Positions 1 to 64,000 of a stretch of 64,000 nucleotides of DNA are shown piece by piece. The translations under genes and the position numbers were made by a program. How positions within the stretch are numbered: the first letter of the stretch is position 1; each line of letters starts with the position of its first letter. The notes below the pieces were generated by a model that was not told the DNA's origin, did no database searches, and was given only the letters and a program-made list of their open reading frames with translations. This DNA is from Patescibacteria group bacterium (GTDB lineage: Bacteria; Patescibacteriota; Microgenomatia; Levybacterales; UBA12049). The stretch covers positions 649,226-713,225 of the forward strand of contig BPJB01000001.1 in assembly GCA_026004395.1 (NCBI GenBank), in the 5' to 3' direction.

Positions 1-357
1 GTAAAAAATATTTATGGATATTGAGCTTATCTGAGGGAATTGCAGTGAAAAGAGAAGGCAGAAAAGTTAATGGAATAGGATTATTTGAATTTATACGTCA
101 ACAAAGAAATTAAGTTATCCATTTTTCATTCGTGTTCTTTTCCTTTCCCATTTCAAACTTTTTAACAATCCATAGATATCTAAAAAATCATTTTAATAAG
201 TAAGTTGCATAAAAATGTCTTCAAATTATTATTCTTTAAGATCAGTTTCGCTGAATAAGACTTGCGGAGAAATTAAAAATAAAGTACAATATAATAGGAT
301 TTAGAACCAAATCAGAAGATACTGCAAAATTATTGTAATTATTTTTTTAAAAAGCAT

Positions 358-522
358 ATGCCACAAGAACCAAAGAAAAGACATTCTAGACAACGACAAG
401 GCAAAAGACGATCAAGTATAAAACTTAGTATTCCCAATACCGCACATCGTCTTGCTAAATTTTATAAGATGCTTGAGAAAGATAAGGCAGGATGGACAAA
501 AGGAAGTAATGAAAACGCCTAA
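358..522 (+). CDS. rpmF: 50S ribosomal protein L32 (bL32), 54 aa; below the ORF-track length cutoff
   Basis: ATG at 358 translates to MPQEPKKRHSRQRQGKRRSSIKLSIPN..., matching the conserved bL32 N-terminus ([23 protein letters not shown] pattern). It ends TAA at 520-522, immediately 5' of nusB. Confidence 0.55.
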   Translation: MPQEPKKRHSRQRQGKRRSSIKLSIPNTAHRLAKFYKMLEKDKAGWTKGSNENA

Positions 523-880
523 TGATCCTCGCCACATCAGAAGACAAAAAATTGTACAGGAACTTTTTAAATATAATTTTTTTCCTCAACCAGTCAGTGA
601 TCGTGCTAATTTGATTCTAAAACATAAAGCATTTCTGGATGAAAAAATTCAAAAAGCTGCACCAGAATTTCCAATAGAAAAAATAAATAAAGTTGACCTT
701 GCGATACTTAGACAGGCTGTTTTTGAACTTTTGGTTGAGAAAAAAGAACCTCCCAATGTGATCATAGATGAAGCAATAGAATTGGGTAAAGAATTTGGAG
801 GAGAATCAAGCCCTGCATTTATTAATGGGGCTTTAGGAAATATTATTAGCCATGAAAAAATTGCCGCAAATAACAAATAA
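509..880 (+). CDS. nusB: Transcription antitermination factor NusB
   Basis: NusB-like N-terminus RRQKIVQELF and conserved C-terminal region. The likely start is the ATG at 509, preceded by AAGGAAG, rather than the ORF-track start at 452. Confidence 0.75.
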   Translation: MKTPNDPRHIRRQKIVQELFKYNFFPQPVSDRANLILKHKAFLDEKIQKAAPEFPIEKINKVDLAILRQAVFELLVEKKEPPNVIIDEAIELGKEFGGESSPAFINGALGNIISHEKIAANNK

Positions 881-1517
881 AACTTTGCTGGAACAAGCTT
901 TTACACATCGGTCGTATCTGAATGAAGCGAAAGAACCTACTGAATCAAATGAACGTCTTGAATTTCTGGGAGATAGCATTATCTCATTTATCGTATCTGA
1001 ACATCTTTATAAAAATTACAAAGAGTTTGATGAAGGAGTACTCACAAATCTCAGATCACTTCTTGTAAATACTAAAAGCCTTGCACAGGCAGCGCGAGAA
1101 CTTAAATTTGGAGAAAAATTACGACTTTCAAAAGGTGAAGAGGAATCAAGAGGTCGTGAAAATGATACGCTTTTGGCAAATAGTTTTGAGGCTTTTATTG
1201 GAGCATTATATCTTGATCAAGGAATAGATGTTGTAAGAAAGTTTATTGCTGATATTCTTTTCTCCAAAATTGATGAATATGTACAAAGAAAAGCATTTAA
1301 AGATCCTAAAAGCTTACTGCAAGAATACGTTCAAGCAAGAAAACAGAGCTCGCCTATTTATAAGGTTTTACATGAAGAAGGTCCTCCTCATGCAAAAATA
1401 TTTACTGTTGGAGTTTTTGTAAATAATGAACTGCTTGGAGAAGGGGTGGGAAAATCTAAACAAGAAGCTGAGGAAAAAGCGGCACAAATTGCACTAAAAA
1501 AATTAGAAAATCAATAA
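852..1517 (+). CDS. rnc: Ribonuclease III
   Basis: RNase III signature ERLEFLGDS plus a C-terminal dsRBD. Overlaps the 3' end of nusB. Confidence 0.9.
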   Translation: MKKLPQITNKTLLEQAFTHRSYLNEAKEPTESNERLEFLGDSIISFIVSEHLYKNYKEFDEGVLTNLRSLLVNTKSLAQAARELKFGEKLRLSKGEEESRGRENDTLLANSFEAFIGALYLDQGIDVVRKFIADILFSKIDEYVQRKAFKDPKSLLQEYVQARKQSSPIYKVLHEEGPPHAKIFTVGVFVNNELLGEGVGKSKQEAEEKAAQIALKKLENQ

Positions 1518-1530
1518 TGCTCTTGCATAC

Positions 1531-1559
1531 TTGAGAAGAAATAATAATCATGGTACAAT
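1531..1559 (+). promoter_or_regulatory. Sigma70-like promoter candidate for the rpsP operon
   Basis: -35 TTGAGA at 1531-1536, a 17-nt spacer, and an extended -10 TGgTACAAT at 1551-1559. Confidence 0.35.
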
Positions 1560-1632
1560 ATGACAACGAAAGTATTGAAATTTCACTTAATAATTGAGAA
1601 ATTCTCTTTTAAGTGTCAACAATAAATATCTT

Positions 1633-1863
1633 ATGGCAGTAGTTATTCGATTAACCAGAACAGGAAAAAAAGGAGAAAGAAAGTTCCGTGTCGTTGTTAA
1701 AGAGAAAAGAAGCAGACGCGATGGCGATGCTATTGAAATTTTGGGGTGGTATGAAAAAGGTCCTCAACAAGGAAAAAAACATATTAATATGGAAAGATAC
1801 AAATATTGGATTTCTCAAGGAGCTATCCCTTCACCAACTGTTGCTAAACTAGTCGAAGCATGA
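1633..1863 (+). CDS. rpsP: 30S ribosomal protein S16
   Basis: MAVVIRLTRTGKKGERKFRVVV... is a canonical bS16 start. The internal ATG at 1633 is preferred over the ORF start at 1594. Confidence 0.9.
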   Translation: MAVVIRLTRTGKKGERKFRVVVKEKRSRRDGDAIEILGWYEKGPQQGKKHINMERYKYWISQGAIPSPTVAKLVEA

Positions 1864-2102
1864 AAGATACACTCTCATTTATAGTAAAATCTATCGTTGA
1901 TCACCCTGATTCAGTTTCAGTAGAGGAAAGAGAAGAAAATGGAATAACTATCCTTACTGTCTCAGTTGCCAAAGATGATATGGGTAAAGTTATTGGAAAA
2001 GAGGGTAAAGTTATTCGCAGCATTCGCAATATTATGAAAGTTAAAGCAATGAAACACAATAAAAGAATTACAGTAACACTAGCTGAGAACGAAAAACCCT
2101 AG
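1860..2102 (+). CDS. KH-domain RNA-binding protein (UPF0109/YlqC-like)
   Basis: VIGKEGKVIRSIR GxxG KH motif. It sits in the conserved position between rpsP and trmD, with an ATGA start/stop overlap with rpsP. Confidence 0.75.
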   Translation: MKDTLSFIVKSIVDHPDSVSVEEREENGITILTVSVAKDDMGKVIGKEGKVIRSIRNIMKVKAMKHNKRITVTLAENEKP

Positions 2103-2137
2103 TCCCCTCTATAACATTTGTTACAATAATAAAAAAT

Positions 2138-2854
2138 ATGAAAATTTCTATTCTCACACTCTTCCCAGAGATGTTTTCTGGTCCATTTGATGCATCCATA
2201 ATTAAAAAAGCCCGTGAACGAAATTTAGTAGATATACGCCTTATTAATATTCGAGATTTTGGTATTGGTAAGCATCATCTAGTAGACGATACACCCTATG
2301 GTGGAGGAGTAGGAATGGTAATGCGTGTAGATGTTCTTCATAAAGCAATACAGAAAGCTAAAGACCCCCAAATTCCTGAAGAAAAAGAAAAAGTTATTTT
2401 ATTAACACCAGATGGAACTCTTTACACGCAAAGGGTGGCTGAATCTTTTGCTCAATTTAAACATCTTATTCTTGTTTGCGGACATTATGAGGGAATAGAT
2501 GAACGAATAAAAGCCTTTGTTGATTACGAGATTTCCATAGGTGATTTTATTTTAACGGGAGGAGAGATACCTGCAATGGCAATAACTGATTCTGTTGTAA
2601 GACTTATTCCAGGAGTATTTAAGACTGGTGTAACAGAAAGCGAATCATTTTCTCTTCGAGGTGAAGGTGGTAAAATACTCCTTGAGTATCCACTGTATAC
2701 CAAACCTGCAGAGTATCTTGGTATGAAAGTACCTGATATTCTTTTGGGAGGAGACCATGCAAAAATAAAAGAGTGGAGATACGAACAAGCTCTTAAAAAA
2801 ACAAGACAAAAACGACCAGATCTTCTTCAGAAAGGAGTTAATTCAGCTGATTGA
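2138..2854 (+). CDS. trmD: tRNA (guanine37-N1)-methyltransferase TrmD
   Basis: N-terminus MKISILTLFPEMF and SPOUT-fold motifs such as GGGVGMVM. Confidence 0.9.
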   Translation: MKISILTLFPEMFSGPFDASIIKKARERNLVDIRLINIRDFGIGKHHLVDDTPYGGGVGMVMRVDVLHKAIQKAKDPQIPEEKEKVILLTPDGTLYTQRVAESFAQFKHLILVCGHYEGIDERIKAFVDYEISIGDFILTGGEIPAMAITDSVVRLIPGVFKTGVTESESFSLRGEGGKILLEYPLYTKPAEYLGMKVPDILLGGDHAKIKEWRYEQALKKTRQKRPDLLQKGVNSAD

Positions 2855-3537
2855 GAACTTGCAGGTCTTATAGCTTGTCTCGATGCTCTCCATTCTTCAA
2901 GCGTCTTAAGAAGTAGGAGATGATTTCCGCTTATACTCTTTATTGGCTGGACATATGATAACTGAATCTGCTCTGGTGCAATTTTATAAAAATAAATAAG
3001 ACTTACAGAACTTCCTCCTTTGGTATAGCTCGCTTTGATTACTTCTGCCAACGGAACTTTCTCATAAATTTCCTTTAAAAACTCCTCAATTCTTGCCAAT
3101 TCACCAATAAGTGAAAGTTGTATAGAGATTGCCGTCTGAGGTGATAGCTGGGCTGATTTGGTAGAAAGATCTCCAACTTGAAAAGAGAAATCATTTAAAA
3201 CCACTCCTGATTTAAGAGTTGCCGTATTGATAGCCTCAAGAATTCCAACAAAATCTTTTTCATACGGTAGTGCTGACTTGACAATATCAAATTGTTTGGA
3301 AAGAACATTATCTGAAGTAGAAGTCAACAAGCTTTGATTAGACTTCAAAATTGCTATTCTTGATCTTGTAGCATTAACTTCAGATTGAAGAGAGAACCAA
3401 CTTTGAATTTGTGGAAATACAATGAAAATAATAAGCCCAGCACTTACTAAAAAAATTACACCAATCACTCCAAGAGAAAACCAAAGCGAATCTTTATATC
3501 GGTAATAATACATCAAAAGTTGAGCTGAATTTTTCAT
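2827..3537 (-). CDS. pilO: Type IV pilus assembly protein PilO-like
   Basis: Single N-terminal transmembrane helix and a periplasmic coiled region. Sits downstream of pilM and pilN in an operon. Confidence 0.55.
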   Translation of the reverse strand: MKNSAQLLMYYYRYKDSLWFSLGVIGVIFLVSAGLIIFIVFPQIQSWFSLQSEVNATRSRIAILKSNQSLLTSTSDNVLSKQFDIVKSALPYEKDFVGILEAINTATLKSGVVLNDFSFQVGDLSTKSAQLSPQTAISIQLSLIGELARIEEFLKEIYEKVPLAEVIKASYTKGGSSVSLIYFYKIAPEQIQLSYVQPIKSISGNHLLLLKTLEEWRASRQAIRPASSQSAELTPF

Positions 3538-3549
3538 AACTGCTATCCT

Positions 3550-4083
3550 TCAGAGAAATTCAACTATAAATTCTGCTTGATAAAAATTTTTGCTAGTACC
3601 AAATGAATTCATAAATATACGTGCAACTCTTTTGTCTTCTTTTCCTATTCTGTTTAAGCTTTCAATATAAGCGCCTATGCTTGCTAAGTCTTTTGTTTCT
3701 ATAGTTATCTTCAGTGTTTTTTGTTCAACCTCCAGCAATGTAATTTCTAAATCTTGGGGTATATCTTTAGTGAAGGTAATTATAAAATCTCTAAATTTTG
3801 GCCTTTTGGTTACAATCTGAGATATATCATCAAGTCTATTTACAATAAGAGTTTGTTTGGTAATTTTTTCATGTTGTCGGGAAAGTGAATCCAAAAGTGC
3901 ATTTTCTTCATTTTTAAGACGAGGAAGAGGAGAGGCTAGGATTAACAAAAACACAGAAACTGACAAAACTCCAGCAAATAACAATAAAGCTATCGCAATG
4001 AACCTTAGAAGTTTTATTTTGCGAGTGAGTGCTCCAAGTGTACCTCTCCGTTTGCTATAAAGAAAATTGATATCGTTAGTCAT
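3550..4083 (-). CDS. pilN: Type IV pilus assembly protein PilN-like
   Basis: Short cytoplasmic N-terminus with an INFLY (INLLP-like) PilM-binding motif, then one transmembrane helix. Immediately follows pilM. Confidence 0.6.
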   Translation of the reverse strand: MTNDINFLYSKRRGTLGALTRKIKLLRFIAIALLLFAGVLSVSVFLLILASPLPRLKNEENALLDSLSRQHEKITKQTLIVNRLDDISQIVTKRPKFRDFIITFTKDIPQDLEITLLEVEQKTLKITIETKDLASIGAYIESLNRIGKEDKRVARIFMNSFGTSKNFYQAEFIVEFL

Positions 4084-5104
4084 TTTCTCTTAAAGCAAGA
4101 CCGACTGCGACTGTAAATCGCGGCCCTTGTTCCATCAAAATATCAGGAACTCCACTTATCGAACGTACCTTGAAGGGATTACCAATAACAGTCTCTATAC
4201 CACAATTTTTGGCAAAATACAGAGCAAGTCCAGGAAGAAGAGATGAACCACCGCTAATAATAATTTGAGATATTGGACTATCATTTTTGTATTTCTCCGT
4301 ATAATATGCAAGAGCTTTTTTAACTTCTGTAAGCATTGCCTCCAGAATAGGGGAGAGAGCAAGGCTGATTTTTCCTCCCAAGTTTTGATCATTCAGACCA
4401 TATGTTTTTTTATATTCTTCTGCTTGAGTAAGAGCAAATCCAAAATTAGAAGCAATTGCACGATCCATAGCAAGACCACCAAGCGGAATAGTATAGGTAA
4501 AAACAAGAGTATTATTCTGGATGATAGCCAAAGATGTACTCAGTGCTCCAATATTTACAATAAGTAATGCCTTATCTGATTCCTCAGGAACTAAGGAACG
4601 TATAACAGAAATAATTTCTGTTTCGATAGCATTTATTGAAAGTCCTGTCATCTCAATAATTGTTTGATAACGCCTAACAAGATTTGTAGGAGCCCCTACC
4701 AGAAGCACTTGCATTTTAGGACTTATCTCTGACATGGATCCACGCCTTAATACCTTATAGTCAAGTGTCAATGTTGATAACTGTGCTGGAATATGTTGTT
4801 CTGCCTCCCAATATATTGCTGATGATAGCTCTTTATCTGAAAGAACAGGCATATCAATTACTTTGGTAAAGACTTGATTCTCAGGTAAAGCAAGATTGAC
4901 ATTGCGTACAGTGATCTTAGAATCAACAACCAGCTGCTGTATTGCCTGCGCCATTGCCTCCTGATCAATTGCGGACTCTGAAAGCATACCTTTTGCAGGA
5001 GTAACAGTTGTCAGACATGCCTTTAGAGATGTCACTCCCTTATTCTTATCCAACCACACAATTTTCATTGATGTTGCTCCGATATCAAGTCCAAAAGTTT
5101 TCAT
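4076..5104 (-). CDS. pilM: Type IV pilus assembly ATPase-fold protein PilM
   Basis: Actin-like fold with N-terminus GLDIGATSMKIV and C-terminal IIISGGSSLLPGL. Confidence 0.85.
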   Translation of the reverse strand: MKTFGLDIGATSMKIVWLDKNKGVTSLKACLTTVTPAKGMLSESAIDQEAMAQAIQQLVVDSKITVRNVNLALPENQVFTKVIDMPVLSDKELSSAIYWEAEQHIPAQLSTLTLDYKVLRRGSMSEISPKMQVLLVGAPTNLVRRYQTIIEMTGLSINAIETEIISVIRSLVPEESDKALLIVNIGALSTSLAIIQNNTLVFTYTIPLGGLAMDRAIASNFGFALTQAEEYKKTYGLNDQNLGGKISLALSPILEAMLTEVKKALAYYTEKYKNDSPISQIIISGGSSLLPGLALYFAKNCGIETVIGNPFKVRSISGVPDILMEQGPRFTVAVGLALREND

Positions 5105-5107
5105 AAA

Positions 5108-5929
5108 TTAGGGTGAAAAAATACCATGTGGGAAAATCTCAACAGGAAGCGTAGGATACCCTTTATAGACTGTCAGCTTCCTTTCTGTATTAGACGCAAC
5201 CCCAGTTGACTCAATAATCTGTCCTTGAGCTGGAAGAGGTTGAGTGCTGCTTATCCCAAGCCGTGTGGGAGCATAAAGAGGAACTATTCTCATAAGCAAA
5301 CCATTAGTGACCGAAATAGTGTATGAATGAGTAAACTGTTTACCACCAATTATTCCTCCTGATTGAATATTCTGAGAAAAATTATTAACTGACGCTCGTG
5401 CTGAACACGGCTCAAGCATATAGTGTGTCATGGTCAAATTTTGAGGGGAGTTAATATTCCCTGAAATAACAACTATTTGTAGTGCAGACTCTGTATTGGT
5501 AGATTCATTATTTGTACATGTATCAGAAGGTGATCCCCAATAAACAGTAACTTGTGCATTCAACGGAGAAGTGTATGTGGGATAATTAGCTAGCCAAACA
5601 TCAGCACCATCGTCTTTGGGAATAAGATTATAATTATAAACAAGAAATGAACTGCTATTTTTTGCATAGGATGTTATCTTGGCATTAAAAGAAGCATTCG
5701 TTCCCACTTCATCGCTTAATGTTAAAGATTCAGCGCTTGAGTTAATTAGCCTCTCAATACCAGCCTCAGCTGCTGAAAAGGCTTTCTGTGAATTTTCCTC
5801 CTCTTCTGTTGTTCGAAGATTTACAATACTGCGGCTGACAACTGAAAGACCGATAGTTAAGGAAACTACCATTACTAAGATAATGATAAGTAGGATCTGT
5901 CCCTTCTGATAGGATGGTGAAAAATTCAT
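5108..5929 (-). CDS. PilX-N-domain minor pilin / pilus assembly protein
   Basis: N-terminus QKGQILLIIILVMVVSLTIGLSVVSRS matches the PilX_N hydrophobic segment. The C-terminal part is Ser/Thr/Asn-rich. Confidence 0.5.
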   Translation of the reverse strand: MNFSPSYQKGQILLIIILVMVVSLTIGLSVVSRSIVNLRTTEEEENSQKAFSAAEAGIERLINSSAESLTLSDEVGTNASFNAKITSYAKNSSSFLVYNYNLIPKDDGADVWLANYPTYTSPLNAQVTVYWGSPSDTCTNNESTNTESALQIVVISGNINSPQNLTMTHYMLEPCSARASVNNFSQNIQSGGIIGGKQFTHSYTISVTNGLLMRIVPLYAPTRLGISSTQPLPAQGQIIESTGVASNTERKLTVYKGYPTLPVEIFPHGIFSP

Positions 5930-5978
5930 ACTCTCAACTTATCGTAACAAGCACATTTGCTTGTGTCAACTGAAAAGA

Positions 5979-6614
5979 CTATTCTTTCAGGTTACGCATG
6001 ATTACTGTGGACTGGAAAGAAGAAGGTGTTGTCGCATCTACAACACCGCTACTATACTTTTTACTCAAGGTAAAAGAGATTGTAATTGTTGGAAAATTGT
6101 AAAGTGAATTTTGGGTACACGTAAAAGAACATGCTGTTACTACGACAGAAGAAGTATCAACAAGAGAAGCACTATTAGAGGAAATCGTACCATTGGGAAG
6201 ACTGTTACAAGAGAATGTAGTTCGTCCAGCGTCAGGATTCTCTATTATAATTGATGATGTTGTTGCTATATATCCAGTCTCGTTAAAACAAGGAGATGGA
6301 TACTCTAAAGAACGGGCATTACGTATCATTTTTGTTATTTGCGAAAGAGCATAGTTGCCATTTTGCTGGAGGATTGTGACATTTGTACTTTTATTTGAAC
6401 CGCGCAAAGATGCCAACAACACTCCAAAAACAATTCCGCTAACTGATGCTATAACAACAATTACAGCAAGAAGTTCAACAAGAGTAAAGCCTAAATTTTG
6501 CCAACGAAAAATTTTTAGTATCCAATCTTTTATAGTCAATTTCCACTGAAAATCCACTATCTTTACTTTTGAAATTTGAGATTTAAATTTTATACTTGGT
6601 AAATTTTTAATCAT
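5979..6614 (-). CDS. Type IV prepilin-like protein (minor pilin)
   Basis: Class III signal G|FTLVELLAVIVVIA with Glu at +5. The leader in the ORF track is long and the true start is unclear. Confidence 0.65.
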   Translation of the reverse strand: MIKNLPSIKFKSQISKVKIVDFQWKLTIKDWILKIFRWQNLGFTLVELLAVIVVIASVSGIVFGVLLASLRGSNKSTNVTILQQNGNYALSQITKMIRNARSLEYPSPCFNETGYIATTSSIIIENPDAGRTTFSCNSLPNGTISSNSASLVDTSSVVVTACSFTCTQNSLYNFPTITISFTLSKKYSSGVVDATTPSSFQSTVIMRNLKE

Positions 6615-7117
6615 GGTGATTTTTTGGTTGAGTAACTAGACAAGCATGTTTCAACAGTCGTTTTATGACAATAGAGATTATTCACATTTGTACAGGTATT
6701 ATCTCGCCAAGAAACAGTTACAGAAACCTTTGATTGTGTAAGAGTGGGATCATTAGTTGCTTCCTCACAAGAAGATGCATTATGTTGAAGCGTTACTTCA
6801 CGGATGTACCTGTTAGCTACGTTTAATCCACATTCAATACCTTTTGGTCCACAACTTCCTGAATCTGTTGAAAGAGAAGTACACGTATCAGCAAAACAAT
6901 ATGTGGTATTAGGTAAAGAAAAAAATGTACTATATTTATTTTCTTTCATAGTTCGAATGCTCTCTAAAGCATCCTGTGCGTATTGTGTTGCTTGCTGTTG
7001 AGAAGTACTATGAGTGGTATTTTTAAGTGCGGTAATCACTGCTAGTGTAATTGCTGAAAGAACAGCTATGCCTATTGCCAATGCAACTAAAACTTCAATT
7101 ATTGTTTCTCCCTTCAT
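6611..7117 (-). CDS. Type IV prepilin-like protein (PilV-like minor pilin)
   Basis: MKG|ETIIEVLVALAIGIAVL prepilin motif. The C-terminal domain is Cys-containing. Confidence 0.6.
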   Translation of the reverse strand: MKGETIIEVLVALAIGIAVLSAITLAVITALKNTTHSTSQQQATQYAQDALESIRTMKENKYSTFFSLPNTTYCFADTCTSLSTDSGSCGPKGIECGLNVANRYIREVTLQHNASSCEEATNDPTLTQSKVSVTVSWRDNTCTNVNNLYCHKTTVETCLSSYSTKKSP

Positions 7118-7119
7118 AA

Positions 7120-7698
7120 TTATTCAAGACTTATTGCTCCTTGTTGAGTAACAGTTACTCTTAGAGTATTACCATATCCAGTTATACCTATACTCCCAGC
7201 ACCATCTACTCCTCCAGATAAAACTTTAAAAATATATTGTGTTGATGTCGTAGTAGCTGAATCAAATGCTACGTTAGCAGGAAGTGTTTTTGTTGACAAC
7301 TTAGATGTAAGATTACCACAACGAACGTACAACTCATAAGTATTCTGAGTATTACATAGGGAGCCTGTCAATCCACAAATTCTTACCTCGTAGCCATCAA
7401 GGGTATTAGAGTTACATGCTGCAATAGATGGTTTGAGTTGCGATTGTGTACGCGACTTAGCATCCTGTAATAGAGAGATCACATCAAATGCCGCACTTTT
7501 TACAGTCTGAATTTTATTGTAAGAAACAAAAGCTGCCAAGGAAACTGTTGAGATGATGGCAATTATTACAAATACAACTAGCAACTCAAGAAGAGTAAAT
7601 CCATTTCTATTGTCAATATCGACAATTCTATAAATAAAATCAAATCGTTTCTTAATATTTTTTAATAAACTTTTATCAGTGGACAAATTTTTCTTCAT
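7120..7698 (-). CDS. Type IV prepilin-like protein (minor pilin)
   Basis: G|FTLLELLVVFVIIAII motif. Confidence 0.65.
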   Translation of the reverse strand: MKKNLSTDKSLLKNIKKRFDFIYRIVDIDNRNGFTLLELLVVFVIIAIISTVSLAAFVSYNKIQTVKSAAFDVISLLQDAKSRTQSQLKPSIAACNSNTLDGYEVRICGLTGSLCNTQNTYELYVRCGNLTSKLSTKTLPANVAFDSATTTSTQYIFKVLSGGVDGAGSIGITGYGNTLRVTVTQQGAISLE

Positions 7699-8225
7699 GG
7701 ATTATTGAGGACATAGTATTTTCCTGATATACATGATCCACTGGCTGCAGGACTTGGAGGTGTAGTAGTAGCATTTACATCATTATCATTTGCATTCTCA
7801 AGACATGCAGCAAGAGTATACGTTGAGCCATCGGAACTACTGTAATAATAGTAGTTGCCGCCATTATACGATCCAGAACCAGATCCCAATGGATCACATG
7901 GTACTTTACTCATATAAGTAACTCCATTATAAGAAAAACTCTCTGATGTAGGACATGCAGTAAGGTTTATCCTATAGGTATCCTGTCTGATAGGATAGCG
8001 ACCATTATCTGTATGAAAAAGTTGAACAGTGGCTTGCAATTGTCTAAGATCGGCTTTGCGTTGCGCATCTCGAGCTCGTTGTCTCACTCCTACAAAATTG
8101 GTCATCAAAAAAGTAGTCAGCACTCCAATTATTGCGATAACAATCAAAAGTTCGATAAGAGTAAATCCTCTTTTGCTTTTGAAGATGTAACTGATAGTTT
8201 TTATCTCTGAAAATATTTTTTTCAT
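7695..8225 (-). CDS. Type IV pilin
   Basis: KRG|FTLIELLIVIAIIGVL motif. The C-terminus is Ser/Gly/Tyr-rich and Thr/Pro-rich. Confidence 0.75.
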   Translation of the reverse strand: MKKIFSEIKTISYIFKSKRGFTLIELLIVIAIIGVLTTFLMTNFVGVRQRARDAQRKADLRQLQATVQLFHTDNGRYPIRQDTYRINLTACPTSESFSYNGVTYMSKVPCDPLGSGSGSYNGGNYYYYSSSDGSTYTLAACLENANDNDVNATTTPPSPAASGSCISGKYYVLNNP

Positions 8226-8782
8226 GGACTATAATCTGAGCTTGTTACACCATAATTACAGATAATATTCGGATCATTATTAACACTACAGGCAGTAGAT
8301 GGAATACCAAAACGTGCTGTCATATTAAGACACGGATTGCCTTGATTACACGCATCGGGATCTTTTCCCCCTCTCTCAAGACTAGCATAGAGAGCGTATG
8401 TCTGTCTATCTGGAGTTGAGTAATATACGTATCTTCTCTCACCTGTAGGATCAGCAGGAAGAATATTCATATAGGGCTGCCATGAAGATCCCCATTCTAT
8501 CGTGTTACCACCAATACGTATTTTTCTATCTGGTGATGACTCAGGATAACTGCCATAATCATGATAATAAGCTTCAAGGCTACGTTGAATTTGTGCAAGA
8601 TCTGATTTACGTCGCGCGTCATTCGCCTTAAGATATTGATTTCTAGGATCGGTAAGTGCAATTACCCCTGCGGCAAGAATACCAAAAATTGCTGCAACCA
8701 AAATAAGTTCTATAAGGGTAAATCCTTTCTTTTGTGATAAGAAAAATGAAGTAGTCATCTTTTTATAGCTTATAACTTTCAA
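8222..8782 (-). CDS. Type IV pilin
   Basis: KKG|FTLIELILVAAIFGILAAG motif. The probable start is the internal Met at 8758 (MTTSFFLSQKKG). The C-terminal domain contains Cys residues. Confidence 0.75.
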   Translation of the reverse strand: MKVISYKKMTTSFFLSQKKGFTLIELILVAAIFGILAAGVIALTDPRNQYLKANDARRKSDLAQIQRSLEAYYHDYGSYPESSPDRKIRIGGNTIEWGSSWQPYMNILPADPTGERRYVYYSTPDRQTYALYASLERGGKDPDACNQGNPCLNMTARFGIPSTACSVNNDPNIICNYGVTSSDYSP

Positions 8783-8797
8783 AAAAAAATTTCAAAA

Positions 8798-9295
8798 CTA
8801 CTTTGAACCATCAGAAAGCCTTATAGTTGAAAGATAAGAACAATCAATATTTCCTAAAGCAATACATGCCCACTGATTAGTAAAATCTAAAGGTTTACAG
8901 GATGGAAGAGTATTCAAAATACACGCTGATGCTGGCTGAGCTTTTGATAGTTTTGTAAACAAGATGCTCCATTGAGGACAGGATCCGTTTGTCTGGTATA
9001 TAAAACATTCTGTGGGATCAGAAGTACATGCAGAGCTCTGAGGCACTTTTATCATGTAAGTTGTTACTCCCTTTTTCCATTCAGATCCGAATGGTATAGT
9101 AGTAGGATAACAATTATTATCATTGTAATAAGTATCTAGTGCTGCTTTTATTTGCTGAAGACTATTTTTTTCTTCTTCATCACCAACCTTTGCCAAGTTT
9201 TTATATGGATTTAAAATAACAAATGTTAAAAGCAGCATGCTGCTTAAAATTACTATTGATACCAAAAGTTCAATAAGTGTCAAACCCTTCATCAT
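8798..9295 (-). CDS. Type IV pilin-like protein; paralog of the next gene
   Basis: MMKG|LTLIELLVSIVIL motif. The start is set at the internal Met pair at 9295 to avoid overlap with the upstream gene. Shares the YYNDxxCYPxTIPFGSEW block with the 9300-10073 protein. Confidence 0.65.
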   Translation of the reverse strand: MMKGLTLIELLVSIVILSSMLLLTFVILNPYKNLAKVGDEEEKNSLQQIKAALDTYYNDNNCYPTTIPFGSEWKKGVTTYMIKVPQSSACTSDPTECFIYQTNGSCPQWSILFTKLSKAQPASACILNTLPSCKPLDFTNQWACIALGNIDCSYLSTIRLSDGSK

Positions 9296-9299
9296 ATTT

Positions 9300-10073
9300 T
9301 TAACATGCACCATTACATGTAGGTGAACAATATGTGCCTGTACCTTGAGGGACAACATTACATCGCTGGATCGGATCACCGCGACATGCATAATTTCGCT
9401 GTTCAATCGGACAATCTTCAGGAGTCTTTTCAGGATTTACCTGTTGATTACCAGTTGGAGAAGGCGAAGAACCAGGAGGCACAGGAAGAGAAGAAAACAC
9501 CGGATTTGCAACAACAACAGAACAATCAATATTGCCTGATAAAGCACAAGACCATGAGGTGTCATAATTGGGAGGAATACAACTTGAGGAAAAAGACTTG
9601 AGAGGACATGAGACATTTTGTTCAAGATCATTTTTAACGTAGATAATATTCCACTGAGGGCAAGGATCGTTTTGATCTACCTGATAAAGATAGCAATTAG
9701 CAGGATTAGATTCACAGTCTGGAGCTTGAGGAACTTTGGACATATAAACTGTTGATCCCACACGCCATTCAGAACCAAAAGGTATAGTTTTTGGATAACA
9801 ACCAAAATCATTGTAATAGGCATCTAAAGAATTCTTAAGCTCGTTTAAATCATGGGCTCGCGTCGCATCTTTGGCTTTTTTAATCTGTGAAATTGGATCG
9901 ATCAAAATAACAACAAATACTAGTAAAATAGAAAGGATAGCAATCTCTATTATCATTTCCAGCAATGATAAACCTTTAACCGGGTATAAATATTGAGCAA
10001 AATTCTGATAGAAAGGATGTTTATCAACTGCAAAAAGTGGCACTCGTTCTGTTGTATTATCTTTCATGTTCAA
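9300..10073 (-). CDS. Type IV pilin-like protein with a Pro/Ser linker and a Cys-rich C-terminal module
   Basis: KG|LSLLEMIIEIAILSIL prepilin-like signal. A PVPPGSSPSPTG linker is followed by a 10-Cys C-terminal tail. Confidence 0.6.
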   Translation of the reverse strand: MNMKDNTTERVPLFAVDKHPFYQNFAQYLYPVKGLSLLEMIIEIAILSILLVFVVILIDPISQIKKAKDATRAHDLNELKNSLDAYYNDFGCYPKTIPFGSEWRVGSTVYMSKVPQAPDCESNPANCYLYQVDQNDPCPQWNIIYVKNDLEQNVSCPLKSFSSSCIPPNYDTSWSCALSGNIDCSVVVANPVFSSLPVPPGSSPSPTGNQQVNPEKTPEDCPIEQRNYACRGDPIQRCNVVPQGTGTYCSPTCNGAC

Positions 10074-10837
10074 AATAGGAAAAAATACTGCTTTGCAATT
10101 GACTCAAATATATTACCCCACAACATGACAAGTATTGTTCCAAAAACCAAAAATGGACCAAAAGGGATTGTATCTCCATGTAATTTCTTCTTTTTTAGTA
10201 AAACTAGTATGAGAGAAAGTATTGCACCTGTCAAGAAAGCAATATATAAACCTATGATAATTCCAGGAAAACCAAGAATAAATCCCATAACAAAAGAATA
10301 TAAAACATCTCCAAAACCCATACCTCTTCCTCTTGTCAAAAGGAAAACCGCCAAGAAAAATCCTCCTGCTGCAATTGCACTAACAACATGCGAAAAAAAT
10401 GAACTTTGATTGAGGATCAAAATCCCTATTCCTGAAATAAATGCCAAAAAAATACTTTGTACAGGAATAATGCCATAACGCCAATCTGTGACAAATATTA
10501 CAAAAAGTGATGCTAGCAAAAGAGTATAAAAAGATAATAAAAGGATAGAGGCATTTTTTAATGTTAAAAATATTATTGCAAAAATTATTCCCATTAATAC
10601 CTCGCTTACTGGATACCAAAATGACAGATTAGCATGACATGTTCTACATTTTCCTTGCAAAAAAATAAAAGAGAAAAGGGGGAAAAGCTCATACCACTTA
10701 AGAATACGCTGACAATTATCACAATGAGATCTTCCACTTATAAATGATTGATTTTTTGCAGATCTGTCTGCAACAACAAGAAAGAAACTTCCGAAAAATA
10801 ATCCTGCAAGAAAAGCAAATACCACTGACAGATCCAT
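10070..10837 (-). CDS. pilD: Prepilin leader peptidase / N-methyltransferase (A24 family)
   Basis: N-terminal CxxC...CxxC zinc motif (CDNCQRI...CRTC) and a multi-TM body containing GFGDVLY. Confidence 0.85.
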   Translation of the reverse strand: MDLSVVFAFLAGLFFGSFFLVVADRSAKNQSFISGRSHCDNCQRILKWYELFPLFSFIFLQGKCRTCHANLSFWYPVSEVLMGIIFAIIFLTLKNASILLLSFYTLLLASLFVIFVTDWRYGIIPVQSIFLAFISGIGILILNQSSFFSHVVSAIAAGGFFLAVFLLTRGRGMGFGDVLYSFVMGFILGFPGIIIGLYIAFLTGAILSLILVLLKKKKLHGDTIPFGPFLVFGTILVMLWGNIFESIAKQYFFLF

Positions 10838-10915
10838 AATAAAAGCATAACACAGACGATACTCATCATGTAAAGAGCTGTGTTATAATCTACTTCATTA
10901 CCATATAATTTATTT

Positions 10916-11956
10916 ATGGCTCTACCAAAAGTTGCAATTGTTGTACTTAATTACAATGGTTGGCGTGAAACAGTCCATTGTCTTAAGACTCTTCTATTGA
11001 CTGATTATCCTCAGTTCACAATTCATGTTCTTGATAATGGTTCACAACGTAATGAGCTTACTATATTAAAACGTCGTTTTAACGATCCAAGAATTGTTTT
11101 TCATCGTATTATAAAAAATATTGGTTATTCGGGAGGCAATAACTATCTTTTCAATAAAATTAATGAGAAATATATAGCACTTGTAAATAATGATGTAGAG
11201 GTACCAAGTAATTGGCTCAAACCACTTGTTAATGTACTTGAGAAAGATAAAACAATTGCAATCGTACAGCCAAAGATACTTTGGTTTAAGAATAAACGTT
11301 ATTTTGATTATTCAGGTGCTTGTGGGGGTTATATAGATATTTTTGGATATCCTTTTACTCGTGGACGAATTTTCAATACTATAGAAGAAGATAGGGGACA
11401 GTATGATAAGGAAGTAGATCTTTTTTGGGCGAGTGGTGCAACAATGCTTATGAGAATGAGTGCGCTACGAAAAGTTGGAGGATTTGATGAAAGATTCTTT
11501 AATTATATGGAAGAGATAGATCTTTGTTTTAGACTTCATCGAGCAGGATATAGGGTAGTCTTCACACCCAAATCCTATGTTTATCATAAAGTAGCAGCAA
11601 CTCTTTCACGAAAGCCTATGAAAAAACGTTTTTGGGAACACCGAAACAACATACTTATGATTATAAAAAATTATCCTTTAGGAAAACTCCTTTTGATTCT
11701 CCCTATAAGAATTTTATTGGAGTATCTTAGCTTTATATATTATCTAGGATCACAACAATTTGATTATGCACTGGCAGTTATCTACAGCCAAATTTCTCTT
11801 TTATACATGGGGCCGCTTTTTTTCATTCAAAGACTAAGTAAATCTGTTAAAGAAACCTCAAAAATGAAAAAAATTATCTACTCAAAGAGCATTGTAATCG
11901 ATTATTATTTATTTAAAAAACGCAACTATCATTCTCTTGAATGGAGAGAAAACTAA
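10916..11956 (+). CDS. Glycosyltransferase family 2
   Basis: VAIVVLNYNG...LDNGS...DxD-type GT-A motifs. Confidence 0.8.
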   Translation: MALPKVAIVVLNYNGWRETVHCLKTLLLTDYPQFTIHVLDNGSQRNELTILKRRFNDPRIVFHRIIKNIGYSGGNNYLFNKINEKYIALVNNDVEVPSNWLKPLVNVLEKDKTIAIVQPKILWFKNKRYFDYSGACGGYIDIFGYPFTRGRIFNTIEEDRGQYDKEVDLFWASGATMLMRMSALRKVGGFDERFFNYMEEIDLCFRLHRAGYRVVFTPKSYVYHKVAATLSRKPMKKRFWEHRNNILMIIKNYPLGKLLLILPIRILLEYLSFIYYLGSQQFDYALAVIYSQISLLYMGPLFFIQRLSKSVKETSKMKKIIYSKSIVIDYYLFKKRNYHSLEWREN

Positions 11957-12933
11957 TGCGAATTATTTATCTTCTATTTAATACAAAAAAAAATGGTGGT
12001 AATAAAGTAATTCTTGACCAAGTATCTCAATTAATTTCATTTGGACATAATGTTGAAGTTATCACTATTTTAGGAAAAAGTTTTCATTGGTACAATCAAA
12101 AAGTTATTACCAAAAAAATTTCCATAAAAAATTTTTTTACTAGATATGATTATCTCATCTGTACTTTCTGGCCAACAGCATATATTGGACTATTTTTACC
12201 AGCTAAAAAAAAATCTTATTTTATCCAAGCTCTTGAAGAAAACTTCTCCAATAACTATATTTATAAGTTTCTTGTTCGTTTAACTTATAAACTTCCTTAT
12301 AAATTTATTGTAACTACACAGTTTTTAAAAAAATCACTATTAACATATGGAATACCTAAAAAAAATATTTCCATCATCAATAATATTACTATCGATCCTC
12401 ATTTCTTCCAAAAAAAACATAGGCGAATAAACAAAAGGAGAATCAAAATATTAACAGTTATGTCTTACTATTTACCCTATAAAGGTCCTGATATTTATCT
12501 ACAGATTCTTAAAATGTTGAAACAAAATTACCCAATTTATACTACACTTGTCAGTATGGAAAGATATTCGCTGTCTCCGCTTGTTGATAAGTTTATTTCT
12601 AACCCTTCTGCGCAACAATTAGCTAGACTCTATTTATCACACGATATTTTACTTGTTACTAGTAGATCAGAAGGATTTTTCTTACCTGGAATTGAAGCAA
12701 TGGCTGCTGGATGCCTAGTAATTAGTACTAATAGTGGTGGAATTTTAACCTATGCCAAACACAACTACAATGCTTATATTTTTAAAGATATAGATCAAAT
12801 AATAAATATATTTGACGAACTACTACATAACCATCAACTAGAAACCAGGATACGCAACAATGCCTATAGAACAGCTGAAAAATATCGCACAATATCTTCT
12901 TCAGACGTACTAAAAAGGACTTTTTCTTTATGA
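11941..12933 (+). CDS. Glycosyltransferase family 1/4 (GT-B)
   Basis: C-terminal EGFFLPGIEAMAAGCLVISTNSGG motif, which is an EX7E-type motif. Confidence 0.7.
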   Translation: MERKLMRIIYLLFNTKKNGGNKVILDQVSQLISFGHNVEVITILGKSFHWYNQKVITKKISIKNFFTRYDYLICTFWPTAYIGLFLPAKKKSYFIQALEENFSNNYIYKFLVRLTYKLPYKFIVTTQFLKKSLLTYGIPKKNISIINNITIDPHFFQKKHRRINKRRIKILTVMSYYLPYKGPDIYLQILKMLKQNYPIYTTLVSMERYSLSPLVDKFISNPSAQQLARLYLSHDILLVTSRSEGFFLPGIEAMAAGCLVISTNSGGILTYAKHNYNAYIFKDIDQIINIFDELLHNHQLETRIRNNAYRTAEKYRTISSSDVLKRTFSL

Positions 12934-13742
12934 ACAGTTCATATTTCCAAAGAATCAAACAAAAAATGCAATACCTTATTCGTTATGCATATATTTCTCC
13001 TCAAAAAAATATCGTTACTTTATATAAAACATGGTTCTATGTAATTATGGATCTTTTCCCCTGGAAAAAGGGTAGAGTAGTAACTCACATCCTGAATAAC
13101 GGGACACGATTCCTAATCCGACTACATTCATTCGATATGATTATTCTTAATGAAATATATATTCTTAATCTTTACTTACCTTTCACTTCTTTAATTAAAA
13201 AAGGAGATGTAATAGATATTGGAGCACATATTGGTATTTTTTCAGTATTCGCTGTTCATACATTTAAACCTCATCGTGTTCTTGCCTTTGAACCATACAC
13301 TCCCAATTTTTCATTATTGAAAAAAAATATAGAGTATAATAAGCTCACGTCAATCATCTTACCCATCAAATTAGCAGTAGGGGAAAGAAATGGCAAAGGC
13401 AATCTTTTTATTGATGAAAAAAACACAGGGGGTCATTCACTACATACTAATCTCCTCTCAAAATCAGAACATAAAGAAATTATCTCCATCACCACTCTTG
13501 ATAATATCTTCACAACCCATTCAATTAAGAATTGTTCAATACTTAAACTAGATTGTGAAGGTGCAGAATACGATATTCTCAAAGCTGCATCAGACGAAAC
13601 ACTTAAAAAAATACAATTAATTATTCTCGAATATCATCCCAACTATTCACTTGAAAAACTGCAATCTTTTCTAAAAAACAAAGGATTTATTATTTCACCC
13701 GGAAGATCGGGTTTTCCTATTCTATTTGCTATTAAAAGATAA
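12930..13742 (+). CDS. FkbM-family SAM-dependent methyltransferase
   Basis: DIGAHIGIFSVFA glycine-rich SAM motif and FkbM-like architecture. Confidence 0.65.
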   Translation: MNSSYFQRIKQKMQYLIRYAYISPQKNIVTLYKTWFYVIMDLFPWKKGRVVTHILNNGTRFLIRLHSFDMIILNEIYILNLYLPFTSLIKKGDVIDIGAHIGIFSVFAVHTFKPHRVLAFEPYTPNFSLLKKNIEYNKLTSIILPIKLAVGERNGKGNLFIDEKNTGGHSLHTNLLSKSEHKEIISITTLDNIFTTHSIKNCSILKLDCEGAEYDILKAASDETLKKIQLIILEYHPNYSLEKLQSFLKNKGFIISPGRSGFPILFAIKR

Positions 13743-13756
13743 GTAAGAAATAATTT

Positions 13757-15766
13757 TTACTGCACAAGCGCTCTTACATCTTCCTTAAGTGGTTTACCAA
13801 ATTTTTGTTCATATACTCTTGCGATATCTTCAGCATGTTTTTCATTTTTAACACAAGAAGTATATGTTACATACAACAAAACATAACCCTGCGCATATGC
13901 AGGATCGCCTGCAACGACAGTTTGGAATGCTGAGAGAGCTTTTGCACAATCTCTCTTTGCCAAAAAATACGTTCCTTTACCAACAAGTGATGTTTTCTCC
14001 TCAGGATGTATTGCAAGTGCTTTATCATAAAATAAATTAGCAAGTTCCATGTCATTGTATTTCAAAAGAATATATTTCCCCGAAAAACCGTAAGCTACAG
14101 CATACAGAACAGGAAACTCTGCTATAGTAAGATTGCGCTCTGCAAGTGTAAGATCACTCTTTTTCTTATAGTTAAGATTTGATAGAAGTCGCATTTGTTG
14201 CTTGGCATATCTCTCTTTTTCCATCTCCTGTGTTGGTGACACAAGTTGATAAACAAGTCCGTATGGCCTCCAATGGTAACCCTTTTTTTTAAACTCTGAA
14301 CTGAGAATCTCAGTTAATGAAAAAACCTCTCTCTTTTTATGCATGGATATCAGTGCAGGAACAAGAGGATTTTTCTCCTTTGGATATTCTTTTTTTGCGT
14401 GTTTTATTTCGCTTTCAAGAAGTTGTGAAGTATTTAATCGTGCCAAATTAATAATATCTACATCCTCACGAATATGAAATGCTGTCTGCACAAATTTAGT
14501 ATTAAAAAAAATACTATCTCCATACAAAAAAAGAACACTTTTCTGAGGAAGATTGCTAATTATATCTCTCCCCAAATTTTCACCTATCATAATCCCTCGT
14601 AAATTTGTTTTGGGAAAATTGTTAATAAAAAGCGTTAATGGTATTATGCCAAAAAGTGTTATAATCGCCAAATTGTAAGATTTTATACGACTTTTTTCTG
14701 GAAGACGTGACAAGATAAATGCGTTGATTATTGTAATGAATTCTAAAAACCCAATTGGAAATAAAAGAAGTAACAATATAGCAGAATTTTGATAAAATCT
14801 CTCAATTACACCATGTTGAAAACTTGAATACATTGGTGTACTGACGTACATTACAAAAAATGGACCAAAAAGAAAAATCGCCAATAAAAAACTAAAAAAC
14901 AGTAAATAGTGTTTGCGCAAAATAAGAGAAATCAGACCAAGTAAGACAAAAAAAATGACAGGCGGAGTAAGCTCTACAAAAATATCAAATACATATTGTT
15001 TAAGAGATAAAAAACGATTTATTGTATCTATTGCTCCAGGCATATACCCATAATCTAAACGCAAAATATATCTTATAAAAGACTCAATGGAGTTAACTTT
15101 AGTCCACAGTGTCTCTCCACCAAAAAAAGAGGCAAATGGAATATACAAATACGGTAGAAGTCCAATCAAAGCAAACAAAACACCTCTTAAAATTACTTTA
15201 AATTGTCTTAATAATGAAAGATTTTTATAAAAAACTAGCAAAGCAAGACTTGGAAAAAGAAGAACAATAACTAAATGATGGGCGAGAGTAAGACCACCAA
15301 CAAAACAAAGAAGATAAAAAAGTCTAGTTGTTTTATACTTTTGATAAAGAAGTGTGATATACAACAAAAGTAAAAGAAAAAAACTATGCATAGCAAAAAC
15401 TTCAGATAGTTCAGCATATAGCCAAAAAGTTGAATATGTACCCAAAATTAATGCGGAAATAAAACCAATCAAAGTATTTTTAGTTAAAAAATAAGATATT
15501 TTATAAAATACTACGACAGCAAGTGCTGAAGAGACAGCCGATATCAAGCCCACTTTCCATGTAAATGATTGGGAGAGGGGAAAAAAAGAAAACAAAATTC
15601 CCAAAAGAGTATATAAAGGATAGCCAGGAGGATGTGGATAGGTAAAATTATAAATAGAATACAAAAAATCTCCTACATCACCACCAAAAACATGATCAGA
15701 AAGATTTAGTGTATAAACAAAAATAAAAAATAAAAAAAGAATTAAAGATGGTTTTATAAAACGCAT
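13757..15766 (-). CDS. DUF2723 (TMEM260/TMTC-like protein O-mannosyltransferase family) membrane protein with C-terminal TPR repeats
   Basis: N-terminal DHVFGGDVGDF...HPPGYPLYTLLG block, about 11 TM helices, and C-terminal TPR-like repeats. Sits 10 nt downstream of the pilin gene on the same strand. Confidence 0.55.
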   Translation of the reverse strand: MRFIKPSLILFLFFIFVYTLNLSDHVFGGDVGDFLYSIYNFTYPHPPGYPLYTLLGILFSFFPLSQSFTWKVGLISAVSSALAVVVFYKISYFLTKNTLIGFISALILGTYSTFWLYAELSEVFAMHSFFLLLLLYITLLYQKYKTTRLFYLLCFVGGLTLAHHLVIVLLFPSLALLVFYKNLSLLRQFKVILRGVLFALIGLLPYLYIPFASFFGGETLWTKVNSIESFIRYILRLDYGYMPGAIDTINRFLSLKQYVFDIFVELTPPVIFFVLLGLISLILRKHYLLFFSFLLAIFLFGPFFVMYVSTPMYSSFQHGVIERFYQNSAILLLLLFPIGFLEFITIINAFILSRLPEKSRIKSYNLAIITLFGIIPLTLFINNFPKTNLRGIMIGENLGRDIISNLPQKSVLFLYGDSIFFNTKFVQTAFHIREDVDIINLARLNTSQLLESEIKHAKKEYPKEKNPLVPALISMHKKREVFSLTEILSSEFKKKGYHWRPYGLVYQLVSPTQEMEKERYAKQQMRLLSNLNYKKKSDLTLAERNLTIAEFPVLYAVAYGFSGKYILLKYNDMELANLFYDKALAIHPEEKTSLVGKGTYFLAKRDCAKALSAFQTVVAGDPAYAQGYVLLYVTYTSCVKNEKHAEDIARVYEQKFGKPLKEDVRALVQ

Positions 15767-15776
15767 GTATTATTTA

Positions 15777-16331
15777 TTATAATACAGCGCACCAGTAGCA
15801 GTCAGCAGAGCCTCCTTTTGATTTGCACGTTGCTGATGTGGGAGTACCGTCAATACCGTAAATTGTATTGGCATCTCTCTGTTGTGCTTTTGATTGAGGT
15901 TTGTAGCAGGCTGTTACAGTATTTGTTGATCCTGTGAAATAAATCTCTTTGATAATATTTGTTGCTGTATTATAACCAGTTTTAAGCTCTCCATCACTTA
16001 TCAAAGCCTGAACACATGTAGTTCCACCATCAACAGAAGAGTTCAAATTAACCGAAACTGCATTATAATCATTACCTGAGCAACCCAAATAACCTCCCTC
16101 ATTAGTACTAGCCCATGGCATACCATTATGTGTAGTAAAGTAGCGAAGATTTGCATTGATAAACTCAACTGTACTATTTTTTACATTTGAATCTTGGGCT
16201 TTTTTCAGTTGCTCAAAAGGATCAATTGTGGCAATGAGAGCTGATGCAAGAATACCTAAAATTCCAATAACAACTAAAAGCTCTATAAGTGTGAATCCTT
16301 TTGAAAGTGATTGAATTCGGGCAGTTATCAT
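15777..16331 (-). CDS. pilA: Type IV pilin (major pilin candidate)
   Basis: Short leader MITARIQSLSKG|FTLIELLVVIGILGILA. It has its own AT-rich upstream region. Confidence 0.8.
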   Translation of the reverse strand: MITARIQSLSKGFTLIELLVVIGILGILASALIATIDPFEQLKKAQDSNVKNSTVEFINANLRYFTTHNGMPWASTNEGGYLGCSGNDYNAVSVNLNSSVDGGTTCVQALISDGELKTGYNTATNIIKEIYFTGSTNTVTACYKPQSKAQQRDANTIYGIDGTPTSATCKSKGGSADCYWCAVL

Positions 16332-16516
16332 ATTTGCTTAAAATTTATCTCTACATTAATTATTGACATGTATTTTAAAAGTTGTCAAGTAGTATTTTGG
16401 TCTAATTCTATTTTCTCTATCATTTTAGCTTAATCTAAATTACTAATAATTTACTTCTTTGTTCGCTGTCTATATAAAAATTTAATAAATTTGATATAAA
16501 ATTATTTAATTGAAAT
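16332..16516 (-). promoter_or_regulatory. AT-rich promoter region upstream of the pilA-like gene
   Basis: 185-nt intergenic stretch. The minus strand reads TTGACA, a 17-nt spacer, then CAATAAT (plus 16360-16388). Confidence 0.3.
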
Positions 16517-17914
16517 TTAATTCTTGCTTATAGGCAGAGAAAAAGTAACAGATGTCCCTCTACCGATACCATCTGAGTGTATCCAGATTTCTCCTCCATG
16601 CATCTGAACAATCGATTTACAGATATAAAGCCCCAGTCCTGTTCCTTGTGTTGCTGATTTGTTGACTGTATAAGAACCATGTAGAAAACCGAATTTTTGA
16701 AATAACCTTGGCATTTCCTCCTGTGGAATACCTGATCCAGTGTCCGAAATTACCGTATCAACTCTTTGATCTTTTGGAGAGTAGGAGAGAGTTATTGTAA
16801 TTTTTCCACCAACAGGTGTAAATTTAATTGCATTATCTAGCAGATTATTAAGTACCTCCTTTATTTTCTCAGGATCAGCAACCACATTGGGAATTTCTTG
16901 AGGAAAATTACAAGAAAGAATAAGACCTGCTTGTTCGATGCGCGGTTTCAGCTCATCAACCACTTCTGAGATGAGATTGGGAAGAGCTGTTGACTGAAGT
17001 GCGAGAGAGATTCTACCTGACTCAATCCGAGAAATATTGAGCATATCGCCAACAAGTTTTATCAGTCTATCAACTGATGTGTAAGCTCTATTCAAATAAT
17101 ACACCTGCTTCTCAGTCAAAGGACCGCCTCTGCCAGCAAGCGCCATCCACAAATACGACTTAATCGCTGTCATGGGTGTACGCAACTCATGTGAGGCTAA
17201 AGATACAAACTCGTCTTTTAATACATCTAACTCCTGAAGCTTCTGATTACTTTTTTGTAACTCTTGATAAAGAAGTGCATGATCCATCACAATTCCTACA
17301 ACACCAACCAGACGACCAATTAAATCCATTTGATACTCTGTAAGTTCTTTTTCTGTTGCCTGATGACCAACTACAATTGCTCCCAGAGTTTCCTCTCGAA
17401 CCCTCAAAGGAAAAATCAGATAGGTTTTTATTTGACTAAGCTGCTGAAGTTTATTTGCCTCCTCATCAGATAAATCATGAAGTGTCACCTCTTTTAGATT
17501 GTTGGTTGCTTTGTACCTGCCTTCGGTTACTACCTGCACAATTGCATTTTCTTTTTTAGCAAGAGAAATGGCTTCACCCGGTTGAGCATAATTTTTAAGT
17601 CTCTCTCTGCTTGCCTCAATATTGGAACTCTCTGCTATACCAAATCTCACAAGCATCTTTTTTTGTTTATCAATAACTAAAATACTCGCAAAAAGAAAAT
17701 CAGCTTCTGTAACTAAAATTCTGGCAACTTGTGTTGCGATCTCAATTGGATCATTGACAGAGCTAAAAATAATATCGTCTATTCTTCTAAAAAGAGTAAG
17801 TGTCTTATTGCGTTCTGCCAGCTCTATATTTTTTCTGAGCATTTCCTGATTAATATGTTCAAGATCTTTTGTTATATCGCTTTGTTGAGATTGAATTTGT
17901 GTAACATCTGACAT
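16517..17914 (-). CDS. Sensor histidine kinase (GAF-HisKA-HATPase), cytoplasmic
   Basis: H-box SHELRTPMTAIKSY and G-boxes GTGLGLYICKSIVQMHGG. No TM segment. Confidence 0.85.
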   Translation of the reverse strand: MSDVTQIQSQQSDITKDLEHINQEMLRKNIELAERNKTLTLFRRIDDIIFSSVNDPIEIATQVARILVTEADFLFASILVIDKQKKMLVRFGIAESSNIEASRERLKNYAQPGEAISLAKKENAIVQVVTEGRYKATNNLKEVTLHDLSDEEANKLQQLSQIKTYLIFPLRVREETLGAIVVGHQATEKELTEYQMDLIGRLVGVVGIVMDHALLYQELQKSNQKLQELDVLKDEFVSLASHELRTPMTAIKSYLWMALAGRGGPLTEKQVYYLNRAYTSVDRLIKLVGDMLNISRIESGRISLALQSTALPNLISEVVDELKPRIEQAGLILSCNFPQEIPNVVADPEKIKEVLNNLLDNAIKFTPVGGKITITLSYSPKDQRVDTVISDTGSGIPQEEMPRLFQKFGFLHGSYTVNKSATQGTGLGLYICKSIVQMHGGEIWIHSDGIGRGTSVTFSLPISKN

Positions 17915-17920
17915 ATTTCT

Positions 17921-19402
17921 TCAAAGAATTGTATGTTCTAATTCTTTTACCTCCTGATGTTTGTTTTGTGAGTTGGCAATGAATTCCCTATCTGAGTCTG
18001 CAAATTTTTTCAGTGTAAAGGAGAAAGTCGCCCCTTTGCCTATCCCATCAGAAAAAGCACTTATCTTACCTCCATGCATCTGAACAATTGATTTACAAAT
18101 ATAAAGCCCCAGTCCTGTTCCAACCGTTGCGTTTTTGTTTACTGTATAAGATCCTGGAAGAATACCAAACTTTTGGAAAAGCTTCGGCATATCCTCCTGT
18201 GGTATTCCAATACCATTATCAGATATACTAACAGTAACAAATTTCTGATCCGACGTAAAGGTAATAACAACTGATCCACCTCTAGGAGTAAACTTTAAAG
18301 AATTACCAATAAGATTGATCAAAACTTCTTTGATTTTGGTAGCGTCTGCAAGAACTGGAGGGATATTGATTCCGTGAGAAATAGTTATAGATATACCAAG
18401 TTCTTCTGCTCTTGGTAATACTTCTTCATAAACCTCGTGTGTAAGTTTTTCTATATCTACTTGTTCTAAATTGAGAGCAATCCTTCCTGACTCGATACGT
18501 GAGATATTCAGCATATCGTTTACTAATTTAATTAACCTATCTGAAGCATTATATGCTCGTTCCAAATAATAATGTTGCTTCTTGGTCAAAGAACCGCCTC
18601 TGCCAGCAAGCGCCATCCACAAATACGACTTAATCGCTGTCATGGGTGTACGCAACTCATGTGAGGCTAATGATACAAACTCGTCTTTTAGTTGATCTAG
18701 CTTCTGTAATTGATCATTTGCTTCCTTTAACTGTTTAGTTGCCGAGGTGAGATTACGATAAAGCAGTGCATGCTGAAGAGCGATAGATGAACCATCAACA
18801 AACATCTGAAAAATAGTATATTCATAACTAGTGATTTCAGATTCTTTTTTAGGAGTACTGGCAACAAACACTCCAATCGGTTCATTTTCCATATAAAGTG
18901 GATAAATAAGAGTAGTACGAGTCTTCATGATAGACTGAATTTTGAAAGCTTCTTCTGCTGACAGAACAGGGCAGAGGACATCATAAACTTGAGTCGTTGT
19001 ATAGTGTTTTTTTTCTCTAAGAGAACGCGCCATAAGATTATTGGGATCATTGATACTTATCTCAATCTGTGTAAAAGGTACTCGAAGTGCTTGGATTGCT
19101 TTTTCTGCTTCTTCAGTATGAGATGCAGCTATACGACGTAAAACTTTGCGATCTTTATCGTAAATGGCTAAAACACCAGTAGCAAATTTGAGCTCGCTAG
19201 GAATATAATCAGCAATCTTTTGTGCTACTGCCTCAAAATTGAGATCACCAAGAATTATTTTATTGATTTTTTGAGCTGCAAGAATAGCTTTCTTCTGATA
19301 GTTTAGCCTATTATGAGTAAATCTTACGAAAACAAAAAGAAATGCAAGTGTCAAAAAGATAACCAACCCATTTACCAAAAAAAAGGCAGTTTCAATACTC
19401 AT
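17921..19402 (-). CDS. Sensor histidine kinase (TM-GAF-HisKA-HATPase); paralog of the preceding gene
   Basis: One N-terminal TM helix and the same H-, N- and G-box blocks as its neighbour. Confidence 0.85.
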   Translation of the reverse strand: MSIETAFFLVNGLVIFLTLAFLFVFVRFTHNRLNYQKKAILAAQKINKIILGDLNFEAVAQKIADYIPSELKFATGVLAIYDKDRKVLRRIAASHTEEAEKAIQALRVPFTQIEISINDPNNLMARSLREKKHYTTTQVYDVLCPVLSAEEAFKIQSIMKTRTTLIYPLYMENEPIGVFVASTPKKESEITSYEYTIFQMFVDGSSIALQHALLYRNLTSATKQLKEANDQLQKLDQLKDEFVSLASHELRTPMTAIKSYLWMALAGRGGSLTKKQHYYLERAYNASDRLIKLVNDMLNISRIESGRIALNLEQVDIEKLTHEVYEEVLPRAEELGISITISHGINIPPVLADATKIKEVLINLIGNSLKFTPRGGSVVITFTSDQKFVTVSISDNGIGIPQEDMPKLFQKFGILPGSYTVNKNATVGTGLGLYICKSIVQMHGGKISAFSDGIGKGATFSFTLKKFADSDREFIANSQNKHQEVKELEHTIL

Positions 19403-19465
19403 TATTAATGAGTATATATCGGAGATGAAATTATGTAAAATAAATTCAAAAAAAAAGTCAAGATA

Positions 19466-20245
19466 TTAAGTACGCTGCCTCACATAAAGTACATCTTCAT
19501 TCACAATTAATTCTTTAAGACCACAATATCTTAAAGCAGTATTTATCTCATCAACTGTCACATTACCTGCACGGTGAAGTCGTGGCTTCTCTCCTGTAAG
19601 ATCTATTATTGATGTAGATTTTCCTCGAGATTCATCAAGATGACTAAAATCTCCAAGTACTATTCCATCTACAAGATACTGAAATTCTGCCCAAACTTCC
19701 TGCATGTATCTATGCGTTGCTTGACCACTTCTATTGGCTGATGTCCCAACAAGTGCAGTTTTGTTATAAGACTCTCTAAGTTCATTAATAATATATCTTA
19801 TGGCAGGATACTCTGTCCAAATTGAAAGGATTGTTTTCTTCTCTCCATTATGAGAGACTACATAATCGGGTATCTCATCACGAGAGGGAAGTATAACACC
19901 AAGTGCATGTAGACGTTGTTGAAGTGTTATGACATGTTCATGAGTAACTTCATTCTTAAGTTGTGAGAAATCCGCAAGCTCATCAAGATTTTCTGGAGCA
20001 CTCACTGCTACTAGTTTTTTATCCTGAGGCCTATTTTTGACTTTAACTATGCGCTCAGCGGCTTGAGCATTGTACAGATCTCCAAATATTCCGTAAATTC
20101 CATTGAATGCCACAACAGCTATACCACCATTATTTATAATCTTTGCAGCTTTGGATAAATGATCTGACTTATATATTGTAAGCAGTTCTGCTTGAGTTTG
20201 CTGCAGATTATTTTCTCTGTGATTGGATATTCTTTGCTCAACCAT
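19466..20245 (-). CDS. YrdC/Sua5-family (threonylcarbamoyl-AMP synthase-like) protein
   Basis: GGIAVVAFNGIYGIFGDLYNAQAAERIVKVKNRPQDKKL resembles the YrdC-domain core. Confidence 0.5.
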   Translation of the reverse strand: MVEQRISNHRENNLQQTQAELLTIYKSDHLSKAAKIINNGGIAVVAFNGIYGIFGDLYNAQAAERIVKVKNRPQDKKLVAVSAPENLDELADFSQLKNEVTHEHVITLQQRLHALGVILPSRDEIPDYVVSHNGEKKTILSIWTEYPAIRYIINELRESYNKTALVGTSANRSGQATHRYMQEVWAEFQYLVDGIVLGDFSHLDESRGKSTSIIDLTGEKPRLHRAGNVTVDEINTALRYCGLKELIVNEDVLYVRQRT

Positions 20246-20578
20246 AAATAAATTATAATATATTAAAAACTTTAAATCAAACTATAGGATATCTATATCA
20301 CTTTCTTTAACAATATCTTTTAGATAGCCTTCTTACTCTTAATAGATTTTTATACTAATAACAGTAGAGTATTATAAAAAGACTCGCAATATATGTTATC
20401 GTGTCCAGGACATACTATACACTTTATGCGGTCTGGGTATGAGGAGTATAGTATATCTAAATAAATACTTTAATGACTTTTGTTAAAAAACTACATTTAT
20501 CTGGATACTGAAGAATTTTAAAATCTTAATCATGTGATCGTAGATTATTTAGGAAACAGTGAACACTGACTTTAAATC

Positions 20579-21241
20579 TTATGGAACATATACATATCCA
20601 TTCATCTCTTTGCCATCACATGTATAAGTGGTAAGTTCTCCTTTTTTGAATTTAGAAAGAGGTATAATTGTTGTGATATCTGGTTTGAGAGTATATGTCT
20701 CCTGTTGTCCAAAAGAGATAACATGTTCTGTAGTATCCTCATTGATAATTTTTACTTGATCTACTCCTACAATTTTTGCCACTGTTGGCACTGTCTCACA
20801 ATCCTTCTCAATAAAGATAATTGCTGTTTCTTGTGCATTATCTTTAAGAAGTGTCTCTTGTTTTTGTCTATCCTCAAGAGTAGTATCTGACGGCAATTTC
20901 TTTAACAATTCTTCTTTCTGAATGCGTGGTCTTTGTCCGTCAGCTTTAGGTGGAGAGGACACTCTGGATCGTTTCTGATCTACATTCAATGCAGATGTTC
21001 TCTCTTCTAGATTTTTGTTTGGTTTGTTCTTAGATAAAAGGTACGCAAACAAAAGACTATTAAGTAGCAAAAGAAAAATAAATACAACCAAAAGTTGATA
21101 TGTTTTAAATTGCATATAATAATTATAACAAACAAACTTGGCATAAACCTTTGCAAAAATTTTATAATGCAAATACCTAAAAATCATAGAAGTTGTAAAA
21201 ATAAATCTTTGTACTATCCAATTGTTTTTGATGAACTTCAT
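20579..21241 (-). CDS. Hypothetical membrane-anchored/secreted protein
   Basis: N-terminal TM helix, Pro/Lys-rich linker, and a C-terminal domain of unknown function. Confidence 0.4.
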   Translation of the reverse strand: MKFIKNNWIVQRFIFTTSMIFRYLHYKIFAKVYAKFVCYNYYMQFKTYQLLVVFIFLLLLNSLLFAYLLSKNKPNKNLEERTSALNVDQKRSRVSSPPKADGQRPRIQKEELLKKLPSDTTLEDRQKQETLLKDNAQETAIIFIEKDCETVPTVAKIVGVDQVKIINEDTTEHVISFGQQETYTLKPDITTIIPLSKFKKGELTTYTCDGKEMNGYVYVP

Positions 21242-21441
21242 TTTGAAGGATAGGTGACTGAGAAATCTTCTAGAGATTTTTTCAGAATTCTCTCATTCCG
21301 TTGAGATGACAAAAAGGAAGGAACATAAATAGAAAGAGTAAAAATGATAAGAAAGGGTTTTAGACGATAATCTTACTGATAAAAATGAATACTTTTAATT
21401 TTTTTGTTGACTTTATTGAAACGATCTGTTAAAGATTAAGT

Positions 21442-21864
21442 ATGCAATCAAATGAAGATAATACAATTCAGGGTAGGACAGTACAGGGGACATCCGCAAA
21501 CCGTAAAATTCTTATTATTGATGATGATCTCTATATCCGTGATCTCTATGAAGAAGTATTAAGAGATGATGGTTTTAATGTTGAAACAGCTGTAGATGGT
21601 GAAGAGGGACTGATGAAACTCCAAAAAGGAGGATATGATCTTGTACTTCTTGATGTAATGATGCCCAAACGAGATGGATTAGGAGTGTTAACAGAGCTTG
21701 CACTTCATCCACCTCAAACACCAAACGGACCAATCATCGTTCTAACCAATCTTGGACATGATCCTATTATTAAGGAAGCTATGAGCAAAGGAGCAGCATC
21801 GTATCTAAATAAAGCTGATATGACACCTGATCAGCTATTGGCGAATATCAAGAAGTTTCTTTAG
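21442..21864 (+). CDS. Single-domain response regulator (CheY-like receiver)
   Basis: KILIIDDD...DLVLLDVMMPKRDG...K receiver motifs with no output domain. Confidence 0.8.
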   Translation: MQSNEDNTIQGRTVQGTSANRKILIIDDDLYIRDLYEEVLRDDGFNVETAVDGEEGLMKLQKGGYDLVLLDVMMPKRDGLGVLTELALHPPQTPNGPIIVLTNLGHDPIIKEAMSKGAASYLNKADMTPDQLLANIKKFL

Positions 21865-22741
21865 ATATATTTTTTGTAGTCCGCAACACTGTTCTCCCTG
21901 TTGTTTCTAGTTCAAACGTATCAAGAATATGAAGTGCTTTTTCACTTGAGTTGACAATCCTTTCCCTATATTTCTCTCGCTCTTTTTTAGATGAAAGATT
22001 CGGATAATATAAAGCTAGTTGTTTAATATCATTAATTGGCTCCCTAAGTTCAGCACCAATCTTGGTTATTCTATTTGCCAAAAGTTCATCAACTTTTGAT
22101 TTATACTCTTTTTTCTCATGTTCCAAAATTAAGATTTTTTTCTCTTTTTCTTTTAATTTGAGATATACATGACTTAAAAAATAAGACAAGGGAATAATCA
22201 AAAGAAGAGAAAAAACTGTGACAAAATCAAAGCGGCTATGAATGTTAGAAAAATTGGGAAGAAGTATGGCAATTAAAACAAGGACAAATGAAAAAGTAAC
22301 AGATGTGCTAAAAAGAAAGGCAACAGAGATTGCTACAATATATAAAAGGTAGAAGAAAGGAGATAGAAACCAACCAGTATTACCAACCCAAAGTAATATT
22401 GCTGTGATAAATGTAAAGAGAAGAATTTTTAGTAATTTACCATTGAGCTTCCAGTTATGATCATCTCCTTTATAAAGACTAACAATGTAAAGTGCGCTAA
22501 AAAATACAAGACAAAGTATTAGTGCATATACTGAATAATCTTTTGTTATAGGATTAATCGTAAAAAGATATACGACAAGCGTCAAAAGAGCTAAAATAAG
22601 TCCTTCGATAATCTGCTGAAATTTCATATAAACGAGATTAACTCCAGTGTAAGGAAGTAATCTTCCTCTGTCAACAGTTACTGCTAGTAAGTCTAAATTA
22701 AGGTAGTCATAAAAGAAGAAAAAAGAAAACTTTAACATCAA
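21848..22741 (-). CDS. Multi-TM membrane protein with a degenerate HisKA-like (DHp) domain; no HATPase domain
   Basis: About 6 TM helices followed by LANRITKIGAELREPINDIK. This is an H-box-like sequence with Ala where the phospho-acceptor His normally sits. Confidence 0.45.
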   Translation of the reverse strand: MMLKFSFFFFYDYLNLDLLAVTVDRGRLLPYTGVNLVYMKFQQIIEGLILALLTLVVYLFTINPITKDYSVYALILCLVFFSALYIVSLYKGDDHNWKLNGKLLKILLFTFITAILLWVGNTGWFLSPFFYLLYIVAISVAFLFSTSVTFSFVLVLIAILLPNFSNIHSRFDFVTVFSLLLIIPLSYFLSHVYLKLKEKEKKILILEHEKKEYKSKVDELLANRITKIGAELREPINDIKQLALYYPNLSSKKEREKYRERIVNSSEKALHILDTFELETTGRTVLRTTKNISKETS

Positions 22742-22961
22742 GCTAATATCTCATAGTGAGGAGTAGTCTAATTAATTAAAATTCTATCTAGCATTCAATT
22801 TGCAATGTTGTTATTATCTAGACTAATTGTCAGAATTTATAAAACAATTTTCATGTTAAAATATGTACTTCGTGCTTGTAGAGAGTGTCACTAAGATTCC
22901 ATTATTAATGGTTACTAAAATTGATAACTAGAAACAAATTAAATGATGTAAGATTTAAATT

Positions 22962-24038
22962 ATGAAAATATTGTTTCTAACTCGTTTTTTCTATCCTCAC
23001 ATAGGTGGAGTAGAGAAGCATGTTTATGAAGTTGGGAAAAGACTTTTAGAGAAAGGTCACACTGTTACTATTCTGACGGAGCAAATTCCCCTGACAAGTA
23101 TACAGGTATATCAGTCAAATGATGAAAGTGCTAAGTTAATGGACAAAACTGAAAAATTTAGAATATATTGGGTACCCGTAGGAGAGGAGAATTGGTTCAA
23201 AAAATTTCGGATCTGGAAATGGTTATGGCAAAATAGACATCTTCTCAAGGATGCTGATATAATTCACTGTCATGATGTTTTTTTCTGGTATCTTCCCTTT
23301 AAATTCCTCTATCCCAACAAAAAAGTTTTTTTAACTTTTCATGGATATGAAGGAAATACTATTCCCGGTTTGAAAGCAAAATTTTGGCACAAAATAGGTG
23401 AAATTCTCACTAATGCCAATATTTGTGTTGGCAGTTTTTATAAAAAATGGTATGGAACAAAAGCCACCAAAATCATTTATGGAGGAACAAATCTTCCATT
23501 TCAAAGGCAATATATTTCCGAGAGTATAAAAAAAGCTGTTTTCATCGGAAGACTCGAAGAGGAGACAAGTATCATGCAGTATCTCCAGGCATTGAATCTA
23601 TTAAAGAAAGAGAAGAATATAGTAAGACTTACTATACTTGGTGATGGATCATTAAGAAAAAAAGCAGAAGAATTTGTAAAGAAAAATAATCTACCAGTAA
23701 CCTTTCAAGGATTTGTTAATGATACTGAACAGTATATAACTAAATCTGATATTGTTTTTGCTTCGAGATATCTAGCTATATTGGAAGCATTCGCTCATAA
23801 GAAATATGTTATTGCTCATTATAATTCACCCATTAAAAAAGATTATTTGCAGGCAACACCTTTTGCCAAATGGATAACGATTGCTAGTAACAGTAAGGAA
23901 ATTGCTCAACAAATTAGAGAATATACAAAAAATCTTGATCAGATAAAAAAGAAAATTAACCTTGCATATGAATGGGTAGAAAACCAAAAATGGGATGATG
24001 TTGTATCTATCTACGAAAATCTTTGGAGAGGAAAGTAG
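22962..24038 (+). CDS. Glycosyltransferase family 1/4 (GT-B)
   Basis: N-terminus MKILFLTRFFYPHIGGVEKHV is typical of GT4. Confidence 0.7.
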   Translation: MKILFLTRFFYPHIGGVEKHVYEVGKRLLEKGHTVTILTEQIPLTSIQVYQSNDESAKLMDKTEKFRIYWVPVGEENWFKKFRIWKWLWQNRHLLKDADIIHCHDVFFWYLPFKFLYPNKKVFLTFHGYEGNTIPGLKAKFWHKIGEILTNANICVGSFYKKWYGTKATKIIYGGTNLPFQRQYISESIKKAVFIGRLEEETSIMQYLQALNLLKKEKNIVRLTILGDGSLRKKAEEFVKKNNLPVTFQGFVNDTEQYITKSDIVFASRYLAILEAFAHKKYVIAHYNSPIKKDYLQATPFAKWITIASNSKEIAQQIREYTKNLDQIKKKINLAYEWVENQKWDDVVSIYENLWRGK

Positions 24039-24040
24039 TC

Positions 24041-25177
24041 TTATTTTTGTGTAATTGTGTTAATAGTATTTATAATGTAATCTATCTCCTCAGATGTCAA
24101 TTTAGGATATAAAGGAATTGTTATTGTAGATGCACCAATTTTTTCAGCAATCGGAAAGTCACCTTTTTTGTATCCGTATTTCTTTTTATAGTAACTCATA
24201 AGGTGAATGGGTCTGAAGTTGACTGCTACTCCTATCATTCTCTCTTGCAGTGAACGGAGGATATTATCACGTTTTTTCGGGTCAACCCATATTGTATAAA
24301 TATGACGGGCATGCTTGGTGCTGGGAAGTACAGATGGGATTGATATAAAAGGATTTTTTTTAAATGCTTTATCGTATCGTTTAGCTATTTTTTCTTTCTT
24401 TTTTAGCAATTCTTCTATCCTGTCTAGCTGATTAAGAAGCAGAGCAGCTTGAATATTGTTCATATTGGCTTTGAATCCTAGAAATTCCATATCGTAATGT
24501 TCATATTTTTTGGTATAGCGCTCACTTGCGCTCTTAGACATGCCATGTTGTCTTGCACGAAGAAGCCAACTGTAGAAATCTTTATTATTGGTAACTACTG
24601 CTCCTCCTTCTCCTGATGTGATATTCTTGGTTGCGTAAAAACTAAAACACGCCGCATCAGAAAGTTGACCAGGTCGTATACCATCTCGAACACCCTCAAT
24701 ACAATGTGCAGCGTCTTCTATCAATTTAAGAGAGTGTTTTTTAGCAATTGCTGCTATCTTCTGCATATCGCACATTTGACCATATAAGTGAACTACTACC
24801 AACGCTTTTGTTTTTGGCGTAATGGCTTTTTCAATCTTATCTGCGTCAATATTGCCCGTTGTTGATTCAACATCAACAAATACAGGTTTGGCACCACAAT
24901 ATTCGATAACATTTGCAGTTGCTATAAAAGAAAGAGGAGTTGTAATCACCTCGTCTCCTTCTTTAACTCCTAATCCTTTTAGCGCTAAAAAAAGTGCATC
25001 TGTGCAAGAAGTGACCCCTACTGCATAACGTATGTCAAGATAGTCAGCTAATTTTTCTTCAAATTCCTTGACTATGGATCCAGTTGTCAGGAAAAGCGAG
25101 TTCAAAACCTCTACACATTCTTTAATATCAATTGAAGAAATATTGTGTCTATAAAATTCAATTTTTTTATTTCTCAT
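24041..25177 (-). CDS. DegT/DnrJ/EryC1/StrS-family PLP-dependent sugar aminotransferase
   Basis: Fold-type I aminotransferase with ...FSFYATKNITSGEGGAV..., which includes the catalytic Lys context. Confidence 0.85.
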   Translation of the reverse strand: MRNKKIEFYRHNISSIDIKECVEVLNSLFLTTGSIVKEFEEKLADYLDIRYAVGVTSCTDALFLALKGLGVKEGDEVITTPLSFIATANVIEYCGAKPVFVDVESTTGNIDADKIEKAITPKTKALVVVHLYGQMCDMQKIAAIAKKHSLKLIEDAAHCIEGVRDGIRPGQLSDAACFSFYATKNITSGEGGAVVTNNKDFYSWLLRARQHGMSKSASERYTKKYEHYDMEFLGFKANMNNIQAALLLNQLDRIEELLKKKEKIAKRYDKAFKKNPFISIPSVLPSTKHARHIYTIWVDPKKRDNILRSLQERMIGVAVNFRPIHLMSYYKKKYGYKKGDFPIAEKIGASTITIPLYPKLTSEEIDYIINTINTITQK

Positions 25178-25178
25178 A

Positions 25179-26204
25179 TCAAAACAAGCGATTGCGAATT
25201 TTTACTGATGACAAAATCGAGTCTGCTTCTAAAAGGTAGCGATAATACCACATTGTGTTTGTTTTGATGTCTTCTGTAATTTCTCCTTTTTCCAGAGCTT
25301 CTTTAACCTCAAGAATTCCCTCATCTACTGATACTTTGGGATGAAATGCAAGCGTTTGTTTAATCTTATCAAAACTTACCTTATAACTTCTTTGATCAGG
25401 ATCATCAGGTGTCTCCTCAATAATAAGATCTTGAAAATGGCTTTTAATTTTAGTTGCAATCTGACGAACTTGATAATTCTGTTCATTTGATCCAACGTTG
25501 AAGATCTGTTTATTAATTTTTTTAATATCCTCTTCAACCATTATTCGATGAAACGCTTCGATAACATCACTTATATGAATAAGTGGACGCCATTGTCTTC
25601 CTCCTCCCATAATAAAAATTTTATTGTTTTTCCATGCATGAAGAGTCATAATATTAATTAGAAGATCAAATCTCATTCTACGCTTAGATACACCAAAAAC
25701 TGTAGAAATTCTAGGAATAGTTACGATAAAATTATTATCCGCTAAAAGAAGTAGTTTTTTTTCCGCTGAAATTTTTGATTTGGCATATTCTGAGAGTGGC
25801 GAAGTAGGAGATTGCTCAGAGAGAGTTCCTTGCCCTGCTCCATACACACTGCATGAAGATGCAAAAATATAGCGTTTTACACCTGCTTCTTTTGCAACTC
25901 TTGCTAATTTTACCGCACCAAAATCATTAATTGATTTAGTAATCTTTGGATTTAAAGCTGCTGAAGGATCATTGGAAATTGATGCTAGATTAATAACAAC
26001 GTCAACTCCTTTTAGAAGTTCTGTATTTAAAAACCTAATATCACCTTTGATAATTTTAAGCCGTTTATTTTTTGAGAGATCCTGCAGAGTGCTGCCGAAA
26101 AAGAAGCGATCAAGAGCTACGATATAGTATCCTCTCTTAAGAAAGTCTTCTACCATCTCTGTACCGATATATCCACCTGCTCCTGCAACAAAAACAGTCT
26201 TCAT
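25179..26204 (-). CDS. NAD-dependent nucleotide-sugar epimerase/dehydratase (extended SDR)
   Basis: GAGGYIG Rossmann motif and a YxxxK context. Confidence 0.8.
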   Translation of the reverse strand: MKTVFVAGAGGYIGTEMVEDFLKRGYYIVALDRFFFGSTLQDLSKNKRLKIIKGDIRFLNTELLKGVDVVINLASISNDPSAALNPKITKSINDFGAVKLARVAKEAGVKRYIFASSCSVYGAGQGTLSEQSPTSPLSEYAKSKISAEKKLLLLADNNFIVTIPRISTVFGVSKRRMRFDLLINIMTLHAWKNNKIFIMGGGRQWRPLIHISDVIEAFHRIMVEEDIKKINKQIFNVGSNEQNYQVRQIATKIKSHFQDLIIEETPDDPDQRSYKVSFDKIKQTLAFHPKVSVDEGILEVKEALEKGEITEDIKTNTMWYYRYLLEADSILSSVKIRNRLF

Positions 26205-27040
26205 AAGGAAATGCTTCTTTTTCTTAAAACATAAAGTTTTTGAATTCCAAAATCTCCAGAGTTTTCTGTTTCTGAGAAAGTAGCAAAAAAATTATTTATA
26301 TCATTAATATATGTGTCTTTATCCTGTTTTGTCATTGTCAAATACCTGAGAAATCGTGATGCCACGTAATAAATACTGGAGAATTTTTTGATTTCCACTA
26401 TATCAAAATACTTTTGCAGAAATTTTTCTGTTTTTCTTTCTTCCAGATACAGATTAAAATCATGAACTGTTAATGGGGGAAGATTCGCTAACACTCGCAA
26501 TTTATTTAAATTCCTTAGGCTTCCCATAAAAGCCTCTGACATGAGGAACAAACCACCTGGTTTAAGAACTCTATGCATTTCTTTTATTGCTCTTTTTTGA
26601 AGATTCCAGGATAGAAGATTTATAATAACTCGAATCGTATAAACTTTATCAAATGTATTATCGGATTCATCAATATTAAGGATATTTCCATGATAAAATT
26701 TGATTTTTCTTTCCTTATCTTTCTCATGTTGTGCAGAGATTGCATACTTAATTGATTTTTTACTATAATCAAAAGCTCTTACTTTTATATTGCGAGCTGA
26801 TGCTATTGCAAATGTCGAATATCCATTTGAACAACCGGCATCCAAAACATAATCTCCGTCATCAATATAGTTGAGAATATTTTTTATTTCGAGTTGAATC
26901 ATATTGGCGTCTCCCCAAGATACAGAATGAGAGGTTTTGTATTTAGCAGCGTTCTTTTCCCAATATGAATGGTTGAATTTTGAACGTTGAAGATCTTTTT
27001 GTTTGAGTGTCATTTTAAGTGCTAGTTGATTTTGACCCAT
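26201..27040 (-). CDS. Class I SAM-dependent methyltransferase
   Basis: VLDAGCSNGYST motif I. Confidence 0.7.
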   Translation of the reverse strand: MGQNQLALKMTLKQKDLQRSKFNHSYWEKNAAKYKTSHSVSWGDANMIQLEIKNILNYIDDGDYVLDAGCSNGYSTFAIASARNIKVRAFDYSKKSIKYAISAQHEKDKERKIKFYHGNILNIDESDNTFDKVYTIRVIINLLSWNLQKRAIKEMHRVLKPGGLFLMSEAFMGSLRNLNKLRVLANLPPLTVHDFNLYLEERKTEKFLQKYFDIVEIKKFSSIYYVASRFLRYLTMTKQDKDTYINDINNFFATFSETENSGDFGIQKLYVLRKRSISL

Positions 27041-27045
27041 AGTAT

Positions 27046-27966
27046 TTAAAGCTCTGATTTAATTATATAGAGTGGTCTATTTTTATTCTCAATATAAAGC
27101 CTACCCACATATTCACCAATAATAGCAAGTATTATAATTTGCATGCCTCCAAGAATTACTAGTATTGCTGCAAATATTTCTAAAGGATTTATTAAACCAT
27201 TATATGCAATTTTGCGAAAAATAATAAATACAATAAAAAGAAAATCTAATAAGAGAATAGCTCCACCTACTTTCAAAAAAAAATGCAAGGGATAAGCAGA
27301 GTATGCAAAAATTGCATCAAGAGCCAAATTTAGCTGTTGCGATAGTGTATATTTGGTCTTACCTTTATATCGTTTTCCGTGTTCAACAGGTTGGGGTGCA
27401 TGATTAAATCCTACCCAGCCAATAATACCAACTAAATACCTATTACTTTCTCTCAAACTTCTAACTTCCTGTATTACTTGTTTAGTTGCTATACGGAAAA
27501 TTGTCGAGTTAATGACTATTTTTTCTTTAATTAAACGACGCATCAATACATTGAAGAGGTATGATGAAAACCTTTTGAAAAAACCAAATTTTTTATTTTT
27601 TCTTATTGCGTATACTACGTCATATCCTTCTTGGAGTTTTTTATACAATTTTATAATCTCTTCTGGCTGATCCTGAAGATCTCCATCCATCATTACGATG
27701 ATATCTCCTGTTGTTTTATCTAATCCAGCTGAAATAGCAATCTGATGACCAAAATTACGAGATAATTGGATAACTTTTACACTAGGATCTTTTTTGTGAA
27801 GCTTCTTAAGTTCATTAAAAGTGTTATCCGTACTACCATCATCAATAAAAATAATTTCTCTTTGAAATTTGGGAAAATCTTTTTTGAGAGCTTTATCAAT
27901 TCTGGAATATAATACTGTTATAACTTCAGATTCATTAAAAACAGGAATTACAAGAGATATTTTCAT
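27046..27966 (-). CDS. GT2 polyprenol-phosphate glycosyltransferase (ArnC/DPM1-like)
   Basis: N-terminal GT-A domain (IPVFNE...IDDGSTD...DGD) and C-terminal TM helices. Confidence 0.8.
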   Translation of the reverse strand: MKISLVIPVFNESEVITVLYSRIDKALKKDFPKFQREIIFIDDGSTDNTFNELKKLHKKDPSVKVIQLSRNFGHQIAISAGLDKTTGDIIVMMDGDLQDQPEEIIKLYKKLQEGYDVVYAIRKNKKFGFFKRFSSYLFNVLMRRLIKEKIVINSTIFRIATKQVIQEVRSLRESNRYLVGIIGWVGFNHAPQPVEHGKRYKGKTKYTLSQQLNLALDAIFAYSAYPLHFFLKVGGAILLLDFLFIVFIIFRKIAYNGLINPLEIFAAILVILGGMQIIILAIIGEYVGRLYIENKNRPLYIIKSEL

Positions 27967-29720
27967 ATTTTAAAGAAATATTTTACTCTATTTGCCAATA
28001 AAATATAAAGAATTATAAAACAAGCGGTGATCCAAGCAATTATTGATATGATTTGACTTATTTGTTGAATTTTTAGCGGTATATACAAAACATCTAATTT
28101 ATATAAACCTTTTACGAGATTAAATGTCATTATTCCTTGATATTTGGGATCATTATAATCTACTCTGATGGGTCTATTATTAGCATAAACATACCATCCA
28201 GGAAAGTAAAGAGTATTTTCTTTAAAGCGAGTAGGCATATGAACACTAACAACATATTCGCGTTTTGTTGATGTATTTGACAGCTCGACAATAGACGCAT
28301 TACCTTCTATAACCTCAAGATTTTTGGCTGGGATTTCTTTTTGCCAGAGGTTCTTAGGATCAAGCCACTTTGGTGCAGCTGGTCCACCGCCTTCACCTGC
28401 AAAAGTACTCAAGGAAAGTTGATTTTCAAAATATAAATCTGATGCTATCTCGGGAATAGTCCTTCTATTGCCCCAATTAAGAATTGTTGAAAGCACTGCA
28501 AATGCTATTAAACTAATAAACAATATCTTATTTTTGATTTTCATTGTTACAATTCCTGCAATGCCCGCTGTTATAAAACTCATTAGTAAAAGCATTCTAT
28601 ATGAAAACTGCAGATTTTCAATAAGAGGAATCAGCGACCATAACGGCTTTGATATTGACTGCATGAGGAAAAAAATAATCAAAAAGAACACTAAGAAAAA
28701 ATATACTATTAGCTTATTACTTGCAAATGATCTTTTCTTGATTAGAAATATAACAAGAAGTATGACAACAGTTAGTTGTGCATAACCAATAATAAATGAT
28801 AGTTCGCCTTTGCTACCTTGAAAAAGTAATCCATATCGCCACGGTGAATAAATAAATTCTTGTATTTGTGGAAAAAGAACTTCATGATGAAAATATTTTT
28901 GCAAAGTGTATTTTCCCAAAGTTATTTCTGGAAGCCAATAAAAAAGAGAGAGAAGAAGACCAAAGATGAAAGAAAAAAGAAGCTTAATAATATTTTTCCA
29001 ATACTTATTTTCTTTGTATAAAAGTAATATGCTATAACAGATGACAAATGGTAAAAGTATAAGAGCGATAGGATGAGAAAGAATGAGTAATCCTATTGAT
29101 ATAGCCAAGGTTAAAATCCAGATTAGATTTGATTTGTGGATAACTTTTTTGGTCGCTAACATACTTAATGGAAAAAACATAAATGCAATAACTTCTCCTG
29201 GATTAGCGCGGAAATGCAAATCAACAAGATGATAAGGGCTATAAAGATAAAAAACAGACGCAATAAATCCGGGTAATTTTCCAAATTCTTCCTTTGCCCA
29301 ATAGTACATTGTTATCCCAGATCCTATGAATGATAACGCAAGTAATAATTTTAAGCTATTTAAAAAAGAAACCCCTAAAAAATGAAAGAAAGAGGTAATA
29401 TAATAGGGGAGAGGAGGAGCAAAAATAAAAAGGGGGTATCCATAAGTTGCATTCAACTTACCTGCCCATTGTGGAAAGAATATTCCCTCTTGAAGGCTAT
29501 GAAAAAATGCAATAGCCCTATACGTATGGAGCGACAAATCTCCACTCTCATAAGTTCCTTTTCTAAAAATACTGATAATAGGTGGAAGAGAGAAAATAAT
29601 CACGAGAAACAAGAAATTAATCTTTTGTTTCTTGCGTAATTTTAAATAAAAGTATGAAATTGTTGCTAAGATAATAACTGCTATAAGATTAACAACAATC
29701 ATCTTGTATGGCTGATACAT
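27963..29720 (-). CDS. Multi-pass membrane protein, putative GT-C-fold glycosyltransferase (ArnT/PMT/YfhO-like)
   Basis: More than 12 TM helices, an N-terminal loop with the DLSLHTYR motif, and a C-terminal soluble domain. Translationally coupled to the GT2 gene. Confidence 0.45.
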   Translation of the reverse strand: MYQPYKMIVVNLIAVIILATISYFYLKLRKKQKINFLFLVIIFSLPPIISIFRKGTYESGDLSLHTYRAIAFFHSLQEGIFFPQWAGKLNATYGYPLFIFAPPLPYYITSFFHFLGVSFLNSLKLLLALSFIGSGITMYYWAKEEFGKLPGFIASVFYLYSPYHLVDLHFRANPGEVIAFMFFPLSMLATKKVIHKSNLIWILTLAISIGLLILSHPIALILLPFVICYSILLLYKENKYWKNIIKLLFSFIFGLLLSLFYWLPEITLGKYTLQKYFHHEVLFPQIQEFIYSPWRYGLLFQGSKGELSFIIGYAQLTVVILLVIFLIKKRSFASNKLIVYFFLVFFLIIFFLMQSISKPLWSLIPLIENLQFSYRMLLLMSFITAGIAGIVTMKIKNKILFISLIAFAVLSTILNWGNRRTIPEIASDLYFENQLSLSTFAGEGGGPAAPKWLDPKNLWQKEIPAKNLEVIEGNASIVELSNTSTKREYVVSVHMPTRFKENTLYFPGWYVYANNRPIRVDYNDPKYQGIMTFNLVKGLYKLDVLYIPLKIQQISQIISIIAWITACFIILYILLANRVKYFFKI

Positions 29721-29763
29721 ATTTCTTATTGTAGATTGAGATTATAGTTGAGCGCAAGAAAAT

Positions 29764-30726
29764 ATGAAATATATATCCTTTGTTACTACTGTCTATAACG
29801 AAGAGAATACTATCTCATCTCTCTTAGAATCGCTTTTTAATCAAACCCGTCTTCCAGATGAGGTCATAATTGTTGATGGCGATTCTCAAGACAATACTGT
29901 CAAAAGAATACGCAACTTTTTATCAACTCTTCCTAAAAATAAAAACCTTCCTAGAGTACATCTTATTAGTAAACCATGTAATCGCTCTGAAGGAAGGAAT
30001 TTGGGTATTAAAATGGCAAAAGGTGAAATAATTGCGTTGACTGATGCCGGATGTATACTTGATAAACATTGGATTGAAAGAATAATTAAACCATTTGCAA
30101 ATAACTCAGTTGATGCAGTTGCTGGATATTACGCAGGAAGGTATCAGACTATTTTTCAGCAATGCCAAATTCCTTACTTTTTAGTTATGCCAGACAAGGT
30201 CAATCCACAAAATTTTCTTCCCGCTACACGATCTATGGCAATAAAAAAACAAGTATGGAAGGAACTTGGAGGATTTCCAGAAGAATATTCTCACAATGAA
30301 GACTATGTGTTTGCAAAGAAATTAAAAAAGATGGGTAAAAAGATCGCTTTTGCAGGGGATGCAATTGTTTATTGGCTTCCTAAAAAGACACTTAAGGATT
30401 GTTTTCTTATGTTTTTCAGACACGCATATGGTGATGCTGAAGCACGGATATTACGGCCAAAAGTTGTCATACTTTTTATCCGATATGTTTTTATCATAAG
30501 TATCTTTATCGTTGGACTTATAAAGTACAACCAAGCACTTCTATTAGGAGCTGGAGCAATTCTGATCTATATTGTCTGGTCAATTCAGAAAAATATTCGC
30601 TACTGTTATCGGATAAAGTCTCTGCTTTATCTTCCAATACTCCAGTTTACTGCAGATTTTGCTGTTATAACAGCAACTATTGCAGGCATTTTCTTAAAAA
30701 GAAAAATAAAAAGAGGACGTATATAG
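29764..30726 (+). CDS. Glycosyltransferase family 2
   Basis: VYNEENTIS...IVDGDSQDNT...TDAG GT-A motifs. Confidence 0.8.
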   Translation: MKYISFVTTVYNEENTISSLLESLFNQTRLPDEVIIVDGDSQDNTVKRIRNFLSTLPKNKNLPRVHLISKPCNRSEGRNLGIKMAKGEIIALTDAGCILDKHWIERIIKPFANNSVDAVAGYYAGRYQTIFQQCQIPYFLVMPDKVNPQNFLPATRSMAIKKQVWKELGGFPEEYSHNEDYVFAKKLKKMGKKIAFAGDAIVYWLPKKTLKDCFLMFFRHAYGDAEARILRPKVVILFIRYVFIISIFIVGLIKYNQALLLGAGAILIYIVWSIQKNIRYCYRIKSLLYLPILQFTADFAVITATIAGIFLKRKIKRGRI

Positions 30727-30752
30727 GATTTAAGTAGAGTATAATTACCTGT

Positions 30753-31973
30753 ATGGGATATCGTTTTCAGGCTGTAAAAGGAATATCGTGGATAGGAACA
30801 CTGCGTATTACAACAAGAATCTTAGCGTTTTTCCGTTATGCCATACTGGGGCGTATCCTCACACCATATGATTTTGGTCTTTTTGGAATAGCATCACTTT
30901 TATTATCTTTCCTAGAAATCATTACTGAAACGGGAGTCAACATTGTTCTTATTCAGCAAAAAAGTGATATAAAAAAGTATTTTCATTCAGCATGGATTGT
31001 CTCAATTGTGAGAGGGATTGTGCTATCTCTACTTATAATTTTATGTGCTCCTCTAATTGCAAATTTTTTTAATGCAACAGCTTCCTATCCGATTATTATT
31101 GCAATCGCACTCGTTCCTTTTATTAGGGGATTTATCAACCCGGCGATTGTACTTTTCCATAAAGAGCTACAATTTCAAAAAGAGTTTTGGTTTAGATTTA
31201 TACTATTTGCCGTTGATACTTCTACAGCAATTATTATCGCATTTTTAACTAAGAGTGCACTGAGTTTCGTAGGTGGACTTATTGCATCTGCAGTTGTTGA
31301 AGTTATAGGTTCATTTTTAATTGTAAAACTTCGTCCGAAGTTAAGATTTGAAGTAAAGAAAATAAAATACATTTTACAGAGAGGATGGTGGGTAACAATA
31401 ACGGGAGTATTTTCTTATATTGCAGATCAAGGAGATAATATTATTGTCGGAAGGTTGTTGGGTACGAGTGCTTTGGGTATTTATCAAATAGCATATAAAA
31501 TTTCAACACTTACTATTACTGAAATTACTGATGTTGTAAACAAAGTCGTTTTCCCAGTTTATGTCAAATTCGCAAATGACAGAAAACGCTTGCTCACAGC
31601 TTTCTTAAAGGTGACAGGCGTGACATCATTGGGTGCGCTGGTAATTGCGTCAGGTTTATTCATTTTCGCTCATGAGATTATTCTTCTACTTATGGGACAG
31701 CAATGGCTTGAGGCTGTTCCAGTTATCAAAATCTTAGCAATCTACGGATTTCTGAGAACACTTTTCGGTAATTTAGCACCAGTATTCTTAGCAATTGAAA
31801 GACAAGATTATATAGCTAAAATGACCTTTTTTAGAGTTATGGGTTTGTTGATTACAATTATACCATTTGTTATATTTTATGGATTAGCCGGAGCGGGTTT
31901 TTCAGCTCTTGCTTCCATAATTGCTGAAATACCAATAGCATTATACTTTTTGGTAAAAACATTTCATAAATAA
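30753..31973 (+). CDS. Polysaccharide/oligosaccharide flippase (MOP superfamily, Wzx-like)
   Basis: About 12 TM helices with the typical Wzx/RfbX layout. Confidence 0.7.
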   Translation: MGYRFQAVKGISWIGTLRITTRILAFFRYAILGRILTPYDFGLFGIASLLLSFLEIITETGVNIVLIQQKSDIKKYFHSAWIVSIVRGIVLSLLIILCAPLIANFFNATASYPIIIAIALVPFIRGFINPAIVLFHKELQFQKEFWFRFILFAVDTSTAIIIAFLTKSALSFVGGLIASAVVEVIGSFLIVKLRPKLRFEVKKIKYILQRGWWVTITGVFSYIADQGDNIIVGRLLGTSALGIYQIAYKISTLTITEITDVVNKVVFPVYVKFANDRKRLLTAFLKVTGVTSLGALVIASGLFIFAHEIILLLMGQQWLEAVPVIKILAIYGFLRTLFGNLAPVFLAIERQDYIAKMTFFRVMGLLITIIPFVIFYGLAGAGFSALASIIAEIPIALYFLVKTFHK

Positions 31974-31975
31974 CT

Positions 31976-33082
31976 ATGAATATAGCATTTTTTCACGAAC
32001 TGCATTTTGGTGGAGCTAGAAGAGTAGTTGGTGAATATGGAAAAGTAATGCGTAAGAATCATAGAGTTGATTTATTTTACTCAACAGCAGGAAGGGAAGA
32101 AGATTTTGAAAAAATATTTCATAATACCTATTGGTATAAGTATGTCTCTCCGACTTATTCAGGAAATAATTTTTTAACAAAACTTTATAAAGACTTTATC
32201 GAACCTATAAAATTATATTTTCACCACAAAAAAATTGCCCAGGAGATTGATAAAAAAAAGTACGATTTTGTTTTTGTTCATTTATCTCAATATACACATG
32301 CGCCTTTTATACTCAGATTTTTAAAAACTCCATCAGTTTATTTTTGTCATGAACCTTTAAGAATTGCTCATGATTCAATAGTAAGTATTCCAAAAGACAT
32401 ATCATTCATAAAAAGAGTTTATGAACAGATAATAAGAAGAGTTCGAAAAGAAATAGATGCTTCAAATATTAAACATGCAAATCTTGTTCTTGCAAATTGT
32501 ATATATTCACAAAAAAATATTCAAAAAGCATACGGTATAAAATCGTTTGTCTGTTATTTGGGAGTTAATAATCATCTTTTCAAACCGATAAAAATAAAAA
32601 AAGAATACGATTTACTCTTTGTTGGATCTGACGTATGGATGGAAGGATTTGATACTCTTCAAGAAATAAATAAAATTTTTAATTATTCACTGAAGATAAA
32701 GATTATAAAAAAACAAAAAGGAAAATATATTTCAGATGCTGAATTAGTTAATGAGTATAACAAAGCAAAACTTGTTATTGTATTAGGTCGATTTGACCCC
32801 TTCAGCATGATCCCGCTGGAAGCAATGGCTTGTAAAGTCCCTCCTCTTGTTGTTAAAGAAGGCGGACCAGTTGAAGCCGTAGAAAATGGTATAGATGGAT
32901 TTCTGATTGAGCGAGATCCACAACAATTTGCTAAAAAAATTAAAGAATTACTTGAAAACGACACTAAAAGAAAGATTATTGGAAACAATGGTCGTCAAAA
33001 GATTGAATCATTTTGGAATTGGGAGAAAAGTACTGAAAGACTGCTAAATATATTAAGAACACAAGGATTAATTTCAGTATAA
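31976..33082 (+). CDS. Glycosyltransferase family 1/4 (GT-B)
   Basis: C-terminal ...MIPLEAMACKVPPLVV..G motif. Confidence 0.75.
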   Translation: MNIAFFHELHFGGARRVVGEYGKVMRKNHRVDLFYSTAGREEDFEKIFHNTYWYKYVSPTYSGNNFLTKLYKDFIEPIKLYFHHKKIAQEIDKKKYDFVFVHLSQYTHAPFILRFLKTPSVYFCHEPLRIAHDSIVSIPKDISFIKRVYEQIIRRVRKEIDASNIKHANLVLANCIYSQKNIQKAYGIKSFVCYLGVNNHLFKPIKIKKEYDLLFVGSDVWMEGFDTLQEINKIFNYSLKIKIIKKQKGKYISDAELVNEYNKAKLVIVLGRFDPFSMIPLEAMACKVPPLVVKEGGPVEAVENGIDGFLIERDPQQFAKKIKELLENDTKRKIIGNNGRQKIESFWNWEKSTERLLNILRTQGLISV

Positions 33083-33083
33083 A

Positions 33084-34235
33084 ATGAATAAATCACTCCA
33101 CATTGCTGTTATTCAACAATCACCTGATATTGGAGGAGCCGAAACATTTATGTGTTCCCTTGTTACGGAATTTTTAAAACAAGGACATACAGTTTGTCTT
33201 GCAACAGATTCTGAAAAGTATGCTAAGTTGTATAAGAATCTTAAAGTAACAATAAATAAAATTCCTTTCATTTTAGATATTAGCGGAAATTGGAAAGGTT
33301 TAGTCAAGTCAATTTTACGTTTGCCTATTGCTATTGCTTACTACAGTTCTCTGTTGAGATCCTACAAAAATAACAATGTTCATCTTATTCTAATGAGTGG
33401 CTTCAGCGAAAAACTTTTAGTATCTTTCCTTACATTATTTATAAAAATCCCCGTTGTCTGGATAGAATACGGTCCGTTAGCACCGATAATCAAAAGGAAT
33501 TTTTCATTACCATTCGTTTTGTATACACTAATATCCAAAATACCAAAGAGAATTATTGTTCCAACAGAGAATACCAAAAAAAGTCTTCTCAATGATATTT
33601 ATATTGCACCTTCTAAAATAATTGTTATTCCTTGTGGAATAGTTCTGCACAAAAAGAAACATAATCGAAAGAAGCCAAAGTACCTAAAAAATAAAATTGT
33701 TATAGGAAATGTATCACGACTGACACGAGAGAAAGGACAACAGCTTCTCATCAATGCAATGCCTGATATATTGAGTAAAAATCCTCAAGTACATCTTTTA
33801 TTAGTTGGTGATGGTCCTGATAAAGAGTATTTTTCAGAGTTAATAAAGAAGTTGAATATTAGTAAGTCGGTAACTCTTACCGGATTTGTAAAAAATACTG
33901 ATGACTACTATAGACAGATGGATATTTTTGTTTTTCCAACTATTTGGCCGCTAGAAGGGTTTGGGTTGGTAATGGTTGAGGCAATGGATTATGGACTTCC
34001 TATTATTGCACATAATAGTGGTCCTGTTCCGGAAATAGTGAAGAACAATAATACCGGACTATTAGTACCTTTGGATGATAAAAATGCTCTAATATATGCA
34101 ATTCTTTCTTTGGTAACTAATCAAGCGTTGCGTGAAAGATTGGGGGGTGCAGGGAGACGAAGAGCTGTGAATCTGTTTGATATTGAAAAAATTTCAAAAA
34201 AATATGAAAAAGTTTTCTATGAAGCAATTTCTTAA
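33084..34235 (+). CDS. Glycosyltransferase family 1/4 (GT-B)
   Basis: EGFGLVMVEAMDYGLPIIAHNSGP EX7E motif. Confidence 0.8.
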   Translation: MNKSLHIAVIQQSPDIGGAETFMCSLVTEFLKQGHTVCLATDSEKYAKLYKNLKVTINKIPFILDISGNWKGLVKSILRLPIAIAYYSSLLRSYKNNNVHLILMSGFSEKLLVSFLTLFIKIPVVWIEYGPLAPIIKRNFSLPFVLYTLISKIPKRIIVPTENTKKSLLNDIYIAPSKIIVIPCGIVLHKKKHNRKKPKYLKNKIVIGNVSRLTREKGQQLLINAMPDILSKNPQVHLLLVGDGPDKEYFSELIKKLNISKSVTLTGFVKNTDDYYRQMDIFVFPTIWPLEGFGLVMVEAMDYGLPIIAHNSGPVPEIVKNNNTGLLVPLDDKNALIYAILSLVTNQALRERLGGAGRRRAVNLFDIEKISKKYEKVFYEAIS

Positions 34236-35658
34236 TTTTCGTCAAAGCTTTAATGTTTTGCAGATTAGCGTATATATTCTTCTGTTTGGATTTTACTCAG
34301 TTAATTTGGCATCGCAGATGGTATTTATCGGTGATCAAGGCTGGTTCTATCTATCAGCTAAAGATCTGCTTCTTGGTAAAGAATTTCCCCTTGTGGGAAT
34401 ACCCTCTAGCCATCCTTGGCTGCATCAAGGAGCTTATTGGACATATCTGCTGGCGATTGCCTTAGCAATTGGGCGATTTGATCCAATAGCAGGCGGATAT
34501 ATGGGGATACTTTTTGGGATACTAGGAGTAGCTGCAGTATACTTTGTGACAAAAAAGTTTTTTACGAGAAAAGCAGCTTTTATTGCAACACTTCTCTATG
34601 CCACATCTCCATTAGTTGTAGCTCATGCTAGGATGCCATATCATACAACACCAATTCCATTTTTTACGACTCTTTATATTTACTCTCTTTTACAATGGAT
34701 AAAAGGAAAAGTAATTTTTTTCCCTATCTCCTTATCACTTTTAGCAATACTTTATAATTTTGAAATTGCAACAGTATTGTTAGTTTTCCCTTTTCTTTTA
34801 ATTGCTGCTTATGGTTTGATTAAAAAAACTAAATGGTTTATTCCTATTTTAAATAAAAAAATAATCTTCACTTCATATGGAGCAATTATTTTGCCTATGA
34901 TTCCGATGCTACTTTTTGATCTAGAACATGGCTTTCCACAAACTTTAAAATTTATCGCTTGGGTAGGCTATAGAATATTAGTATTACTTGGTTATCCTCC
35001 TTTGCATCCGGAAATACCATCACCTAGTAAAGAGTTTTTTTATATTTTTAGCCTTGATAAATTAACTTATTATTTTTTACCCAGTAATACTTACTTAGCA
35101 ATTTTAATTTTTTTAGGTATTATCATCGGCTCAACTGTTTATACAATAAAATCGCTTTTTGCAAGTAAAATAAATACATCTTTTTTAATTATTTATTTGA
35201 TCACAATTTGCTCATTATTAGGATATGTTATCAACCAAACTCCTTCTGAAGCATATCTGCCAATTCTTTTTTCTCCACTGATGATGCTTGCTGGATTTTT
35301 GGCAAATGTAATTATTAAAAAAAGGGGGTTTTTTTATCCTACTTTGGTTGCTGTTTCAATAATCGTTATAACCAATATTATTTTTATTTGGAAAGTTCAT
35401 TCAATAGAGAATCAAGCAGGTATCACTTTTAGACAAAGAATGGAGGTTGTTGAAAAAATAATAAAAAAAATTGGCAAAAGACCCTACTCACTGCATGCGA
35501 TAGGGGAGGGTAGTCAGTTTGAATCGTTTCTGGATAATTATAGATATTTGCTATGGTGGAAAAAATATCCTCCCTTACCTAATCCACAAAAAATACAAGT
35601 TGTTTTAAAAGAAGAGAAAAATAAAATACAAATTATTTATAAAGGTATAAAAGAGTAA
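34177..35658 (+). CDS. Multi-pass membrane GT-C-fold glycosyltransferase (ArnT/PMT_2-like)
   Basis: N-terminal loop DQGWFYLSAKDL and about 12 TM helices. The true start is probably the Met at 34204 or 34219. Confidence 0.5.
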   Translation: MILKKFQKNMKKFSMKQFLNFRQSFNVLQISVYILLFGFYSVNLASQMVFIGDQGWFYLSAKDLLLGKEFPLVGIPSSHPWLHQGAYWTYLLAIALAIGRFDPIAGGYMGILFGILGVAAVYFVTKKFFTRKAAFIATLLYATSPLVVAHARMPYHTTPIPFFTTLYIYSLLQWIKGKVIFFPISLSLLAILYNFEIATVLLVFPFLLIAAYGLIKKTKWFIPILNKKIIFTSYGAIILPMIPMLLFDLEHGFPQTLKFIAWVGYRILVLLGYPPLHPEIPSPSKEFFYIFSLDKLTYYFLPSNTYLAILIFLGIIIGSTVYTIKSLFASKINTSFLIIYLITICSLLGYVINQTPSEAYLPILFSPLMMLAGFLANVIIKKRGFFYPTLVAVSIIVITNIIFIWKVHSIENQAGITFRQRMEVVEKIIKKIGKRPYSLHAIGEGSQFESFLDNYRYLLWWKKYPPLPNPQKIQVVLKEEKNKIQIIYKGIKE

Positions 35659-35686
35659 TATCCTTAATTTGATACAATAGAAGCAA

Positions 35687-36469
35687 ATGCAAACAAGTAT
35701 ATCAGCGGTAGTTCTCACAAAAAACAGTGAAAATACTTTATCTACATGTCTGGATTCACTACAATGGTGCAAAGAAATAATTATTATTGATGATAACTCA
35801 TCTGATAAGACGATAGAAATTGCAAAAAAGTATAATACAAAAATATTTATTCATCCACTCAATAAGAATTTTTCAGAACAGAGAAATTTTGGATTATCGA
35901 AAGCATCATTTGACTGGGTTTTCTTCGTTGACTCTGATGAAGTTATTTCTAAAGAACTAGCAGATGAAATTCATCAGCAGATTGAACAGTTTTATCCCCA
36001 GTTTCAAGCTTTTGCTATACAAAGACAAGATTTTTTGTGGGGAAAAAGATTGAGATTTGGTGATACTCAAGAAAAATATTTCATCAGATTAGGAAGAAAA
36101 GAAAAAGGTAAATGGAGCGGTAAAGTACATGAGGTATGGAATATAATGGGTAAAATCGGTCGTTTGAAAAATCCAATTTACCATTATCCACATCCAAACA
36201 TTTCAGAGTTTTTATCAGACATTAATTACTATTCCTCCTTGAGAGCTGAAGAGCTGTATGAAAAAAAAATAAAATCTTCATCTATTGATATTGTTTTTTT
36301 TCCACTTATCAAGTTAATCTATCTTCTCGTTATAAGACAAGGAGTAAGAGATGGTGTTGCGGGCATAGTACATGCACTTATGATGAGTTTCTATTCATTT
36401 TTAGTCCGAGGAAAGCTCTATCTTTTATGGAAAAATCAACGCCAATCTCTGAACTGGGAAGTCAGTTAA
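35687..36469 (+). CDS. Glycosyltransferase family 2
   Basis: VVLTKNSENTL...IIDDNSSDKT...DSDE GT-A motifs. Confidence 0.8.
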   Translation: MQTSISAVVLTKNSENTLSTCLDSLQWCKEIIIIDDNSSDKTIEIAKKYNTKIFIHPLNKNFSEQRNFGLSKASFDWVFFVDSDEVISKELADEIHQQIEQFYPQFQAFAIQRQDFLWGKRLRFGDTQEKYFIRLGRKEKGKWSGKVHEVWNIMGKIGRLKNPIYHYPHPNISEFLSDINYYSSLRAEELYEKKIKSSSIDIVFFPLIKLIYLLVIRQGVRDGVAGIVHALMMSFYSFLVRGKLYLLWKNQRQSLNWEVS

Positions 36470-36588
36470 ATAAGATTTTTTCTCTATGAAACAGTGGATT
36501 TCAATAGTTACTTTTCTCTGGTCAATACTTTTAGTGCTAATTTATATTAGTCATCTTGTTATAAAAAATATTCGTTAGATAACAAAAT

Positions 36589-38193
36589 ATGTTTGGTATT
36601 GCTATTTCTATAGGTATTTATTCATATATAATTTTTCTTTTAGCACTCTTAGGATTTTTAAACAAAAAGATTATTTTTCTAACAACTATTCTTTATTTAG
36701 TTATACTCATATTATTAAGAAAAAAAATTTATAGAAAGAAAGTTCCTTCAAAAGAGAAAAAATATTCATCATTAGGAGTTGTAGAAAAATCAATGCTCCT
36801 GATTACACTTGCATCCGCTGCTGTTGTCTTACCGGGAATACTATCTCCAGAAATCGCTTTTGATGCATTATGGTACCATCTAACACTACCCAAAATTTAC
36901 ATTAATAATTCTCACATGGTTTTTATTCCGGGAGGTCTTCTGTATTACTCAACAATGCCCAAATTAACTGAGATGCTCTACACTGCTGCTCTCTCTTTTT
37001 CAGATGAACGTCTAGCAAAAGCTATTCATGCTGGTTTTGGAGTACTCACTGTAGTTGCTACCTACATGCTAACTCGTGAATATTTAGAGAAACGTTTTGC
37101 TCTTCTAGCAGTTATTATCCTATTGGGCAACATTGTTCTTCTTTGGGAGGCAACAACAGCCTATATTGATCTTGCTAGAACGTTTTTTGAGTTGATGTCT
37201 TTTTGGGCTTTCTTAAAATGGTACAAGACTAGAGAAAAAAAGTGGTTTATTGAATCAGCGATTTTAATGGGACTTGCGATATCAACCAAACTTATAGCGA
37301 TAAGCTCTCTGATAATTATCAGTTGTATGATTTGGTTTTTATCTAAAAATGCAACTTACTGGACTAGAATGAAGATGATTGCGCAATATTCAACAATTGC
37401 AATTTTTATTGCCAGCCCCTGGTTTGTTTTCTCTTTTCTTCACACAGGAAATCCATTCTATCCTCTATTTTCTCAGTATTATCAAGTCAATTTTTCTTTA
37501 AGTCTTATTAATCCATTTTATTTTTTAAAGGATGTGCTATTGCTCTTCACGCAGTCACCAGATCCTATATCACCAATTTATCTTATTCTATTCCCGCTAA
37601 TCATCGTTAAAAGAAAATCATTTAATAACGAAAAAGCAATTTTATTAGTTTATAGCCTTGTATCTCTTTTTGTCTGGTATTTATTGCCGCGTACAGGGGG
37701 TGGTAGATTTTCATTACCGTATCTTCCAGTCTATTCTCTTGTTGCTGCCATGACAATTTCATTACTCCCTCCGAAAAGTTTTTTATCAAAATATATGATC
37801 GGTATTGCAATCTTTCTTTTAATTGTGGCAATTTCATATAGAGGAATGGCTAGCACGCGTTATATTCCCTATATACTCAGACAAGAATCAAAACATGAGT
37901 TCTTAATTAAAAATTTAAACTATTCGTTTGGTGATTTTTATGATGTTGATCGGTTTTTTGCAAGAAATATTAACCGATTTGATAAAGTACTCCTTTATGG
38001 TTTTCACAACTTGTATTATGTCAATTTTCCTTTCATACATGCTACGTGGGTGAGGAAAGGAGATCTGTTTAACTATATTGCAACGCAAAATACCACACTT
38101 CCTGATCGTTTCCAAGATTGGAATTTAGTTTACTCAAATTCCCTAACTCGTGTCAATCTTTATTCAAAAAACGGTAAATTTGCGAGGTATTGA
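36589..38193 (+). CDS. Multi-pass membrane GT-C-fold glycosyltransferase (GT39/PMT-like)
   Basis: FDALWYH loop motif and 12-13 TM helices. Confidence 0.5.
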   Translation: MFGIAISIGIYSYIIFLLALLGFLNKKIIFLTTILYLVILILLRKKIYRKKVPSKEKKYSSLGVVEKSMLLITLASAAVVLPGILSPEIAFDALWYHLTLPKIYINNSHMVFIPGGLLYYSTMPKLTEMLYTAALSFSDERLAKAIHAGFGVLTVVATYMLTREYLEKRFALLAVIILLGNIVLLWEATTAYIDLARTFFELMSFWAFLKWYKTREKKWFIESAILMGLAISTKLIAISSLIIISCMIWFLSKNATYWTRMKMIAQYSTIAIFIASPWFVFSFLHTGNPFYPLFSQYYQVNFSLSLINPFYFLKDVLLLFTQSPDPISPIYLILFPLIIVKRKSFNNEKAILLVYSLVSLFVWYLLPRTGGGRFSLPYLPVYSLVAAMTISLLPPKSFLSKYMIGIAIFLLIVAISYRGMASTRYIPYILRQESKHEFLIKNLNYSFGDFYDVDRFFARNINRFDKVLLYGFHNLYYVNFPFIHATWVRKGDLFNYIATQNTTLPDRFQDWNLVYSNSLTRVNLYSKNGKFARY

Positions 38194-38200
38194 TCAAATT

Positions 38201-39397
38201 ATGCAAAAGGTGATTTTTTTTATTTTATCTTTATCATTGGTTATTTATCAATTTGGAAGGATAAATATCTCTTCGAATATTTCATTTACTATATTGGATG
38301 TTGTAGTTTTTATTATCATCACTAGCTCTTTTTTCCGATTAATCAATCAAAGAAGATTGAATGAGATTTTTTTGAATCCCATTTTCAAACCTTTTGTTGT
38401 TTTTTCTTTTGTTGCCTTTATTTCTCTTATTTTTTCTCCCTTATCACTCAATCAGGAAGAGTTTTTTATTTCATTTTTATACCTTTTGCGCTGGTTGATG
38501 TATAACTTACTCCTCTTTGTTCTCAAACCTGCAAATAGCAATGATCACCAATATCTTGAATTTTTTCTTGTATCAAGTGGATTAGCTCTTGTTGTAACTG
38601 GGTATATCCAGTTCCTCTGGTACCCGGATCTTAGAAATCTTTATTATCTTGGATGGGATGATCATCTCTGGAGAATGTTTGGAACATTTCTAGATCCGAA
38701 TTTTTTTGGAGCATTTTTGGTATTAATAGTTCTTCTATTCTTTGATAAAGTTTTTGATGCGATAAGTAGAACAAAGAAGTTAAGTATTGCTCTCTGGAGT
38801 ATTTGCTTATTTGCCTCAATGATAGCAGTTGTTCTGACATATTCACGAACTGCATTGATTATGTTAAGTTTGGGAACAATAATATATTTTTTCTTAAAGG
38901 GTATGCAAAAATATAGTTTTCTTTTTATCTTTATTGTCGCCTCAGCTATCATCTTTTTTTCCAATATGACTATCGAAGGACAGAATTTATTACGTACTGC
39001 ATCTAGTAAAGCAAGAATTGAGTCTGCTCAACACGCAATTCAAATCGCATCAACATATCCTCTTTTGGGTGTAGGTTTTAATGCTTATCGTTATGCACAG
39101 ATCGATTTTGGCTTTCGTAAAACTTCTCCTCAGATCCCAAATCATGCCGATTCCGGTACTGATAATAGTTATCTTTTTGTTCTTGCAACGACTGGGATTG
39201 TGGGCTTTATTGGTTATGTTTTCTATCTTTACTCAATTATGCGTGAAGTATGGATTCATAAAAATAGGAAGGGTAGAGAAGTGGTAATAGCATCTTTCTT
39301 TGCAGTAGCTGTTGGCACGCTGTTTATCAACTTACTTTTTTATCCTGCAATTATCCTATGGCTGATGATTCTTTTGAATACTACTCAGAGTAAGTAA
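38201..39397 (+). CDS. O-antigen ligase (Wzy_C)-family membrane protein; candidate O-oligosaccharyltransferase
   Basis: Multi-TM protein with a central periplasmic loop and an RTALIMLSLG Wzy_C-like region. The probable start is the ATG at 38201. Confidence 0.6.
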   Translation: MQKVIFFILSLSLVIYQFGRINISSNISFTILDVVVFIIITSSFFRLINQRRLNEIFLNPIFKPFVVFSFVAFISLIFSPLSLNQEEFFISFLYLLRWLMYNLLLFVLKPANSNDHQYLEFFLVSSGLALVVTGYIQFLWYPDLRNLYYLGWDDHLWRMFGTFLDPNFFGAFLVLIVLLFFDKVFDAISRTKKLSIALWSICLFASMIAVVLTYSRTALIMLSLGTIIYFFLKGMQKYSFLFIFIVASAIIFFSNMTIEGQNLLRTASSKARIESAQHAIQIASTYPLLGVGFNAYRYAQIDFGFRKTSPQIPNHADSGTDNSYLFVLATTGIVGFIGYVFYLYSIMREVWIHKNRKGREVVIASFFAVAVGTLFINLLFYPAIILWLMILLNTTQSK

Positions 39398-40091
39398 CTT
39401 TTATCTCTTTCTCAGTTGTGTTACCGGCTTTATCAACGGCTTTGACTTTTATATAGTTTTCTCCCCCTTTTAGAAGTAGAGTATAGTGATAGTTGCCATC
39501 ATCATCCACTATTGCCCAGAAATCGTTCACTGTAACTTTTGCACTCTGAGATGTTTTTCCGCTAACTCGTATCGGATTATTTTCTTTCGTGAAGGATTGA
39601 CCATCTGAAGGAAAATAAATACTTAACTCTGGCGGATCGCTTAAATAATGAATCGATATTGAATCGGAGTATCTACTCAGTTTTCCATCTTGAAGAACTG
39701 TTCTTGCTTTAATGGTATTTGCTCCTTTCTCTAACCTGACATTGGTAAAGGTAAATGAGTTATTTGCAGTAATATCAGTCTCTTTAAATTTTTTCCCATT
39801 TACAAACAGCTGAACTTTATCTCCATTAACTGCAGAACCTTTAACAGTAATCTCTGCACTGTTTGTAGCATCTGGGAGAGAATCTAACTGCGGAGGAGGG
39901 ACAAAAACTGCGTTTTGATCATCTGCTGAAGTAGTCTCGCCTTTTTTTTCAACAAGAAGACTAAATTGCACTAAAAGTCTAGTACCAAAGAATGTAAAAA
40001 GAATGAAAATAAGTATTAAACCAAAAGTTACTAGAAAAAAATTACGTCGAGTCTCTTTTTCAAGAGTTTTGTTTAATCGTGATCTATACAT
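39381..40091 (-). CDS. Membrane-anchored protein with tandem Ig-like (Big-type) domains
   Basis: N-terminal TM helix, then beta-rich repeats such as KVTVNDF...GNYHYTLLLKGGENYIKVKAVDKAGN. Confidence 0.4.
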   Translation of the reverse strand: MYRSRLNKTLEKETRRNFFLVTFGLILIFILFTFFGTRLLVQFSLLVEKKGETTSADDQNAVFVPPPQLDSLPDATNSAEITVKGSAVNGDKVQLFVNGKKFKETDITANNSFTFTNVRLEKGANTIKARTVLQDGKLSRYSDSISIHYLSDPPELSIYFPSDGQSFTKENNPIRVSGKTSQSAKVTVNDFWAIVDDDGNYHYTLLLKGGENYIKVKAVDKAGNTTEKEIKVTYSE

Positions 40092-40140
40092 ATGATATCT
40101 TTTAGATAGATCTAGTAAAAAAATTTTATATGATCTTTTG

Positions 40141-40213
40141 AGCCAACGGTGGGAATCGAACCCACGACCTCTGCTTTACGAAAGCATTGCTCTACCGACT
40201 GAGCTACGCTGGC
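40141..40213 (-). tRNA. tRNA-Thr (anticodon CGU)
   Basis: The minus strand reads GCCAGCGTAGCTCAGTCGGTAGAGCAATGCTTTCGTAAAGCAGAGGTCGTGGGTTCGATTCCCACCGTTGGCT. The cloverleaf has a 7-bp acceptor stem, a GTTCGATTCC T-loop and a TTCGTAA anticodon loop. CCA is not encoded. Confidence 0.85.
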
Positions 40214-40398
40214 CCAATACTATAGTAATTTCAAATCATTAATCAGTTTAAATTTCTTCTTGAGTTTATATACACTTCCTTAGAAAATCTTGTACTTGAT
40301 AAGCTGACAATAACACCAATAATTGTATGAGATTTCACTCGGAAAGGCAAATAATTAAAAAAATAAAATTGATTTTAAAATTATTGGAATTTAGTTGA

Positions 40399-41598
40399 TT
40401 ATTGGATTTGCGAAATGAGGTTATAAATAGGAGTAATGATGGAGATAATCAAAAAACCTACTCCTATAGCAAGAAGTACCATTATAAAAGGTTCCATAGC
40501 AGTTGTTAGTGTCTTAATTGTTTGTTCCACCTCGCGTTCAAAATACTCTGAAACTCTCAGCAATGACTCATCAAGTTTACCTGTCTGCTCACCAATCTTA
40601 ACCATCTCAACAACAATTGGAGGAAAAAGAGGGTCCGTAAGCATGGCATCTCCTATTGTAACTCCTTTCTCAACCTTTCTTCCAACCTCAAGGATTGCCT
40701 TACGATAATGGTAATTACCAACAACATCAGAACTCTGATTGAGAGATTCAACAACCAGAGATCCTGTTCCCACCAAAAGACCAAATGTTCTAGTGAACTC
40801 AACCATAGCAGATTGAGCAATCAGCTTACCAAAGATAGGCACTTTTAATAAAAATCCATCAATAAGCATCTTGCCAGTTGGGGTTTTGCCCCAGCGACGC
40901 AAATAATACATGCTAATAACACTACCACCTACTATAAATGGCCAAAATTTGATGGTGAAATTAGATAATCCAACAACCACTCTTGTTGCTAGCGGTAACT
41001 CAATATTAAGATTTTCATACAGAACGCTTAGTTGAGGTATCACAAAAATCATCATTACTGCTATCACTGCAATCATCATAATAATCACAATAATTGGATA
41101 AAGAAGTGCCGATTTAATCATACTTTTTAATTTTTGTTGTTTCTCAAGATTATCTGCTAGGCGCAGGAGTACCTTATCGAGAAGACCGGCTGACTCAGCA
41201 GCTTTTACAAGAGACACATAGATAGGAGAGAAGACTTTGGGATACTTAGCAATTGAATCTGAAAATGATTTACCTTCCTGAATTGTAGATATGATCCCTT
41301 GAACAACTTCCTGCATAGCGGGATTTTGTATTTGATTGCGCAAAATATCAAGAGATTGCATCAGAGTGAGGCCTGAGGTGAGCATGGAAGAAAGCTGTCT
41401 CGTAAAAAAAACAATTTCAGACTTGGCAGACTTTCGTCTCAAACTTAGTAAAAATCCTTTTGATGTCTGTTCTTTAATATGTATAGGAATAAAATTCTGA
41501 CTTCGAAGATACGCTGCAGCATCAGGAATATCCTTAGCTTCAATAATCCCATGAACAATTTTCCCCTGTTGATTAACTGCACGATAGAGAAGCTTCAT
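40399..41598 (-). CDS. pilC: Type IV pilus platform protein PilC (GspF family)
   Basis: Two GspF repeats and 3 TM segments. Confidence 0.85.
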   Translation of the reverse strand: MKLLYRAVNQQGKIVHGIIEAKDIPDAAAYLRSQNFIPIHIKEQTSKGFLLSLRRKSAKSEIVFFTRQLSSMLTSGLTLMQSLDILRNQIQNPAMQEVVQGIISTIQEGKSFSDSIAKYPKVFSPIYVSLVKAAESAGLLDKVLLRLADNLEKQQKLKSMIKSALLYPIIVIIMMIAVIAVMMIFVIPQLSVLYENLNIELPLATRVVVGLSNFTIKFWPFIVGGSVISMYYLRRWGKTPTGKMLIDGFLLKVPIFGKLIAQSAMVEFTRTFGLLVGTGSLVVESLNQSSDVVGNYHYRKAILEVGRKVEKGVTIGDAMLTDPLFPPIVVEMVKIGEQTGKLDESLLRVSEYFEREVEQTIKTLTTAMEPFIMVLLAIGVGFLIISIITPIYNLISQIQ

Positions 41599-41609
41599 AC
41601 TGCATTAAA

Positions 41610-42698
41610 TTATCCGAGCAATCGAGTAAGCTCTTCGGGATGATTGGCAAAACTGCGTGCAGTCTCAAGAGTGACTTGTCCTTCGCGAACAAGTTGTGCA
41701 AGAGATTCTTCAATAGTTATCATGCCAAGATCTTTTGAAGTTTGGATAATTGAATCTATAAGATGCGTCTTTCCATCTCTGATGTTGCTTGCCACTGCTG
41801 GTGTACCTACTAAAATTTCAACAGCAGGTATTCGTCCTCCAGTAATTTTAGGAAGAAGCCGTTGCGAGATTATACCTTTCAAAGAGGCGGCTAGTTGAAT
41901 TCTAATTTGAGATCGTTGATGATCAGGAAAAGCATCAACAATTCGATCAATACTTTGCGCTGCAGAATTAGTATGCAAGGTAGCAAAAACTAGATGTCCT
42001 GTCTCAGCAATAGTAAGAGCAGCGCTAATGGTCTCTGGATCGCGCATTTCCCCAATAAGGACGACATCCGGATCCTCACGTAAAGCGGAGCGAAGAGCCA
42101 TAGCCCAAGAATGTGTATCTGTTCCCATCTCTCTTTGAGAAATAATACTATTCCCCTGAGGATACACATACTCAATTGGATCCTCAATAGTAATGATATG
42201 ACTGGATTTATTGAGATTTATCTCATTGATCATTGCTGCCAGTGTACTTGATTTTCCATGACCTGTCGGACCTGTTACCAAGACAAATCCTTGACGCAAA
42301 TCAGCAAATGAGTGACAAACTCTAGGAAGTTGCAATTGCTCAATGGTGCGAATACTAGGAGGTAAGAAACGAAAAGCTGCTGCTAAATATCCTCTTTGAA
42401 AGTAAGCATTGATTCTAAAACGTCCCAAATCTCCATAGGGACCATCACCAAAACCAAAAGAAAAGTCAAGTTCTTTATTTGCAAGTAATAACTCTTTTTG
42501 CTCTGGAGTCATAAGAGAATAGACAAGAGATTCAAGTGTTTCTCGAGAAAGAGCATCAAAATGAGTTAAATATCTTAGCGAACCATCTACTCTAATAACT
42601 GGTGGAATACCCACTAGTAAATGTAGATCTGAGGCATTGTTCTTGATTGTAAGTTGTAAAAGCTCTTGTATTGATGGTCCCATATTATTCCTGTGCAA
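41610..42698 (-). CDS. pilT: Twitching-motility retraction ATPase PilT
   Basis: Walker A GPTGHGKSST, the Asp box, Walker B and His box, plus a PilT-type AIRNLIRE-like C-terminus. Confidence 0.85.
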   Translation of the reverse strand: MHRNNMGPSIQELLQLTIKNNASDLHLLVGIPPVIRVDGSLRYLTHFDALSRETLESLVYSLMTPEQKELLLANKELDFSFGFGDGPYGDLGRFRINAYFQRGYLAAAFRFLPPSIRTIEQLQLPRVCHSFADLRQGFVLVTGPTGHGKSSTLAAMINEINLNKSSHIITIEDPIEYVYPQGNSIISQREMGTDTHSWAMALRSALREDPDVVLIGEMRDPETISAALTIAETGHLVFATLHTNSAAQSIDRIVDAFPDHQRSQIRIQLAASLKGIISQRLLPKITGGRIPAVEILVGTPAVASNIRDGKTHLIDSIIQTSKDLGMITIEESLAQLVREGQVTLETARSFANHPEELTRLLG

Positions 42699-44556
42699 CT
42701 CTCAATACTTCCTCAATCGTTGTTATGCCTTGCAAAGCTTTAAGATATCCATCTTGCATCATAGTAATCATACCTTCTGCAACAGCCTGTTTTTCAACAG
42801 TTGCACTATCTGGATGTTGTAAAATAAGTTGGGCAATTTTTTCTGTAACTGGAAGCACCTCGTAAATACCAATTCTACCTTGATATCCTGAACCTCCGCA
42901 TTCGCTACAACCTTTACCTCTGTAGAGTCTTACTTCTTCATCTTTATATTTATATAGATTACCTAGTACAGATTTTATTTGTGCAAGAATTTGCGGTGTG
43001 GGAACATAGGATTCTTTACAATATTTACAGATACGCCTTGTAATACGCTGACCCACAATAGCATTCATTGTTGATGCAAGAAGAAAAGGCTCAGCACCAA
43101 GATCAATAAGACGCGGCAGCGCTCCTGCTGCACTGGAAGTATGAATTGTTGAAAAAACTAAATGGCCAGTAAGAGAAGCTTGGAGAGCAAGATCTGTAGT
43201 CTCTTTGTCTCTAATTTCCCCAACAAGAATAATATTAGGATCTTGGCGGAGGAAGGCTCTAAGACCTGAGGCAAATGTAAGTCCTACTGCAGGATTGACC
43301 TGCACCTGATTTACTCCAGGAATTTGATACTCAACAGGATCTTCCAAAGACATAATGTTCACCTTTGGAGTATTCAATTTCGATAAAATTGCATAAAGAG
43401 TCGTCGTTTTTCCGCTACCTGTTGGACCACATACGAGAATAATTCCATGTGGTCTTGCAATCGCATTTTCTAAATTCTTTAATGCTGTTCCTCCAAGTCC
43501 CAGATCGGGAAGAGTTGGAATACCACCTGATTTTCTCAAAAGACGCATAACAATTTTCTCTCCATTAACTGTAGGGAGGATGGAGACACGCAGATCTACC
43601 TCTTGATCTCCTGTCTTAAAGTTGAATCGTCCATCCTGCGGCGTCCTATGTTCATCAATTTTAAGATCAGAGAGAATCTTAATTCTAGAGATCAGTGCTT
43701 CTTGGACGTTTTTGGGAAGACTAAGCTTATCATAAAGAATACCATCAATACGATACCTAACTCGCACTCTATCTTCTTGAGGTTCAATATGAACGTCAGA
43801 GGAACGACTAGTAACAGCGTATTCTAATATCGTAGATACTATTTTGGCAATTGGAGCTTCTTTGATAATCTGAGAAATTTGTGTACTGTCTACTGTCTTT
43901 TTTTTACTAAATTCCTCTGACTCTTTTATAGCTGCTCCAACTTCTCCTACTAATTCTTGTCTATACTCCTGATTAATAGCAGCTTGTACTTCTGAGGGAG
44001 CAGCAGCAAATGTTTTAATATTAAGTCCTGTTTTCTTTTTGACAAACTCTATTGCCTCAAGATCAACAGGATTAGCCATTGCTACGTATAGAACCTGAGC
44101 TTTTTCATCATAGAAAAAGGGGATAAGTGAAAAACGCTCCACAACAGCTCGAGGCAAAAAACCTATTGCCTGAGGAGCAAAAGAGGTAGAAGTTAGAGAA
44201 ATATAAGGAACCCCTAAGAGCTTAGCCTTTGCTTCAGCTAGCTTTGCCTCAGGAACAATCCCCATCTCCTCGATGACTTTCTCAACTGGTTTACCCTCCA
44301 GAGCACTTTTTACTTTTATATCACTCGCTTGCTTAAAAGAAAGCGCATTTTCTGCAAGAAGAATATCAAGAAGAGATGAAGAGCTATCATCATTTACAGA
44401 AGAAGACGCAGAGGCAGAGGGTGATGATACATTCTGAGGCGTTGCAACAGAAGACGTCTGCTGAGTGGAAGGTGCAGTTTGTACATTCTGAAGATTAGTT
44501 TGAGTTGATGAATTATTGATCTGGACAGAATCAGACATTATTACCATAGTAGTCAA
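42685..44556 (-). CDS. pilB: Type IV pilus assembly ATPase PilB (GspE family) with an N-terminal Ser/Thr/Gln-rich extension
   Basis: Walker A GPTGSGKTTT and a tetracysteine CxxC...CxxC. The first roughly 60 aa are low-complexity. Confidence 0.85.
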   Translation of the reverse strand: MTTMVIMSDSVQINNSSTQTNLQNVQTAPSTQQTSSVATPQNVSSPSASASSSVNDDSSSSLLDILLAENALSFKQASDIKVKSALEGKPVEKVIEEMGIVPEAKLAEAKAKLLGVPYISLTSTSFAPQAIGFLPRAVVERFSLIPFFYDEKAQVLYVAMANPVDLEAIEFVKKKTGLNIKTFAAAPSEVQAAINQEYRQELVGEVGAAIKESEEFSKKKTVDSTQISQIIKEAPIAKIVSTILEYAVTSRSSDVHIEPQEDRVRVRYRIDGILYDKLSLPKNVQEALISRIKILSDLKIDEHRTPQDGRFNFKTGDQEVDLRVSILPTVNGEKIVMRLLRKSGGIPTLPDLGLGGTALKNLENAIARPHGIILVCGPTGSGKTTTLYAILSKLNTPKVNIMSLEDPVEYQIPGVNQVQVNPAVGLTFASGLRAFLRQDPNIILVGEIRDKETTDLALQASLTGHLVFSTIHTSSAAGALPRLIDLGAEPFLLASTMNAIVGQRITRRICKYCKESYVPTPQILAQIKSVLGNLYKYKDEEVRLYRGKGCSECGGSGYQGRIGIYEVLPVTEKIAQLILQHPDSATVEKQAVAEGMITMMQDGYLKALQGITTIEEVLRVAQE

Positions 44557-44607
44557 CCAGGTAATCCCCTGTCAAGAAAAGTTTTATAAATAGTATAATA
44601 AGAATCA

Positions 44608-45297
44608 ATGAATAGTTTTCTTTATGTCTTAGAGGATGAGGATCTTTTCTCCTCCTCAATATCTGATTTTTGTAAGAATCATAAGATTCAAACTATTGAT
44701 TGCAGAATCTTTAGTTTGTCCTCTTTTCTTAAAGAAGGAAAAAAAGATAAAGCATTATCATTAGGTATTGAAGACATTAAAGCAATTCAACAAGCAGTAT
44801 TTCTTAAACCTATCAAAAGTAAAAATAAAGTAATTGTTATTCAACAGGCAGAACTTCTAACAATACCCGCTCAGAATGCACTTCTTAAATTATTGGAAGA
44901 ACCTCCAGATAATACCTATATTATTCTCACAACAACAAACTCTAATATACTACTGCCAACAATTCATTCTCGTTGTCAAATTGTTAAAATAAAAGCTCAC
45001 AAAAAAGTAACAATAACCAAGTCATCAGAAGCAGTTGATTTTGCAAAAATAACGCAGTTAGAAATACGAGAAGCACTGAAGCATGCGGAAGAATTAGCAA
45101 AGGATAAAGAGCAAACCTTAAATTATTTGAAGAATGCAATTTTATATTTTCGTGAAAGTATGATAAGTCCAAACCAAAGAAAATATTATCTTTGCTCAAC
45201 TGTCAAAAAACTTCAGGAAGCATACACAATCATTCAAACGACCAATACCAATCCAAGAATTGTCTTAGAAGATTTATTTCTCACACTTTCCCAATAA
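44608..45297 (+). CDS. holB: DNA polymerase III delta-prime subunit-like (clamp-loader AAA+)
   Basis: QNALLKLLEEPP and SRCQ (sensor-1) motifs. Short form. Confidence 0.65.
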   Translation: MNSFLYVLEDEDLFSSSISDFCKNHKIQTIDCRIFSLSSFLKEGKKDKALSLGIEDIKAIQQAVFLKPIKSKNKVIVIQQAELLTIPAQNALLKLLEEPPDNTYIILTTTNSNILLPTIHSRCQIVKIKAHKKVTITKSSEAVDFAKITQLEIREALKHAEELAKDKEQTLNYLKNAILYFRESMISPNQRKYYLCSTVKKLQEAYTIIQTTNTNPRIVLEDLFLTLSQ

Positions 45298-45375
45298 GCA
45301 AAATAATAATTGTTGCATTATTCTTACTAAAATTCTCACTTTTTCTTAAACAATAATGATATTGTAGTAAACACT

Positions 45376-45618
45376 ATGCCACTTCTAGAAATAGATAGGA
45401 GAAAAAATATCCCTCAAAATGCTATTTCAAGTAAACAAGAAATAAATCCTTTCTCTTATCCTCCTGTTGGAGGCTTTGAAGATGTTTTATTACGATCTAT
45501 TACCTATAAAGATAATGAAGAAGAAGTATCCTCTATGGATACTATACCCTCTGATCTTCCTGATGCCATCAAACATATCCGAGAGGAGATAAGAAACCGT
45601 TCTCCTACTAGGAAGTAA
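45376..45618 (+). CDS. Hypothetical small acidic protein
   Basis: ORF only; no recognisable motif. Confidence 0.3.
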   Translation: MPLLEIDRRKNIPQNAISSKQEINPFSYPPVGGFEDVLLRSITYKDNEEEVSSMDTIPSDLPDAIKHIREEIRNRSPTRK

Positions 45619-45711
45619 TCAAAATGGATACTTTGAAAAAATAGTTTTTTTAGCCTTAAATGAATGTGAAAAAGCTGCGCAAAAAATGAATTTTCTGAGG
45701 GTATCAAACGC

Positions 45712-47707
<1,996 letters not shown>

Positions 47708-47813
47708 CACAGATATGAGAAGATTAGAATCACAAATTAATTGCCAAAATTATCTCAAATGCTAAGTATTTTAACTTTTGTTTTTTATTCTGAACATTGA
47801 AGGAGGTGAATAT

Positions 47814-48329
47814 ATGAACATCAAACAATTATCATCAGGAAAAAATCCAGAAGAAGGACAGATAAATGTTCTTGTTGAGATTCCCAAAGACAGCAGTATC
47901 AAATATGAATTAGACAAAGAATCAGGAATTATTTTAGTTGATCGATTTCTTCATACAGCTATGAAATTCCCCACAAATTATGGATTTGTCCCTAATACCC
48001 AAGCTGATGATGGTGATCCGTTAGATGTCATGGTACTCTCTGAGTATCCTGTAGCTCCTGGTACCATCCTACCATCAGTTGTTATCGGAATGCTTGAGAT
48101 GGAAGATGAAGCAGGAATAGATACCAAAATCTTAGCTGTTCCCACAGAGAAAATTGATCCCTTTTTTGGGGCATACAAAGATATCAACGATATTCCTGAA
48201 GCAATTAAAAATAAATTAAAACATTTTTATGAAAATTACAAATCACTTGAACCTGGAAAATGGGTCAAGTTGAAAGAGTGGAAGAATAAACAGAATGCGC
48301 TTGAAGCTGTTAAAAAAGCTCTGAAATGA
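47814..48329 (+). CDS. ppa: Inorganic pyrophosphatase (family I)
   Basis: [10 protein letters not shown] and YELDKESG motifs. Strong Shine-Dalgarno GAAGGAGGTGA 6 nt upstream of the ATG at 47814. Confidence 0.9.
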
Positions 48330-48343
48330 ACGTTTAGACTTTC

Positions 48344-48372
48344 TCTTCTCGTCCTCAAAGAGGATGAGAAGA
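48344..48372 (+). terminator. Strong hairpin (13-bp stem, AAA loop) between ppa and gyrA; no U-tract
   Basis: tcttctcgtcctc-aaa-gaggatgagaaga with one G-U pair. Confidence 0.3.
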
Positions 48373-48399
48373 AATAGCCTAAGCGTATTTTTATTGATT

Positions 48400-50952
48400 A
48401 TGAGTAAAAATATAGGCAAACTACAACCAGTTGATATCTCAGATGAGATGAAAAAAGCGTATCTTAATTACGCTATGTCCGTTATTGTCGCCAGAGCGCT
48501 TCCTGATGTGAGAGATGGACTCAAACCAGTCCATAGAAGAATTCTCTATGCAATGCACGAGATGAATCTCACTCATCAAGCAAAGTATGTAAAAAGTGCA
48601 AAAGTAGCAGGTGAAGTAATGGGTAATTATCATCCACATGGGGATGCTCCTATTTACGATGCGATGGTAAGACTTGCACAAGACTTTTCTATGCGCTATC
48701 CACTAATAGATGGGCAGGGAAATTTTGGATCAATTGATGGAGATCCGCCTGCTGCAATGCGTTACACCGAAGTACGAATGACCGCAATAGCATCCGAACT
48801 GCTTGTTGATATTGATAAAGAGACAGTTGATTTTATTCCCACATTTGATGCCACACGATCAGAGCCTGTCTATCTTCCAGCCAAACTTCCCAATCTCTTA
48901 CTCATGGGGTCAGAAGGAATAGCAGTAGGCATGGCAACAAAAATTCCACCTCACAATTTAGGAGAAGTTGTTGATGCAATTCTCTACATGATTGATAAAA
49001 CCAAAATTACCTTATCTGATAATCTATCCCATAAAGAAAACCAAAATAGTCCTGTTATTGTCCAAGGGACAACAGCTGTCCCTCTGGCGTCACCAACAAA
49101 CATTGAACTTGTATCAGAGGTCACTATTGATGAACTGCTCACATTTATAAAAGGTCCTGACTTTCCAACAGCGGGAGCTATTTTTGATATTACAGAAATT
49201 AGAAATGCATACATAACAGGAAGAGGAAAAATTCTCATTAGAGGAAAAGCGGAAATTGAAGAAATCGGACAAGGTAAATCTGCAATTATTATTACTGAAA
49301 TTCCCTATCAGGTTAACAAAGCACTTCTTATCAGTAGAATTGCCGACCTTGCAAAAGAGAAAAAAATTGAAGGGATATCAGATCTTCGCGATGAATCAGA
49401 TAGAAGAGGATTAAGAGTTGTTATCGAATTAAAACGAGACGCAACTCCCAAAAAAGTACTTAACAATCTTTTCAAATACACCGCTTTGCAAACATCATTT
49501 CCAGTAAATATGGTGGCACTAGTCAACGGAACGCCTCAAACACTCAATCTAAAAGTTGTTCTTGAAGAATATCTCAAACATCGTTACATCGTCATACGCA
49601 GAAGATCTGAATTTGAGCTCAAACAAGCAAAAGCCCGACTGCATATACTGGAAGGACTCAAAATTGCAGTTGATAATATAGACGCTGTTATTCAAACGAT
49701 TCGCAACTCCAAAGATCAGGAAGAAGCGAAAAAAAATTTGATGACCAAATTCAAATTATCAGATCTACAAGCAACTGCTATTCTTGATATGCAACTGCGT
49801 CGATTAGCAGCACTTGAGAGACAAAAGATCGAAGAAGAACTCCAGCTAGTTATAAAAATGATTGCCTATTTGACTGATCTTCTTGAAAATCCGGAGAAGA
49901 TACTAATCGTCATCAAAGATGAGCTACAAAAATTAAAAGAAAAATACGCGGATCCCAGACGAACAAAAGTATTTAAAGGTAAAGTAGGGGAGTTCTCAGA
50001 GGAAGATCTCATACCCAACGAACCAACGGTCATTACACTCACACAAACTGGCTATATCAAAAGACAATCAATGAATAGCTTCCATACGCAACAGAGAGGA
50101 GGAAAAGGTATTCGAGGCATGATCACCAAAGAAGAGGATGCTATATCACATATTCGCTCAGCAATGACACACGATAATATACTTTTTTTCACCAATAAAG
50201 GAAAAGTTTATCAACTAAAAGCATACGAGATTGCTGAAAGTAGCCGTGTCAGTAAAGGAACAGCTATAGTTAATCTTCTCAATATCGAACAAGGTGAAAG
50301 AGTAGAGTCATTCGTAATCGTAAAAAAAGATGAAAAAGGGTTTGTTTTTCTTACTACACGCAAAGGTACTGTGAAAAAGACTTCCCTTTCTGAGTTTGAG
50401 AGTATTCGACGCAATGGGATGATTGCCATCAAACTGGAAAACGGAGATGAACTTGTATGGAGTAATATATCAACCGGAGCTGATGATGTCTTGATAGTAA
50501 CTCGTCAAGGAAAAGCCATTAGATTTTCTGAAACCTCCGTACGCCCACTTGGAAGAGCAACAACAGGTGTAAGAGGGATAAAACTTGCACCGGGTGATGA
50601 AGTCATCAGTATGGACGTAATCAACAAAGACGACAACACAGCTGAACTTCTAACAATTATGGCAAATGGACTGGGGAAAAAGACCTTTGTTTCTCAATTT
50701 CCACGACAGGAGCGGGGAGGTCAAGGAGTGAAGGTAGCAAAAGTTACAGAAAAAACAGGTCATGTTGTTGTTTCACAAATTATTCCGAAAGACTGCGAAG
50801 AATTAATAATTACCTCTAAAAAAGGCCAGGTAGTAAAACTCGACATAGCTTCTATTCCAAGACTCCAGCGGGATACGCAAGGAGTTATACTCATGCGTTT
50901 TTCCGACACTAATGATGGAATTGCCGCTGCTACCCCTGTTGAAAAATCCTAA
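48400..50952 (+). CDS. gyrA: DNA gyrase subunit A
   Basis: Catalytic Tyr context [10 protein letters not shown], a GyrA-box-like region, and C-terminal beta-pinwheel repeats. The start is most likely the ATG at 48400 (MSKNIGK...). Confidence 0.95.
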
Positions 50953-51032
50953 TATAATTTGCTATAAGCCAAGATATATCCTATAATATTTAGGTTATTT
51001 CTTCTCTAAATGAGAACAACTAAACTAAAAAT

Positions 51033-51869
51033 ATGAAAATCAATGGCAAACAGATTGCTGAATCCATATTTGAATCTTTAAGAAGAGAAGTTGAATTACT
51101 TAAGAGTCAGGGAATAATTCCACACCTAGCAGTAATTTTAGTTGGAGATAATCAATCATCTGCTATCTATGTACGGCAAAAAGAACTTAAGGCAAAATCA
51201 ATTGGGGCTAAGATTTCTGTATATAGACTTAAAGAAGATATTTCACAAGCTGAGATTCTTTCACTTATCAACCAATTAAATGCTGATCCCAATGTTCATG
51301 GTATCATTATCCAAAGACCACTTCCACCTCATATTGACGATCAGGTAATCACCTATAGTACTGACGCTAATAAAGATGTTGATGGATTTAGACATGATTC
51401 ACCTTTTTCTCCTCCTGTTGCATTAGCAGTACATCGAATTCTTGAGGAAATCAAAAAGAAAGAACATTCTCAAAAATCTTTTGATGCGTGGATAAAAAAT
51501 AAAAAAATAGTTCTTATTGGCAAAGGACAAACCGCTGGCAGACCAATGATGAATTATTTTGCAAAATTAGATATTCCCTTTACAGTAATTGATAGTAAAA
51601 CAAAAGATAAAGAAAACATATTAAGAAATGCTGATATTCTCATCAGCGCAGTAGGGAAGAGGGAAGTTATAAGACCAAAATTTATCAAAAAAGGAGCAAT
51701 TTTAATAGGAGTTGGTATGCATCCTGAGAAAGGCAAAATGCACGCTGATTATGAACAAAATCTTATTGCTGAAAAAGCAAGCTATTTTACTCCTGTTCCA
51801 AAAGGTGTCGGACCTGTAAATGTAGCTATGCTACTTCACAATTTAATAAAAGCTGCAAAACGTCATTAA
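51033..51869 (+). CDS. folD: Bifunctional methylenetetrahydrofolate dehydrogenase/cyclohydrolase
   Basis: Conserved HLAVILVGDNQSSAIYVRQK and C-terminal PVPKGVGPVNVAMLL. Confidence 0.9.
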   Translation: MKINGKQIAESIFESLRREVELLKSQGIIPHLAVILVGDNQSSAIYVRQKELKAKSIGAKISVYRLKEDISQAEILSLINQLNADPNVHGIIIQRPLPPHIDDQVITYSTDANKDVDGFRHDSPFSPPVALAVHRILEEIKKKEHSQKSFDAWIKNKKIVLIGKGQTAGRPMMNYFAKLDIPFTVIDSKTKDKENILRNADILISAVGKREVIRPKFIKKGAILIGVGMHPEKGKMHADYEQNLIAEKASYFTPVPKGVGPVNVAMLLHNLIKAAKRH

Positions 51870-51912
51870 AATTGTCATTGACATTTTCATCTGTTACCAC
51901 TAGACTAGAATC

Positions 51913-51935
51913 CCAGGAGCAATCCTGGTTTTTTT
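51913..51935 (+). terminator. Rho-independent terminator-like hairpin (CCAGGA-GCAA-TCCTGG + T7) downstream of folD
   Basis: 6-bp GC-rich stem and tetraloop followed by TTTTTTT. It abuts the ATG at 51936. A TTGACA-17-TAGACT motif (51878-51906) lies just upstream. Confidence 0.5.
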
Positions 51936-52523
51936 ATGCCTGAAAGATTAAAAATAGTGACACCGGAAAAAAATGATGGCTTCTACCTATCTCCCAATTC
52001 AGCGAATAATAATGAACCCAATTCGGATCTTATTTCTACTCCTTTATACAAGGCAAAACAATTCAGCACACTCTGCTACGAACTTGATAGCTGCAATGAT
52101 TTCGATAGGTCAAAAAAGATTAGCCAATTAAAGCATCTTATTATTACATCAATAACTTCAACCTCCTACTTCCAGAAATATCTTCTAGATTTAACAAGAC
52201 AGATAGAGAATGGAGAAAGTGTTCTTTATTTCTCATCGCTTTTTGAGCTAGCAGGAGTTGATCTTGAAAATCATCATTTAGGAGCTTTTACGAAAGAGGG
52301 AGCACAAAAAGTTGAAGAGCGACAACTAAGGATATTTCTTCCTGCAGAAATTATGTGGGCTCGCAGAAATGGTCAGTTTCAAAGAACTGAACAGCTAACT
52401 AACTTGTATAATAGTTGGCTGAATGCTTATCAGAAATATTATGATCCAGATCCAAAAGATATAGAGTCAATTAAAGCAAACCTCTCATCTGTTATGCAAA
52501 GAGACAATAAGTTCAGAAGATAA
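51936..52523 (+). CDS. Hypothetical protein
   Basis: ORF only. Confidence 0.35.
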   Translation: MPERLKIVTPEKNDGFYLSPNSANNNEPNSDLISTPLYKAKQFSTLCYELDSCNDFDRSKKISQLKHLIITSITSTSYFQKYLLDLTRQIENGESVLYFSSLFELAGVDLENHHLGAFTKEGAQKVEERQLRIFLPAEIMWARRNGQFQRTEQLTNLYNSWLNAYQKYYDPDPKDIESIKANLSSVMQRDNKFRR

Positions 52524-52526
52524 ATA

Positions 52527-52614
52527 TTTAGAGGTGAAACCTCTAATTCAAATAGTGGTATAAAAATAATGTTTATATTGAATAATCAATCTTTTTAGAG
52601 GTGAAACCTCTAAT
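52527..52614 (+). repeat. Two identical 21-nt palindromic elements (TTTAGAGGTgaaACCTCTAAT) 67 nt apart
   Basis: The copies at 52527-52547 and 52594-52614 each form an 8-bp stem with a GAA loop. The second abuts a TTGACA(52618)-16-TACAAT promoter for the 52664 gene. Confidence 0.5.
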
Positions 52615-52663
52615 GATTTGACAAAAAAATAAAAATCTTTACAATAGATTTATATCCTCATTT

Positions 52664-53410
52664 ATGGATCAACTGAAAGTTCTTACTCTAAAAGTTTTAA
52701 TTGCAATCATCTCATTCTTTATAATCACCAAAATATTTGGACCCATCCCTTTAAATGTAAATAGTATACAGACAACCAAAAATGATCTTTTTACTGTGGA
52801 GGGGGTAGGGGAGGCAACAGGGATACCCAAAACAGCACAATTTACCGTCGGAGTAACAGAAACAGCAGCAACAGTTGAACAAGCACAAAGCAAAGTCAAT
52901 ACATCAATAAACAGAATAATCAATGAACTCAAAAAACTAGGAATTAGTGACAAAAAGATTAAAACAATAAATTACAATATAAGTCCTAATATTGATTACA
53001 CGAAGGGGCCACAACAAACAACTGGATATACAGTAAATGCTTTACTCGAGGTAAAATTAGACGATACATCAAAAGCAAATCAGGCAGTTGATACTGCTAC
53101 TAGAAATGGTGCAAATATAGTTAATGGAGTCACATTTGTCCTATCAGATGCTGATCGAGAAAAACTAGAAAAAGAAGCAAGAGCAAAAGCTATAAAAGAT
53201 GCAAAAGAAAAAGCACAAGAACTAAGTAGAGAAGTGGGACTAAAGATTGGACGTGTAATAAGCGTCAATATTAATCCAGAACCTAGTCCTATAATATATA
53301 AAACGACTACTAGTTTAGAAGCTAGAGGAGGATTGGATACTTCAACCAACCTGCAACCTGGAGAAAACACCATCCGAGTGACAGTAACCATCTCATATGA
53401 AACTCTTTAA
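52664..53410 (+). CDS. SIMPL/DUF541-like secreted or periplasmic protein
   Basis: N-terminal signal/TM helix. Overall composition and length fit SIMPL (BP26-like) proteins. Confidence 0.4.
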   Translation: MDQLKVLTLKVLIAIISFFIITKIFGPIPLNVNSIQTTKNDLFTVEGVGEATGIPKTAQFTVGVTETAATVEQAQSKVNTSINRIINELKKLGISDKKIKTINYNISPNIDYTKGPQQTTGYTVNALLEVKLDDTSKANQAVDTATRNGANIVNGVTFVLSDADREKLEKEARAKAIKDAKEKAQELSREVGLKIGRVISVNINPEPSPIIYKTTTSLEARGGLDTSTNLQPGENTIRVTVTISYETL

Positions 53411-53469
53411 AAGATTCTGATTTGTCAAGTTATCTAATCAATTATGATCTAAAATATTTCTTTTAAGGT

Positions 53470-54123
53470 ATGCTTTTAGAAAAAGATCATATTGAAATAC
53501 CACAACTGTCCTTGGAATATCAAGCTCGCAAAAGCCTAGAACAGTTGCAAGAGTGGGTCATACTTTTATCAAATGGTCCTTATCATCCACATGAGCTAAG
53601 ACAGCCTCTTCATGCATTAGCTGAGCGATATAATGCCCAACACATACACCCACTCATAGATGCGGCATTCTATATAGATGATGCACAACGTGGATTACCC
53701 ACTGAAGCCATAGAAGCATTTTCTGCATGCGAACGTTTATTTATAGGACAAGAACTTATGAATAGTACTCCAGACGTTTCTTCTTTACGAGGGGGAGCTA
53801 TGCTTTCTTTGATTGATCAAGATAAGGAAAGAGTCCAAACAATGAGAAGATTAGTTATTACAGAGAATGGCAAGCTCAAAATTGCTGATCTATGGTCAGA
53901 TATTGTTAGGTATCATACTCTAGAGGAACTTGAAAATTTACAAAAATGTGATATCAATGCCTGTGAAGTAACTCGAGCTAAAAATCTAATCTCTTTTATC
54001 AATAAAAAAGAATATAAATATCCTTCAGAAAATTTTGTTATTCGAGGATGGGTACCAATTCATGAAGCCAAAATAGGAAAAATTCCAGAGTATTCCTCTT
54101 TTAATAAAAAATACAACAATTAA
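53470..54123 (+). CDS. Hypothetical protein
   Basis: ORF only. Confidence 0.35.
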   Translation: MLLEKDHIEIPQLSLEYQARKSLEQLQEWVILLSNGPYHPHELRQPLHALAERYNAQHIHPLIDAAFYIDDAQRGLPTEAIEAFSACERLFIGQELMNSTPDVSSLRGGAMLSLIDQDKERVQTMRRLVITENGKLKIADLWSDIVRYHTLEELENLQKCDINACEVTRAKNLISFINKKEYKYPSENFVIRGWVPIHEAKIGKIPEYSSFNKKYNN

Positions 54124-54137
54124 CTCGTTGCAACTGA

Positions 54138-55079
54138 TTAAGAAGTTTTGCGATTCCCACTGTGAAAAGAATTATGAATTTCTCTCAATTTTTTATTTGT
54201 AATATGTGTATATATTTGTGTTGTAGCAATATTCTTATGTCCAAGCATCTCTTGAACAGAACGAATATCTGCTCCATTGGTAAGAAGGTCTGTTGCAAAA
54301 GAATGCCTTAGGGTATGAACAGTCGCGTCCACTGGAAGCCTAGCTAATCTTACATACTTTTTAATCATGCGTTCGACACTTCGAGGTGTAAGCCGCATTT
54401 TTTCACCATGATCAGATGGATCTTCTCGACCAGAATAACGAATAAATAAAGGCTTATAGGTATCTGTGCGCTCTGATAAATAGCGGCTCAACCACTCAGC
54501 AGCTCTTTCTGATATAAAAACGATTCTAGAGCGACCACCTTTGCCTATTACACCAAATTCACGACGCTCAAGATTAATCTGATCGTGATTAAGCTTGACA
54601 AGTTCAGAGACACGCAGGCCTGTTGAGAAGAGTAGTTCCATGATAGCGCGATCTCTCAATCCATCTATCTTTGAAGTATCTGCCATTGTTACCAAACGAT
54701 CAACCTGATCTCTTTCAAGGAATTTAAGACTTCGACTTTCAGTTTTAGGAAGATCAATTTTTGACGGCTCTAGTGTTTTGACATCATGCTTGATAAGGTA
54801 ACGCAGAAAAGAACGCAAGGCTATTACATAATAATTTTGCGTCACTTTTTTTAATGTCTGTCCTTTTGGATCGGTTTTATTGGAGAGGAAAACACGATAT
54901 CTTCTGATGATGTCAAGATTAAGATCTTGAATTGATTTTTCAGGATAATTCTTCTGAAACCACTGAGCAAAAGTTTTAAGATAATGATGATAATCACGAA
55001 TTGTTAACTTTGAAGAATTTTTTTCTATCTCTAAATATTCAAGAAATTGATTTATCAAATCGGGTAAATAGGCAGACAT
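54138..55079 (-). CDS. xerC: Tyrosine site-specific recombinase XerC/XerD family
   Basis: R...HxxR...Y catalytic set, including HTLRHSFATDLL and LGHKNIATTQIYTHI. Confidence 0.85.
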   Translation of the reverse strand: MSAYLPDLINQFLEYLEIEKNSSKLTIRDYHHYLKTFAQWFQKNYPEKSIQDLNLDIIRRYRVFLSNKTDPKGQTLKKVTQNYYVIALRSFLRYLIKHDVKTLEPSKIDLPKTESRSLKFLERDQVDRLVTMADTSKIDGLRDRAIMELLFSTGLRVSELVKLNHDQINLERREFGVIGKGGRSRIVFISERAAEWLSRYLSERTDTYKPLFIRYSGREDPSDHGEKMRLTPRSVERMIKKYVRLARLPVDATVHTLRHSFATDLLTNGADIRSVQEMLGHKNIATTQIYTHITNKKLREIHNSFHSGNRKTS

Positions 55080-55137
55080 ATATCAACTGTACTAAAATAG
55101 AGTGGAGAAGTCAACAATGTGCGACGTATAAAATATT

Positions 55138-56484
55138 TTACAGATTCTCCTGATTATCTTTCTCCATTTCTTGATGAAAAACTGCTTCTCTTGCTTGATA
55201 GATTAAATTAGTTATTGTTGAACTATATTCATCATCTTTTTGCAACAAATCAACTATATTTTTTTGCGCTGTACCAACAGAAACAGACTCATCCATTGGT
55301 AAAATTTGTTTTATTGAGATTCTTCCCACTACTGCAATCAGCATCTTGCAAATAAAATCTATATATTCAGGAGCAAGTGTTATCCCATCCTGTTCAGCTT
55401 GCAACTTTATTTGAGAAAAAAATTCAGTAAAACGCATCTTTAAAATTTCCTCTTGCTTTTCAGGATTGTTTAAGAGATGTTGTGTTTTAGCCTCATGTAA
55501 GGGGATAAGAGCAAATGTTTTCCCTTGAAGAAGATTTCTGCATGCTAAGTACTCTTGGGCTTCCCTGATTTTCACCCCCATTAGTGAATGCTGAAAATCA
55601 AGATCGTGTGTAGGGAAAAAAAGATGTCCAACTCGATGAGAAAAATGTGTAGCTCCTGCAGGCATTCGAAGATGTGCTCGTTTGGCTATTTCTTTTCCAA
55701 GGAATGGAAGAGGGGGAAGAAATGGGAGAGATTTAAATCGCAAAATACGGTATCCCCATTTTACAACACCCCAAATAAGCTGAGGAGAACCAGGTCCTTT
55801 AATAAGATTTTCAAATTTTGTCTTCCAATACTCATGTCTTGGATCATCCCAATCAAAAGATAATCCTTCACGAAATTGTAGAAAAGCTTTTCTAAAAAGT
55901 TCATCATTGCCCAAATCTCTGGTGAAATCAGTGCCTAAAATGAAAAGATTCTTACCGACAGCATCTCTGAGTGATCCGGGATTATCCGGAAGATTGTAGA
56001 TCAACTCAGCAAGAGAAGCATCAGGAGACAGCCCACGAATAGCAATAACCGCAGGCTTCTCTCTAACAATTACCTCAGTAATTGCCGGATGCCATCTAGT
56101 ATATTCTCTTCTGCCAATTACTCTGTGTTCTTCTATATCATGCTCAATCTTTGCTATCTTCTCACGTGAATCAGATGTTGAGTCAACAGAACCATAAAGA
56201 TAATGTATCCTAGCATAAGGATTCACTAAATCCTCGTATCTTCTCCCACGCCTCTCGCGCAGGCTAACGCGTACTGCGTTAATATCAGAAATTTCTTGAG
56301 GGCTTTGACGAAGCAATGAAATTTTGTTGGAATTGATTGGTGAAGAAGATGACTCATTGTGTGTAGAAGAGGCGTTCGTATTAGCTATATTAGAGAAAGA
56401 TGCATGATCATTACTCTCATGAGCATTTACTTTTGGAGGAGGCAACTCATGTTCTACTAAAAATTGTGCATCTTTATGATCCAT
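55138..56484 (-). CDS. Hypothetical protein (448 aa), N-terminal Ser/Asn-rich
   Basis: ORF only. Confidence 0.4.
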   Translation of the reverse strand: MDHKDAQFLVEHELPPPKVNAHESNDHASFSNIANTNASSTHNESSSSPINSNKISLLRQSPQEISDINAVRVSLRERRGRRYEDLVNPYARIHYLYGSVDSTSDSREKIAKIEHDIEEHRVIGRREYTRWHPAITEVIVREKPAVIAIRGLSPDASLAELIYNLPDNPGSLRDAVGKNLFILGTDFTRDLGNDELFRKAFLQFREGLSFDWDDPRHEYWKTKFENLIKGPGSPQLIWGVVKWGYRILRFKSLPFLPPLPFLGKEIAKRAHLRMPAGATHFSHRVGHLFFPTHDLDFQHSLMGVKIREAQEYLACRNLLQGKTFALIPLHEAKTQHLLNNPEKQEEILKMRFTEFFSQIKLQAEQDGITLAPEYIDFICKMLIAVVGRISIKQILPMDESVSVGTAQKNIVDLLQKDDEYSSTITNLIYQAREAVFHQEMEKDNQENL

Positions 56485-56573
56485 TAATCTTATATTAATC
56501 TAATTCTGCAGAAGAGTTCAACAAATATAACTTTCAGTTGTAAAATCCATACAGCTTGCTACAATAGTAGCAA

Positions 56574-57467
56574 ATGACTCGCTTAATACTCGATTCAGGC
56601 GATCCTGAAGAGTATAAAATCACTGCCAAAATTGCCAATGATAACAATCAAGAACTTTGGGGAGGAACGACCAATCCATCTCTTATTGCCAAAAAACTGG
56701 CAATGAAAGGTAAAAAGTTAACAAAAGAAGAGGCTTTTGAACTACAAAAAAAAATTGTTCTGCAAATACTTGATATTGTTCCAGGAGCTGTATCTGTTGA
56801 AGTGTATGCAGACTCTAATACTACTGCGGAGGAGATGATTGCCCAAGGAGAAAAAATTGCCCACTGGCACGAAAGAGTAGTGATTAAACTTCCTACAACA
56901 ATTGAAGGTTTTAAAGCTCGAACAGTACTACGGAAAGAGTCTATCACCACCAACAACACACTTGTATTCTCACAACCACAAATTGTTGCTATCTGCATCC
57001 ATGAAAACTTAGTGCAAAAAGAATATGGTGTACAAGGACAATGGCCATCGTTTATATCTCCATTTATAGGCAGACTTGATGATATTGGCGAGGATGGTCT
57101 CTCTCTTCTAAAAAATGGTCTAGAATTAAAAAAGCAGCTTCAGTCAAATCTATGGATGCTTGCAGCTTCGATACGCAACACTTATCATTTATCAGAAAGT
57201 ATTACTCTTGGAAGCGAACTGGTAACAGCACCATTAAAGGTATTTGAGGAATGGTTCTCCAAAAAAAACACTACTAAACATCAAACTAGACTGAAAATCT
57301 CTAAGTTATGGGACATCCCTGATGAGGTAAAAAATATCGATTCTCTCGCATCATTTATGCAGGCGATTGAAACTGATATTCTCAATATTTCTCACCCGCT
57401 TACAGATAAAGGTCTAGAACGATTTGCTAACGATTGGAATGCGCTTATCAGTGATAAGAATAAATAA
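56574..57467 (+). CDS. Transaldolase-family protein (TalB/FSA-like)
   Basis: LDSGDPEE and GGTTNPSLI motifs of the transaldolase fold. Confidence 0.7.
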   Translation: MTRLILDSGDPEEYKITAKIANDNNQELWGGTTNPSLIAKKLAMKGKKLTKEEAFELQKKIVLQILDIVPGAVSVEVYADSNTTAEEMIAQGEKIAHWHERVVIKLPTTIEGFKARTVLRKESITTNNTLVFSQPQIVAICIHENLVQKEYGVQGQWPSFISPFIGRLDDIGEDGLSLLKNGLELKKQLQSNLWMLAASIRNTYHLSESITLGSELVTAPLKVFEEWFSKKNTTKHQTRLKISKLWDIPDEVKNIDSLASFMQAIETDILNISHPLTDKGLERFANDWNALISDKNK

Positions 57468-57479
57468 TTCAAATTATCA

Positions 57480-58307
57480 TTGACACAATATCTCTCTTTG
57501 TTTATAGTGAGTGTAATGTCAGAAAATAGAGAGATTTTAGAATCAGATACACATAATAGATTGAGAGGTCCACAAAATGAAGATCTAAGACCCACACTTG
57601 GACAAAAGATAAATGATAGAGTTGTCGATGCTGACTTGAGGAAAATCACTCGCAGAGCATTTTTGGCTGCTGGAATATTAGGAGTATTGCGTTTATTACG
57701 TAGAAATAGAGGAGAAAATAAACATCCAAATCTATCTCAGCCAGTACCAACAGCAGTACCAACAGAATCTCATCCTGAAGTTTTTCATCTAAAGACTATA
57801 GATGCTCCCATAGATCCTCAGATAAGTTTTCAACAGCTTAAAAAAGAAGGAATTGAATTTGTAGCTGACACAGAAAGTGGTGATCTAACTGTGACTGATA
57901 TTCCTGATGTTGAAATAATGGAACTTGCCGATATAAAAGGCAAGATTATTGTGCGACGTGGAGCAAGTTCTAATAATGAAGGGATAGAATTAACACTCTC
58001 AGAGCTTAAAAAAATCAATCCAGAAGGAAAATATAAAGTTGTAAGAATAATTGGTGGCGAATATGCGCCGGGATTTTCACACCTTGGTAGCACATACGTA
58101 GCCAATAGCGCTGAAAATACTGCTCATGGTATATGGTACGCAATTGTTAATGAAAAATTAGATCCTGAAAAAGGAATTAAAAAATATTTTTTTGCAGATC
58201 TTTATGGAAAAGAGCTTCCTAGCTCTGAAAACCCTTTATGTGTATCTGCGAACTTTGGGACAATTATCAAGGATACCAAAGACAATCCTCAATCGCCAAA
58301 TAGTTAA
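57480..58307 (+). CDS. Hypothetical protein with a twin-arginine-like signal (RRAFLAAGILGVL)
   Basis: ORF with an RRxFLxxG motif followed by a hydrophobic helix. A hairpin aggtcat-gta-atgacct sits just after the stop. Confidence 0.4.
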   Translation: MTQYLSLFIVSVMSENREILESDTHNRLRGPQNEDLRPTLGQKINDRVVDADLRKITRRAFLAAGILGVLRLLRRNRGENKHPNLSQPVPTAVPTESHPEVFHLKTIDAPIDPQISFQQLKKEGIEFVADTESGDLTVTDIPDVEIMELADIKGKIIVRRGASSNNEGIELTLSELKKINPEGKYKVVRIIGGEYAPGFSHLGSTYVANSAENTAHGIWYAIVNEKLDPEKGIKKYFFADLYGKELPSSENPLCVSANFGTIIKDTKDNPQSPNS

Positions 58308-59180
58308 TACCTCTTATAATGTAAGGTCATGTAATGACCTACAAGGCCTCTGAAAAATAAAATCTATATAAATAATAATAATTCCAAAAATTCCAAAAGG
58401 GATAAAAAGATACTTGTGCTATAAAAGTCACTACTCTACAGCATAAAATTGGAGGAGGGCATTTACACCTTAAATTAGCTTCAAAATATTAATATAAAAG
58501 CACAATTTATCCTATAGTGGAAAAAATGGACGTTTAATTTTATTTAATGCGCCTAAAAAGAGCACATTGATTTCACAAAACTAAGCTAAAATTTAAAAAA
58601 TTAAATGAATATAAAATAACGTACGCTGGATATAGCTTCTCCACCGTCAAAACTTATTTACGTCGTAAAAGTATTATTGTACGACGTTAATATTTTATTC
58701 TCTCTAGCATGTAGAGGAGTTCAATCCAAGGTCGTGGTTGCTAATTTAAAAATAATAACTAATAAAGAATACTTTAAAGACAGAATAATATGACGTGTTC
58801 TATCACCTGTTGGGTATCTACTGACGAACGTAACTTCTGTGAAAACTGAGAGTAAAATAGCGACTAATATTATTTTTTCACCCTATAATAAAGAGAATAT
58901 TTCTGTGAAAATTCGCCTCCACTCTATGTAATTCTATGCATAAATTATTTATATTTAGATTGATTTATCAATCTAAATATATTGTTTTAGCCTCAAATTA
59001 TTGTTTTCGTATTTTTTTCATTCTTACATTTACTATATCAAACTATATCAGGTATCAAAATATACTATAGGACTTCTCTGCTCTCTATTTTGTTAACTCT
59101 CCTACTTTCCCCATGAAGTAAATACTAATAAAGTAAAAAATACAGCAACTCCTACCCAGACATATTCCCACAACACACCT

Positions 59181-59972
59181 CTAAAAAGCCTCTTCTCTAG
59201 CCACACATGAGAAAGACCTACAAGAGTATAAAAAAAATCCTGTGACAAATAAGGCAATAACTGTTGGACTTGTCGGCCAAAACCAAAGCGCAGATGCTAC
59301 CTCTATCAAGCAAAGCGTTATTACTCCTGACCAAAGAATAAGAGGATATTCGGTTTTTTGAAGCACATATGTCCATAACGATTGATAGACTAAGGGATAA
59401 GAATATAACGCTATCAAGAATATTGTCGGAAGAATATGTAAATGAAGAGTGTAAACAATATTAGTTAAGAAGAAAATCGAAAGAAGCGTAAGAACAAATG
59501 AAACTATCCGCGCTCCGGATAAAAGCGCAATAGTTCGAATTGCAGAAACAGTAAAAATGTTTTGACTTAAAAAAAGAGAATATAAACCAAATGCATAAAA
59601 GCTTGTTAAAGCAAGTCTAAAAAGAAGCCGTGCCGGGATAAGAAAATAAAAAAGTGCAAAAGCTAGACTATAAAAGAATGGTAAAATGAAAAGATTAAAA
59701 GAAAAATTATCCTTTAGATCGTATCTTATTGCCCAATAAAGAAATAAATTTGTTAATAAAGAAAGAAATGCTGCAATAAGAAATCCAGATTTCCCGAATT
59801 GAAGCTCTGTAATAAACAAAATTAAGCTTAAAAAAGCAACACCTATAACAAATTTTTTTCTTTTATCAATGTGGATAAAAAGAGTTTTCTTTTCTCTTTT
59901 GGTTGGTAGTGATTGTGAACTAATTTTCTTATCAAGCAGATGAAAAATTCCTTTTTTATCCATCATGAACAA
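59181..59972 (-). CDS. Hypothetical polytopic membrane protein
   Basis: 6-7 predicted TM helices. Confidence 0.45.
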   Translation of the reverse strand: MFMMDKKGIFHLLDKKISSQSLPTKREKKTLFIHIDKRKKFVIGVAFLSLILFITELQFGKSGFLIAAFLSLLTNLFLYWAIRYDLKDNFSFNLFILPFFYSLAFALFYFLIPARLLFRLALTSFYAFGLYSLFLSQNIFTVSAIRTIALLSGARIVSFVLTLLSIFFLTNIVYTLHLHILPTIFLIALYSYPLVYQSLWTYVLQKTEYPLILWSGVITLCLIEVASALWFWPTSPTVIALFVTGFFLYSCRSFSCVAREEAF

Positions 59973-59999
59973 TTTTACTTACTTTTTGAACAAGTCTAA

Positions 60000-60749
60000 C
60001 TACTCTGTCTTCTTATCTGTTTCGGAAATATCATAGTTAGCGTACACTTTCTGAACATCATCTAAGCTCTCTAATTTCTCCATGAAAGGGACTATCTTTT
60101 CAATGATTGCAGGATCAGTAATTGGTGTATATACTATAGGTCTTCTTGTAAGCTCGGCACGCAAAACTGTAATTCCTGCTTGCTGTAAAGTATCTCTTAC
60201 CTGTGCAAGTTTTTCAGGTGTAGTATAGACAATAATCTCCTCTTCCCTCTCCTCGACGTCTTCTGCGCCTGCATCTGCTGCAAGCAAAAAAATTTCATCA
60301 AGAGATCTTCCATTTTTACCTATGCTTATCTCCCCTTTCTGTACAAATTGATAACTTACACTTCCTGGAACACCTAGACTACCGCCGTTTTTATCAAAAA
60401 TACTTTTAATCTCAGGTGTTGTTCGCTGCTTATTATCAGTAATAGCCTCAATTATCACACTAAACCCTCCGGGTCCAAAACCTTCGTAGATTACTTCTGT
60501 GACCTCATTGGCTGTTTTACCAAGTGCTCTCTCGATAGCACGTTCGATATTTTCTTTTGGCATATTTGCGCTACGTGCCGCATCAATAGCTAATCGAAGT
60601 CTTGGATTTCCATTAGGATCAGATATCCCTCCACCCTCTTTTACGGCTAACATAATAGCATTGGAGAGTTTGGTAAAAAGTTGCCCTCTCTTTGCATCAT
60701 TTGCACCTTTTTGTCTTTTAATTGTTGACCATTTTGAATGTCCACTCAT
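60000..60749 (-). CDS. yebC: YebC/PmpR-family transcriptional regulator
   Basis: MSGHSKWSTIKRQKGANDAKRG N-terminus, which is diagnostic. Confidence 0.9.
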   Translation of the reverse strand: MSGHSKWSTIKRQKGANDAKRGQLFTKLSNAIMLAVKEGGGISDPNGNPRLRLAIDAARSANMPKENIERAIERALGKTANEVTEVIYEGFGPGGFSVIIEAITDNKQRTTPEIKSIFDKNGGSLGVPGSVSYQFVQKGEISIGKNGRSLDEIFLLAADAGAEDVEEREEEIIVYTTPEKLAQVRDTLQQAGITVLRAELTRRPIVYTPITDPAIIEKIVPFMEKLESLDDVQKVYANYDISETDKKTE

Positions 60750-60943
60750 ATTATTTAATAAAAATTAAAAGTACTAAAGTATTTAGGTATCACGGTAAAA
60801 CAAGCTATAATCTATCGTAGTACCGTTATACCTATAGTACTTCTACTAAACTAATTATACCTTGTTTTAAGGGTAGATAACAAGAGATGTTATCCACCAA
60901 ACAATTTTTTATTGAACTTACGCTCACTAATAAGAAGAAACTC

Positions 60944-60972
60944 GTCCTATTGACTTTTGCAAAAAACTTAAG
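60944..60972 (+). promoter_or_regulatory. Sigma70 promoter candidate for the TPR gene
   Basis: TTGACT, an exact 17-nt spacer, then TAGAAT. Confidence 0.4.
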
Positions 60973-61014
60973 TAGAATTTCATTTTAATTCAGATATAAA
61001 GGATTTATACCCAA

Positions 61015-61707
61015 ATGACACCCTTAAAAGCGCAAGCTATACAAACTGCCCTCATGGGAGATTGGGAAAACGCAATTCTTCTAAATCAGTCTCTACTCGA
61101 AGAAAATCCAAACGATATTGACACACTCAACAGACTAGCGTACGCCTTGGCTAGTGTAGGCAATATACAAGAAGCTAAAGCAATCTATCAAAAAGTACTT
61201 GATCTTGATACACAAAATCCTATTGCACTTCGCAATTTAAAACGACTCAATTCTTATAATGCCTCTCATACCAATAACAGAACGCACGTTTTTTATCCGA
61301 ATCTTACCAACCTTTTCATCGAGGAACCAGGTAAAACAAAAGTACTTGATCTGCTAAATGTCGCTAACAAAAAAATACTCACTCTTCTTAGATCTGGAGA
61401 GCCTCTTACCCTTTGTATTAAACGAATGAAGATTTTTATGCTTGATCAAAATAAACAATATATTGGAATGCTTCCCGATGATGTAGGACGACGTCTCATA
61501 CGCTTCATTAAGGGTGGAAATCAGTACGATGCGTATATCAAATCAGTTGATAATAATAAAGTTACTATTTTCATTCGTGAAATTAAGCGGGTTGCGCGGT
61601 TTAAAAATCAACCATCATTTCCATCTATTGATAAAACACGCTTATTTATAAAACAAAAACCTTTTGAAGTTAACGATTATGATGAAGCTGCGGTATCAGA
61701 AGATTGA
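61015..61707 (+). CDS. TPR-repeat protein with a C-terminal domain of unknown function
   Basis: N-terminal TPR-like helices (ALMGDWENAILLNQSLLEENPNDIDTLNRLAYALASVGNIQEAKAIYQKVLDLD). Confidence 0.5.
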   Translation: MTPLKAQAIQTALMGDWENAILLNQSLLEENPNDIDTLNRLAYALASVGNIQEAKAIYQKVLDLDTQNPIALRNLKRLNSYNASHTNNRTHVFYPNLTNLFIEEPGKTKVLDLLNVANKKILTLLRSGEPLTLCIKRMKIFMLDQNKQYIGMLPDDVGRRLIRFIKGGNQYDAYIKSVDNNKVTIFIREIKRVARFKNQPSFPSIDKTRLFIKQKPFEVNDYDEAAVSED

Positions 61708-61852
61708 TTGTGAAAAATTATCTTCCCTTTTTTTAACTCTTTTCTTACTTCCTTGACCTCATCCATCTTTGTAATATTCCTCAAAGATCGCAATGCTAAA
61801 ACTACTGATAATAAAGCAATAATTATAACTATAATCCAAAACATAAAATCAA

Positions 61853-62668
61853 CTAATAATTAATCTCTTTTACCCTGTCTTTCCCTATTGTGATAATTAT
61901 ATCAGAGAGAGTGGGAGACGATAATGGGATTGCAGGCATTAAAAGAAGACGCTGCAATCTTTTTAGTGTATCACTATTCTTCTTTTCTTCTCTATATTCA
62001 ATTTGTGACGTTGTAACAATTTTATCCGCATTAGTAACAGAAATTACTGTGCCCCCCATGGTTGTAATCGCCCTTTCTAAGCGTTTTCCCAAACCTGGAA
62101 TACTAGTCCCATTGCGAATTTCTATTGTTACGTTATCCTCTACAATTTTTGGATCAACAAAAAAAGATCTTGTAACATCATCTATTTTTGTTTCATTTTG
62201 AGGCAGGCTGATTGTTTGCTGAGAAATATTAGCCTTGGGAATTCCTTTTACTACCAAAAAAAGGCGTAAAAGATCGTAGAATGTAAGGCTGGTTGAAACA
62301 CCGCGCTTTTTCAATAATGCATCTGATATATGAGAATCCACTTCCCTTGCACCTTGAAATGGTTGCGCAAGGTTAATTTGACCATCAATAAAAATACCCA
62401 AAAGTTGTTTTGCCTGTGTTAAATCTTTCACACCTTTTAATTGTAGATGTGAAAGTTTTTTATCACGTGCATTTATTCCAACTATATCTAAATCTCTATC
62501 TTTTACAAACGCTATTGTAAATAAATAATCACTATCAAAAACACTATTTTGTGTTAACGCAATAAAACGATAAATTATAGAAATCGTGATAAGCAAAAAA
62601 ACCACGATCAAAAAAAACATGAGAAGACGTAGAGAATTTTTGGAAGTACTTACTTTTTTATTTCTCAT
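61853..62668 (-). CDS. LytR-CpsA-Psr (LCP)-family protein with a LytR_C domain
   Basis: N-terminal TM helix and a C-terminal IEIRNGTSIPGLGKRL...TVISVTNADKIVTTSQIEY LytR_C-like block. Confidence 0.5.
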   Translation of the reverse strand: MRNKKVSTSKNSLRLLMFFLIVVFLLITISIIYRFIALTQNSVFDSDYLFTIAFVKDRDLDIVGINARDKKLSHLQLKGVKDLTQAKQLLGIFIDGQINLAQPFQGAREVDSHISDALLKKRGVSTSLTFYDLLRLFLVVKGIPKANISQQTISLPQNETKIDDVTRSFFVDPKIVEDNVTIEIRNGTSIPGLGKRLERAITTMGGTVISVTNADKIVTTSQIEYREEKKNSDTLKRLQRLLLMPAIPLSSPTLSDIIITIGKDRVKEINY

Positions 62669-62680
62669 GGGCAGAAAAAC

Positions 62681-62824
62681 TTATTCTGTTTTTTTCTTTT
62701 TGGAAATTACCTCAGGTAAAGAATACGACAATGGACTACCTAAAGATAGATTACTTGCATGTTTCTCTTTTTCTTTTTTTTGTTTCTTTTTTTCACCTTT
62801 AAAGTAACCTGATCCCTTTGCCAT
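62681..62824 (-). CDS. Unannotated small Lys-rich protein (47 aa) with a strong Shine-Dalgarno sequence
   Basis: cAGGAGGTGAttctctATG on the minus strand. Translation: MAKGSGYFKGEKKKQKKEKEKHASNLSLGSPLSYSLPEVISKKKKTE*. Lies between rluA and the LCP gene on the same strand. Confidence 0.4.
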   Translation of the reverse strand: MAKGSGYFKGEKKKQKKEKEKHASNLSLGSPLSYSLPEVISKKKKTE

Positions 62825-62858
62825 AGAGAATCACCTCCTGAAACAGAGTTTTAATTAA

Positions 62859-63638
62859 TTATACACTACCATCATCATTAATTTTCTTCAAAAGCTGTAA
62901 AATATTTCTAAGTTCCGGAGGGAGTGGAGCCTCAAAAGTGAGAAGATTATTTGTCAGCGGATGATGAAAGGAGATACGATCTGCATGAAGAAACACTCGA
63001 GAAAGTAATTTTCTATCTTCACGCTGTGTTTTTCTACCAGCATAGAGAAAGTCAGCAAAAAGCGGATGACCTAGATACTGAAAATGTACTCTAATTTGGT
63101 GAGTCCTTCCGGTCACCGGATTAACTTCCAAAAGAGAAAGAATCTCCTTTTTTTTATTTGGTAACTGATAATAAGCTATTACTTTATACAAAGTTTTTGA
63201 TTCTCTACCCCCTGCCACTACTCCAAAATGTTTTCTCTTCCAAGGCAAACGTCCAACAGGAACATTAATCTCTCCTTCTTTTGGTACAACCTTACCATGT
63301 GCCAACGCACTATATGTTTTCTTTACTGTGCGAGCTTTAAATTGTGCTTGAAGAGCCATAAACGATTCAAGATTTTTGGCAATAAGCAAAATACCTGATG
63401 TTTCTTTATCTATACGATGAACTATCCCTGAACGACTAAAAAATGCTTTCTCACTATCAGAATCTTCTTCTACCTCTGATGGATATGATATCTTTTTTAT
63501 TCCAAGATACTCCTCTACCCAGTCTTGAAGAGTATATTCACTGCGTGTTGTTTCTGAGCGATTTACAGTCATGCCAGATGGTTTATTAATTACAAGAATA
63601 TGTTCATCTTCAAAAATAATTTGAGGTTTTCTGTCCAT
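62859..63638 (-). CDS. RluA-family pseudouridine synthase
   Basis: GIVHRIDKETSGILLIAK catalytic-Asp motif. Confidence 0.85.
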   Translation of the reverse strand: MDRKPQIIFEDEHILVINKPSGMTVNRSETTRSEYTLQDWVEEYLGIKKISYPSEVEEDSDSEKAFFSRSGIVHRIDKETSGILLIAKNLESFMALQAQFKARTVKKTYSALAHGKVVPKEGEINVPVGRLPWKRKHFGVVAGGRESKTLYKVIAYYQLPNKKKEILSLLEVNPVTGRTHQIRVHFQYLGHPLFADFLYAGRKTQREDRKLLSRVFLHADRISFHHPLTNNLLTFEAPLPPELRNILQLLKKINDDGSV

Positions 63639-63646
63639 AAAGGTAT

Positions 63647-63979
63647 TTATCTATCACGAAGCTGCAACTTAATGCGTATTTCTCCTTTTTCAAGAAGAAG
63701 CACCATGGCTAATGCAAAGAAAAACAAAATAAGAAGAAGAACATTTTCAATATTCAACCACATGGAATTAATATTCTCTGCACGCACAACATTTATCATT
63801 ATTGATGAAAATGAAAATACGAGTATAAATAAGAATCCAAGAGTCCCATCCTTAATCTCTCCTCGTATGTTAAGAGGAAGTAAAAGTTTTACAAAAAAAA
63901 TTAAAATTACCAAATAAAGAATCGGTAAAAAGATGCCCAAAAAATAATCTTCTATGCCATTTAACAACTGAACACCCAA
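63647..63979 (-). CDS. Membrane protein fragment (runs off the window edge)
   Basis: Hydrophobic ORF, partial. Confidence 0.3.
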   Translation of the reverse strand: MGVQLLNGIEDYFLGIFLPILYLVILIFFVKLLLPLNIRGEIKDGTLGFLFILVFSFSSIMINVVRAENINSMWLNIENVLLLILFFFALAMVLLLEKGEIRIKLQLRDR

Positions 63980-64000
63980 ATAACCAAAAGGCAGAGACGC

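Follow-up and report, generated by a model that had tools for sequence, protein, structure and literature searches.

In Pseudomonas aeruginosa, group IV pilins are O-glycosylated by TfpW, a GT-C enzyme of 646 aa that has an acidic motif in loop 1 and a C-terminal TPR domain in the periplasm; its gene directly follows pilA. Neisseria PglL acts on pilins though unlinked to pilE. In human, TMEM260 is a protein O-mannosyltransferase; its residues D52, H67, R264, Y267, R355 and D441 are reported to be required for activity or put forward as the catalytic base (10.64898/2026.03.17.711096).

The window (the whole analyzed stretch of 64,000 nucleotides) is chromosomal DNA from a ~1.08-Mb Patescibacteria (Levybacteria-like) genome. 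Window ORFs were annotated by Pfam profile searches, and signal motifs were read in the translations (Table 1). Our preferred reading, given a probability of about 0.6, is that this type IV pilus (T4P) locus includes a dedicated TfpW-like pilin O-glycosyltransferase and was subsequently interrupted by an envelope-glycan cluster of ~17.5 kb composed of two modules.

Table 1. Features of the T4P and glycan gene region, with coordinates within the window
Feature	Position	Strand	Basis
pilO-like	2827-3537	-	Pfam PilO, 18 bits (weak, below cut-off)
pilN	3550-4083	-	Position only; no Pfam match
pilM	4076-5104	-	Pfam PilM_2, 174 bits
PilX-like protein, 273 aa	5108-5929	-	Hydrophobic N-terminal segment following KG, Glu5 lacking; no Pfam match
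Seven prepilin (minor pilin) genes	5979-6614, 6611-7117, 7120-7698, 7695-8225, 8222-8782, 8798-~9295, 9300-10073	-	Pfam and motif
pilD, prepilin peptidase	10070-10837	-	Pfam A24_N_bact 95 bits, Peptidase_A24 46 bits
GT2 (GT2a)	10916-11956	+	Pfam
GT4	11941-12933	+	Pfam
FkbM methyltransferase	12930-13742	+	Pfam
TMEM260-family GT-C glycosyltransferase, 669 aa, C-terminal alpha/beta and TPR domains	13757-15766	-	Pfam, phmmer, AF2
PilA-like prepilin, 184 aa (eighth prepilin)	15777-16331	-	Pfam N_methyl, 31 bits
Two tandem GAF-HisKA-HATPase histidine kinases	16517-19402	-	Pfam
Sua5/YciO/YrdC-like gene	19466-20245	-	Pfam
220-aa gene, no functional assignment	20579-21241	-	ORF
Stand-alone receiver domain	21442-21864	+	Pfam; converges on 297-aa gene
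297-aa polytopic membrane protein	21848-22741	-	Convergent with receiver gene
Module 1 GT4	22962-24038	+	Pfam
Module 1 DegT aminotransferase	24041-25177	-	Pfam; PseC 371 bits, ArnB 269 bits (both under equivalog cut-offs)
Module 1 epimerase/dehydratase	25179-26204	-	Pfam
Module 1 methyltransferase	26201-27040	-	Pfam
Module 1 ArnC/PgfS-like GT2	27046-27966	-	PgfS 224 bits, ArnC 171 bits (both under equivalog cut-offs)
Module 1 GT-C, YfhO/PTPS_related	27963-29720	-	Pfam
Module 2 GT2	29764 (start)	+	Pfam
Module 2 Wzx flippase	30753-31973	+	Pfam
Module 2 GT4, two genes	31976, 33084 (starts)	+	Pfam
Module 2 GT-C, PMT_2	34177-35658	+	Pfam
Module 2 GT2 (GT2d)	35687-36469	+	Pfam
Module 2 GT-C, PMT_2	36589-38193	+	Pfam
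Wzy_C-family membrane enzyme, 398 aa, WaaL-like fold	38201-39397	+	Pfam 60.7 bits (cut-off 31.7), AF2
Bitopic Ig-like protein, 236 aa	39381-40091	-	Pfam, two Ig-like (Glucodextran_B) domains
tRNA-Thr(CGT)	40140-40213	-	Right end of presumed translocated block
pilC	40399-41598	-	Pfam T2SSF, 202 bits
pilT	41610-42698	-	Pfam T2SSE (pilT/pilB 151 and 427 bits)
pilB	42685-44556	-	Pfam T2SSE; MshEN (pilT/pilB block)

Gene content of the split T4P locus

T4P genes lie in two blocks (2.8-10.8 kb and 40.4-44.6 kb), and both the Pfam annotation and comparison with relatives bear out the physical split in this lineage. The gene layout given for 2.8-44.6 kb in the initial annotation was real overall, with several entries corrected. 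The pilMNO region (PilO and PilN with the reservations in Table 1), the PilX-like gene, seven prepilins, pilD and pilC/pilT/pilB were all found, and Pfam agreed on four GT2 genes, one Wzx flippase, two methyltransferases, the aminotransferase, the epimerase/dehydratase and the Wzy_C protein. GT4 genes numbered four (11941, 22962, 31976, 33084) rather than five, and four GT-C membrane transferases (13757, 27963, 34177, 36589) were seen where four to five had been counted. The interval between the blocks had been described as encoding glycan assembly throughout, but 15.8-22.7 kb holds a pilin, kinases, a Sua5-like gene, a receiver and others, and a two-Ig-domain protein and a tRNA-Thr lie at its right end; the eighth prepilin, and the fact that the DUF2723/TMEM260-like GT-C comes straight after it, had been overlooked. 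Against relatives, the insertion spans ~22.9-40.2 kb rather than the proposed ~29 kb, and gene orientation gives at least eight transcription units on both strands across 2.8-44.6 kb in place of a single supra-operon.

Pfam N_methyl, T2SSG or Tt1218 matched 6/7 minor prepilins, and the class III signal motif G↓(F/L/E)(T/S)(L/I)(I/L/V)E was read in all seven translations. For the prepilin ORF 8798-9406 the listed TTG start is probably too far upstream, and MMKG↓LTLIELL starts near 9295. Several pilins had been credited with Ser/Thr/Pro-rich C-termini; these are clear in two (7695-8225 and 9300-10073). Minor pilin gene order is identical in relatives L088 and L084; in L101 and L109 pilM closes the T4P locus, with PilX-like homologs directly before it. 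The holB-gyrB flank to the right of pilB/T/C is common to L094, L146 and L102.

A TMEM260-like GT-C paired with a PilA-like pilin

The gene conserved with T4P is the GT-C at 13757-15766, paired with the PilA-like pilin. The latter is the probable major pilin (leader MITARIQSLSKG↓FTLIELL, weak match to Myxococcus PilA); a sigma-70-like site (11/12, 16388-16359) is predicted ahead of it. The gap to the GT-C gene is 10 nt, no terminator was found between the two, and they are probably co-transcribed. The HMM search proposed initially, including DUF2723, placed the GT-C in the TMEM260-like family (Pfam 94.2 bits, cut-off 24.2; family profile E=9.2e-78), and solved human TMEM260 (9rql_A) matched residues 8-458 (phmmer E=2.7e-28). 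The six TMEM260 functional residues listed above align, in order, with D30, H45, R236, Y239, R323 and D417; all six are kept, at positions invariant or at least 90% conserved among 38 family members. In the AF2 model (pLDDT 91.6) the polytopic membrane domain is followed by an alpha/beta domain at residues 394-530 and, at 551-668, by a TPR domain; STT3A, ArnT, PglB and DPY19 (protein or lipid GT-C transferases) were the best Foldseek matches.

In relatives, pilB-pilT-pilC-pilA-GT-C-...-pilD forms a single uninterrupted locus. Unbroken T4P loci were found in L146, L102, L101, L108, L109, L122 and L094, three of which share the window's holB(-gyrB) flank. The order in L084 is pilB-pilT-pilC-membrane protein-receiver-kinase-pilin-GT-C-GT2-GT2-pilD-pilins, its kinase being homologous to those of the window; that in L085 is GT-C-FkbM-GT4-GT2-pilD-pilins. 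The 297-aa membrane protein has an ortholog in L084 (64% identity) that abuts pilC, which places the left edge of the insertion there. Sua5-like and 220-aa genes keep their order in the close relative L088.

Among 36 closer GT-C loci (match of at least 120 bits), T4P genes were present in 26 and absent from 10, some on short contigs. Thirty of the loci had sufficient flanking sequence: a pilin lay directly upstream on the same strand in 18 of them, and a recognisable one was missing in 12. This metagenome sample was picked by one peptide motif and tblastn rank and is phylogenetically unbalanced, and its counts may thus be raised by related populations. Of the PilA-like pilin, 24 orthologs encoded just ahead of GT-C homologs belong to a single conserved PilA family. 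The GT-C of L087 looks like a paralog in a different context. No Wzy_C or Ig-like match was found in 84 GT-C/T4P loci.

The GT2/GT4/FkbM trio is an operon of overlapping genes, transcribed away from pilD and towards the GT-C gene. Between GT-C and pilD the full trio was found in L085 and L088, GT2 and GT4 in L090 and L091, and GT2 alone in L084, L086 and L094; in the 36 loci (GT2 8, GT4 4, FkbM 2) these genes were confined to closer relatives. By profile comparison GT2a was not recognisable as a polyprenyl-phosphate-hexose synthase.

The Wzy_C block and the proposed inserted modules

Across Levyibacteriota, a GT-C, Wzy_C, a convergent Ig-like membrane protein and tRNA-Thr(CGT) form one block. 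Wzy_C homologs were surveyed in 83 loci (80 from GTDB species representatives; 61 with 5 kb or more of sequence downstream). The Ig-like gene, which overlaps Wzy_C by 17 nt here, is its convergent neighbour in 82/82 loci with flank, and the tRNA lies just beyond in 60/74 (59 in the window's orientation); it was not found in six island-free T4P loci checked. The Ig-like protein has a basic N-terminus, one TM helix, a Ser/Thr-rich linker, an ATNSA motif and then its two Glucodextran_B domains. Homologs near Wzy_C were counted for GT2d (67/83 loci), the GT-C at 36589 (58/83, median gap 55 nt), the GT-C at 34177 (43/83), Wzx (29/83) and the GT4 at 22962-24038 (12/83). For module 1, whose minus-strand operon runs GT-C, GT2, methyltransferase, epimerase/dehydratase, aminotransferase, the first two had no homolog within 10 kb of Wzy_C in the 83 loci and the other three in one locus only. 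Island G+C is 0.30-0.34 against 0.36-0.39 in the flanks, and its gene content differs even from an 81%-identical relative.

That relative holds the 1/83 loci in which pilB/T/C adjoin Wzy_C; the position beside pilC is thus a lineage-specific rearrangement, uninformative on function. The initial annotation, which proposed Wzy_C as a candidate pilin enzyme and named an unlinked island in relatives as contrary evidence, fails on this point, the T4P link being missing in 82/83 loci. Because PglL is unlinked to pilE, missing synteny removes evidence for Wzy_C acting on pilins, though it could still modify them. The single close relative at hand likewise has Wzy_C next to pilC, which counts against our preferred reading.

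Structure prediction, suggested beforehand, gave a WaaL-like fold (AF2, pLDDT 87.6), and no PglL_A or Wzy_C_2 domain was found by Pfam. WaaL 7tpg was the only solved structural relative (E=3.4e-7, TM 0.62), and ligase, polymerase and O-oligosaccharyltransferase (O-OTase) are all compatible with it. Wzy_C is conserved at ~40% identity while upstream GT genes vary; alignment of 35 sequences gave 42 invariant columns, including R216, R265, R272 and D321, with H315 nearly invariant.

Alternative readings and comparison with described systems

Wzy_C could be a PglL/TfpO-type O-OTase transferring to pilins an undecaprenyl-diphosphate oligosaccharide built by GT2/GT4 enzymes and flipped by Wzx, with 2.8-44.6 kb as one unit. 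Family membership, the conserved Arg and His residues in or near an extracytoplasmic loop, the operon shared with Wzx and several GTs, the place beside pilC here and in the 81%-identical relative, and the Ser/Thr/Pro-rich tracts of two pilins fit this, and PglL-type enzymes need no pilin-gene linkage. Yet the constant partners of Wzy_C are the Ig-like protein and tRNA-Thr rather than pilus genes, the PglL_A and Wzy_C_2 domains are absent, the gene is not downstream of pilA, relatives' T4P loci lack Wzy_C and carry a different candidate transferase, and the many transcription units oppose a single unit; together with the missing linkage, this makes the reading improbable. A tentative possibility is a Wzy repeat-unit polymerase of an ordinary Wzx/Wzy-dependent surface polysaccharide, with the Ig-like protein as accessory (in chain length or anchoring, for example) and the island serving as a locus of capsule or exopolysaccharide type that involves no acceptor protein. 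The operon with Wzx, GT2 and GT4 genes, the classic order GT4-GT2-Wzx-GT2-methyltransferase-GT2-GT2-Wzy_C in L002, and the lower G+C and changed gene content, typical of variable surface-glycan loci, speak for it, as does a weak match to the repeat-unit polymerase model TIGR04370. That match reaches 16 bits for a cut-off of 40, however, and the window ORFs that were scanned yielded neither an initiating phosphoglycosyltransferase nor a co-polymerase gene. As a rule, Wzy polymerases show little conservation, whereas this protein has its 42 invariant columns beside variable GTs; conservation at ~40% identity next to varying upstream GT genes is what one would sooner expect of a ligase or O-OTase whose acceptor is fixed than of a repeat-unit polymerase.

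A rather unlikely alternative is that the TMEM260-like GT-C acts on a cell-wall polymer or on some exported protein other than pilin, its T4P location reflecting co-regulation or accident. The 12/30 loci lacking an upstream pilin and the unrelated context in L087 are in keeping with this, as are the many GT-C paralogs in Patescibacteria (four in this window) and a second GT-C adjacent in more distant relatives, of the YfhO type, a family associated with teichoic-acid glycosylation. Against it, pilA-GT-C order and tight spacing hold down to ~25-29% identity, the window's other three GT-C paralogs show no T4P linkage in relatives, and TMEM260 (the closest characterised relative) and TfpW are both protein O-glycosyltransferases with a non-cytoplasmic TPR domain.

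The TMEM260-like GT-C, rather than Wzy_C, is the likely candidate for a TfpW-like pilin O-glycosyltransferase; the dedicated pilin-glycosylation function proposed initially stays plausible, but the enzyme chosen for it is not supported. Gene content, homology, residue conservation and synteny are shown directly; from them we infer pilin glycosylation in this lineage, with the pilin as acceptor, as well as the sugar, the donor pathway, co-transcription and the direction of the rearrangement. The ancestral order would have been gyrB-holB, then pilB-pilT-pilC-(membrane protein, receiver, kinase)-pilA-GT-C-(GT2/GT4/FkbM)-pilD-minor pilins-pilMNO. As a putative inverting enzyme, the GT-C would bind polyprenyl-phosphate hexose in its membrane domain; the alpha/beta and TPR domains, which face outward, would clasp exported pilin along an extended segment and offer a Ser or Thr to catalytic Asp417. 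PilA, and possibly the minor pilins, would thus be O-glycosylated on the membrane's outer face before assembly, as by TfpW. The adjacent cytoplasmic GT2, GT4 and FkbM probably build or modify the lipid-linked donor. Module 1 would make a polyprenyl-phosphate amino-sugar and hand it to its GT-C, and module 2 would be a Wzx-containing cluster ending in the GT-C, Wzy_C, Ig-like protein and tRNA-Thr block; the most likely role of both modules is to produce or attach a surface glycan that has nothing to do with pili.

Compared with described systems, module 1 resembles the Arn, Pgf and CsbB-YfhO systems. The GT-C at 13757-15766 is a sequence homolog of human TMEM260, sharing its six functional residues, and is likened to Pseudomonas TfpW by architecture, agreeing with it also in position after pilA.

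Gene content of the pilus locus

The window has a G+C content of ~33% and carries core chromosomal genes on its left (nusB, rnc, trmD) and right (holB, gyrB, ppa, gyrA, folD). An ORF listing, with Pfam and NCBIfam scans of the window ORFs, largely bore out the gene content given in the initial annotation, the GT4 genes numbering four and not five. The remaining glycan genes between the two type IV pilus (T4P) blocks are 4 GT2 genes, a Wzx flippase gene, two methyltransferases, a DegT aminotransferase, an epimerase/dehydratase, four GT-C enzymes and the Wzy_C protein. This interval had been described as encoding glycan assembly throughout; it also holds an eighth prepilin gene, two GAF histidine kinases, a Sua5/YrdC-like gene, a gene of unknown function, a stand-alone receiver, a 297-aa membrane protein, a membrane-anchored protein with two Ig-like domains (the Ig-like protein) and a tRNA-Thr(CGT) gene. 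Judged by gene orientation there are eight or more transcription units, which makes 'supra-operon', the initial term for the whole, inaccurate.

Coordinates of features in and around the pilus locus (window positions, unless a homologous locus from a relative, L, is named)
Feature	Position	Detail
pilM, weak pilO-like gene, pilN (by position)	within 2.8-10.8 kb	
PilX-like gene, seven prepilin genes, pilD	within 2.8-10.8 kb	
Sixth pilin ORF	8798-9406	mechanical TTG start
Seventh pilin	9300-10073	
TMEM260-family GT-C	13757-15766 (-)	669 aa; KatS3mg089_0657 (100% identity)
Eighth prepilin (PilA-like)	15777-16331 (-)	motif KG/FTLIELL
Two GAF-HisKA-HATPase kinases	16517-19402	
Sua5/YciO/YrdC-family gene	19466-20245	
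Receiver	21442-21864	140 aa
297-aa membrane protein	21848-22741	L084 ortholog 2633-3391, 64% identity
Island, module 1	24041-29720	ArnC/PgfS-like GT2, YfhO/PTPS_related GT-C, aminotransferase, epimerase/dehydratase
Island, module 2		Wzx cluster ending in Wzy_C/Ig-like/tRNA-Thr block
Wzx		near Wzy_C in 29/83 loci
Separate GT4 and GT-C genes	33084-35658	fused GT2-PMT_2 protein, 745 aa, at L001 190-2427
GT-C (34177)		near Wzy_C in 43/83 loci
GT2 (35687)		near Wzy_C in 67/83 loci
GT-C (36589)		near Wzy_C in 58/83 loci, median gap 55 nt
Wzy_C protein	38201-39397 (+)	398 aa
Ig-like protein	39381-40091	beside Wzy_C in 82/82 loci with any downstream flank; always convergent, usually end-to-end or overlapping
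tRNA-Thr(CGT)	40140-40213	L002 11902-11974; L001 6914-6989
pilC, pilT, pilB	40.4-44.6 kb	near Wzy_C in 1/83 loci (L001, 81%-identical close relative)
XerC/D-like tyrosine recombinase	54138-55079	Phage_integrase, 151 bits
YfhO-family second GT-C in distant relatives		L146 9862-12030; L109 3581-5839; L108 6829-9042; L099 3445-5700

The two kinases inside the pilus locus are tandem paralogs, and the receiver, also inside it, has no output domain; the position of these genes recalls PilS/PilR, but without a DNA-binding response regulator. Toward its C-terminus, the polytopic 297-aa membrane protein has a helical region like a HisKA dimerisation segment, with the phospho-accepting His missing (AELREPINDI), and it may act as a sensor for the soluble GAF kinases. 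In L084 its ortholog is flanked by pilC and the receiver gene. The Sua5/YciO/YrdC-family gene sits between the kinases and the receiver, as it does in the close relative L088 and not in L084. Among the pilins, the mechanical start of the sixth ORF gives a 107-nt overlap with the seventh; translation of the sixth probably begins at MMKG instead, ~9295. In the seventh, the leader is unusually long (~33 aa before KG/LSLLEM) and the C-terminal extension is Cys-rich and Ser/Pro-rich. The XerC/D-like recombinase is encoded ~10 kb beyond the pilus locus on its right side, and no link between it and the island was found.

Conserved neighborhoods of the Wzy_C and GT-C genes

Homologs of the Wzy_C gene were collected by scanning one genome per GTDB species (80 loci), with three more added (83 in all), and all proteins from the window region served as tblastn queries for their neighbors; 61 of the 83 had at least 5 kb of downstream flank. 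Source labels were mostly Levybacteria/Levyibacteriota or Microgenomates. The initial annotation had picked the Wzy_C protein as a candidate pilin O-oligosaccharyltransferase (O-OTase), and had itself named a lack of T4P linkage in relatives as evidence to the contrary. That lack was found: the Wzy_C block was unlinked to T4P genes in 82 of the 83 loci, which removes the linkage argument and likewise speaks against a functional unit of island and pilus. One relative (L002) has the block between housekeeping genes and pyrimidine plus ATP-synthase genes. The position beside pilC is specific to the window's lineage.

Constancy lay elsewhere in these neighborhoods. Just past the Ig-like gene, tRNA-Thr(CGT) was present in 60 of 74 loci (59 oriented as in the window, one opposite), and together with the invariable Ig-like neighbor this defines the conserved unit as GT-C, Wzy_C, Ig-like protein and tRNA-Thr. 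No tRNA was present in the six island-free T4P loci checked. The 3' ends of the Wzy_C and Ig-like genes converge with a 17-nt overlap (39381-39397). Most of the 82 relatives, at a protein identity of only ~40%, likewise have the two genes converging end to end or overlapping. The Ig-like protein combines a basic N-terminus with a single TM helix, two Ig-like domains, the conserved motif ATNSA and a linker that is variable and rich in Ser/Thr (~36 aa, 44% S/T/P/A); speculatively, the protein might serve as acceptor or as accessory subunit.

For the TMEM260-family GT-C, 84 loci were gathered from look-ups of gene context and a scan of metagenomes. T4P genes were present in 26 of the 36 loci with a GT-C match of at least 120 bits, and in 18 of the 30 adequately flanked among these the next gene upstream was a prepilin gene on the same strand; for matches under 120 bits the association was weaker (7/40 loci). 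The 24 pilins found upstream of the GT-C formed one conserved family with the pattern KGFTLIELL...IDPFEQLKK...GELK...CYWC. No Wzy_C or Ig-like homolog occurred in any of the 84 loci, and no T4P linkage was seen for the window's other three GT-C paralogs in the loci examined. In more distant relatives, the TMEM260-like gene is separated from pilD by the gene for a second GT-C, a YfhO-family protein of 720-750 aa, which suggests a two-step extracytoplasmic glycosylation tied to the pilus.

Gene order in the relatives also bears on how the island (22.9-40.2 kb) arose. L084 (37-38% identity) has an unbroken pilB-pilT-pilC-membrane protein-receiver-GAF kinase-pilin-GT-C-GT2-GT2-pilD-pilins order, its membrane protein gene abutting pilC; in the window's lineage, ~17.5 kb now parts the 297-aa membrane protein from pilC. 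L085 and L088 show exactly the window's order of GT-C-FkbM-GT4-GT2-pilD-pilins, and L146, L102 and L094 keep the holB(-gyrB) flank beside pilB as in the window, with the island absent. We interpret the ancestral locus as unbroken, with the pilA-GT-C pair already inside. The insertion is a composite of two modules, and the five genes of module 1 were found in none or only one of the 83 Wzy_C neighborhoods. No mobile-element signature was found for the island: the only repeats flanking the island were AT-rich ones at chance level, and the tRNA at the right edge is no obvious integration scar, being part of the conserved Wzy_C/Ig-like block in 59 of 74 Levyibacteriota loci on the same strand. The fused GT2-PMT_2 protein of the 81%-identical relative, set against separate genes in the window, indicates that the glycan cluster varies even between close relatives.

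Candidates for pilin glycosylation

The Wzy_C protein passed the Pfam threshold for Wzy_C (PF04932; 60.7 bits, cut-off 31.7). It had no PglL_A or Wzy_C_2 match at E<=0.01, weak evidence since these models were built mainly from Proteobacteria, and no NCBIfam subfamily model exceeded its cut-off (TIGR04370, 16 bits, cut-off 40). Neither the protein nor its 35-sequence family profile retrieved a PDB relative by sequence, even at E<=10. Across the family, identity is ~40% and 42 columns are invariant (R216, R265, R272 and D321 among them), with H315 nearly so. When the AlphaFold model (pLDDT 87.6) was searched against the PDB with Foldseek, WaaL was returned (7tpg_B, E=3.4e-7, TMq 0.62), followed by the SEDS proteins FtsW and RodA; PglL, TfpO and Wzy structures were not. 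With only WaaL and SEDS folds matched, the structural comparison with PglL that had been proposed upheld the superfamily; a ligase, a polymerase or an O-OTase would each fit this match.

A WaaL-type ligase has in its favor that WaaL was the best and sole significant structural match, at 14% identity and without a sequence-level match even by family profile. Patescibacteria are generally regarded as having neither LPS nor an outer membrane, which makes lipid A-core an unlikely acceptor, and no LPS genes were seen in the 64-kb window. As for a Wzy repeat-unit polymerase, Wzx lies in the Wzy_C operon and near 29 of the 83 homologs, and the match to the polymerase model TIGR04370 is the low one given above; neither an initiating transferase nor a co-polymerase gene was present among the window ORFs scanned. 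With PglL of Neisseria and TfpO/PilO of P. aeruginosa 1244, the protein shares the Wzy_C domain, conserved loop Arg residues, a nearly invariant loop His and the proximity of lipid-linked glycan assembly genes with a Wzx flippase. It differs from both in lacking PglL_A or Wzy_C_2 and in having an Ig-like membrane protein as its conserved partner, and from TfpO in that the TfpO hallmark is a gene downstream of pilA, whereas the Wzy_C gene is ~22 kb from the PilA-like gene. The evidence as a whole favors involvement in a cell-surface glycan or in a glycoprotein other than pilin. A PglL-like general O-OTase with pilins among several targets is possible, because the PglL gene of Neisseria is itself unlinked to pilE, and the Levyibacteriota-wide pair of Wzy_C and Ig-like proteins could be a dedicated O-OTase with its own acceptor or adaptor. 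The adjacency to the pilus is a lineage-specific juxtaposition here, and 'pilin O-OTase' should not enter the annotation of the Wzy_C gene.

Pilin glycosylation itself stayed plausible, with a different enzyme: in relatives it is the TMEM260-family GT-C that is linked to pilA and T4P genes. It begins 10 nt past the stop codon of the PilA-like gene, and no terminator was found between the two. A promoter and terminator scan around pilA gave no more sites in total than shuffled sequence, so that nothing beyond the missing terminator and a single 11/12 site is worth mention. The GT-C passed the Pfam threshold for TMEM260-like (PF11028, formerly DUF2723; 94.2 bits, threshold 24.2), and no NCBIfam model scored above cut-off for any GT-C in the window. 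It matched the solved human TMEM260 (9rql_A) over residues 8-458 at E=2.7e-28, and its 38-sequence family profile did so at E=9.2e-78. According to a TMEM260 preprint, D52, H67, R264, Y267 and R355 are needed for donor binding and activity, D441 is the catalytic base and the TPR domain is the acceptor-recruiting element (10.64898/2026.03.17.711096). HMMER aligned these six residues with D30, H45, R236, Y239, R323 and D417 of the GT-C; H45, R236, Y239 and D417 were invariant in the family and D30 and R323 at least 90% conserved. In the AlphaFold model (pLDDT 91.6) a polytopic core in the membrane was joined by an alpha/beta domain (394-530) and by TPR helices (551-668), TPR matches were also found, and STT3A, ArnT, PglB and DPY19 were its best Foldseek matches in the PDB. 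The alpha/beta (Rossmann-like) and TPR domains are predicted from the homology to lie on the non-cytoplasmic side.

From its homology to TMEM260 and its analogy to TfpW, the GT-C most likely O-glycosylates exported pilin. It would do so at the outer face of the membrane from a polyprenyl-phosphate sugar, with its TPR domain recruiting the acceptor pilin; acceptor, sugar and donor pathway are all three putative. The TMEM260 acceptor sequon P-x5-P-x3-G-P-x2-G/A-G-G-x2-T/S was not evident in PilA. GT2a gave generic GT2 matches, with chondroitin synthase as best solved relative; a polyprenyl-phosphate-mannose synthase was not supported, and no hexose synthase of this kind is recognizable in it. 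The GT-C is accordingly named a TfpW-like, TMEM260-family candidate pilin O-glycosyltransferase conserved in Patescibacteria T4P loci. The broader reading, in which a TMEM260-family O-glycosyltransferase is a core ancestral T4P accessory in Patescibacteria, sometimes paired with a YfhO-type GT-C, and pilin O-glycosylation is built into biogenesis, is tentative (probability about 0.35).

Type IV pili are central to the attachment of Patescibacteria (CPR) to host cells and to their life on them. TMEM260 is the enzyme behind human SHDRA syndrome and, if the broader reading is true, would gain a bacterial counterpart with pilin as natural substrate, while pilin O-glycosylation would be a standard step of pilus biogenesis in ultrasmall episymbionts. 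A Saccharibacteria T4P study predicted pilin O-glycosylation sites computationally only and called the process unexplored in the group (PMC11623550). In the full-text literature, incompletely covered so that an earlier description is possible, no paper joining pilin with DUF2723 or TMEM260 was found, and the sole match for CPR, pilin and mannosyltransferase was a transposon-insertion sequencing review. A bacterial TMEM260-family model with a defined substrate would therefore be useful. The conserved pilA-GT-C pair offers a concrete enzyme with its six candidate catalytic residues mapped, and the candidate is of moderate interest because it is directly testable.

Comparison with known systems

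Module 1 has the same gene combination as the three-component extracytoplasmic systems ArnB/C/T, CsbB-YfhO and S. mutans PgfS/E/M. It differs from them in that all its scores were below equivalog cut-offs and a GtrA/ArnEF-type flippase was not identified. The Synechococcus pilin glycosyltransferase Ogt was set aside as not comparable, being a cytoplasmic GT41 enzyme.

TfpW is the pilin D-arabinofuranosyl transferase of P. aeruginosa group IV strains (Pa5196/PA7). In the published account it is a GT-C enzyme of 646 aa whose loop 1 carries an acidic motif and whose C-terminal TPR domain lies in the periplasm; its gene follows pilA immediately, and pilin arabinosylation requires the enzyme. Going by that account, the GT-C resembles it in the place of its gene directly downstream of the major pilin gene, in being a polytopic GT-C enzyme of ~650 aa, in having a conserved acidic motif in the first loop that faces outward and in a large C-terminal TPR domain outside the cytoplasm. 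The hosts differ (a Proteobacterium for TfpW, monoderm-type Patescibacteria for the GT-C), as do the motifs (DDX against GGDxGD) and the neighboring genes (D-Araf genes of DprE1/DprE2 type against GT2, GT4 and FkbM). No DprE1/DprE2-like D-Araf donor genes were among the window ORFs scanned with Pfam, and they may lie elsewhere in the genome.

Human TMEM260 (PDB 9rql/9rqm/9rqn) is a protein O-mannosyltransferase that acts on the IPT domains found in plexins, cMET and RON. It uses Dol-P-Man, whereas the donor of the GT-C, a bacterial enzyme, would be a bacterial polyprenyl-phosphate sugar, and its acceptor is an IPT domain where a type IV pilin is proposed for the GT-C. The two are joined by direct sequence homology, the same six functional residues and the same domain order, from GT-C membrane core through Rossmann-like domain to TPR.

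Follow-up and report, generated by a model that had tools for sequence, protein, structure and literature searches.

The 64-kb window, the whole stretch of DNA analysed here, contains a minus-strand run of eight pilin ORFs (P1 to P8, 5108-10073), each encoding an N-terminal leader that ends in glycine and, after it, a hydrophobic helix of about 20 residues. All coordinates given below likewise refer to genes and domains on the minus strand. The run is part of an array of 12 co-oriented genes in which the prepilin peptidase PilD is followed by P1 to P8 and then by PilM, PilN and PilO, with gaps of -8 to +49 nt. The array is opened by PilD, a prepilin peptidase/N-methylase (10070-10837; Pfam A24_N_bact 95.2 bits, Peptidase_A24 46.1 bits), whose stop codon lies 2 nt before the P1 start or overlaps it. 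PilD, encoded directly upstream of the pilins, would process them at the predicted glycine. PilM, PilN and PilO occupy 2827-5104. PilM (4076-5104) scores 191.7 bits against TIGR01175, the PilN-like protein (3550-4083) is assigned only by its position and single transmembrane segment, and the PilO-like protein (2827-3537) has a weak Pfam PilO match of 18 bits. The gaps around these genes are 3, -8 and 12 nt, and the three proteins would form the alignment subcomplex. The motor and platform genes are found together at 40399-44556: PilB (42685-44556; T2SSE 426 bits plus MshEN), PilT (41610-42698; T2SSE 151 bits) and PilC (40399-41598; T2SSF 202 bits). The gene order of the array is kept in about 40 Levybacteria/Microgenomates loci, and dN/dS values of 0.07-0.19 across all eight pilins indicate purifying selection. 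A sequence-only reading of this DNA had proposed eight consecutive pilin or pseudopilin genes, and this is borne out by the eight minus-strand ORFs with leader and helix and by the flanking PilD and PilM/N/O genes.

When all six frames of the 64 kb were scanned for G-[FLMIVAEYW]-[TSA]-[LIMV]-[ILVPM]-E with a hydrophobic run, exactly eight sites came up, seven in the pilin cluster and one in a separate pilin at 15777-16331; the class III motif occurs nowhere else in the 64 kb. Glutamate had been read at mature position +5 in all eight pilins of the cluster. Alignment of the N-termini upholds this for P1 to P7, while P8 has isoleucine (G/QILLI, the slash following the predicted Gly), and +5 is I, V or A in 22/22 P8 orthologs and never Glu. 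The long leaders in the ORF track had been attributed to miscalled starts, which is correct only for P2, where a 41-aa leader is really 3-10 aa, and for P3, where a 20-aa leader is probably 12 aa. Most of the long leaders stay long whichever start codon is chosen: there is no in-frame ATG, GTG or TTG that would produce a P1 leader of less than 24 aa or a P5 leader of less than 29 aa, and the P7 leader has a minimum of 17 aa by start-codon choice. The PF07963 cut-off is passed by P3, P4 and P5, and the TIGR02532 cut-off by P2, P3, P4, P5 and P7; P1 falls short of both, with 14.0 and 12.6 bits, and P6 and P8 match neither model. Mature-part cysteines are even in number in all nine pilins (14, 8, 4, 4, 4, 8, 4, 2 and 6), which fits extracellular disulfides. 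No disulfide oxidoreductase was identified within the 64-kb window. In CPR genomes an MdbA-like oxidoreductase and VKOR are over-represented, and the two have been proposed to fold pilins (bioRxiv 10.1101/335083).

The last four pilins of the cluster resemble minor pilins. P5 (7120-7698; N_methyl 32.5 bits) is FimU/GspH-like: its best NCBIfam match is GspH (2e-7), and its ortholog profile matches the FimU globular domain 4ipu (E = 0.015). Its leader is at least 29 aa long and its ATG overlaps the P4 stop. P6 (6611-7117), which is PilV/GspI-like and has a 3-aa leader (MKG/ETIIE), aligns over its full length with TIGR02523 PilV but scores 36.9 bits where the cut-off is 52.2, and its orthologs match PilV in 18/22 cases and GspI in 10/22. 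P7 (5979-6614; G/FTLVE, TIGR02532 20.3 bits, leader 17-42 aa) has no specific globular-domain match to PilW/GspJ, and we infer this identity by position only. The PilX/GspK-like P8 (5108-5929) is the largest subunit at 273 aa; its PilX_N score of 15.4 bits is below the 25.5 cut-off, and its orthologs match PilX_N in 14/22 cases (best 5.4e-7). An AFSAAEAG motif is visible in P8, which also carries a globular part of about 200 aa without annotation. By family resemblance and gene order, P5 to P8 appear to correspond to the conserved core minor pilins, arranged in GspH-I-J-K order. As with FimU-PilV-PilW-PilX of T4aP and GspH-I-J-K of the T2SS, there are four consecutive genes after major-like pilins, with P5 similar to FimU/GspH, P6 to PilV/GspI and P8 to PilX_N/GspK, and P8 shares with GspK the absence of Glu5. 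Unlike FimU/PilV/PilW/PilX, the P5 to P8 proteins of the window all fall below the family cut-offs, P7 is without specific similarity, and the pilin cluster has no PilY1-like gene. P5 to P8 would prime pilus assembly and then sit at the tip, and P8, being without Glu5, would be the top subunit.

P3 (8222-8758; G/FTLIE) and P4 (7695-8225) are GspG/major-like pilins. P3 matches N_methyl at 31.6 bits and T2SSG at 30.3 bits, both above cut-off, and is related to P1 (1e-18) and P4 (7e-22); an alternative P3 start is a TTG at 8782. P4 matches the same two models at 34.9 and 29.1 bits and TIGR01710 at 61 bits, with a 4-nt overlap between its ATG and the P3 stop. We infer which pilins are major and which are minor from conservation and position only, and the probable major subunit is the separate pilin at 15777-16331 (G/FTLIE, 12-aa leader). 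Of all the pilins it is the best conserved (95% identity and dN/dS 0.05 against its counterpart in the relative L001), and in relatives its counterpart is directly upstream of PilD. P1 to P4 and this pilin are mutually related, P1 to P4 being paralogs of the major-type pilin that would either be incorporated in small amounts or build alternative filaments.

P1 (9300-10067) and P2 (8798-9295; G/LTLIE), its tail-less paralog, share a common YYNDxxCYP...PQW block and 42% identity over 156 aa (E = 6e-48), which confirms the paralogy noticed in the sequence-only reading, and all eight pilin-domain cysteines align between them. The P2 start is an ATG at 9295, with alternatives at 9292 or 9313. A 202-aa version of P2 in the ORF track (start 9406) overlaps the P1 tail in another frame and was rejected as an artefact. 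The suggestion that the duplication was recent has to be abandoned: identity is 42%, dS between the two genes is saturated at 1.7, and a recent topology was recovered in 0/200 bootstraps. P1 and P2 are in separate clades, each together with the matching copy from a relative at 46% identity (173/200 and 160/200 bootstraps). As judged from these sequence comparisons, the duplication is old. P2 clusters with the tail-bearing second copy of the relative L006 (160/200), and the absence of linker and knob from P2 appears to be a secondary loss.

P1 is a bimodular pilin, identical (100%) to KatS3mg089_0652. It has a 32-aa leader (MKDN...PVKG) and both Glu+5 and Glu+9 in its mature N terminus (G/LSLLE); four P1 orthologs have Gln at +5. 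An alternative start is a TTG at 10073. The N-terminal half is GspG-like (TIGR01710 at 1.4e-6). The AF2 model is lollipop-shaped, with alpha1 at 37-90 and pLDDT 80-92, and a Foldseek search with it gave no significant match to pilins (best E = 0.24). The canonical pilin domain (9504-9971) is followed by a Pro/Ser/Thr-rich flexible linker (9414-9503), modelled at pLDDT <50 (196-216), and by a C-terminal 37-aa six-Cys mini-domain (9303-9413), CPIEQRNYACRGDPIQRCNVVPQGTGTYCSPTCNGAC, recognised by its conserved Cys pattern and AF2 fold. Both the full-length and the tail-only AF2 models give the architecture of a modular pilin, a pilin module joined by a linker to a structurally separate module. The mature protein has 14 cysteines: eight in the pilin domain, as in P2, which are predicted to form four disulfides, and six in the tail, which presumably form three. 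The tail had been described as containing 10 cysteines; the 37-aa string quoted for it has six, and 14 is the number for the whole of mature P1. The linker is fast-evolving, with a dN of 0.23 against the L001 ortholog, and its P/T-rich counterparts in P1 homologs can be as short as about 5 aa or as long as about 70 aa.

The terminal module has a dN of 0 and a dS of 0.46 in the same comparison, in which the L001 ortholog is 84% identical. Six cysteines plus N, V, G and G are invariant across about 27 homologs, with the spacing C-x5-8-C-x4-14-C-x10-13-C-x3-C-x3-C-end, and the isolated module is confidently predicted by AF2 (pLDDT 87.2) with a beta-hairpin. It has no Pfam or PDB sequence profile match even at E <= 10 and no Foldseek match, and an RGD within the P1 tail is not conserved among homologs. 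An exhaustive profile search of 1.84e9 proteins found about 20 single-stretch matches, all on the P1 pilin family and all at the extreme C-terminus, a place that is kept even when lectin-type modules precede; there was no occurrence outside T4P proteins. The module is conserved, undescribed and on a flexible tether. The Cys-rich module postulated earlier is real, selectively maintained, of the disulfide type and plausibly adhesive.

The reading we find somewhat probable is that these genes form the pilin section of an operon for a monoderm-type type IV pilus in an ultra-small, Levybacteria-like Patescibacterium, with P1 as a modular pilin. The operon is an ordinary type IV pilus subunit operon, and its sole unusual part is P1 with the six-Cys knob. 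This knob is probably used for sticking to a host cell. The pilus would display the module as a tethered ligand-binding knob, and the ligand would most likely be a glycan or protein on the surface of a host cell. Relatives have other modules on the same pilin scaffold (Laminin_G_3 74.8 bits, DUF1554 30.7 bits, and a weak BNR_2), and such ConA-like lectin, DUF1554 and BNR-like modules support the idea of an adhesion scaffold. A 37-aa knob on a flexible linker of about 30 aa would fit along the shaft as well as at the tip.

The alternative that deserves most attention, although we regard it as rather unlikely, is that the six-Cys module, rather than being an adhesin, is a conserved element that caps the C-terminus or serves for docking. 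Its binding partner might be another component of the pilus or a secreted protein, in the way that CofB binds CofJ; or its task might be to stabilise, or to terminate, a cargo module inserted before it. The module never occurs anywhere but at the extreme C-terminus, and it is kept where modules that are plausible adhesins in their own right (Laminin_G_3, DUF1554 or BNR-like) separate it from the pilin domain; moreover, a dN of 0, compared with 0.23 in the linker, is a constraint far above that expected for a determinant of host specificity. In many family members, including P1 of the window, it is however the sole extra module; some members have Ig-like modules or variant Cys tails in its place, the P2 lineage lost the module and kept the gene, and no partner gene for it is evident in the operon.

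Less probable still is that P1 to P4 are alternative major pilins that form distinct filaments, in which case the knob would decorate the whole shaft. The two pili of TM7x and PilA4/PilA5 of Thermus can be compared with such an arrangement. GspG/major-like domains are common to P1 to P4 and the 15777-16331 pilin, Microgenomates clusters have between 2 and 6 such paralogs, and shaft positions would be sterically open to a small knob that hangs on a long, flexible linker, following the argument in PMC8179133. Against this, the 15777-16331 pilin is at its own locus and has the lowest dN/dS (0.05), and the P1 clade is acidic at +9 and in some members has Gln at +5, which is atypical for a major pilin that forms homopolymers.

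It seems to us very improbable that the machine is a pseudopilus serving mainly for DNA uptake (Com-like) or secretion (T2SS-like), with the eight proteins as its pseudopilins. There are weak matches to ComGC/GD/GE/GF and GspG/H/I/J/K models, and CPR bacteria depend on uptake of external nucleotides, with pili linked to competence (bioRxiv 10.1101/335083). Yet the Com and Gsp matches are far below cut-offs and mostly confined to the shared N-terminal helix, the PilT retraction ATPase and PilM/N/O are present, the lectin-type modules on the same scaffold suggest surface binding, and the TM7x pilus that was tested (T4P-2) made no contribution to competence (PMC11623550). The notion that the Cys-rich tail arose from an error of frame or annotation, prompted by an alternative ORF (8798-9406) that crosses the same DNA in another frame, can be dismissed, because the tail is conserved as protein in 27 homologs, some of which share only about 35% identity overall, shows the dN and dS given above in the P1 frame, has a confident AF2 fold and belongs to a protein with an identical ortholog on three independent contigs.

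Returning to the proposed modular adhesive pilin, several small extracellular domains invite comparison with its knob. Inhibitor cystine knots, ShK-like domains and fungal CBM1 have about 35-40 aa, six Cys and a beta-hairpin core, which the P1 module may resemble, and two conserved aromatics plus an Asn in the module are reminiscent of mini carbohydrate-binding modules. The ICK consensus has knotted I-IV, II-V, III-VI connectivity and a short C3-C4 gap, and the 8-7-10-3-3 spacing of the P1 module does not fit it. Nor does the spacing of 5-8/4-14/10-13/3/3 around the six invariant cysteines of the homologs, and the module has no Pfam, PDB or Foldseek match.

Modular pilins are a documented strategy in which CPR phyla are rich (Raynaud et al. 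2021, PMC8179133). Examples from Streptococcus sanguinis are PilB, whose extra module is a vWA domain, and PilC, whose extra module is a ConA-like lectin (PMC8179133; Shahin et al. 2023, PMC9934059). Like them, P1 has a class III signal and a pilin module followed by a C-terminal module grafted through a linker, and the Laminin_G_3/ConA-like type of module seen in PilC is also present on P1 relatives. Unlike them, P1 has a module of only 37 aa, on a long, disordered linker where theirs is a short loop, and its adhesive role is putative. The P1 module also departs from the modular pilins of Raynaud et al. 2021 in not being found outside T4P, whereas the Laminin_G_3 and DUF1554 modules of its relatives do fit. 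P1 is a modular pilin whose extra module is undescribed. In Saccharibacteria, host binding is mediated by minor pilins with accessory domains (PMC11623550). TM7x belongs to the same superphylum, and its T4P, also of monoderm type, includes PilB/T/C/D/M, no secretin having been seen. As here, it has several minor pilins with pseudopilin-like homology, with C-terminal accessory domains implicated in host binding (PMC11623550). It belongs to a different phylum from the Levybacteria/Microgenomates locus described here, and its beta-jelly-roll and beta-propeller are on the PilX-type pilins PilX1 and PilX2, whereas here the knob is carried by a GspG/major-like pilin.

The eight pilin genes make up the pilin part of a type IV pilus operon that is ordinary for CPR bacteria. 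The ORF listing and a motif script bore out the claim, made in the sequence-only reading, that eight consecutive pilin-type genes lie on the minus strand from 5108 to 10073 (P1 to P8, P1 being next to the prepilin peptidase gene PilD and P8 last). The window is AT-rich (GC about 31-39%), and the P1 protein corresponds to KatS3mg089_0652 at 100% identity. PilD is encoded upstream of the pilins at 10070-10837 (A24_N_bact, 95 bits; Peptidase_A24, 46 bits); PilM (TIGR01175, 192 bits), a PilN-like gene and a PilO-like gene with a weak PilO match follow downstream, and PilB, PilT and PilC are found at 40399-44556. With intergenic gaps of 2, 4, 39, -4, -4, 2, -4, 49, 3, -8 and 12 nt, the twelve-gene array is packed like an operon. 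The order major pilin...PilD-P1-(P2)-P3-P4-P5-P6-P7-P8-PilMNO is repeated in about 40 loci. A six-frame scan of the 64 kb for the class III motif returned seven sites in the cluster, the separate pilin at 15777-16331 (-), which is the probable major subunit, and no others, a clustering far beyond chance.

Compared with an ortholog array 79-91% identical, all eight pilin genes are under purifying selection (dN/dS 0.07-0.19). The strength of that selection on the minus-strand frames led us to regard the short plus-strand ORFs in the cluster (e.g. 9323-9601 and 9993-10409) as probably spurious antisense frames. A promoter and terminator scan of 2500-11200 was uninformative because the counts equaled shuffled expectation, and Rfam and tRNA scans gave no match in the pilin region. 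A sigma-70-like site in the 49-nt P7-P8 gap (TTGACA-17-TACGAT with an upstream TG, 5941-5969 on the minus strand, 12 nt before the P8 start) may be due to chance, since promoter-like sites in this region are no commoner than in shuffles. Those homologs of P1 whose records are informatively titled are from Candidatus Levybacteria/Levyibacteriota, and more distant ones from the Shapiro-, Roizman- and Gottesmanbacteria within the Microgenomates. Many homologs are labeled "uncultured Gammaproteobacteria", which we take to be a generic label because their loci match the Levybacteria gene order.

The class III site has the form G|(F/L/E)(T/S)(L/I)(I/L/V)E in seven of the eight pilins. A glutamate at +5 had been ascribed to all eight; it holds for those seven and fails for P8 (5108-5929), which reads KG|QILLI with isoleucine at +5, a position occupied by I, V or A in 22/22 aligned orthologs; the exception is informative in its own right. 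The pilins are of two kinds. An all-against-all BLASTP comparison relates P1, P2, P3, P4 and the separate pilin at 15777-16331 to one another (e.g. P1-P3, 1e-18; P3-P4, 7e-22), with GspG-type proteins as their best family matches, and P5 to P8 differ from P1 to P4. The best matches of P5 are GspH, and a profile of 21 P5 orthologs matches the FimU globular domain (4ipu, E = 0.015). For P6 (MKG|ETIIEVLVAL), a full-length alignment to the PilV model scores 36.9 bits, short of the 52.2 cut-off, and its orthologs match PilV in 18/22 and GspI in 10/22 cases. P8 possesses a PilX_N-type "AFSAAEAG" helix, 14/22 of its orthologs match PilX_N (best 5.4e-7), and Glu5 is absent from GspK as it is from P8. 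No specific family match was obtained for P7, and only its position places it in the PilW/GspJ slot. PDB profile searches with the P6, P7 and P8 orthologs produced no significant globular-domain match, P8 reaching ComZ at E = 0.95. P5 to P8 thus resemble, in H-I-J-K order, the quartet of core minor pilins that is widely conserved; we claim resemblance and not membership, because each window protein falls below its curated cut-off. Loci differ widely in how many GspG/major-like paralogs separate PilD from the core minor pilins, with 4-6 tandem P3/P4-like genes in more distant Microgenomates (loci L045-L085, Shapirobacteria and others), and so this part of the operon grows and shrinks by tandem duplication.

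The unusually long leaders of several pilins had been attributed to mis-called starts, which is probably correct for P2 and P3, whereas the P5 and P7 leaders cannot simply be put down to mis-annotation. The 41-aa P2 leader of the ORF track (TTG at 9406) is an artefact of a run through the P1 tail in another frame, and realistic P2 starts are ATG 9295 or 9292 (3-4 aa leader) or 9313 (10 aa). For P3 the probable start is ATG 8758, which gives a 12-aa leader. The nearest in-frame start gives P1 a leader of at least 24 aa (32 aa from the NCBI ATG), and the minimum leaders of P5 and P7 are 29 and 17 aa, at the long end relative to the 6-16 aa or so typical of orthologs. In P4, P5 and P7 the ATG overlaps the upstream stop codon by 4 nt, a pattern typical of translational coupling. 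The number of cysteines in the mature part is even in each of the nine pilins (14, 8, 4, 4, 4, 8, 4, 2 and 6), for which simple parity gives a chance of about 1 in 500, and which fits extracellular disulfide formation. An MdbA-like oxidoreductase and VKOR have been reported as enriched in CPR genomes and proposed to fold pilins (bioRxiv 10.1101/335083); no gene of the MdbA-like or VKOR type was found within the 64-kb window.

Over 156 residues P1 and P2 are 42% identical, and all eight of their pilin-domain cysteines align. They had been thought a recent duplication, a proposal contradicted by the tree of pilin domains: the two copies of the window or of its close relative L001 were mutual closest relatives in 0/200 bootstraps. 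The dN/dS ratio between P1 and P2 is uninformative because dS is saturated (1.70), and ortholog dN/dS and a bootstrapped neighbor-joining tree were used in its place. In that tree, window P1 clusters with the first copies of L001 and of a second tandem locus, L006 (173/200), and window P2 with the second copies of both (160/200). Most related genomes encode a single P1/P2-type gene; tandem pairs are present in L001, L006, L007, L035 and the contig of protein P0004. The cysteine-rich tail is present in L006 copy 2 and in other P2-clade members (L013, L020, L023 and L030), so the tail-less state of window P2 is most simply explained by secondary loss. P2 terminates "...RLSDGSK*" at precisely the point where L006 copy 2, reading "...QLSAGSTEC...", runs on into its tail.

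The C-terminal tail of P1 (9303-9413), which follows a Pro/Ser/Thr linker, is an undescribed, lineage-restricted six-Cys mini-domain. It had been described as a 10-Cys tail, but the 37-aa string contains six cysteines, and with eight in the pilin domain these make up the 14 of mature P1. The tail is genuine and not a frame artefact: relative to an ortholog of 84% identity, for which three independent contigs encode the identical protein, its dN is 0 and dS 0.46, against a dN of 0.23 for the linker and 0.54 for the leader. Among 27 homologs six cysteines, one asparagine, one valine and two glycines are invariant, with the spacing C-x(5-8)-C-x(4-14)-C-N-x-V-...-G-x-G-x-(Y/F/H)-C-x3-C-x3-C and 0-3 residues after the last cysteine. 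Modeled alone by AF2 with the 27 sequences, the tail is predicted to be a beta-hairpin with short turns (pLDDT 87, pTM 0.60), and in full-length P1 a pilin lollipop (pLDDT 80-92) is joined by a disordered linker (below 50) to a moderately confident tail. A Foldseek search of the PDB with the full P1 model gave pilins as top matches (C. difficile PilA1/PilW and Thermus PilA4), none significant (E >= 0.24), and Foldseek with the tail-only model gave nothing meaningful (E >= 6.6). Nine tails scanned against Pfam at E <= 10, and a PDB profile search, gave no family, the only matches being chance ones to coronavirus spike. An exhaustive tail HMM search of 1.84 billion representative proteins yielded 31 matches at E <= 1e-3. 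In all of the approximately 20 single-stretch matches the module sits at the extreme C-terminus of a protein with a P1-type pilin domain; the multi-stretch matches P0023 and P0039 are unrelated Cys-containing repeats, and the remaining multi-stretch matches are taken to be of the same kind.

In relatives of P1, the same pilin domain and P/T linker lead into different C-terminal arrangements. A Laminin_G_3/ConA-like lectin domain (74.8 bits) precedes a variant Cys tail in locus L019; a DUF1554/endostatin-like domain (30.7 and 36 bits) in P0030/L017, a weak BNR-like repeat region in P0029 and an extra Cys-rich stretch in P0037 precede the tail, which is canonical in P0030/L017; and six loci (L012, L015, L016, L028, L036 and L044) have Ig-like or CBM48-like beta-sandwich modules without the tail. 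At L036:8680-9894, a GIY-YIG nuclease domain (59 bits) falls in the stop-to-stop frame upstream of a P1-type pilin; it probably represents a neighboring gene taken in by the stop-to-stop translation and not a real fusion. Modular pilins are widespread, CPR phyla included, and are under-detected if the module has no signature (PMC8179133), and in Saccharibacteria host binding is aided by minor pilins with accessory domains (PMC11623550). By analogy with these, and from the modules swapped on one scaffold, P1 would most likely serve to have the pilus display a ligand-binding knob on a tether. The tail may instead be a docking or structural cap and not the adhesin, since it remains terminal even in pilins that also carry a lectin-type module and is far more constrained than the linker. 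An integrin-type signal was rejected because the tail RGD is not conserved, homologs reading TGG, SGT, TGE and so on, and thermostability was rejected as a specific reason for the many disulfides because the MAGs that contain homologs are from groundwater, aquifers and sediment.

P1-clade pilins also have a conserved acidic residue at mature +9, within the hydrophobic alpha1N: aspartate, or glutamate in the window (9945-9947). It is shared by P0002-P0009, P0017, P0018, P0026, L007 and L025. Glutamine replaces Glu5 in four P1 orthologs, including the closest, at 84% identity (three independent contigs), and all other family members have V, A, S or T at +9 and glutamate at +5. This unexplained oddity is worth a look, and the pattern may stem from a special position in assembly or from an alternative salt bridge. 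We would give rather little credence to a bolder proposal, in which the six-Cys unit is a new lineage-restricted extracellular domain family forming the "business end" or docking cap that is obligatory at the C-terminus of a Levybacteria pilin scaffold with exchangeable cargo, and P1-clade assembly possibly obeys an unusual rule of conserved +9 acid and dispensable Glu5. Such a rule, if true, would imply a specialized filament position, e.g. that of a tip-complex partner.

Several genes near the pilus loci deserve mention. Directly downstream of the probable major pilin, 13757-15766 (-) encodes a 669-aa GT-C membrane glycosyltransferase (TMEM260-like protein O-mannosyltransferase, 94 bits; weak PMT_2; TPR-like C-terminus), and the pairing, kept in L001 and L004/L005, suggests that O-glycans are added to the pilin or to the Pro/Ser/Thr-rich linkers in modular pilins. 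Two paralogous GAF-HisKA-HATPase sensor kinases at 16517-19402 (-), immediately downstream of the same pilin and also found in this neighborhood on the L001, P0004 and L004 contigs, may constitute pilin-linked two-component regulation like PilS/PilR. Downstream of PilB-PilT-PilC and separated from them by tRNA-Thr (40140-40213), a 236-aa protein is encoded at 39381-40091 (-). It combines an N-terminal transmembrane segment with two Ig-like domains (Glucodextran_B, 77.6 bits; Big_7) and is possibly a surface protein associated with the pilus or the envelope.

The Patescibacteria way of life is attachment to other microbes, for which type IV pili are the best candidate organs. To our knowledge, almost nothing is known of the host-contacting pilus subunit outside the Saccharibacteria. 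The Levybacteria-wide pilin scaffold found here swaps lectin-like modules and a tiny, invariant, disulfide-rich knob at its C-terminus, making these modules concrete candidate host-recognition determinants, and at 37 aa the knob is small enough for direct synthesis and testing. The general picture of CPR pili is unchanged, and current understanding is not overturned. The P1 scaffold follows the "modular pilin" strategy exemplified by PilB and PilC of S. sanguinis (PMC8179133), and P1 adds to that kind a module that is itself undescribed.

Follow-up and report, generated by a model that had tools for sequence, protein, structure and literature searches.

A type IV prepilin gene in a Patescibacteria genome is followed directly by the gene of a TMEM260-like (DUF2723) GT-C membrane glycosyltransferase. 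We propose that the product of the second gene, a 669-amino-acid (aa) protein, is a putatively active enzyme and a dedicated pilin accessory that O-glycosylates the pilin, and we put the probability of this reading at roughly 0.65. The original prediction that the pilin is the enzyme's substrate is supported by the homology of the enzyme, the linkage of the two genes in relatives, the optional nature of the slot that the enzyme gene occupies, and the presence of an alternative Wzy_C-plus-TPR protein in other loci. From these observations we infer the substrate and the sugar; mannose as the sugar is not established.

The pilin gene and its surroundings

The window (the whole 64,000-nucleotide stretch of DNA analyzed) carries on its minus strand the gene of a 184-aa type IV prepilin (15777..16331), our candidate for both the major pilin and the protein that is glycosylated, followed by the gene of the proposed pilin O-glycosyltransferase (13757..15766). 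The ORF coordinates and strands bear out the predicted tight same-strand pair with a 10-nucleotide (nt) gap: the pilin ORF stops at TAA, the gap taaataatac (15767..15776, minus strand) begins with a second in-frame TAA, and the ATG of the GT-C ORF follows. The gap is too short for a terminator hairpin and holds no Shine-Dalgarno-like sequence. The objection that the two genes might have independent promoters failed, as there is no terminator between them and the one strong promoter-like site lies upstream of the pilin gene (16359..16388, minus strand; TTGACA-18 nt-AATAAT, 11 of 12 matches). This site is the top-scoring match in a 3.2-kb scan and a consensus match only, of a kind common in AT-rich DNA (17 matches in the scan against 14.1 expected). 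A weaker match inside the 3' end of the pilin gene (CTGACT-18-TATAAT at 15805-15776) could allow separate transcription of the GT-C gene; we discounted it as evidence because the scan yields such sites at chance level.

The pilin has the leader MITARIQSLSKG, after which the mature N terminus reads FTLIELLVVIG with E at +5. It matches PF07963 N_methyl (1.5e-7) and TIGR02532 and has 815 homologs at an E value of ≤1e-10. Its AF2 model, built with database homologs, has a lollipop fold (pLDDT of 89.2), and genes for PilD, PilM/N/O, and PilB/T/C are all present in the window, as expected of a type IV pilin. The top matches in a fold search with the model, gonococcal PilE and TcpA, were nonsignificant (E value of about 0.2), and we therefore assign no pilin subclass. 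Similarity to Myxococcus PilA is full length and weak (NF041775, 1.9e-7). It is plausible that the protein is the major, fiber-forming subunit; a strong promoter-like site of its own and a place at the head of a conserved gene block point in this direction. Two other pilins of the operon bear T2SSG domains and are also possible candidates for the major subunit.

The remaining pilus operon (2827..10073, minus strand) includes six prepilin-motif ORFs and one Tt1218-like pilin ORF (5979-10073), orf273, PilM (4076-5104), and a PilN/PilO-like region (2827-4083). It is preceded by the gene of the prepilin peptidase PilD (10070..10837, minus strand; A24_N_bact, 2.6e-27; Peptidase_A24, 7e-12). With PilC (40399-41598), a PilT-like ATPase (41610-42698), and PilB (42685-44556), again on the minus strand, the pilus machinery encoded in the window is complete. 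The pilin had been described as standing alone. This holds in the window, where the GT-C gene and a three-gene sugar cassette part it from the other pilus genes, but not in relatives, where it is the first gene of a contiguous type IV pilus operon. The cassette (10916..13742, plus strand) lies between the GT-C gene and pilD, convergent with the former, and consists of a GT2 (10916-11956), a GT4 (11941-12933), and an FkbM methyltransferase (12930-13742). These are cytoplasmic-type enzymes and fit poorly with a transferase that uses single sugars on a polyprenyl monophosphate.

The enzyme and its linkage to pilin genes

By its sequence, the 669-aa protein is clearly a TMEM260-like GT-C enzyme. 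PF11028 (TMEM260-like) matches aa 30 to 183 with an E value of 1e-26 (94.2 bits; cutoff, 24.2), spans profile positions 1 to 175 of 179, and was found in all 120 listed homologs except one partial sequence. The HPPGYPLY block, on which assignment to DUF2723 had first been based, is at aa 45 to 52. A phmmer comparison with human TMEM260 (9rql) gave 2.7e-28 (aa 8 to 458 aligned to TMEM260 positions 30 to 482), and the GT-C family profile matched the same protein at 3.2e-76 (positions 11 to 530 to 31 to 567). The possibility that profile searches would find no GT-C homology thus fell away, the more so as seven TMEM260 residues are identical in the pairwise alignment with 9rql: D52, H67, E144, R264, Y267, R355, and D441 correspond to D30, H45, E122, R236, Y239, R323, and D417. 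Across 35 homologs with 25 to 85% identity, all seven are invariant or at least 90% conserved (H45 and D417, invariant; D30, at least 90%). Cryo-EM work on TMEM260 assigns D52, H67, R264, Y267, and R355 to donor binding and identifies D441, in the luminal palm and in contact with the peptide Thr, as the catalytic base; six of the seven residues were essential by mutagenesis, with E144 mentioned on structural grounds only (bioRxiv 10.64898/2026.03.17.711096). D30 and H45 lie in the first extracytoplasmic loop (aa 28 to 50, GGDVGD...HPPGYP; 15617..15685, minus strand). The window contains no second DUF2723 gene.

In the AF2 model of the enzyme (pLDDT of 90.9; pTM of 0.90), the helices of a transmembrane (TM) core extend to about aa 387 and are followed by an alpha/beta domain of five strands and then by TPR-like helices. 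The Rossmann-like "palm" (aa 394 to 529; 14180..14587, minus strand) has strands at 411 to 414, 437 to 440, 481 to 483, 498 to 502, and 505 to 509; D417 (codon 14516-14518) comes directly after the first of these and opens helix 417 to 429. Foldseek matches to the model included STT3/PglB, ArnT, DPY19, ALG9/12, and PMT, all of them GT-C enzymes. The C-terminal TPR repeats of the original prediction are seen in part: TPR proteins align with the family profile at positions 558 to 639, and in the model aa 551 to 668 form seven paired helices (13763..14116, minus strand), the proposed acceptor-binding "fingers," whereas with the single sequence no Pfam TPR model passes and only TIGR02917 matches weakly (aa 568 to 646; E value of 0.0015).

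Of 80 species-level genome loci encoding GT-C relatives, 37 have an orthologous prepilin gene (160 to 190 aa) immediately before the GT-C gene and on its strand. GT-C identity falls to about 25% among these relatives. The spacing between the two genes was -22 to +104 nt in one set of loci and, over all linked loci, varied between -32 and about +104 nt. The linkage goes far beyond chance, as confirmed in both the genome loci and a pilin-seeded search (29 of 68 testable metagenome loci), and the pair is kept across a deep lineage, contrary to the objection that the genes might be unlinked in relatives. Commonly, the genes run from pilin through GT-C and variable sugar genes to pilD, the minor pilins, and pilM. 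Conservation does not extend upstream of the pilin, which is thus the first gene of the conserved block. In rearranged Woesebacteria loci, a pilin gene still adjoins the GT-C gene, in convergent orientation.

The pilin-seeded loci also revealed what happens when the enzyme gene is missing. The GT-C gene was directly downstream of the pilin gene in 27 of the 68 loci and separated from it by an insertion in 2; in about 25, the pilin gene led straight to pilD; in 10, a Wzy_C-plus-TPR protein (TfpO/PglL family) adjoined the same pilin family; and 4 had other arrangements. On the pilin tree, gains or losses of the GT-C gene number at least seven. The GT-C gene is therefore an optional accessory of the pilin, and its point of insertion is precisely that between the major pilin gene and pilD; the latter comes next after the GT-C gene or, where that is absent, after the pilin gene. 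By analogy, it may be compared with the accessory gene of the Pseudomonas pilA-tfpW pair. The space between the GT-C gene and pilD is itself variable in relatives (empty or filled by a YfhO-type GT-C, a PMT_2-like protein, GT2, or SAM methyltransferases). Since a bacterial TMEM260 relative directly follows the main pilin gene in many of the ultrasmall CPR bacteria, the pilin is the most likely glycosylation target.

Candidate acceptor site and alternative explanations

The pilin contains the motif D153-A-N155-T156-I-Y158 (15858..15875, minus strand; T156 codon, 15864-15866), which its model places in a loop within the Cys-bounded C-terminal region. The evidence from sequence comparison is suggestive only: T156 may be the acceptor residue, or the motif may be a recognition element. 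D-x-N-[T/S] occurred in 42 of 57 GT-C-linked pilins compared to 2 of 23 pilins followed directly by pilD (P = 1e-7 [by Fisher's test]) and, within the closest subclade, in 15 of 20 compared to 1 of 8 (P = 0.004). N155 is the alignment column that best separates pilins with a GT-C from those without. We down-weighted the raw association because contrasts of D-x-N-T with GT-C presence in phylogenetically independent pairs came out at 4:0 with one tie (P = 0.06). The motif was absent from 15 of the 57 GT-C-linked pilins, and 9 of 10 Wzy_C-linked pilins carried it too. N-glycosylation at N155 is unlikely, given that the +2 position is never Ser or Thr and that the enzyme chemistry fits O-transfer. 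S147, part of a P-x-S-K motif, was also rejected as the acceptor: pilins conserve this residue whether or not a GT-C is present, and so it does not discriminate between the two groups.

In the mechanism that we propose, pilin and enzyme would be cotranscribed from the promoter upstream of the pilin gene, and the enzyme would be translated far less than the pilin because the 10-nt gap lacks a ribosome-binding site. The prepilin would enter the cytoplasmic membrane via its N-terminal helix, leaving its globular domain outside. The GT-C core would hold a polyprenyl-phosphate hexose through D30, H45, R236, Y239, and R323, the TPR fingers and the palm would grip a segment of the pilin's C-terminal region, and D417 would deprotonate a Ser/Thr hydroxyl (best candidate, T156 in D-x-N-T-x-Y), yielding an O-linked sugar. 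Glycosylation would precede PilD processing and pilus assembly. Judging from the analogous TfpO and TfpW, the modification likely alters the surface of the pilus and thereby serves to evade phages, to recognize a host or partner, or to stabilize the pilin. A broader formulation, which we offer tentatively and regard as rather doubtful, is that the TMEM260-like enzymes of Microgenomates are dedicated pilin O-glycosyltransferases that read a D-x-N-T-x-[Y/F] segment in the C-terminal region of the pilin, with a modular slot between the major pilin gene and pilD that, depending on the lineage, is filled by the GT-C or the unrelated Wzy_C-plus-TPR protein or left empty.

The enzyme might instead be a general protein O-glycosyltransferase of several surface proteins (minor pilins, S-layer, adhesins), like Neisseria PglL, with the major pilin as one target or a lesser one. 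The operon encodes six to seven more pilin-like proteins with the same membrane-anchored topology, PglL-type enzymes are broad spectrum, and two GT-C-linked sublineages lack D-x-N-T. Moreover, no pilin or pilD gene lies within 6 kb in the non-CPR loci (Latescibacterota, Acidobacteriota, Verrucomicrobiota, Bdellovibrionota, Endomicrobia, and Myxococcota), and pilin specificity is thus not a property of the entire family. The true targets, or further ones, could be other pilins or other surface proteins. We nevertheless consider a general enzyme unlikely: the GT-C gene always adjoins one orthologous pilin gene and not the minor-pilin block, it is present or absent at this one slot, and human TMEM260 is strictly domain specific, its TPR and palm reading a long acceptor segment (bioRxiv 10.64898/2026.03.17.711096).

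It is improbable that the acceptor is not a protein (but a cell-wall polymer, a lipoteichoic acid-like glycolipid, or a lipid) and that the gene's seat in a pilus operon reflects coregulation of envelope and piliation, as for ArnT or YfhO-type enzymes. Many bacterial GT-Cs do act on lipids or polymers, with ArnT among the top fold matches here, and the neighboring slot often holds YfhO-type GT-Cs, whose characterized members modify teichoic acids. In addition, a large envelope-glycan region of the window encodes four further membrane proteins of the PMT_2, PTPS_related, or Wzy_C type. However, among characterized relatives a protein O-mannosyltransferase is by far the closest, the acceptor-side base D441 is invariant here as D417, and TPR domains are typical of GT-Cs with protein acceptors (TMTC, TMEM260, and TfpW). 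The Wzy_C-plus-TPR protein beside the same pilin family likewise points to pilin-directed chemistry.

Inherited gene order, with the GT-C gene as a passenger fixed early in Microgenomates beside the pilus operon, would account for adjacency in small, syntenic CPR genomes, especially as most linked loci come from one superphylum and the phylogeny-corrected motif test was not significant. We regard this as very unlikely in view of a pair that is conserved, unlike the genes preceding it, and that stays adjacent in the rearranged Woesebacteria loci. The gaps are operon-like (-32 to about +100 nt), and the GT-C gene shows its gains and losses at exactly this slot; an unrelated TPR-bearing glycosylation enzyme also pairs with the same pilin family elsewhere. 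A noncatalytic pilin chaperone or assembly factor on a GT-C scaffold, comparable to TfpY/TfpZ (some pilin accessory proteins aid assembly without modifying the pilin; PMC11841053), is scarcely credible against the conservation down to 25% identity of seven TMEM260 residues, six of them mutationally essential, which is expected only under selection for catalysis.

Comparison with known glycosylation systems

Human TMEM260 (9rql, 9rqm, and 9rqn) and the window enzyme share PF11028, homology over the TM core and luminal palm, and an architecture of GT-C core, Rossmann-like domain, and TPR. They differ in size and origin (707 aa in human; 669 aa in a bacterium of the Patescibacteria), in the TPR region (five helices versus about seven), and in the peptide-contact residues beside the catalytic base (RGDLP in the window enzyme against YGDSI). 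The human enzyme transfers from Dol-P-Man to IPT domains, whereas the window enzyme would use a bacterial polyprenyl-phosphate sugar and, as proposed, a type IV pilin, in which neither the TMEM260 sequon P-x5-P-x3-G-P-x2-[GA]-G-G-x2-[TS] nor anything resembling it was found.

To our knowledge, no function is known for bacterial TMEM260/DUF2723 members, and the pilin is a first, easily testable candidate substrate for them. The literature that we searched held no paper linking TMEM260 to pilins, and the discovery paper noted only "distant homologs in bacteria" (Larsen et al. 2023, PMC10214176). Pilin glycosylation in CPR/Patescibacteria has been described as unexplored, with no enzyme assigned, and type IV pili are central to host attachment by CPR episymbionts. 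On the broader and rather doubtful formulation given above, glycosylated pili would be a variable surface trait in CPR host or phage interactions, and the substrate-specific O-mannosylation by metazoan TMEM260 would trace to a bacterial family that includes pilin-dedicated modifiers. As a compact bacterial homolog with all key TMEM260 residues, the enzyme might also be a tractable stand-in for its human counterpart, which is linked to disease (SHDRA syndrome), or find use in glycoengineering.

Glycosyltransferases encoded next to pilA, TfpW and TfpO, have been shown experimentally to modify that pilin, and O-OTase genes are reported to adjoin their targets (PMC3643930). TfpW of Pseudomonas aeruginosa group IV is a pilin D-arabinofuranosyltransferase that takes its sugar from a polyprenyl-phosphate donor and O-links it to Ser/Thr of the cognate pilin (bioRxiv 10.1101/2020.04.19.049825). 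The window enzyme may work like TfpW by analogy, but membership in the TfpW family, judged by the two published TfpW motifs, is unsupported: DDX (periplasmic loop 1) and YX6PFX7P (loop 4) occur in 0 of 35 GT-C family members, and the sequence of the window enzyme lacks even a single DD dipeptide, as well as any match to YX6PFX7P or YX6PX5P. No DprE1/DprE2 or DPPR synthase of the D-Araf pathway was found among the Pfam-annotated ORFs at 2.1 to 47.7 kb of the window.

TfpO/PilO and PglL are likewise pilin-directed membrane glycosylation enzymes, and tfpO lies immediately downstream of pilA. They belong to the Wzy_C family, of which the window enzyme shows no match (PF04932). Their donors are undecaprenyl-pyrophosphate carriers loaded with preassembled oligosaccharides; TMEM260-type enzymes, in contrast, take single sugars from polyprenyl-monophosphate. 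The occurrence of GT-C, Wzy_C plus TPR, or nothing beside one pilin family amounts to a natural experiment on the swapping of pilin glycosylation systems, parallel to the Pseudomonas pilin groups.

PMT (GT39), TMTC (GT105), and Streptococcus mutans Pgf are GT-Cs that O-glycosylate secreted or surface proteins from polyprenyl-phosphate mannose or hexose. The window enzyme differs from PMTs in its subthreshold PMT_2 score (22.5 bits; cutoff, 26.1) and its lack of a MIR match, and PMT structures are only distant fold matches. With TMTC it shares TPR domains, and with Pgf the presence in the window of a PgfS/ArnC/GtrB-like GT2, a polyprenyl-phosphate sugar synthase (27046..27966, minus strand; NF047588 PgfS, 2e-66; PRK10714 ArnC, 2e-50). 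This synthase could supply the lipid-linked donor, although it lies 11 kb from the pilin-linked GT-C and is paired with a different GT-C, its neighbor at 27963-29720.

The pilin and glycosyltransferase genes

The window (GC content, about 33%) carries a type IV prepilin ORF at positions 15777-16331 on the minus strand, encoding 184 aa with the leader MITARIQSLSKG, the mature N terminus FTLIELLVVIG, and a TAA stop codon; profile searches matched it to PF07963 and TIGR02532. The ATG of a second minus-strand ORF (13757-15766) lies 10 nt (taaataatac) past this stop and opens a 669-aa GT-C membrane glycosyltransferase identical to KatS3mg089_0657 of a Patescibacteria MAG that comes from the Katase hot spring. 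The original prediction had described the latter as a DUF2723 protein with C-terminal TPR repeats. We rederived the ORFs, the gap, the leader, and the family matches, all of which were correct, and the DUF2723 profile (PF11028, "TMEM260-like") matched the protein at 1e-26, well over the cutoff (94 bits versus 24). A PMT_2 match stayed below the Pfam cutoff. The TPR repeats were recovered from the family profile and the structural model, but the single sequence gave no Pfam TPR match.

The pair shows operon-like coupling. A near-consensus promoter-like site (TTGACA-18-AATAAT) precedes the pilin gene, and scanning the junction found no terminator-like structure between the genes. Beyond the GT-C gene, the window has an insert of GT2, GT4, and FkbM genes on the opposite strand. 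The stop codons of the convergent FkbM (plus strand) and GT-C (minus strand) genes are 14 nt apart (13742-13757), and the only terminator-like hairpins there fall inside the coding 3' ends (13697-13712, plus strand; 13885-13906, minus strand).

The pilin promoter region is directly preceded by two tandem paralogous GAF-HisKA-HATPase histidine kinases (16517-19402, minus strand), and a stand-alone response-regulator receiver is found nearby (21442-21864, plus strand). Kinases also precede the pilin gene in the closest relatives (loci L001 and L081) but were not seen there in more distant loci. These proteins may regulate the pilin.

Linkage in genomes and metagenomes

We surveyed 80 species-level genome loci encoding relatives of the GT-C protein, detecting pilins by a motif scan and by tblastn with the window's neighboring proteins. 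In 37 of the 80, an orthologous prepilin gene (160 to 190 aa) directly preceded the GT-C gene in the same orientation, with gaps of -22 to +104 nt and GT-C identities among the linked loci down to about 25%. Unlinked genes in relatives had been set as a possible refutation of the original prediction; the linkage was present in these 37 loci. None of the loci outside the Patescibacteria (CPR) had a pilin gene or the prepilin peptidase gene pilD nearby (Latescibacterota, Acidobacteriota, Verrucomicrobiota, Bdellovibrionota, Endomicrobia, Myxococcota, and others). The usual order was pilin, GT-C, an insert of 0, ~1.1, or ~2.2 kb, pilD, five or six minor pilins, orf273, and pilM, and the GT-C gene is therefore embedded in a type IV pilus operon. 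In L003, L006, L010, L012, and L019, pilD follows the GT-C gene immediately; elsewhere, the inserts are all of glycosylation type (YfhO-type GT-Cs, a PMT_2-like protein, GT2, and SAM methyltransferases). Genes upstream of the pilin were not conserved, so the conserved block starts at the pilin. In the rearranged Woesebacteria loci L015, L016, and L020, and also in L018, a convergent pilin gene sits just downstream of the GT-C gene. Rather than a one-off, the adjacency is a modular pilin-accessory arrangement that a large CPR lineage has conserved.

In the reverse direction, a metagenome scan seeded with the pilin family yielded 68 loci in which the sequence continued for at least 500 nt past the pilin gene. 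A DUF2723 gene came directly downstream in 27 of them and after a ~0.8-kb insertion with a GIY-YIG-like ORF in 2. About 25 ran from the pilin straight to pilD, with no GT-C detected by tblastn or the family HMM. In another 10 (L139, L140, L143, L144, L146 to L149, L152, and L158), a second small pilin was followed by a convergent gene for a ~700-aa membrane protein with Wzy_C (1e-17 to 1e-21) and TPR domains, and then by a PilM-like gene; the assignment comes from Pfam for six loci and from sequence similarity alone for the other four. The remaining four were arranged otherwise. Since the loci differ in this way, the DUF2723 gene is an optional accessory gene, placed in a slot that separates the candidate major pilin gene from pilD; its link to one pilin family is recurrent, and on a pilin tree the gene was gained or lost at least seven times.

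In L134 and L136, the small GIY-YIG-like ORF (...YVGITNNLVRRIWEH) lies ~0.5 to 0.86 kb downstream of the pilin, before the DUF2723 gene, and looks like a mobile-element insertion into an otherwise tight junction.

The established pilin O-oligosaccharyltransferases, TfpO/PilO and PglL, are Wzy_C enzymes (bioRxiv 10.1101/2020.04.19.049825), and the ~700-aa protein is a candidate TfpO/PglL-like pilin O-oligosaccharyltransferase in CPR. The strongest comparative argument for the pilin as target is this pairing, in other lineages, of the same pilin family with an unrelated TPR-bearing enzyme whose family is known to glycosylate pilins.

The enzyme and its relation to TMEM260 and TfpW

Against the human protein O-mannosyltransferase TMEM260 (cryo-EM structures 9rql and related PDB entries), the 669-aa protein alone aligned with the 9rql sequence at an E value of 2.7e-28 across aa 8 to 458, and a profile of 35 homologs reached 3.2e-76 (positions 11 to 530). 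In TMEM260, four residues (D52, H67, Y267, and R355) contact the mannose of the donor, Dol-P-Man, and R264 binds its phosphate; the catalytic base, D441, belongs to a luminal Rossmann-like "palm," and TPR "fingers" grip an extended acceptor peptide; the D52A, H67A, R264A, Y267A, and D441A mutants are inactive (bioRxiv 10.64898/2026.03.17.711096). Pairwise alignment placed identical residues at D52, H67, R264, Y267, R355, D441, and E144 (D30, H45, R236, Y239, R323, D417, and E122 in the GT-C protein); in an alignment of the 35 family members (25 to 85% identity), every one of these positions was invariant or conserved to at least 90%. The AlphaFold2 model (pLDDT, 90.9; pTM, 0.90) has the tripartite architecture of TMEM260, with a transmembrane core that extends to around aa 387, an alpha/beta domain of five strands (aa 394 to 529), and seven TPR-like helices (aa 551 to 668). 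Its Foldseek matches in the PDB were GT-C enzymes (STT3/PglB, ArnT, DPY19, ALG9/12, and PMT). Every sequence criterion that we tested places the protein in the TMEM260/DUF2723 family, and from this homology, the conserved active-site residues, the modeled architecture, and the Foldseek matches, we conclude that it is predicted to be catalytically competent.

The Pseudomonas group IV pilA-tfpW locus works alike: TfpW, a 646-aa GT-C with 11 transmembrane helices and a periplasmic TPR domain, is encoded immediately downstream of pilA and is needed for pilin O-arabinosylation (bioRxiv 10.1101/2020.04.19.049825). However, both published TfpW motifs (DDX and YX6PFX7P) are absent from the 669-aa protein and all 35 family members, and we saw no D-Araf pathway among the ORFs annotated by Pfam at 2.1 to 47.7 kb of the window. 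We therefore treat the protein as an analogue rather than a member of the TfpW family, set apart by the published motifs and not by direct sequence comparison.

A literature search for "DUF2723" returned one paper, the TMEM260 discovery report, which goes no further on this point than the phrase "distant homologs in bacteria" (PMC10214176); "TMEM260" and "pilin" together returned none. The main CPR pilus study predicted pilin glycosylation by a sequence tool only and called glycosylation processes unexplored. Pilin-adjacent membrane glycosyltransferases were already known; the one described here comes from an enzyme family that had no assigned role in bacteria.

The pilin as probable substrate

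We put the probability that the pilin is the substrate of the GT-C enzyme at roughly two in three. This was the original prediction, drawn from the tight spacing of the two genes; recurrent linkage and the enzyme family support it, and its extent had been understated. We infer that the two genes would be cotranscribed from the pilin promoter, with the enzyme weakly translated. The enzyme would bind a polyprenyl-phosphate hexose, its TPR and palm domains would capture the C-terminal segment of the membrane-anchored pilin, and D417-assisted attack would O-glycosylate a Ser or Thr.

When pilins with and without a GT-C were compared, the two columns that best separated the groups were D153 and N155, which belong to a D-x-N-T-x-[Y/F] motif; the candidate modified peptide contains DANTIYGIDGTPTSATCK. 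The motif occurred in 42 of 57 GT-C-linked pilins versus 2 of 23 pilD-direct ones (P = 1e-7), in 15 of 20 versus 1 of 8 within the closest subclade (P = 0.004), and also in 9 of 10 Wzy_C-linked pilins. Among phylogenetically independent pairs, it was confined to the GT-C-positive member in four, tied in one, and reversed in none (P = 0.06), a suggestive association that is underpowered at five pairs. In the confident pilin model (pLDDT, 89.2), the motif is part of a loop within the C-terminal region that cysteines delimit (C142, C169, and C178-x-x-C181) and that is usually surface exposed in type IV pilins. We propose T156 as the best candidate for the acceptor, although our confidence in it is low; a search of the pilin for the TMEM260 sequon found no similarity.

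The four cysteines C142, C169, C178, and C181 are kept across the pilin family, the C-x-x-C sits two or three residues from the C terminus, and most close homologs also have C84 and C106. Type IVa pilins typically have a single disulfide; this set could form two or three, or a metal site.

Mannose is not established as the donor sugar, because the PgfS/ArnC-like polyprenyl-phosphate sugar synthase (27046-27966) has another GT-C partner and an unassigned sugar specificity. That partner (585 aa; PTPS_related, PMT_2, and YfhO matches) overlaps the synthase by 4 nt (27046-29720, minus strand), and by their sequences, the two form a classic donor-synthase/GT-C pair. The surrounding glycan region (~22.9 to 39.4 kb) also encodes GT2 and GT4 enzymes, a DegT aminotransferase, an epimerase, a Wzx-like flippase, two more PMT_2-type proteins (34177-35658 and 36589-38193), and a Wzy_C protein (38150-39397).

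Two further pilin ORFs (8798-9406 and 9300-10073, minus strand) share 107 nt if each is taken to begin at its first TTG. Their prepilin motifs (MMKG|LTLIELL and VKG|LSLLEM) lie 30 to 40 residues in, and the true starts are probably internal, making the overlap an ORF-calling artifact. The pilC/pilT/pilB genes are immediately followed by genes for a 236-aa protein, which combines Glucodextran_B and bacterial Ig-like domains, and for a tRNA-Thr(CGU) (39381-40213, minus strand). The Pseudomonas pilin-accessory cassette likewise adjoins a tRNA-Thr, which may be a coincidence.

What the first reader, a model, noticed from the sequence alone, without database searches (positions are those of the whole stretch)
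16517..19402. Tandem paralogous GAF histidine kinases with a 106-nt near-identical tract (gene-conversion signature)
The two kinases have diverged overall, but 17115-17220 and 18585-18690 differ at only 2 of 106 nt. This tract is the HisKA H-box region (SHELRTPMTAIKSYLWMALAGRGG). A second island of about 50 nt with 2 mismatches covers the G2 box. Mosaic nucleotide identity like this points to ongoing gene conversion between neighbours.

One kinase is membrane-anchored and the other is cytoplasmic. Both lie directly upstream of the pilA-like gene, which recalls PilS-type control of pilin expression.
Basis: seen in the sequence. Interest (0 to 1): 0.55.

Follow-up and report, generated by a model that had tools for sequence, protein, structure and literature searches.

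The report
Gene conversion between neighbouring histidine kinases
Two old, otherwise diverged sensor kinase genes next to a pilin gene in a Patescibacteria genome keep copying a roughly 100-base stretch (the phosphorylated helix) onto each other, a clear but mechanistically ordinary case of gene conversion.

Summary
17115-17220 and 18585-18690 differ at 2 of 106 nt, with a 78-nt perfect core. The two genes are otherwise 56% identical in nucleotides and 48% in protein. A second island, 16593-16645 versus 18069-18121, has 2 mismatches in 53 nt.

Gene conversion is strongly supported. Four independently assembled lineages carry the same HK1-HK2-pilin locus. In each, the two paralogs are identical or nearly identical in the tract, yet orthologs differ between lineages at silent sites as much as anywhere else in the gene (tract dS 0.33-0.67). 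There are 15 'concerted' and 0 'orthologous' sites in the tract, against 7 and 450 in the rest of the genes. Tract endpoints differ by lineage, and transfer runs in both directions. This excludes assembly artefact, recent duplication and nucleotide-level constraint.

The tract is DHp helix alpha-1: the phospho-acceptor His plus the partner-docking residues. I infer that both kinases serve the one conserved receiver-only response regulator nearby (21442-21864).

The PilS analogy holds only for the link to the pilin gene, which recurs in relatives. There is no PilS architecture, PilR or sigma-54 promoter.

This is a new, well-documented member of a known kind of process. Interest is moderate.

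The parts
17921..19402 (-). HK1: membrane-tethered (one N-terminal TM helix) GAF-HisKA-HATPase_c histidine kinase, 493 aa
   Evidence: ORF. Pfam domains. Hydropathy. Exact protein found in a Patescibacteria MAG.
16517..17914 (-). HK2: soluble GAF-HisKA-HATPase_c histidine kinase, 465 aa. It starts 6 nt after the HK1 stop codon.
   Evidence: Its sensor domain belongs to a different old subfamily from that of HK1.
18585..18690 (-). Conversion tract, HK1 copy. It encodes DHp helix alpha-1 (KDEFVSLASHELRTPMTAIKSYLWMALAGRGG), including the phospho-acceptor His.
   Evidence: 2 of 106 nt differ from the HK2 copy. Concerted evolution shown. Aligns to HK853 alpha-1 around His260.
17115..17220 (-). Conversion tract, HK2 copy.
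   Evidence: Same evidence as the HK1 copy. The perfect 78-nt core is 17123-17200.
18069..18121 (-). Second, shorter homogenised island, HK1 copy. It covers the G2 box and the end of the ATP lid (GTGLGLYICKSIVQMHGG).
   Evidence: 2 of 53 nt differ. Over alignment columns 440-461, which contain the island, there are 3 concerted sites and 1 orthologous site, against 7 and 450 in the rest of the genes (Fisher p 3e-5). V->I and M->L are shared by both copies in the L105 lineage. In L001, HK1 carries the HK2-type Gln codon.
16593..16645 (-). Second island, HK2 copy.
15777..16331 (-). Type IV pilin-like gene (prepilin N-terminal methylation motif GFTLIEL), 184 aa.
   Evidence: Pfam N_methyl and NCBIfam TIGR02532. 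In the same position in L001 and L105-L107, and next to single kinases of either type in L108-L111.
16359..16388 (-). Sigma-70-like promoter match (TTGACA-18-AATAAT, 11 of 12) about 28 nt upstream of the pilin start codon.
   Evidence: This is a consensus match only. No sigma-54 -24/-12 match with up to 2 mismatches lies in 16332-16516.
21442..21864 (+). Receiver-only response regulator, 140 aa. It is the only receiver domain in the window and the inferred shared partner of HK1 and HK2.
   Evidence: Pfam Response_reg. Only REC hit in the window. Orthologs at 96%, 72%, 62% and 39% identity lie near HK1-type or HK2-type kinases in L105, L108, L109 and L111. A receiver-only gene lies near the family's kinases in 14 of 19 loci counted (18 fetched loci plus the window). 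The partnership itself is inferred.
13757..15766 (-). TMEM260-like / PMT-type glycosyltransferase directly downstream of the pilin gene. Context only; possibly pilin glycosylation.
   Evidence: Pfam PF11028. Syntenic in L001, L105, L106 and L110.
4076..10837 (-). Type IV pilus gene cluster (context): PilM 4076-5104, minor pilins 5979-9406, prepilin peptidase 10070-10837.
   Evidence: Pfam hits. N-terminal methylation-motif repeat family D3.

Best explanation
HK1 and HK2 are two ancient paralogous GAF-sensor histidine kinases, one membrane-tethered and one soluble. They lie head-to-tail at the Sua5-kinase-pilin junction of a type IV pilus locus in a Patescibacteria (Microgenomates-like) genome.

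**Mechanism.**
- Short-tract, non-reciprocal homologous recombination (ectopic gene conversion) between the two direct copies, 1470 nt apart, repeatedly overwrites the segment encoding DHp helix alpha-1. This segment holds the H-box, the phospho-acceptor His and the residues that dock the response regulator.
- The same happens less often at the G2 box.
- Conversion has recurred since the four sampled lineages split. It has different endpoints in each lineage and runs in both directions.
- It is confined to these segments for two reasons. They are nearly invariant in protein sequence across the whole kinase family, so they keep enough nucleotide identity to seed recombination. Longer tracts reaching into the diverged sensor and catalytic parts would be selected against.

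**Consequence (inferred).** The two kinases keep an identical phosphotransfer and docking helix. They therefore feed two different cytoplasmic GAF-sensed signals into the same receiver-only response regulator (21442-21864). That regulator probably acts on type IV pilus function by protein-protein contact rather than by transcription. Heterodimers of HK1 and HK2 are possible.

**Status of each step.**
- Shown: the identity tract, the concerted evolution, the domain mapping and the conserved neighbourhood.
- Inferred: the recombination mechanism, the shared partner and the pilus output.
For: **The tract is real and exceeds chance.** 2 of 106 nt differ. No silent-site permutation out of 20,000 reached the observed run.

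**The same locus occurs in four lineages from independent assemblies.** These are the window, L001 (GCA_900174565.1), L105/L106/L107 (three JGI samples) and L002 (GCA_964405165.1).

**The tract evolves in concert.**
- Paralogs within a genome match at 95/96, 96/96 and 51/51 nt. Window and L001 orthologs match at only 86/96.
- Tract dS is 0-0.05 between paralogs and 0.33-0.67 between orthologs. The latter equals the ortholog values for the sensor and CA regions (0.27-0.74).
- Paralog dS elsewhere is 1 or more, or saturated, even in the well-conserved helix alpha-2.
- Site patterns: tract 15 concerted / 0 orthologous; G2 region 3 / 1; rest 7 / 450. Fisher p is 2e-23 and 3e-5.

**Events are independent and bidirectional.**
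- Endpoints differ by lineage.
- HK2 in L105 and L001 carries HK1-state residues at the tract edges.
- HK1 in L001 carries the HK2-state Gln near G2. Both L105 copies share V->I and M->L.

**The duplication is not recent.** Sensor domains fall into two old subfamilies: 120 of 120 HK1 hits score higher against the HK1 sensor, and 120 of 120 HK2 hits against the HK2 sensor. An NJ split of the sensor regions separates 61 of 61 sequences.

**Mapping and partner.**
- The tract aligns to HK853 alpha-1 around His260. HK853 pairs with a receiver-only regulator.
- One receiver-only regulator is in the window.
- Its orthologs accompany either kinase type elsewhere.
- A receiver-only gene lies near the kinase in 14 of 19 loci, and a pilin-like gene in 10 of 19.
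Against: - No reads were available, so read-level support for each copy was not checked. Bubble-popping by an assembler could raise a very high identity to 100%, although it could not create the pattern.
- The tract is invariant in protein sequence across the whole family, including genomes with a single kinase at the fetched locus. Conversion is therefore not needed to keep the proteins alike and may be a neutral by-product with no function.
- No experiment links these kinases to the receiver-only regulator or to pili.
- About half of the related loci have no pilin gene nearby.
- Nine other tandem kinase pairs in fetched loci lack such a tract, so this is not a general property of neighbouring kinases.
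- The recombination machinery of this organism was not examined.
Confidence: 0.88

Rival explanations
1. Assembly artefact. A metagenome assembler collapsed or chimerised two similar regions and so made the tract look identical.
For: The window comes from a metagenome-assembled genome. Short identical repeats are a known trouble spot for such assemblies. Reads could not be inspected.
Against: - The pattern is present in at least four separate assemblies from different projects and samples.
- Each assembly has its own silent-site state, and that state is shared by both copies.
- The window retains 2 mismatches.
- The flanks on both sides are in frame and orthologous in every assembly.
Confidence: 0.03
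2. Constraint at the nucleotide level. An RNA structure, an internal regulatory site or extreme codon preference keeps the same bases in both genes without any recombination.
For: - The tract encodes the most conserved peptide of the family.
- A weak terminator-like hairpin match lies inside it.
- A Woesebacteria pair (L037) also shows raised codon identity at the H-box, 13 of 16.
Against: - Silent sites in the tract differ between lineages as much as in the rest of the gene (ortholog dS 0.33-0.67), so the bases are free to change. They simply change in both copies together.
- The RNA fold of the tract is unremarkable, z = -0.47.
- Helix alpha-2 is equally conserved in protein but saturated at silent sites.
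Confidence: 0.03
3. Recent tandem duplication of one kinase, followed by very fast divergence everywhere except the H-box.
For: The genes are adjacent, on the same strand, and share the same domain order.
Against: - The sensor domains belong to two old subfamilies. Each has many relatives at 40-55% identity in other genomes, and the two are only ~23-30% identical to each other.
- Paralog dS outside the tract is saturated.
- Single kinases of either type occupy the same position in other genomes.
- Lineage-specific tract states require events after the lineages split.
Confidence: 0.02
4. Conversion is real and is also selected for. Homogenising the docking helix keeps two sensors wired to one regulator, or keeps them able to form heterodimers. 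New helix variants then spread to both kinases at once and co-evolve with the regulator.
For: - The tract covers the His and the alpha-1 positions known from EnvZ and HK853 work to set partner specificity (established knowledge; alignment).
- Only one receiver protein is nearby, and its orthologs accompany both kinase types.
- Amino-acid changes have been carried into both copies: V->I and M->L in L105, and Val->Gln in L105 HK2 at the 5' edge of the tract.
Against: - Within the core tract all between-lineage changes are synonymous (pN = 0), so purifying selection alone explains the protein identity.
- The shared amino-acid changes lie in the ATP-binding domain or at the tract edge, not in docking residues.
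- There are no functional data.
Confidence: 0.2

Closest known systems
Interlocus (ectopic) gene conversion and concerted evolution of bacterial paralogs, e.g. tufA/tufB in Salmonella and the 26 long-lasting cases catalogued in PMC6053082
   Same: - Paralogs within a genome are more alike than orthologs between genomes.
- Silent sites are homogenised.
- The process recurs over time.
- The products work in the same pathway.
   Different: - Here conversion covers only ~100 nt and ~50 nt islands inside genes that are otherwise saturated at silent sites, not whole genes.
- Histidine kinases are not mentioned in that paper's main text.
- Full-text searches found no report of conversion limited to the DHp helix of neighbouring kinases.
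HK853-RR468 of Thermotoga maritima (PDB 2C2A, 3DGE): a HisKA kinase with a receiver-only partner
   Same: - It is the best solved-structure match of the kinase core (E 1e-34).
- The H-box sequence is almost the same (SHELRTPLTAIK).
- The nearby regulator is a stand-alone receiver that matches RR468 and TrrA.
   Different: - Here there are two kinases with GAF sensors in place of the HK853 sensor.
- The locus is tied to pilus genes.
- Phosphotransfer is untested.
PilS-PilR control of pilin transcription (Pseudomonas, Myxococcus)
   Same: A sensor kinase gene lies beside the major pilin gene, and the association recurs in relatives.
   Different: - No six-helix membrane domain and no PAS domain.
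- No NtrC-type PilR.
- No sigma-54 promoter. The regulator is receiver-only.
Insulation of paralogous two-component pathways after duplication (Laub laboratory work on EnvZ, RstB and NtrB/PhoR; recalled from established knowledge)
   Same: It concerns the same alpha-1 residues just after the phospho-acceptor His, which determine partner choice.
   Different: The outcome is the opposite. These residues do not diverge to avoid cross-talk; they are kept identical, here with the help of conversion. This implies many-to-one wiring.

Membership tests
HisKA-class sensor histidine kinase | DHp (HisKA) domain with an H-box histidine | tested here: met
   PF00512 scores 63.5 and 61.6 bits against a cutoff of 26.9. 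SHELRTP aligns to HK853 His260.
HisKA-class sensor histidine kinase | HATPase_c catalytic domain with a G2 box | tested here: met
   PF02518 scores 92.8 and 105.2 bits. The GTGLGL motif aligns to HK853.
HisKA-class sensor histidine kinase | Autophosphorylation and transfer to a receiver domain | not testable with these tools
   Requires biochemistry.
Interlocus gene conversion / concerted evolution | Paralogs within a genome are more similar than orthologs between genomes, in a bounded tract | tested here: met
   95/96, 96/96 and 51/51 nt within genomes, against 86/96 between window and L001 orthologs. Ortholog dS is 0.33-0.67 and paralog dS 0-0.05.
Interlocus gene conversion / concerted evolution | The flanks show the ordinary orthologous pattern | tested here: met
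   7 concerted and 450 orthologous sites outside the two islands.
Interlocus gene conversion / concerted evolution | Independent events: variable endpoints and direction | tested here: met
   Lineage-specific endpoints. HK1-to-HK2 and HK2-to-HK1 transfers.
Interlocus gene conversion / concerted evolution | Not an assembly artefact (read-level support) | tested here: inconclusive
   Four independent assemblies agree.
PilS-PilR pilin regulation system | PilS architecture: about six N-terminal transmembrane helices plus a PAS domain | tested here: not met
   HK1 has one hydrophobic helix and HK2 none. The sensor domain is GAF, with no PAS hit.
PilS-PilR pilin regulation system | Cognate NtrC-type PilR (REC + sigma-54 AAA+ + HTH) | tested here: not met
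   The only receiver protein in 64 kb is 140 aa and receiver-only. The rest of the genome was not seen.
PilS-PilR pilin regulation system | Sigma-54 (-24/-12) promoter upstream of the pilin gene | tested here: not met
   No match with up to 2 mismatches in 16332-16516. A sigma-70-like match is present instead.
PilS-PilR pilin regulation system | Kinase gene linked to the major pilin gene | tested here: met
   185 nt separate HK2 and the pilin gene. The linkage recurs in L001, L105-L111, L037 and L010.
Named NCBIfam kinase equivalogs (PnpS, WalK, PhoR and others) | Whole-protein score above the curated cutoff | tested here: not met
   The best hit is PnpS at 180.8 bits against a cutoff of 400, and only the kinase core matches.

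The most novel reading that the evidence does not exclude
Conversion of the docking helix may be a selected device rather than a by-product. It would keep a membrane-tethered and a soluble GAF kinase locked to one receiver-only regulator of type IV pili in an ultra-small symbiotic bacterium, or able to heterodimerise. Any change in partner specificity would then spread to both sensors at once. More broadly, the invariant H-box may act as a recombination joint through which sensor modules and kinase cores are exchanged across Microgenomates. That would explain why kinase cores do not sort by sensor type.
Probability: 0.18. Interest if true: 0.65.

Novelty: new member of a known kind. Interest (0 to 1): 0.42.

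Why it matters
- **A counter-example for two-component evolution.** Work on how two-component systems evolve stresses that duplicated kinases diverge at the helix alpha-1 specificity residues so that the pathways become insulated. This is a clean natural case of the opposite. Two old, functionally distinct sensors have a docking helix kept identical, with recombination actively erasing silent divergence.
- **A testable prediction.** Many-to-one wiring onto one receiver-only regulator, in Patescibacteria, where signalling is almost unstudied and type IV pili are central to the host-attached lifestyle.
- **A caution for phylogenetics.** Kinase trees and co-variation analyses that include the H-box can be misled by conversion.
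- **Limits.** The process itself, short-tract ectopic conversion, is well known. So this is a solid documented example, not a new principle.

Tried and rejected
- **Metagenome scan with HK2.** Only the L001 contig came back as a close relative. The other 21 loci were distant kinases and gave no new lineages.
- **Genome-collection scan with a family alignment.** Most of the 80 loci were Chloroflexota or Nitrospirota kinases matching only the core. They served mainly as a baseline: none of nine other tandem pairs has a long identical tract. The 104-nt 'repeat' in L039 is just two overlapping ORFs.
- **RNA-element idea.** The fold of the tract has z = -0.47, and silent sites vary between lineages. 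Rejected.
- **Terminator-like hairpin inside the tract.** One hit against 2.8 expected by chance. Rejected as chance.
- **Sigma-54 promoter search.** 24 hits against 22 expected, none upstream of the pilin gene.
- **Named kinase families in NCBIfam.** None reaches its cutoff.
- **Literature searches for kinase-specific gene conversion.** No relevant precedent found. This reflects only the papers held in that library.
- **L037 (Woesebacteria) pair.** Only a modest rise in codon identity at the H-box, 13 of 16 codons and a 20-nt longest exact run. Too weak to call conversion.
- **Older conversion across the whole catalytic domain.** HK1 is nominally the closest non-orthologous core to HK2, but only at 0.59 against 0.58. 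Not significant.
Full report
**1. What is there**

The window is low in G+C, about 30-39% in 2-kb windows. HK1 is an exact match to a protein of a Patescibacteria metagenome-assembled genome on a 1.08-Mb contig.

The minus strand carries these genes in order:
- Sua5/YrdC, 19466-20245.
- HK1, 17921-19402, 493 aa.
- HK2, 16517-17914, 465 aa, starting 6 nt after the HK1 stop.
- A pilin-like gene with a prepilin methylation motif, 15777-16331.
- A TMEM260-like glycosyltransferase, 13757-15766.

Further along lie glycosyltransferases, the prepilin peptidase (10070-10837), minor pilins (5979-9406) and PilM (4076-5104).

Both kinases are GAF + HisKA + HATPase_c. HK1 has one strong N-terminal hydrophobic helix and HK2 has none. 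The only receiver domain in the 64 kb is a 140-aa receiver-only protein at 21442-21864(+).

**2.

- 17115-17220 and 18585-18690 differ at 2 of 106 nt. The perfect core is 78 nt.
- The genes overall are 56% identical in nucleotides and 48% in amino acids.
- The excess identity lies at silent sites. In the tract there is a run of 24 consecutive identical-residue codons using the same codon, or 30 if one mismatch is allowed.
- The neighbouring DHp helix alpha-2 is 80-95% identical in protein but shares only 4-6 of 15-18 codons.
- No permutation of silent-site matches out of 20,000 reached the observed run.
- The second island, at the G2 box, is 16593-16645 / 18069-18121, with 2 mismatches in 53 nt. 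On the window alone it is only marginally significant.

**3. Direct test of gene conversion**

Protein searches found close orthologs of both genes. Their contigs show the same HK1-HK2-pilin-TMEM260 order in three more lineages:
- L001, from GCA_900174565.1.
- L105/L106/L107, from three JGI samples and about 99.8% identical to each other.
- L002, from GCA_964405165.1, where HK2 is cut off at residue 249.

Orthologs are 84-92% identical in nucleotides.

In the tract the two paralogs of one genome match at 95/96, 96/96 and 51/51 nt, while window and L001 orthologs match at only 86/96. Each lineage has its own silent state, present in both copies. Examples are Arg CGT/CGC/CGA, Ala GCC/GCA/GCT, Tyr TAT/TAC and Arg AGA/AGG.

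Nei-Gojobori estimates:

| Region | Paralog dS | Ortholog dS |
|---|---|---|
| Tract | 0-0.05 | 0.33-0.67 |
| Sensor | 1.0-1.5 | 0.27-0.74 |
| CA domain | 1.15-2.8 | 0.30-0.69 |
| Helix alpha-2 | saturated (pS 0.83-0.90) | 0.29-1.21 |

Site patterns over three lineages:

| Region | Concerted sites | Orthologous sites | Fisher p vs rest |
|---|---|---|---|
| Tract | 15 | 0 | 2e-23 |
| G2 region | 3 | 1 | 3e-5 |
| Rest of the genes | 7 | 450 | - |

The endpoints differ by lineage:
- In L105 the tract runs two codons further 5' and six codons further 3'. This gives HK2 the HK1-type Gln.
- In L001 it runs about twelve codons further 3'. This gives HK2 the HK1-type His and Glu.

At the G2 region, both L105 copies share V->I and M->L. 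In L001, HK1 carries the HK2-type Gln codon, so transfer runs both ways.

These results exclude three rivals:
- An assembly artefact, because four assemblies each show their own state.
- A recent duplication.
- Nucleotide-level constraint, because silent sites change freely between lineages and the RNA fold is unremarkable at z = -0.47.

**4. The pair is old**

- All 120 listed relatives of HK1 match the HK1 sensor better than the HK2 sensor. All 120 listed relatives of HK2 do the reverse.
- In a 61-sequence sample the sensor regions split perfectly by type. Identity is 44% within a type and 23% between types.
- Single kinases of either type occupy the same slot, between Sua5 or other genes and the pilin gene, in other Microgenomates contigs. 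L109, L110 and L111 have the HK1 type and L108 the HK2 type.

The identical tract therefore cannot be a leftover of duplication.

**5. What the tract encodes, and the likely consequence**

- The kinase core is most similar to Thermotoga HK853 (E 1e-34). The tract aligns to helix alpha-1, from nine residues before His260 to about 22 after it.
- From established work on EnvZ/RstB rewiring and the HK853-RR468 complex (my own knowledge, not tested here), the alpha-1 positions 7, 11 and 12 residues after the His dominate partner choice. They lie inside the tract.
- The same peptide is nearly invariant across the family.
- The receiver-only protein near the kinases has clear orthologs near HK2-type-only (L108, 72%) and HK1-type-only (L109, 62%; L111, 39%) loci.
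- A receiver-only gene lies beside or near the family's kinases in 14 of 19 loci examined.
- The receiver's best structural relatives include the stand-alone receivers TrrA and RR468.

I infer that both kinases signal to this one receiver protein, and that heterodimers are conceivable.

Because the tract is invariant in protein even where only a single kinase lies at the fetched locus, the simplest reading is that conversion is a tolerated by-product. Strong protein constraint keeps enough nucleotide identity to seed recombination. Selection then trims any tract that reaches diverged parts. An adaptive role, keeping two sensors co-wired, is possible but not shown.

**6. The PilS idea**

The link to the pilin gene is real and recurs: a pilin-like gene lies near the kinase in 10 of 19 loci. 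That supports a role connected with type IV pili.

The defining PilS-PilR features are absent:
- No multi-helix membrane domain or PAS domain.
- No NtrC-type regulator in the window.
- No sigma-54 promoter upstream of the pilin gene. It has a good sigma-70-like match instead.
- No named NCBIfam kinase family reaches its cutoff.

The output is more likely a CheY-like protein-protein interaction. This is inference.

**7. Novelty**

Short-tract conversion between bacterial paralogs is a known process. A survey of long-lasting concerted evolution in prokaryotes does not mention kinases in its main text (PMC6053082). Full-text searches found no report of conversion limited to the DHp helix of neighbouring kinases. 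Nine other tandem kinase pairs in the fetched loci show nothing similar.

I rate this a new, well-documented member of a known kind, of moderate interest. Its main value is as a natural counter-example to post-duplication insulation of two-component pathways.

**8. Limits**

- No reads were available and no biochemistry was done.
- Only four closely related lineages were found.
- The rest of the genome was not seen, including other receivers and the recombination genes.
- The promoter call is a consensus match only.

Noticed in passing
window 21848-22741 (-): A 297-aa multi-pass membrane protein. Its C-terminal ~60 residues align to the HK1 DHp domain (pairwise E 5e-5) but carry Ala where the phospho-acceptor His should be (GAELREP versus SHELRTP). 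It has no ATPase domain. Its 3' end overlaps the receiver-only gene convergently by 17 nt. A gene fragment (3-572) overlaps the receiver gene in the same convergent way in L105. It could be a His-less DHp pseudo-kinase or a scaffold for the same receiver.
   Followed up: partly
family-wide (proteins P0003-P0180): Sensor domains sort perfectly into HK1-type and HK2-type (61 of 61). The alpha-2 + catalytic cores do not (best split 43 of 61; identity 55.8% within a type and 54.2% between types). Either cores have been exchanged between the two types over long periods, or the duplication sits at the base of the radiation and the sensors diverged in a burst.
   Followed up: partly
window 16517-17220 (the part of HK2 encoding its kinase core); 110 of 120 relatives chosen by similarity to HK2 have catalytic domains that score higher against the HK1 catalytic domain than against HK2's own. 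The HK2 catalytic domain in this lineage therefore looks unusually diverged.
   Followed up: no
window 10916-13742 (+) versus L105 9772-11282 and L106 8725-10242: The glycosyltransferase and methyltransferase genes between the TMEM260-like gene and the prepilin peptidase vary between otherwise syntenic lineages. The window and L001 have three genes, L105 has one, and L106 has two short fragments (168 and 96 aa). This may be a variable pilin-glycosylation island.
   Followed up: no
L037 26-3721 (Candidatus Woesebacteria contig JAYRQZ010000003.1): A related arrangement: an HK2-type soluble kinase, a receiver-only gene on the opposite strand, a multi-TM kinase without GAF, then a pilin-like gene overlapping the kinase stop codon. 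Codon identity at the H-box is modestly raised (13 of 16) but there is no long identical run.
   Followed up: partly
window 6449-6491, 7560-7602, 8126-8168, 16256-16298: Repeat family D3 is the nucleotide footprint of the shared prepilin N-terminal hydrophobic helix in four pilin or minor-pilin genes, at 70-72% identity. This is ordinary paralogy, not conversion.
   Followed up: no
window 18595-18612 (-): A terminator-like hairpin match lies inside the conversion tract. It is the only hit in the scanned region, against 2.8 expected by chance. I judged it a chance match.
   Followed up: yes
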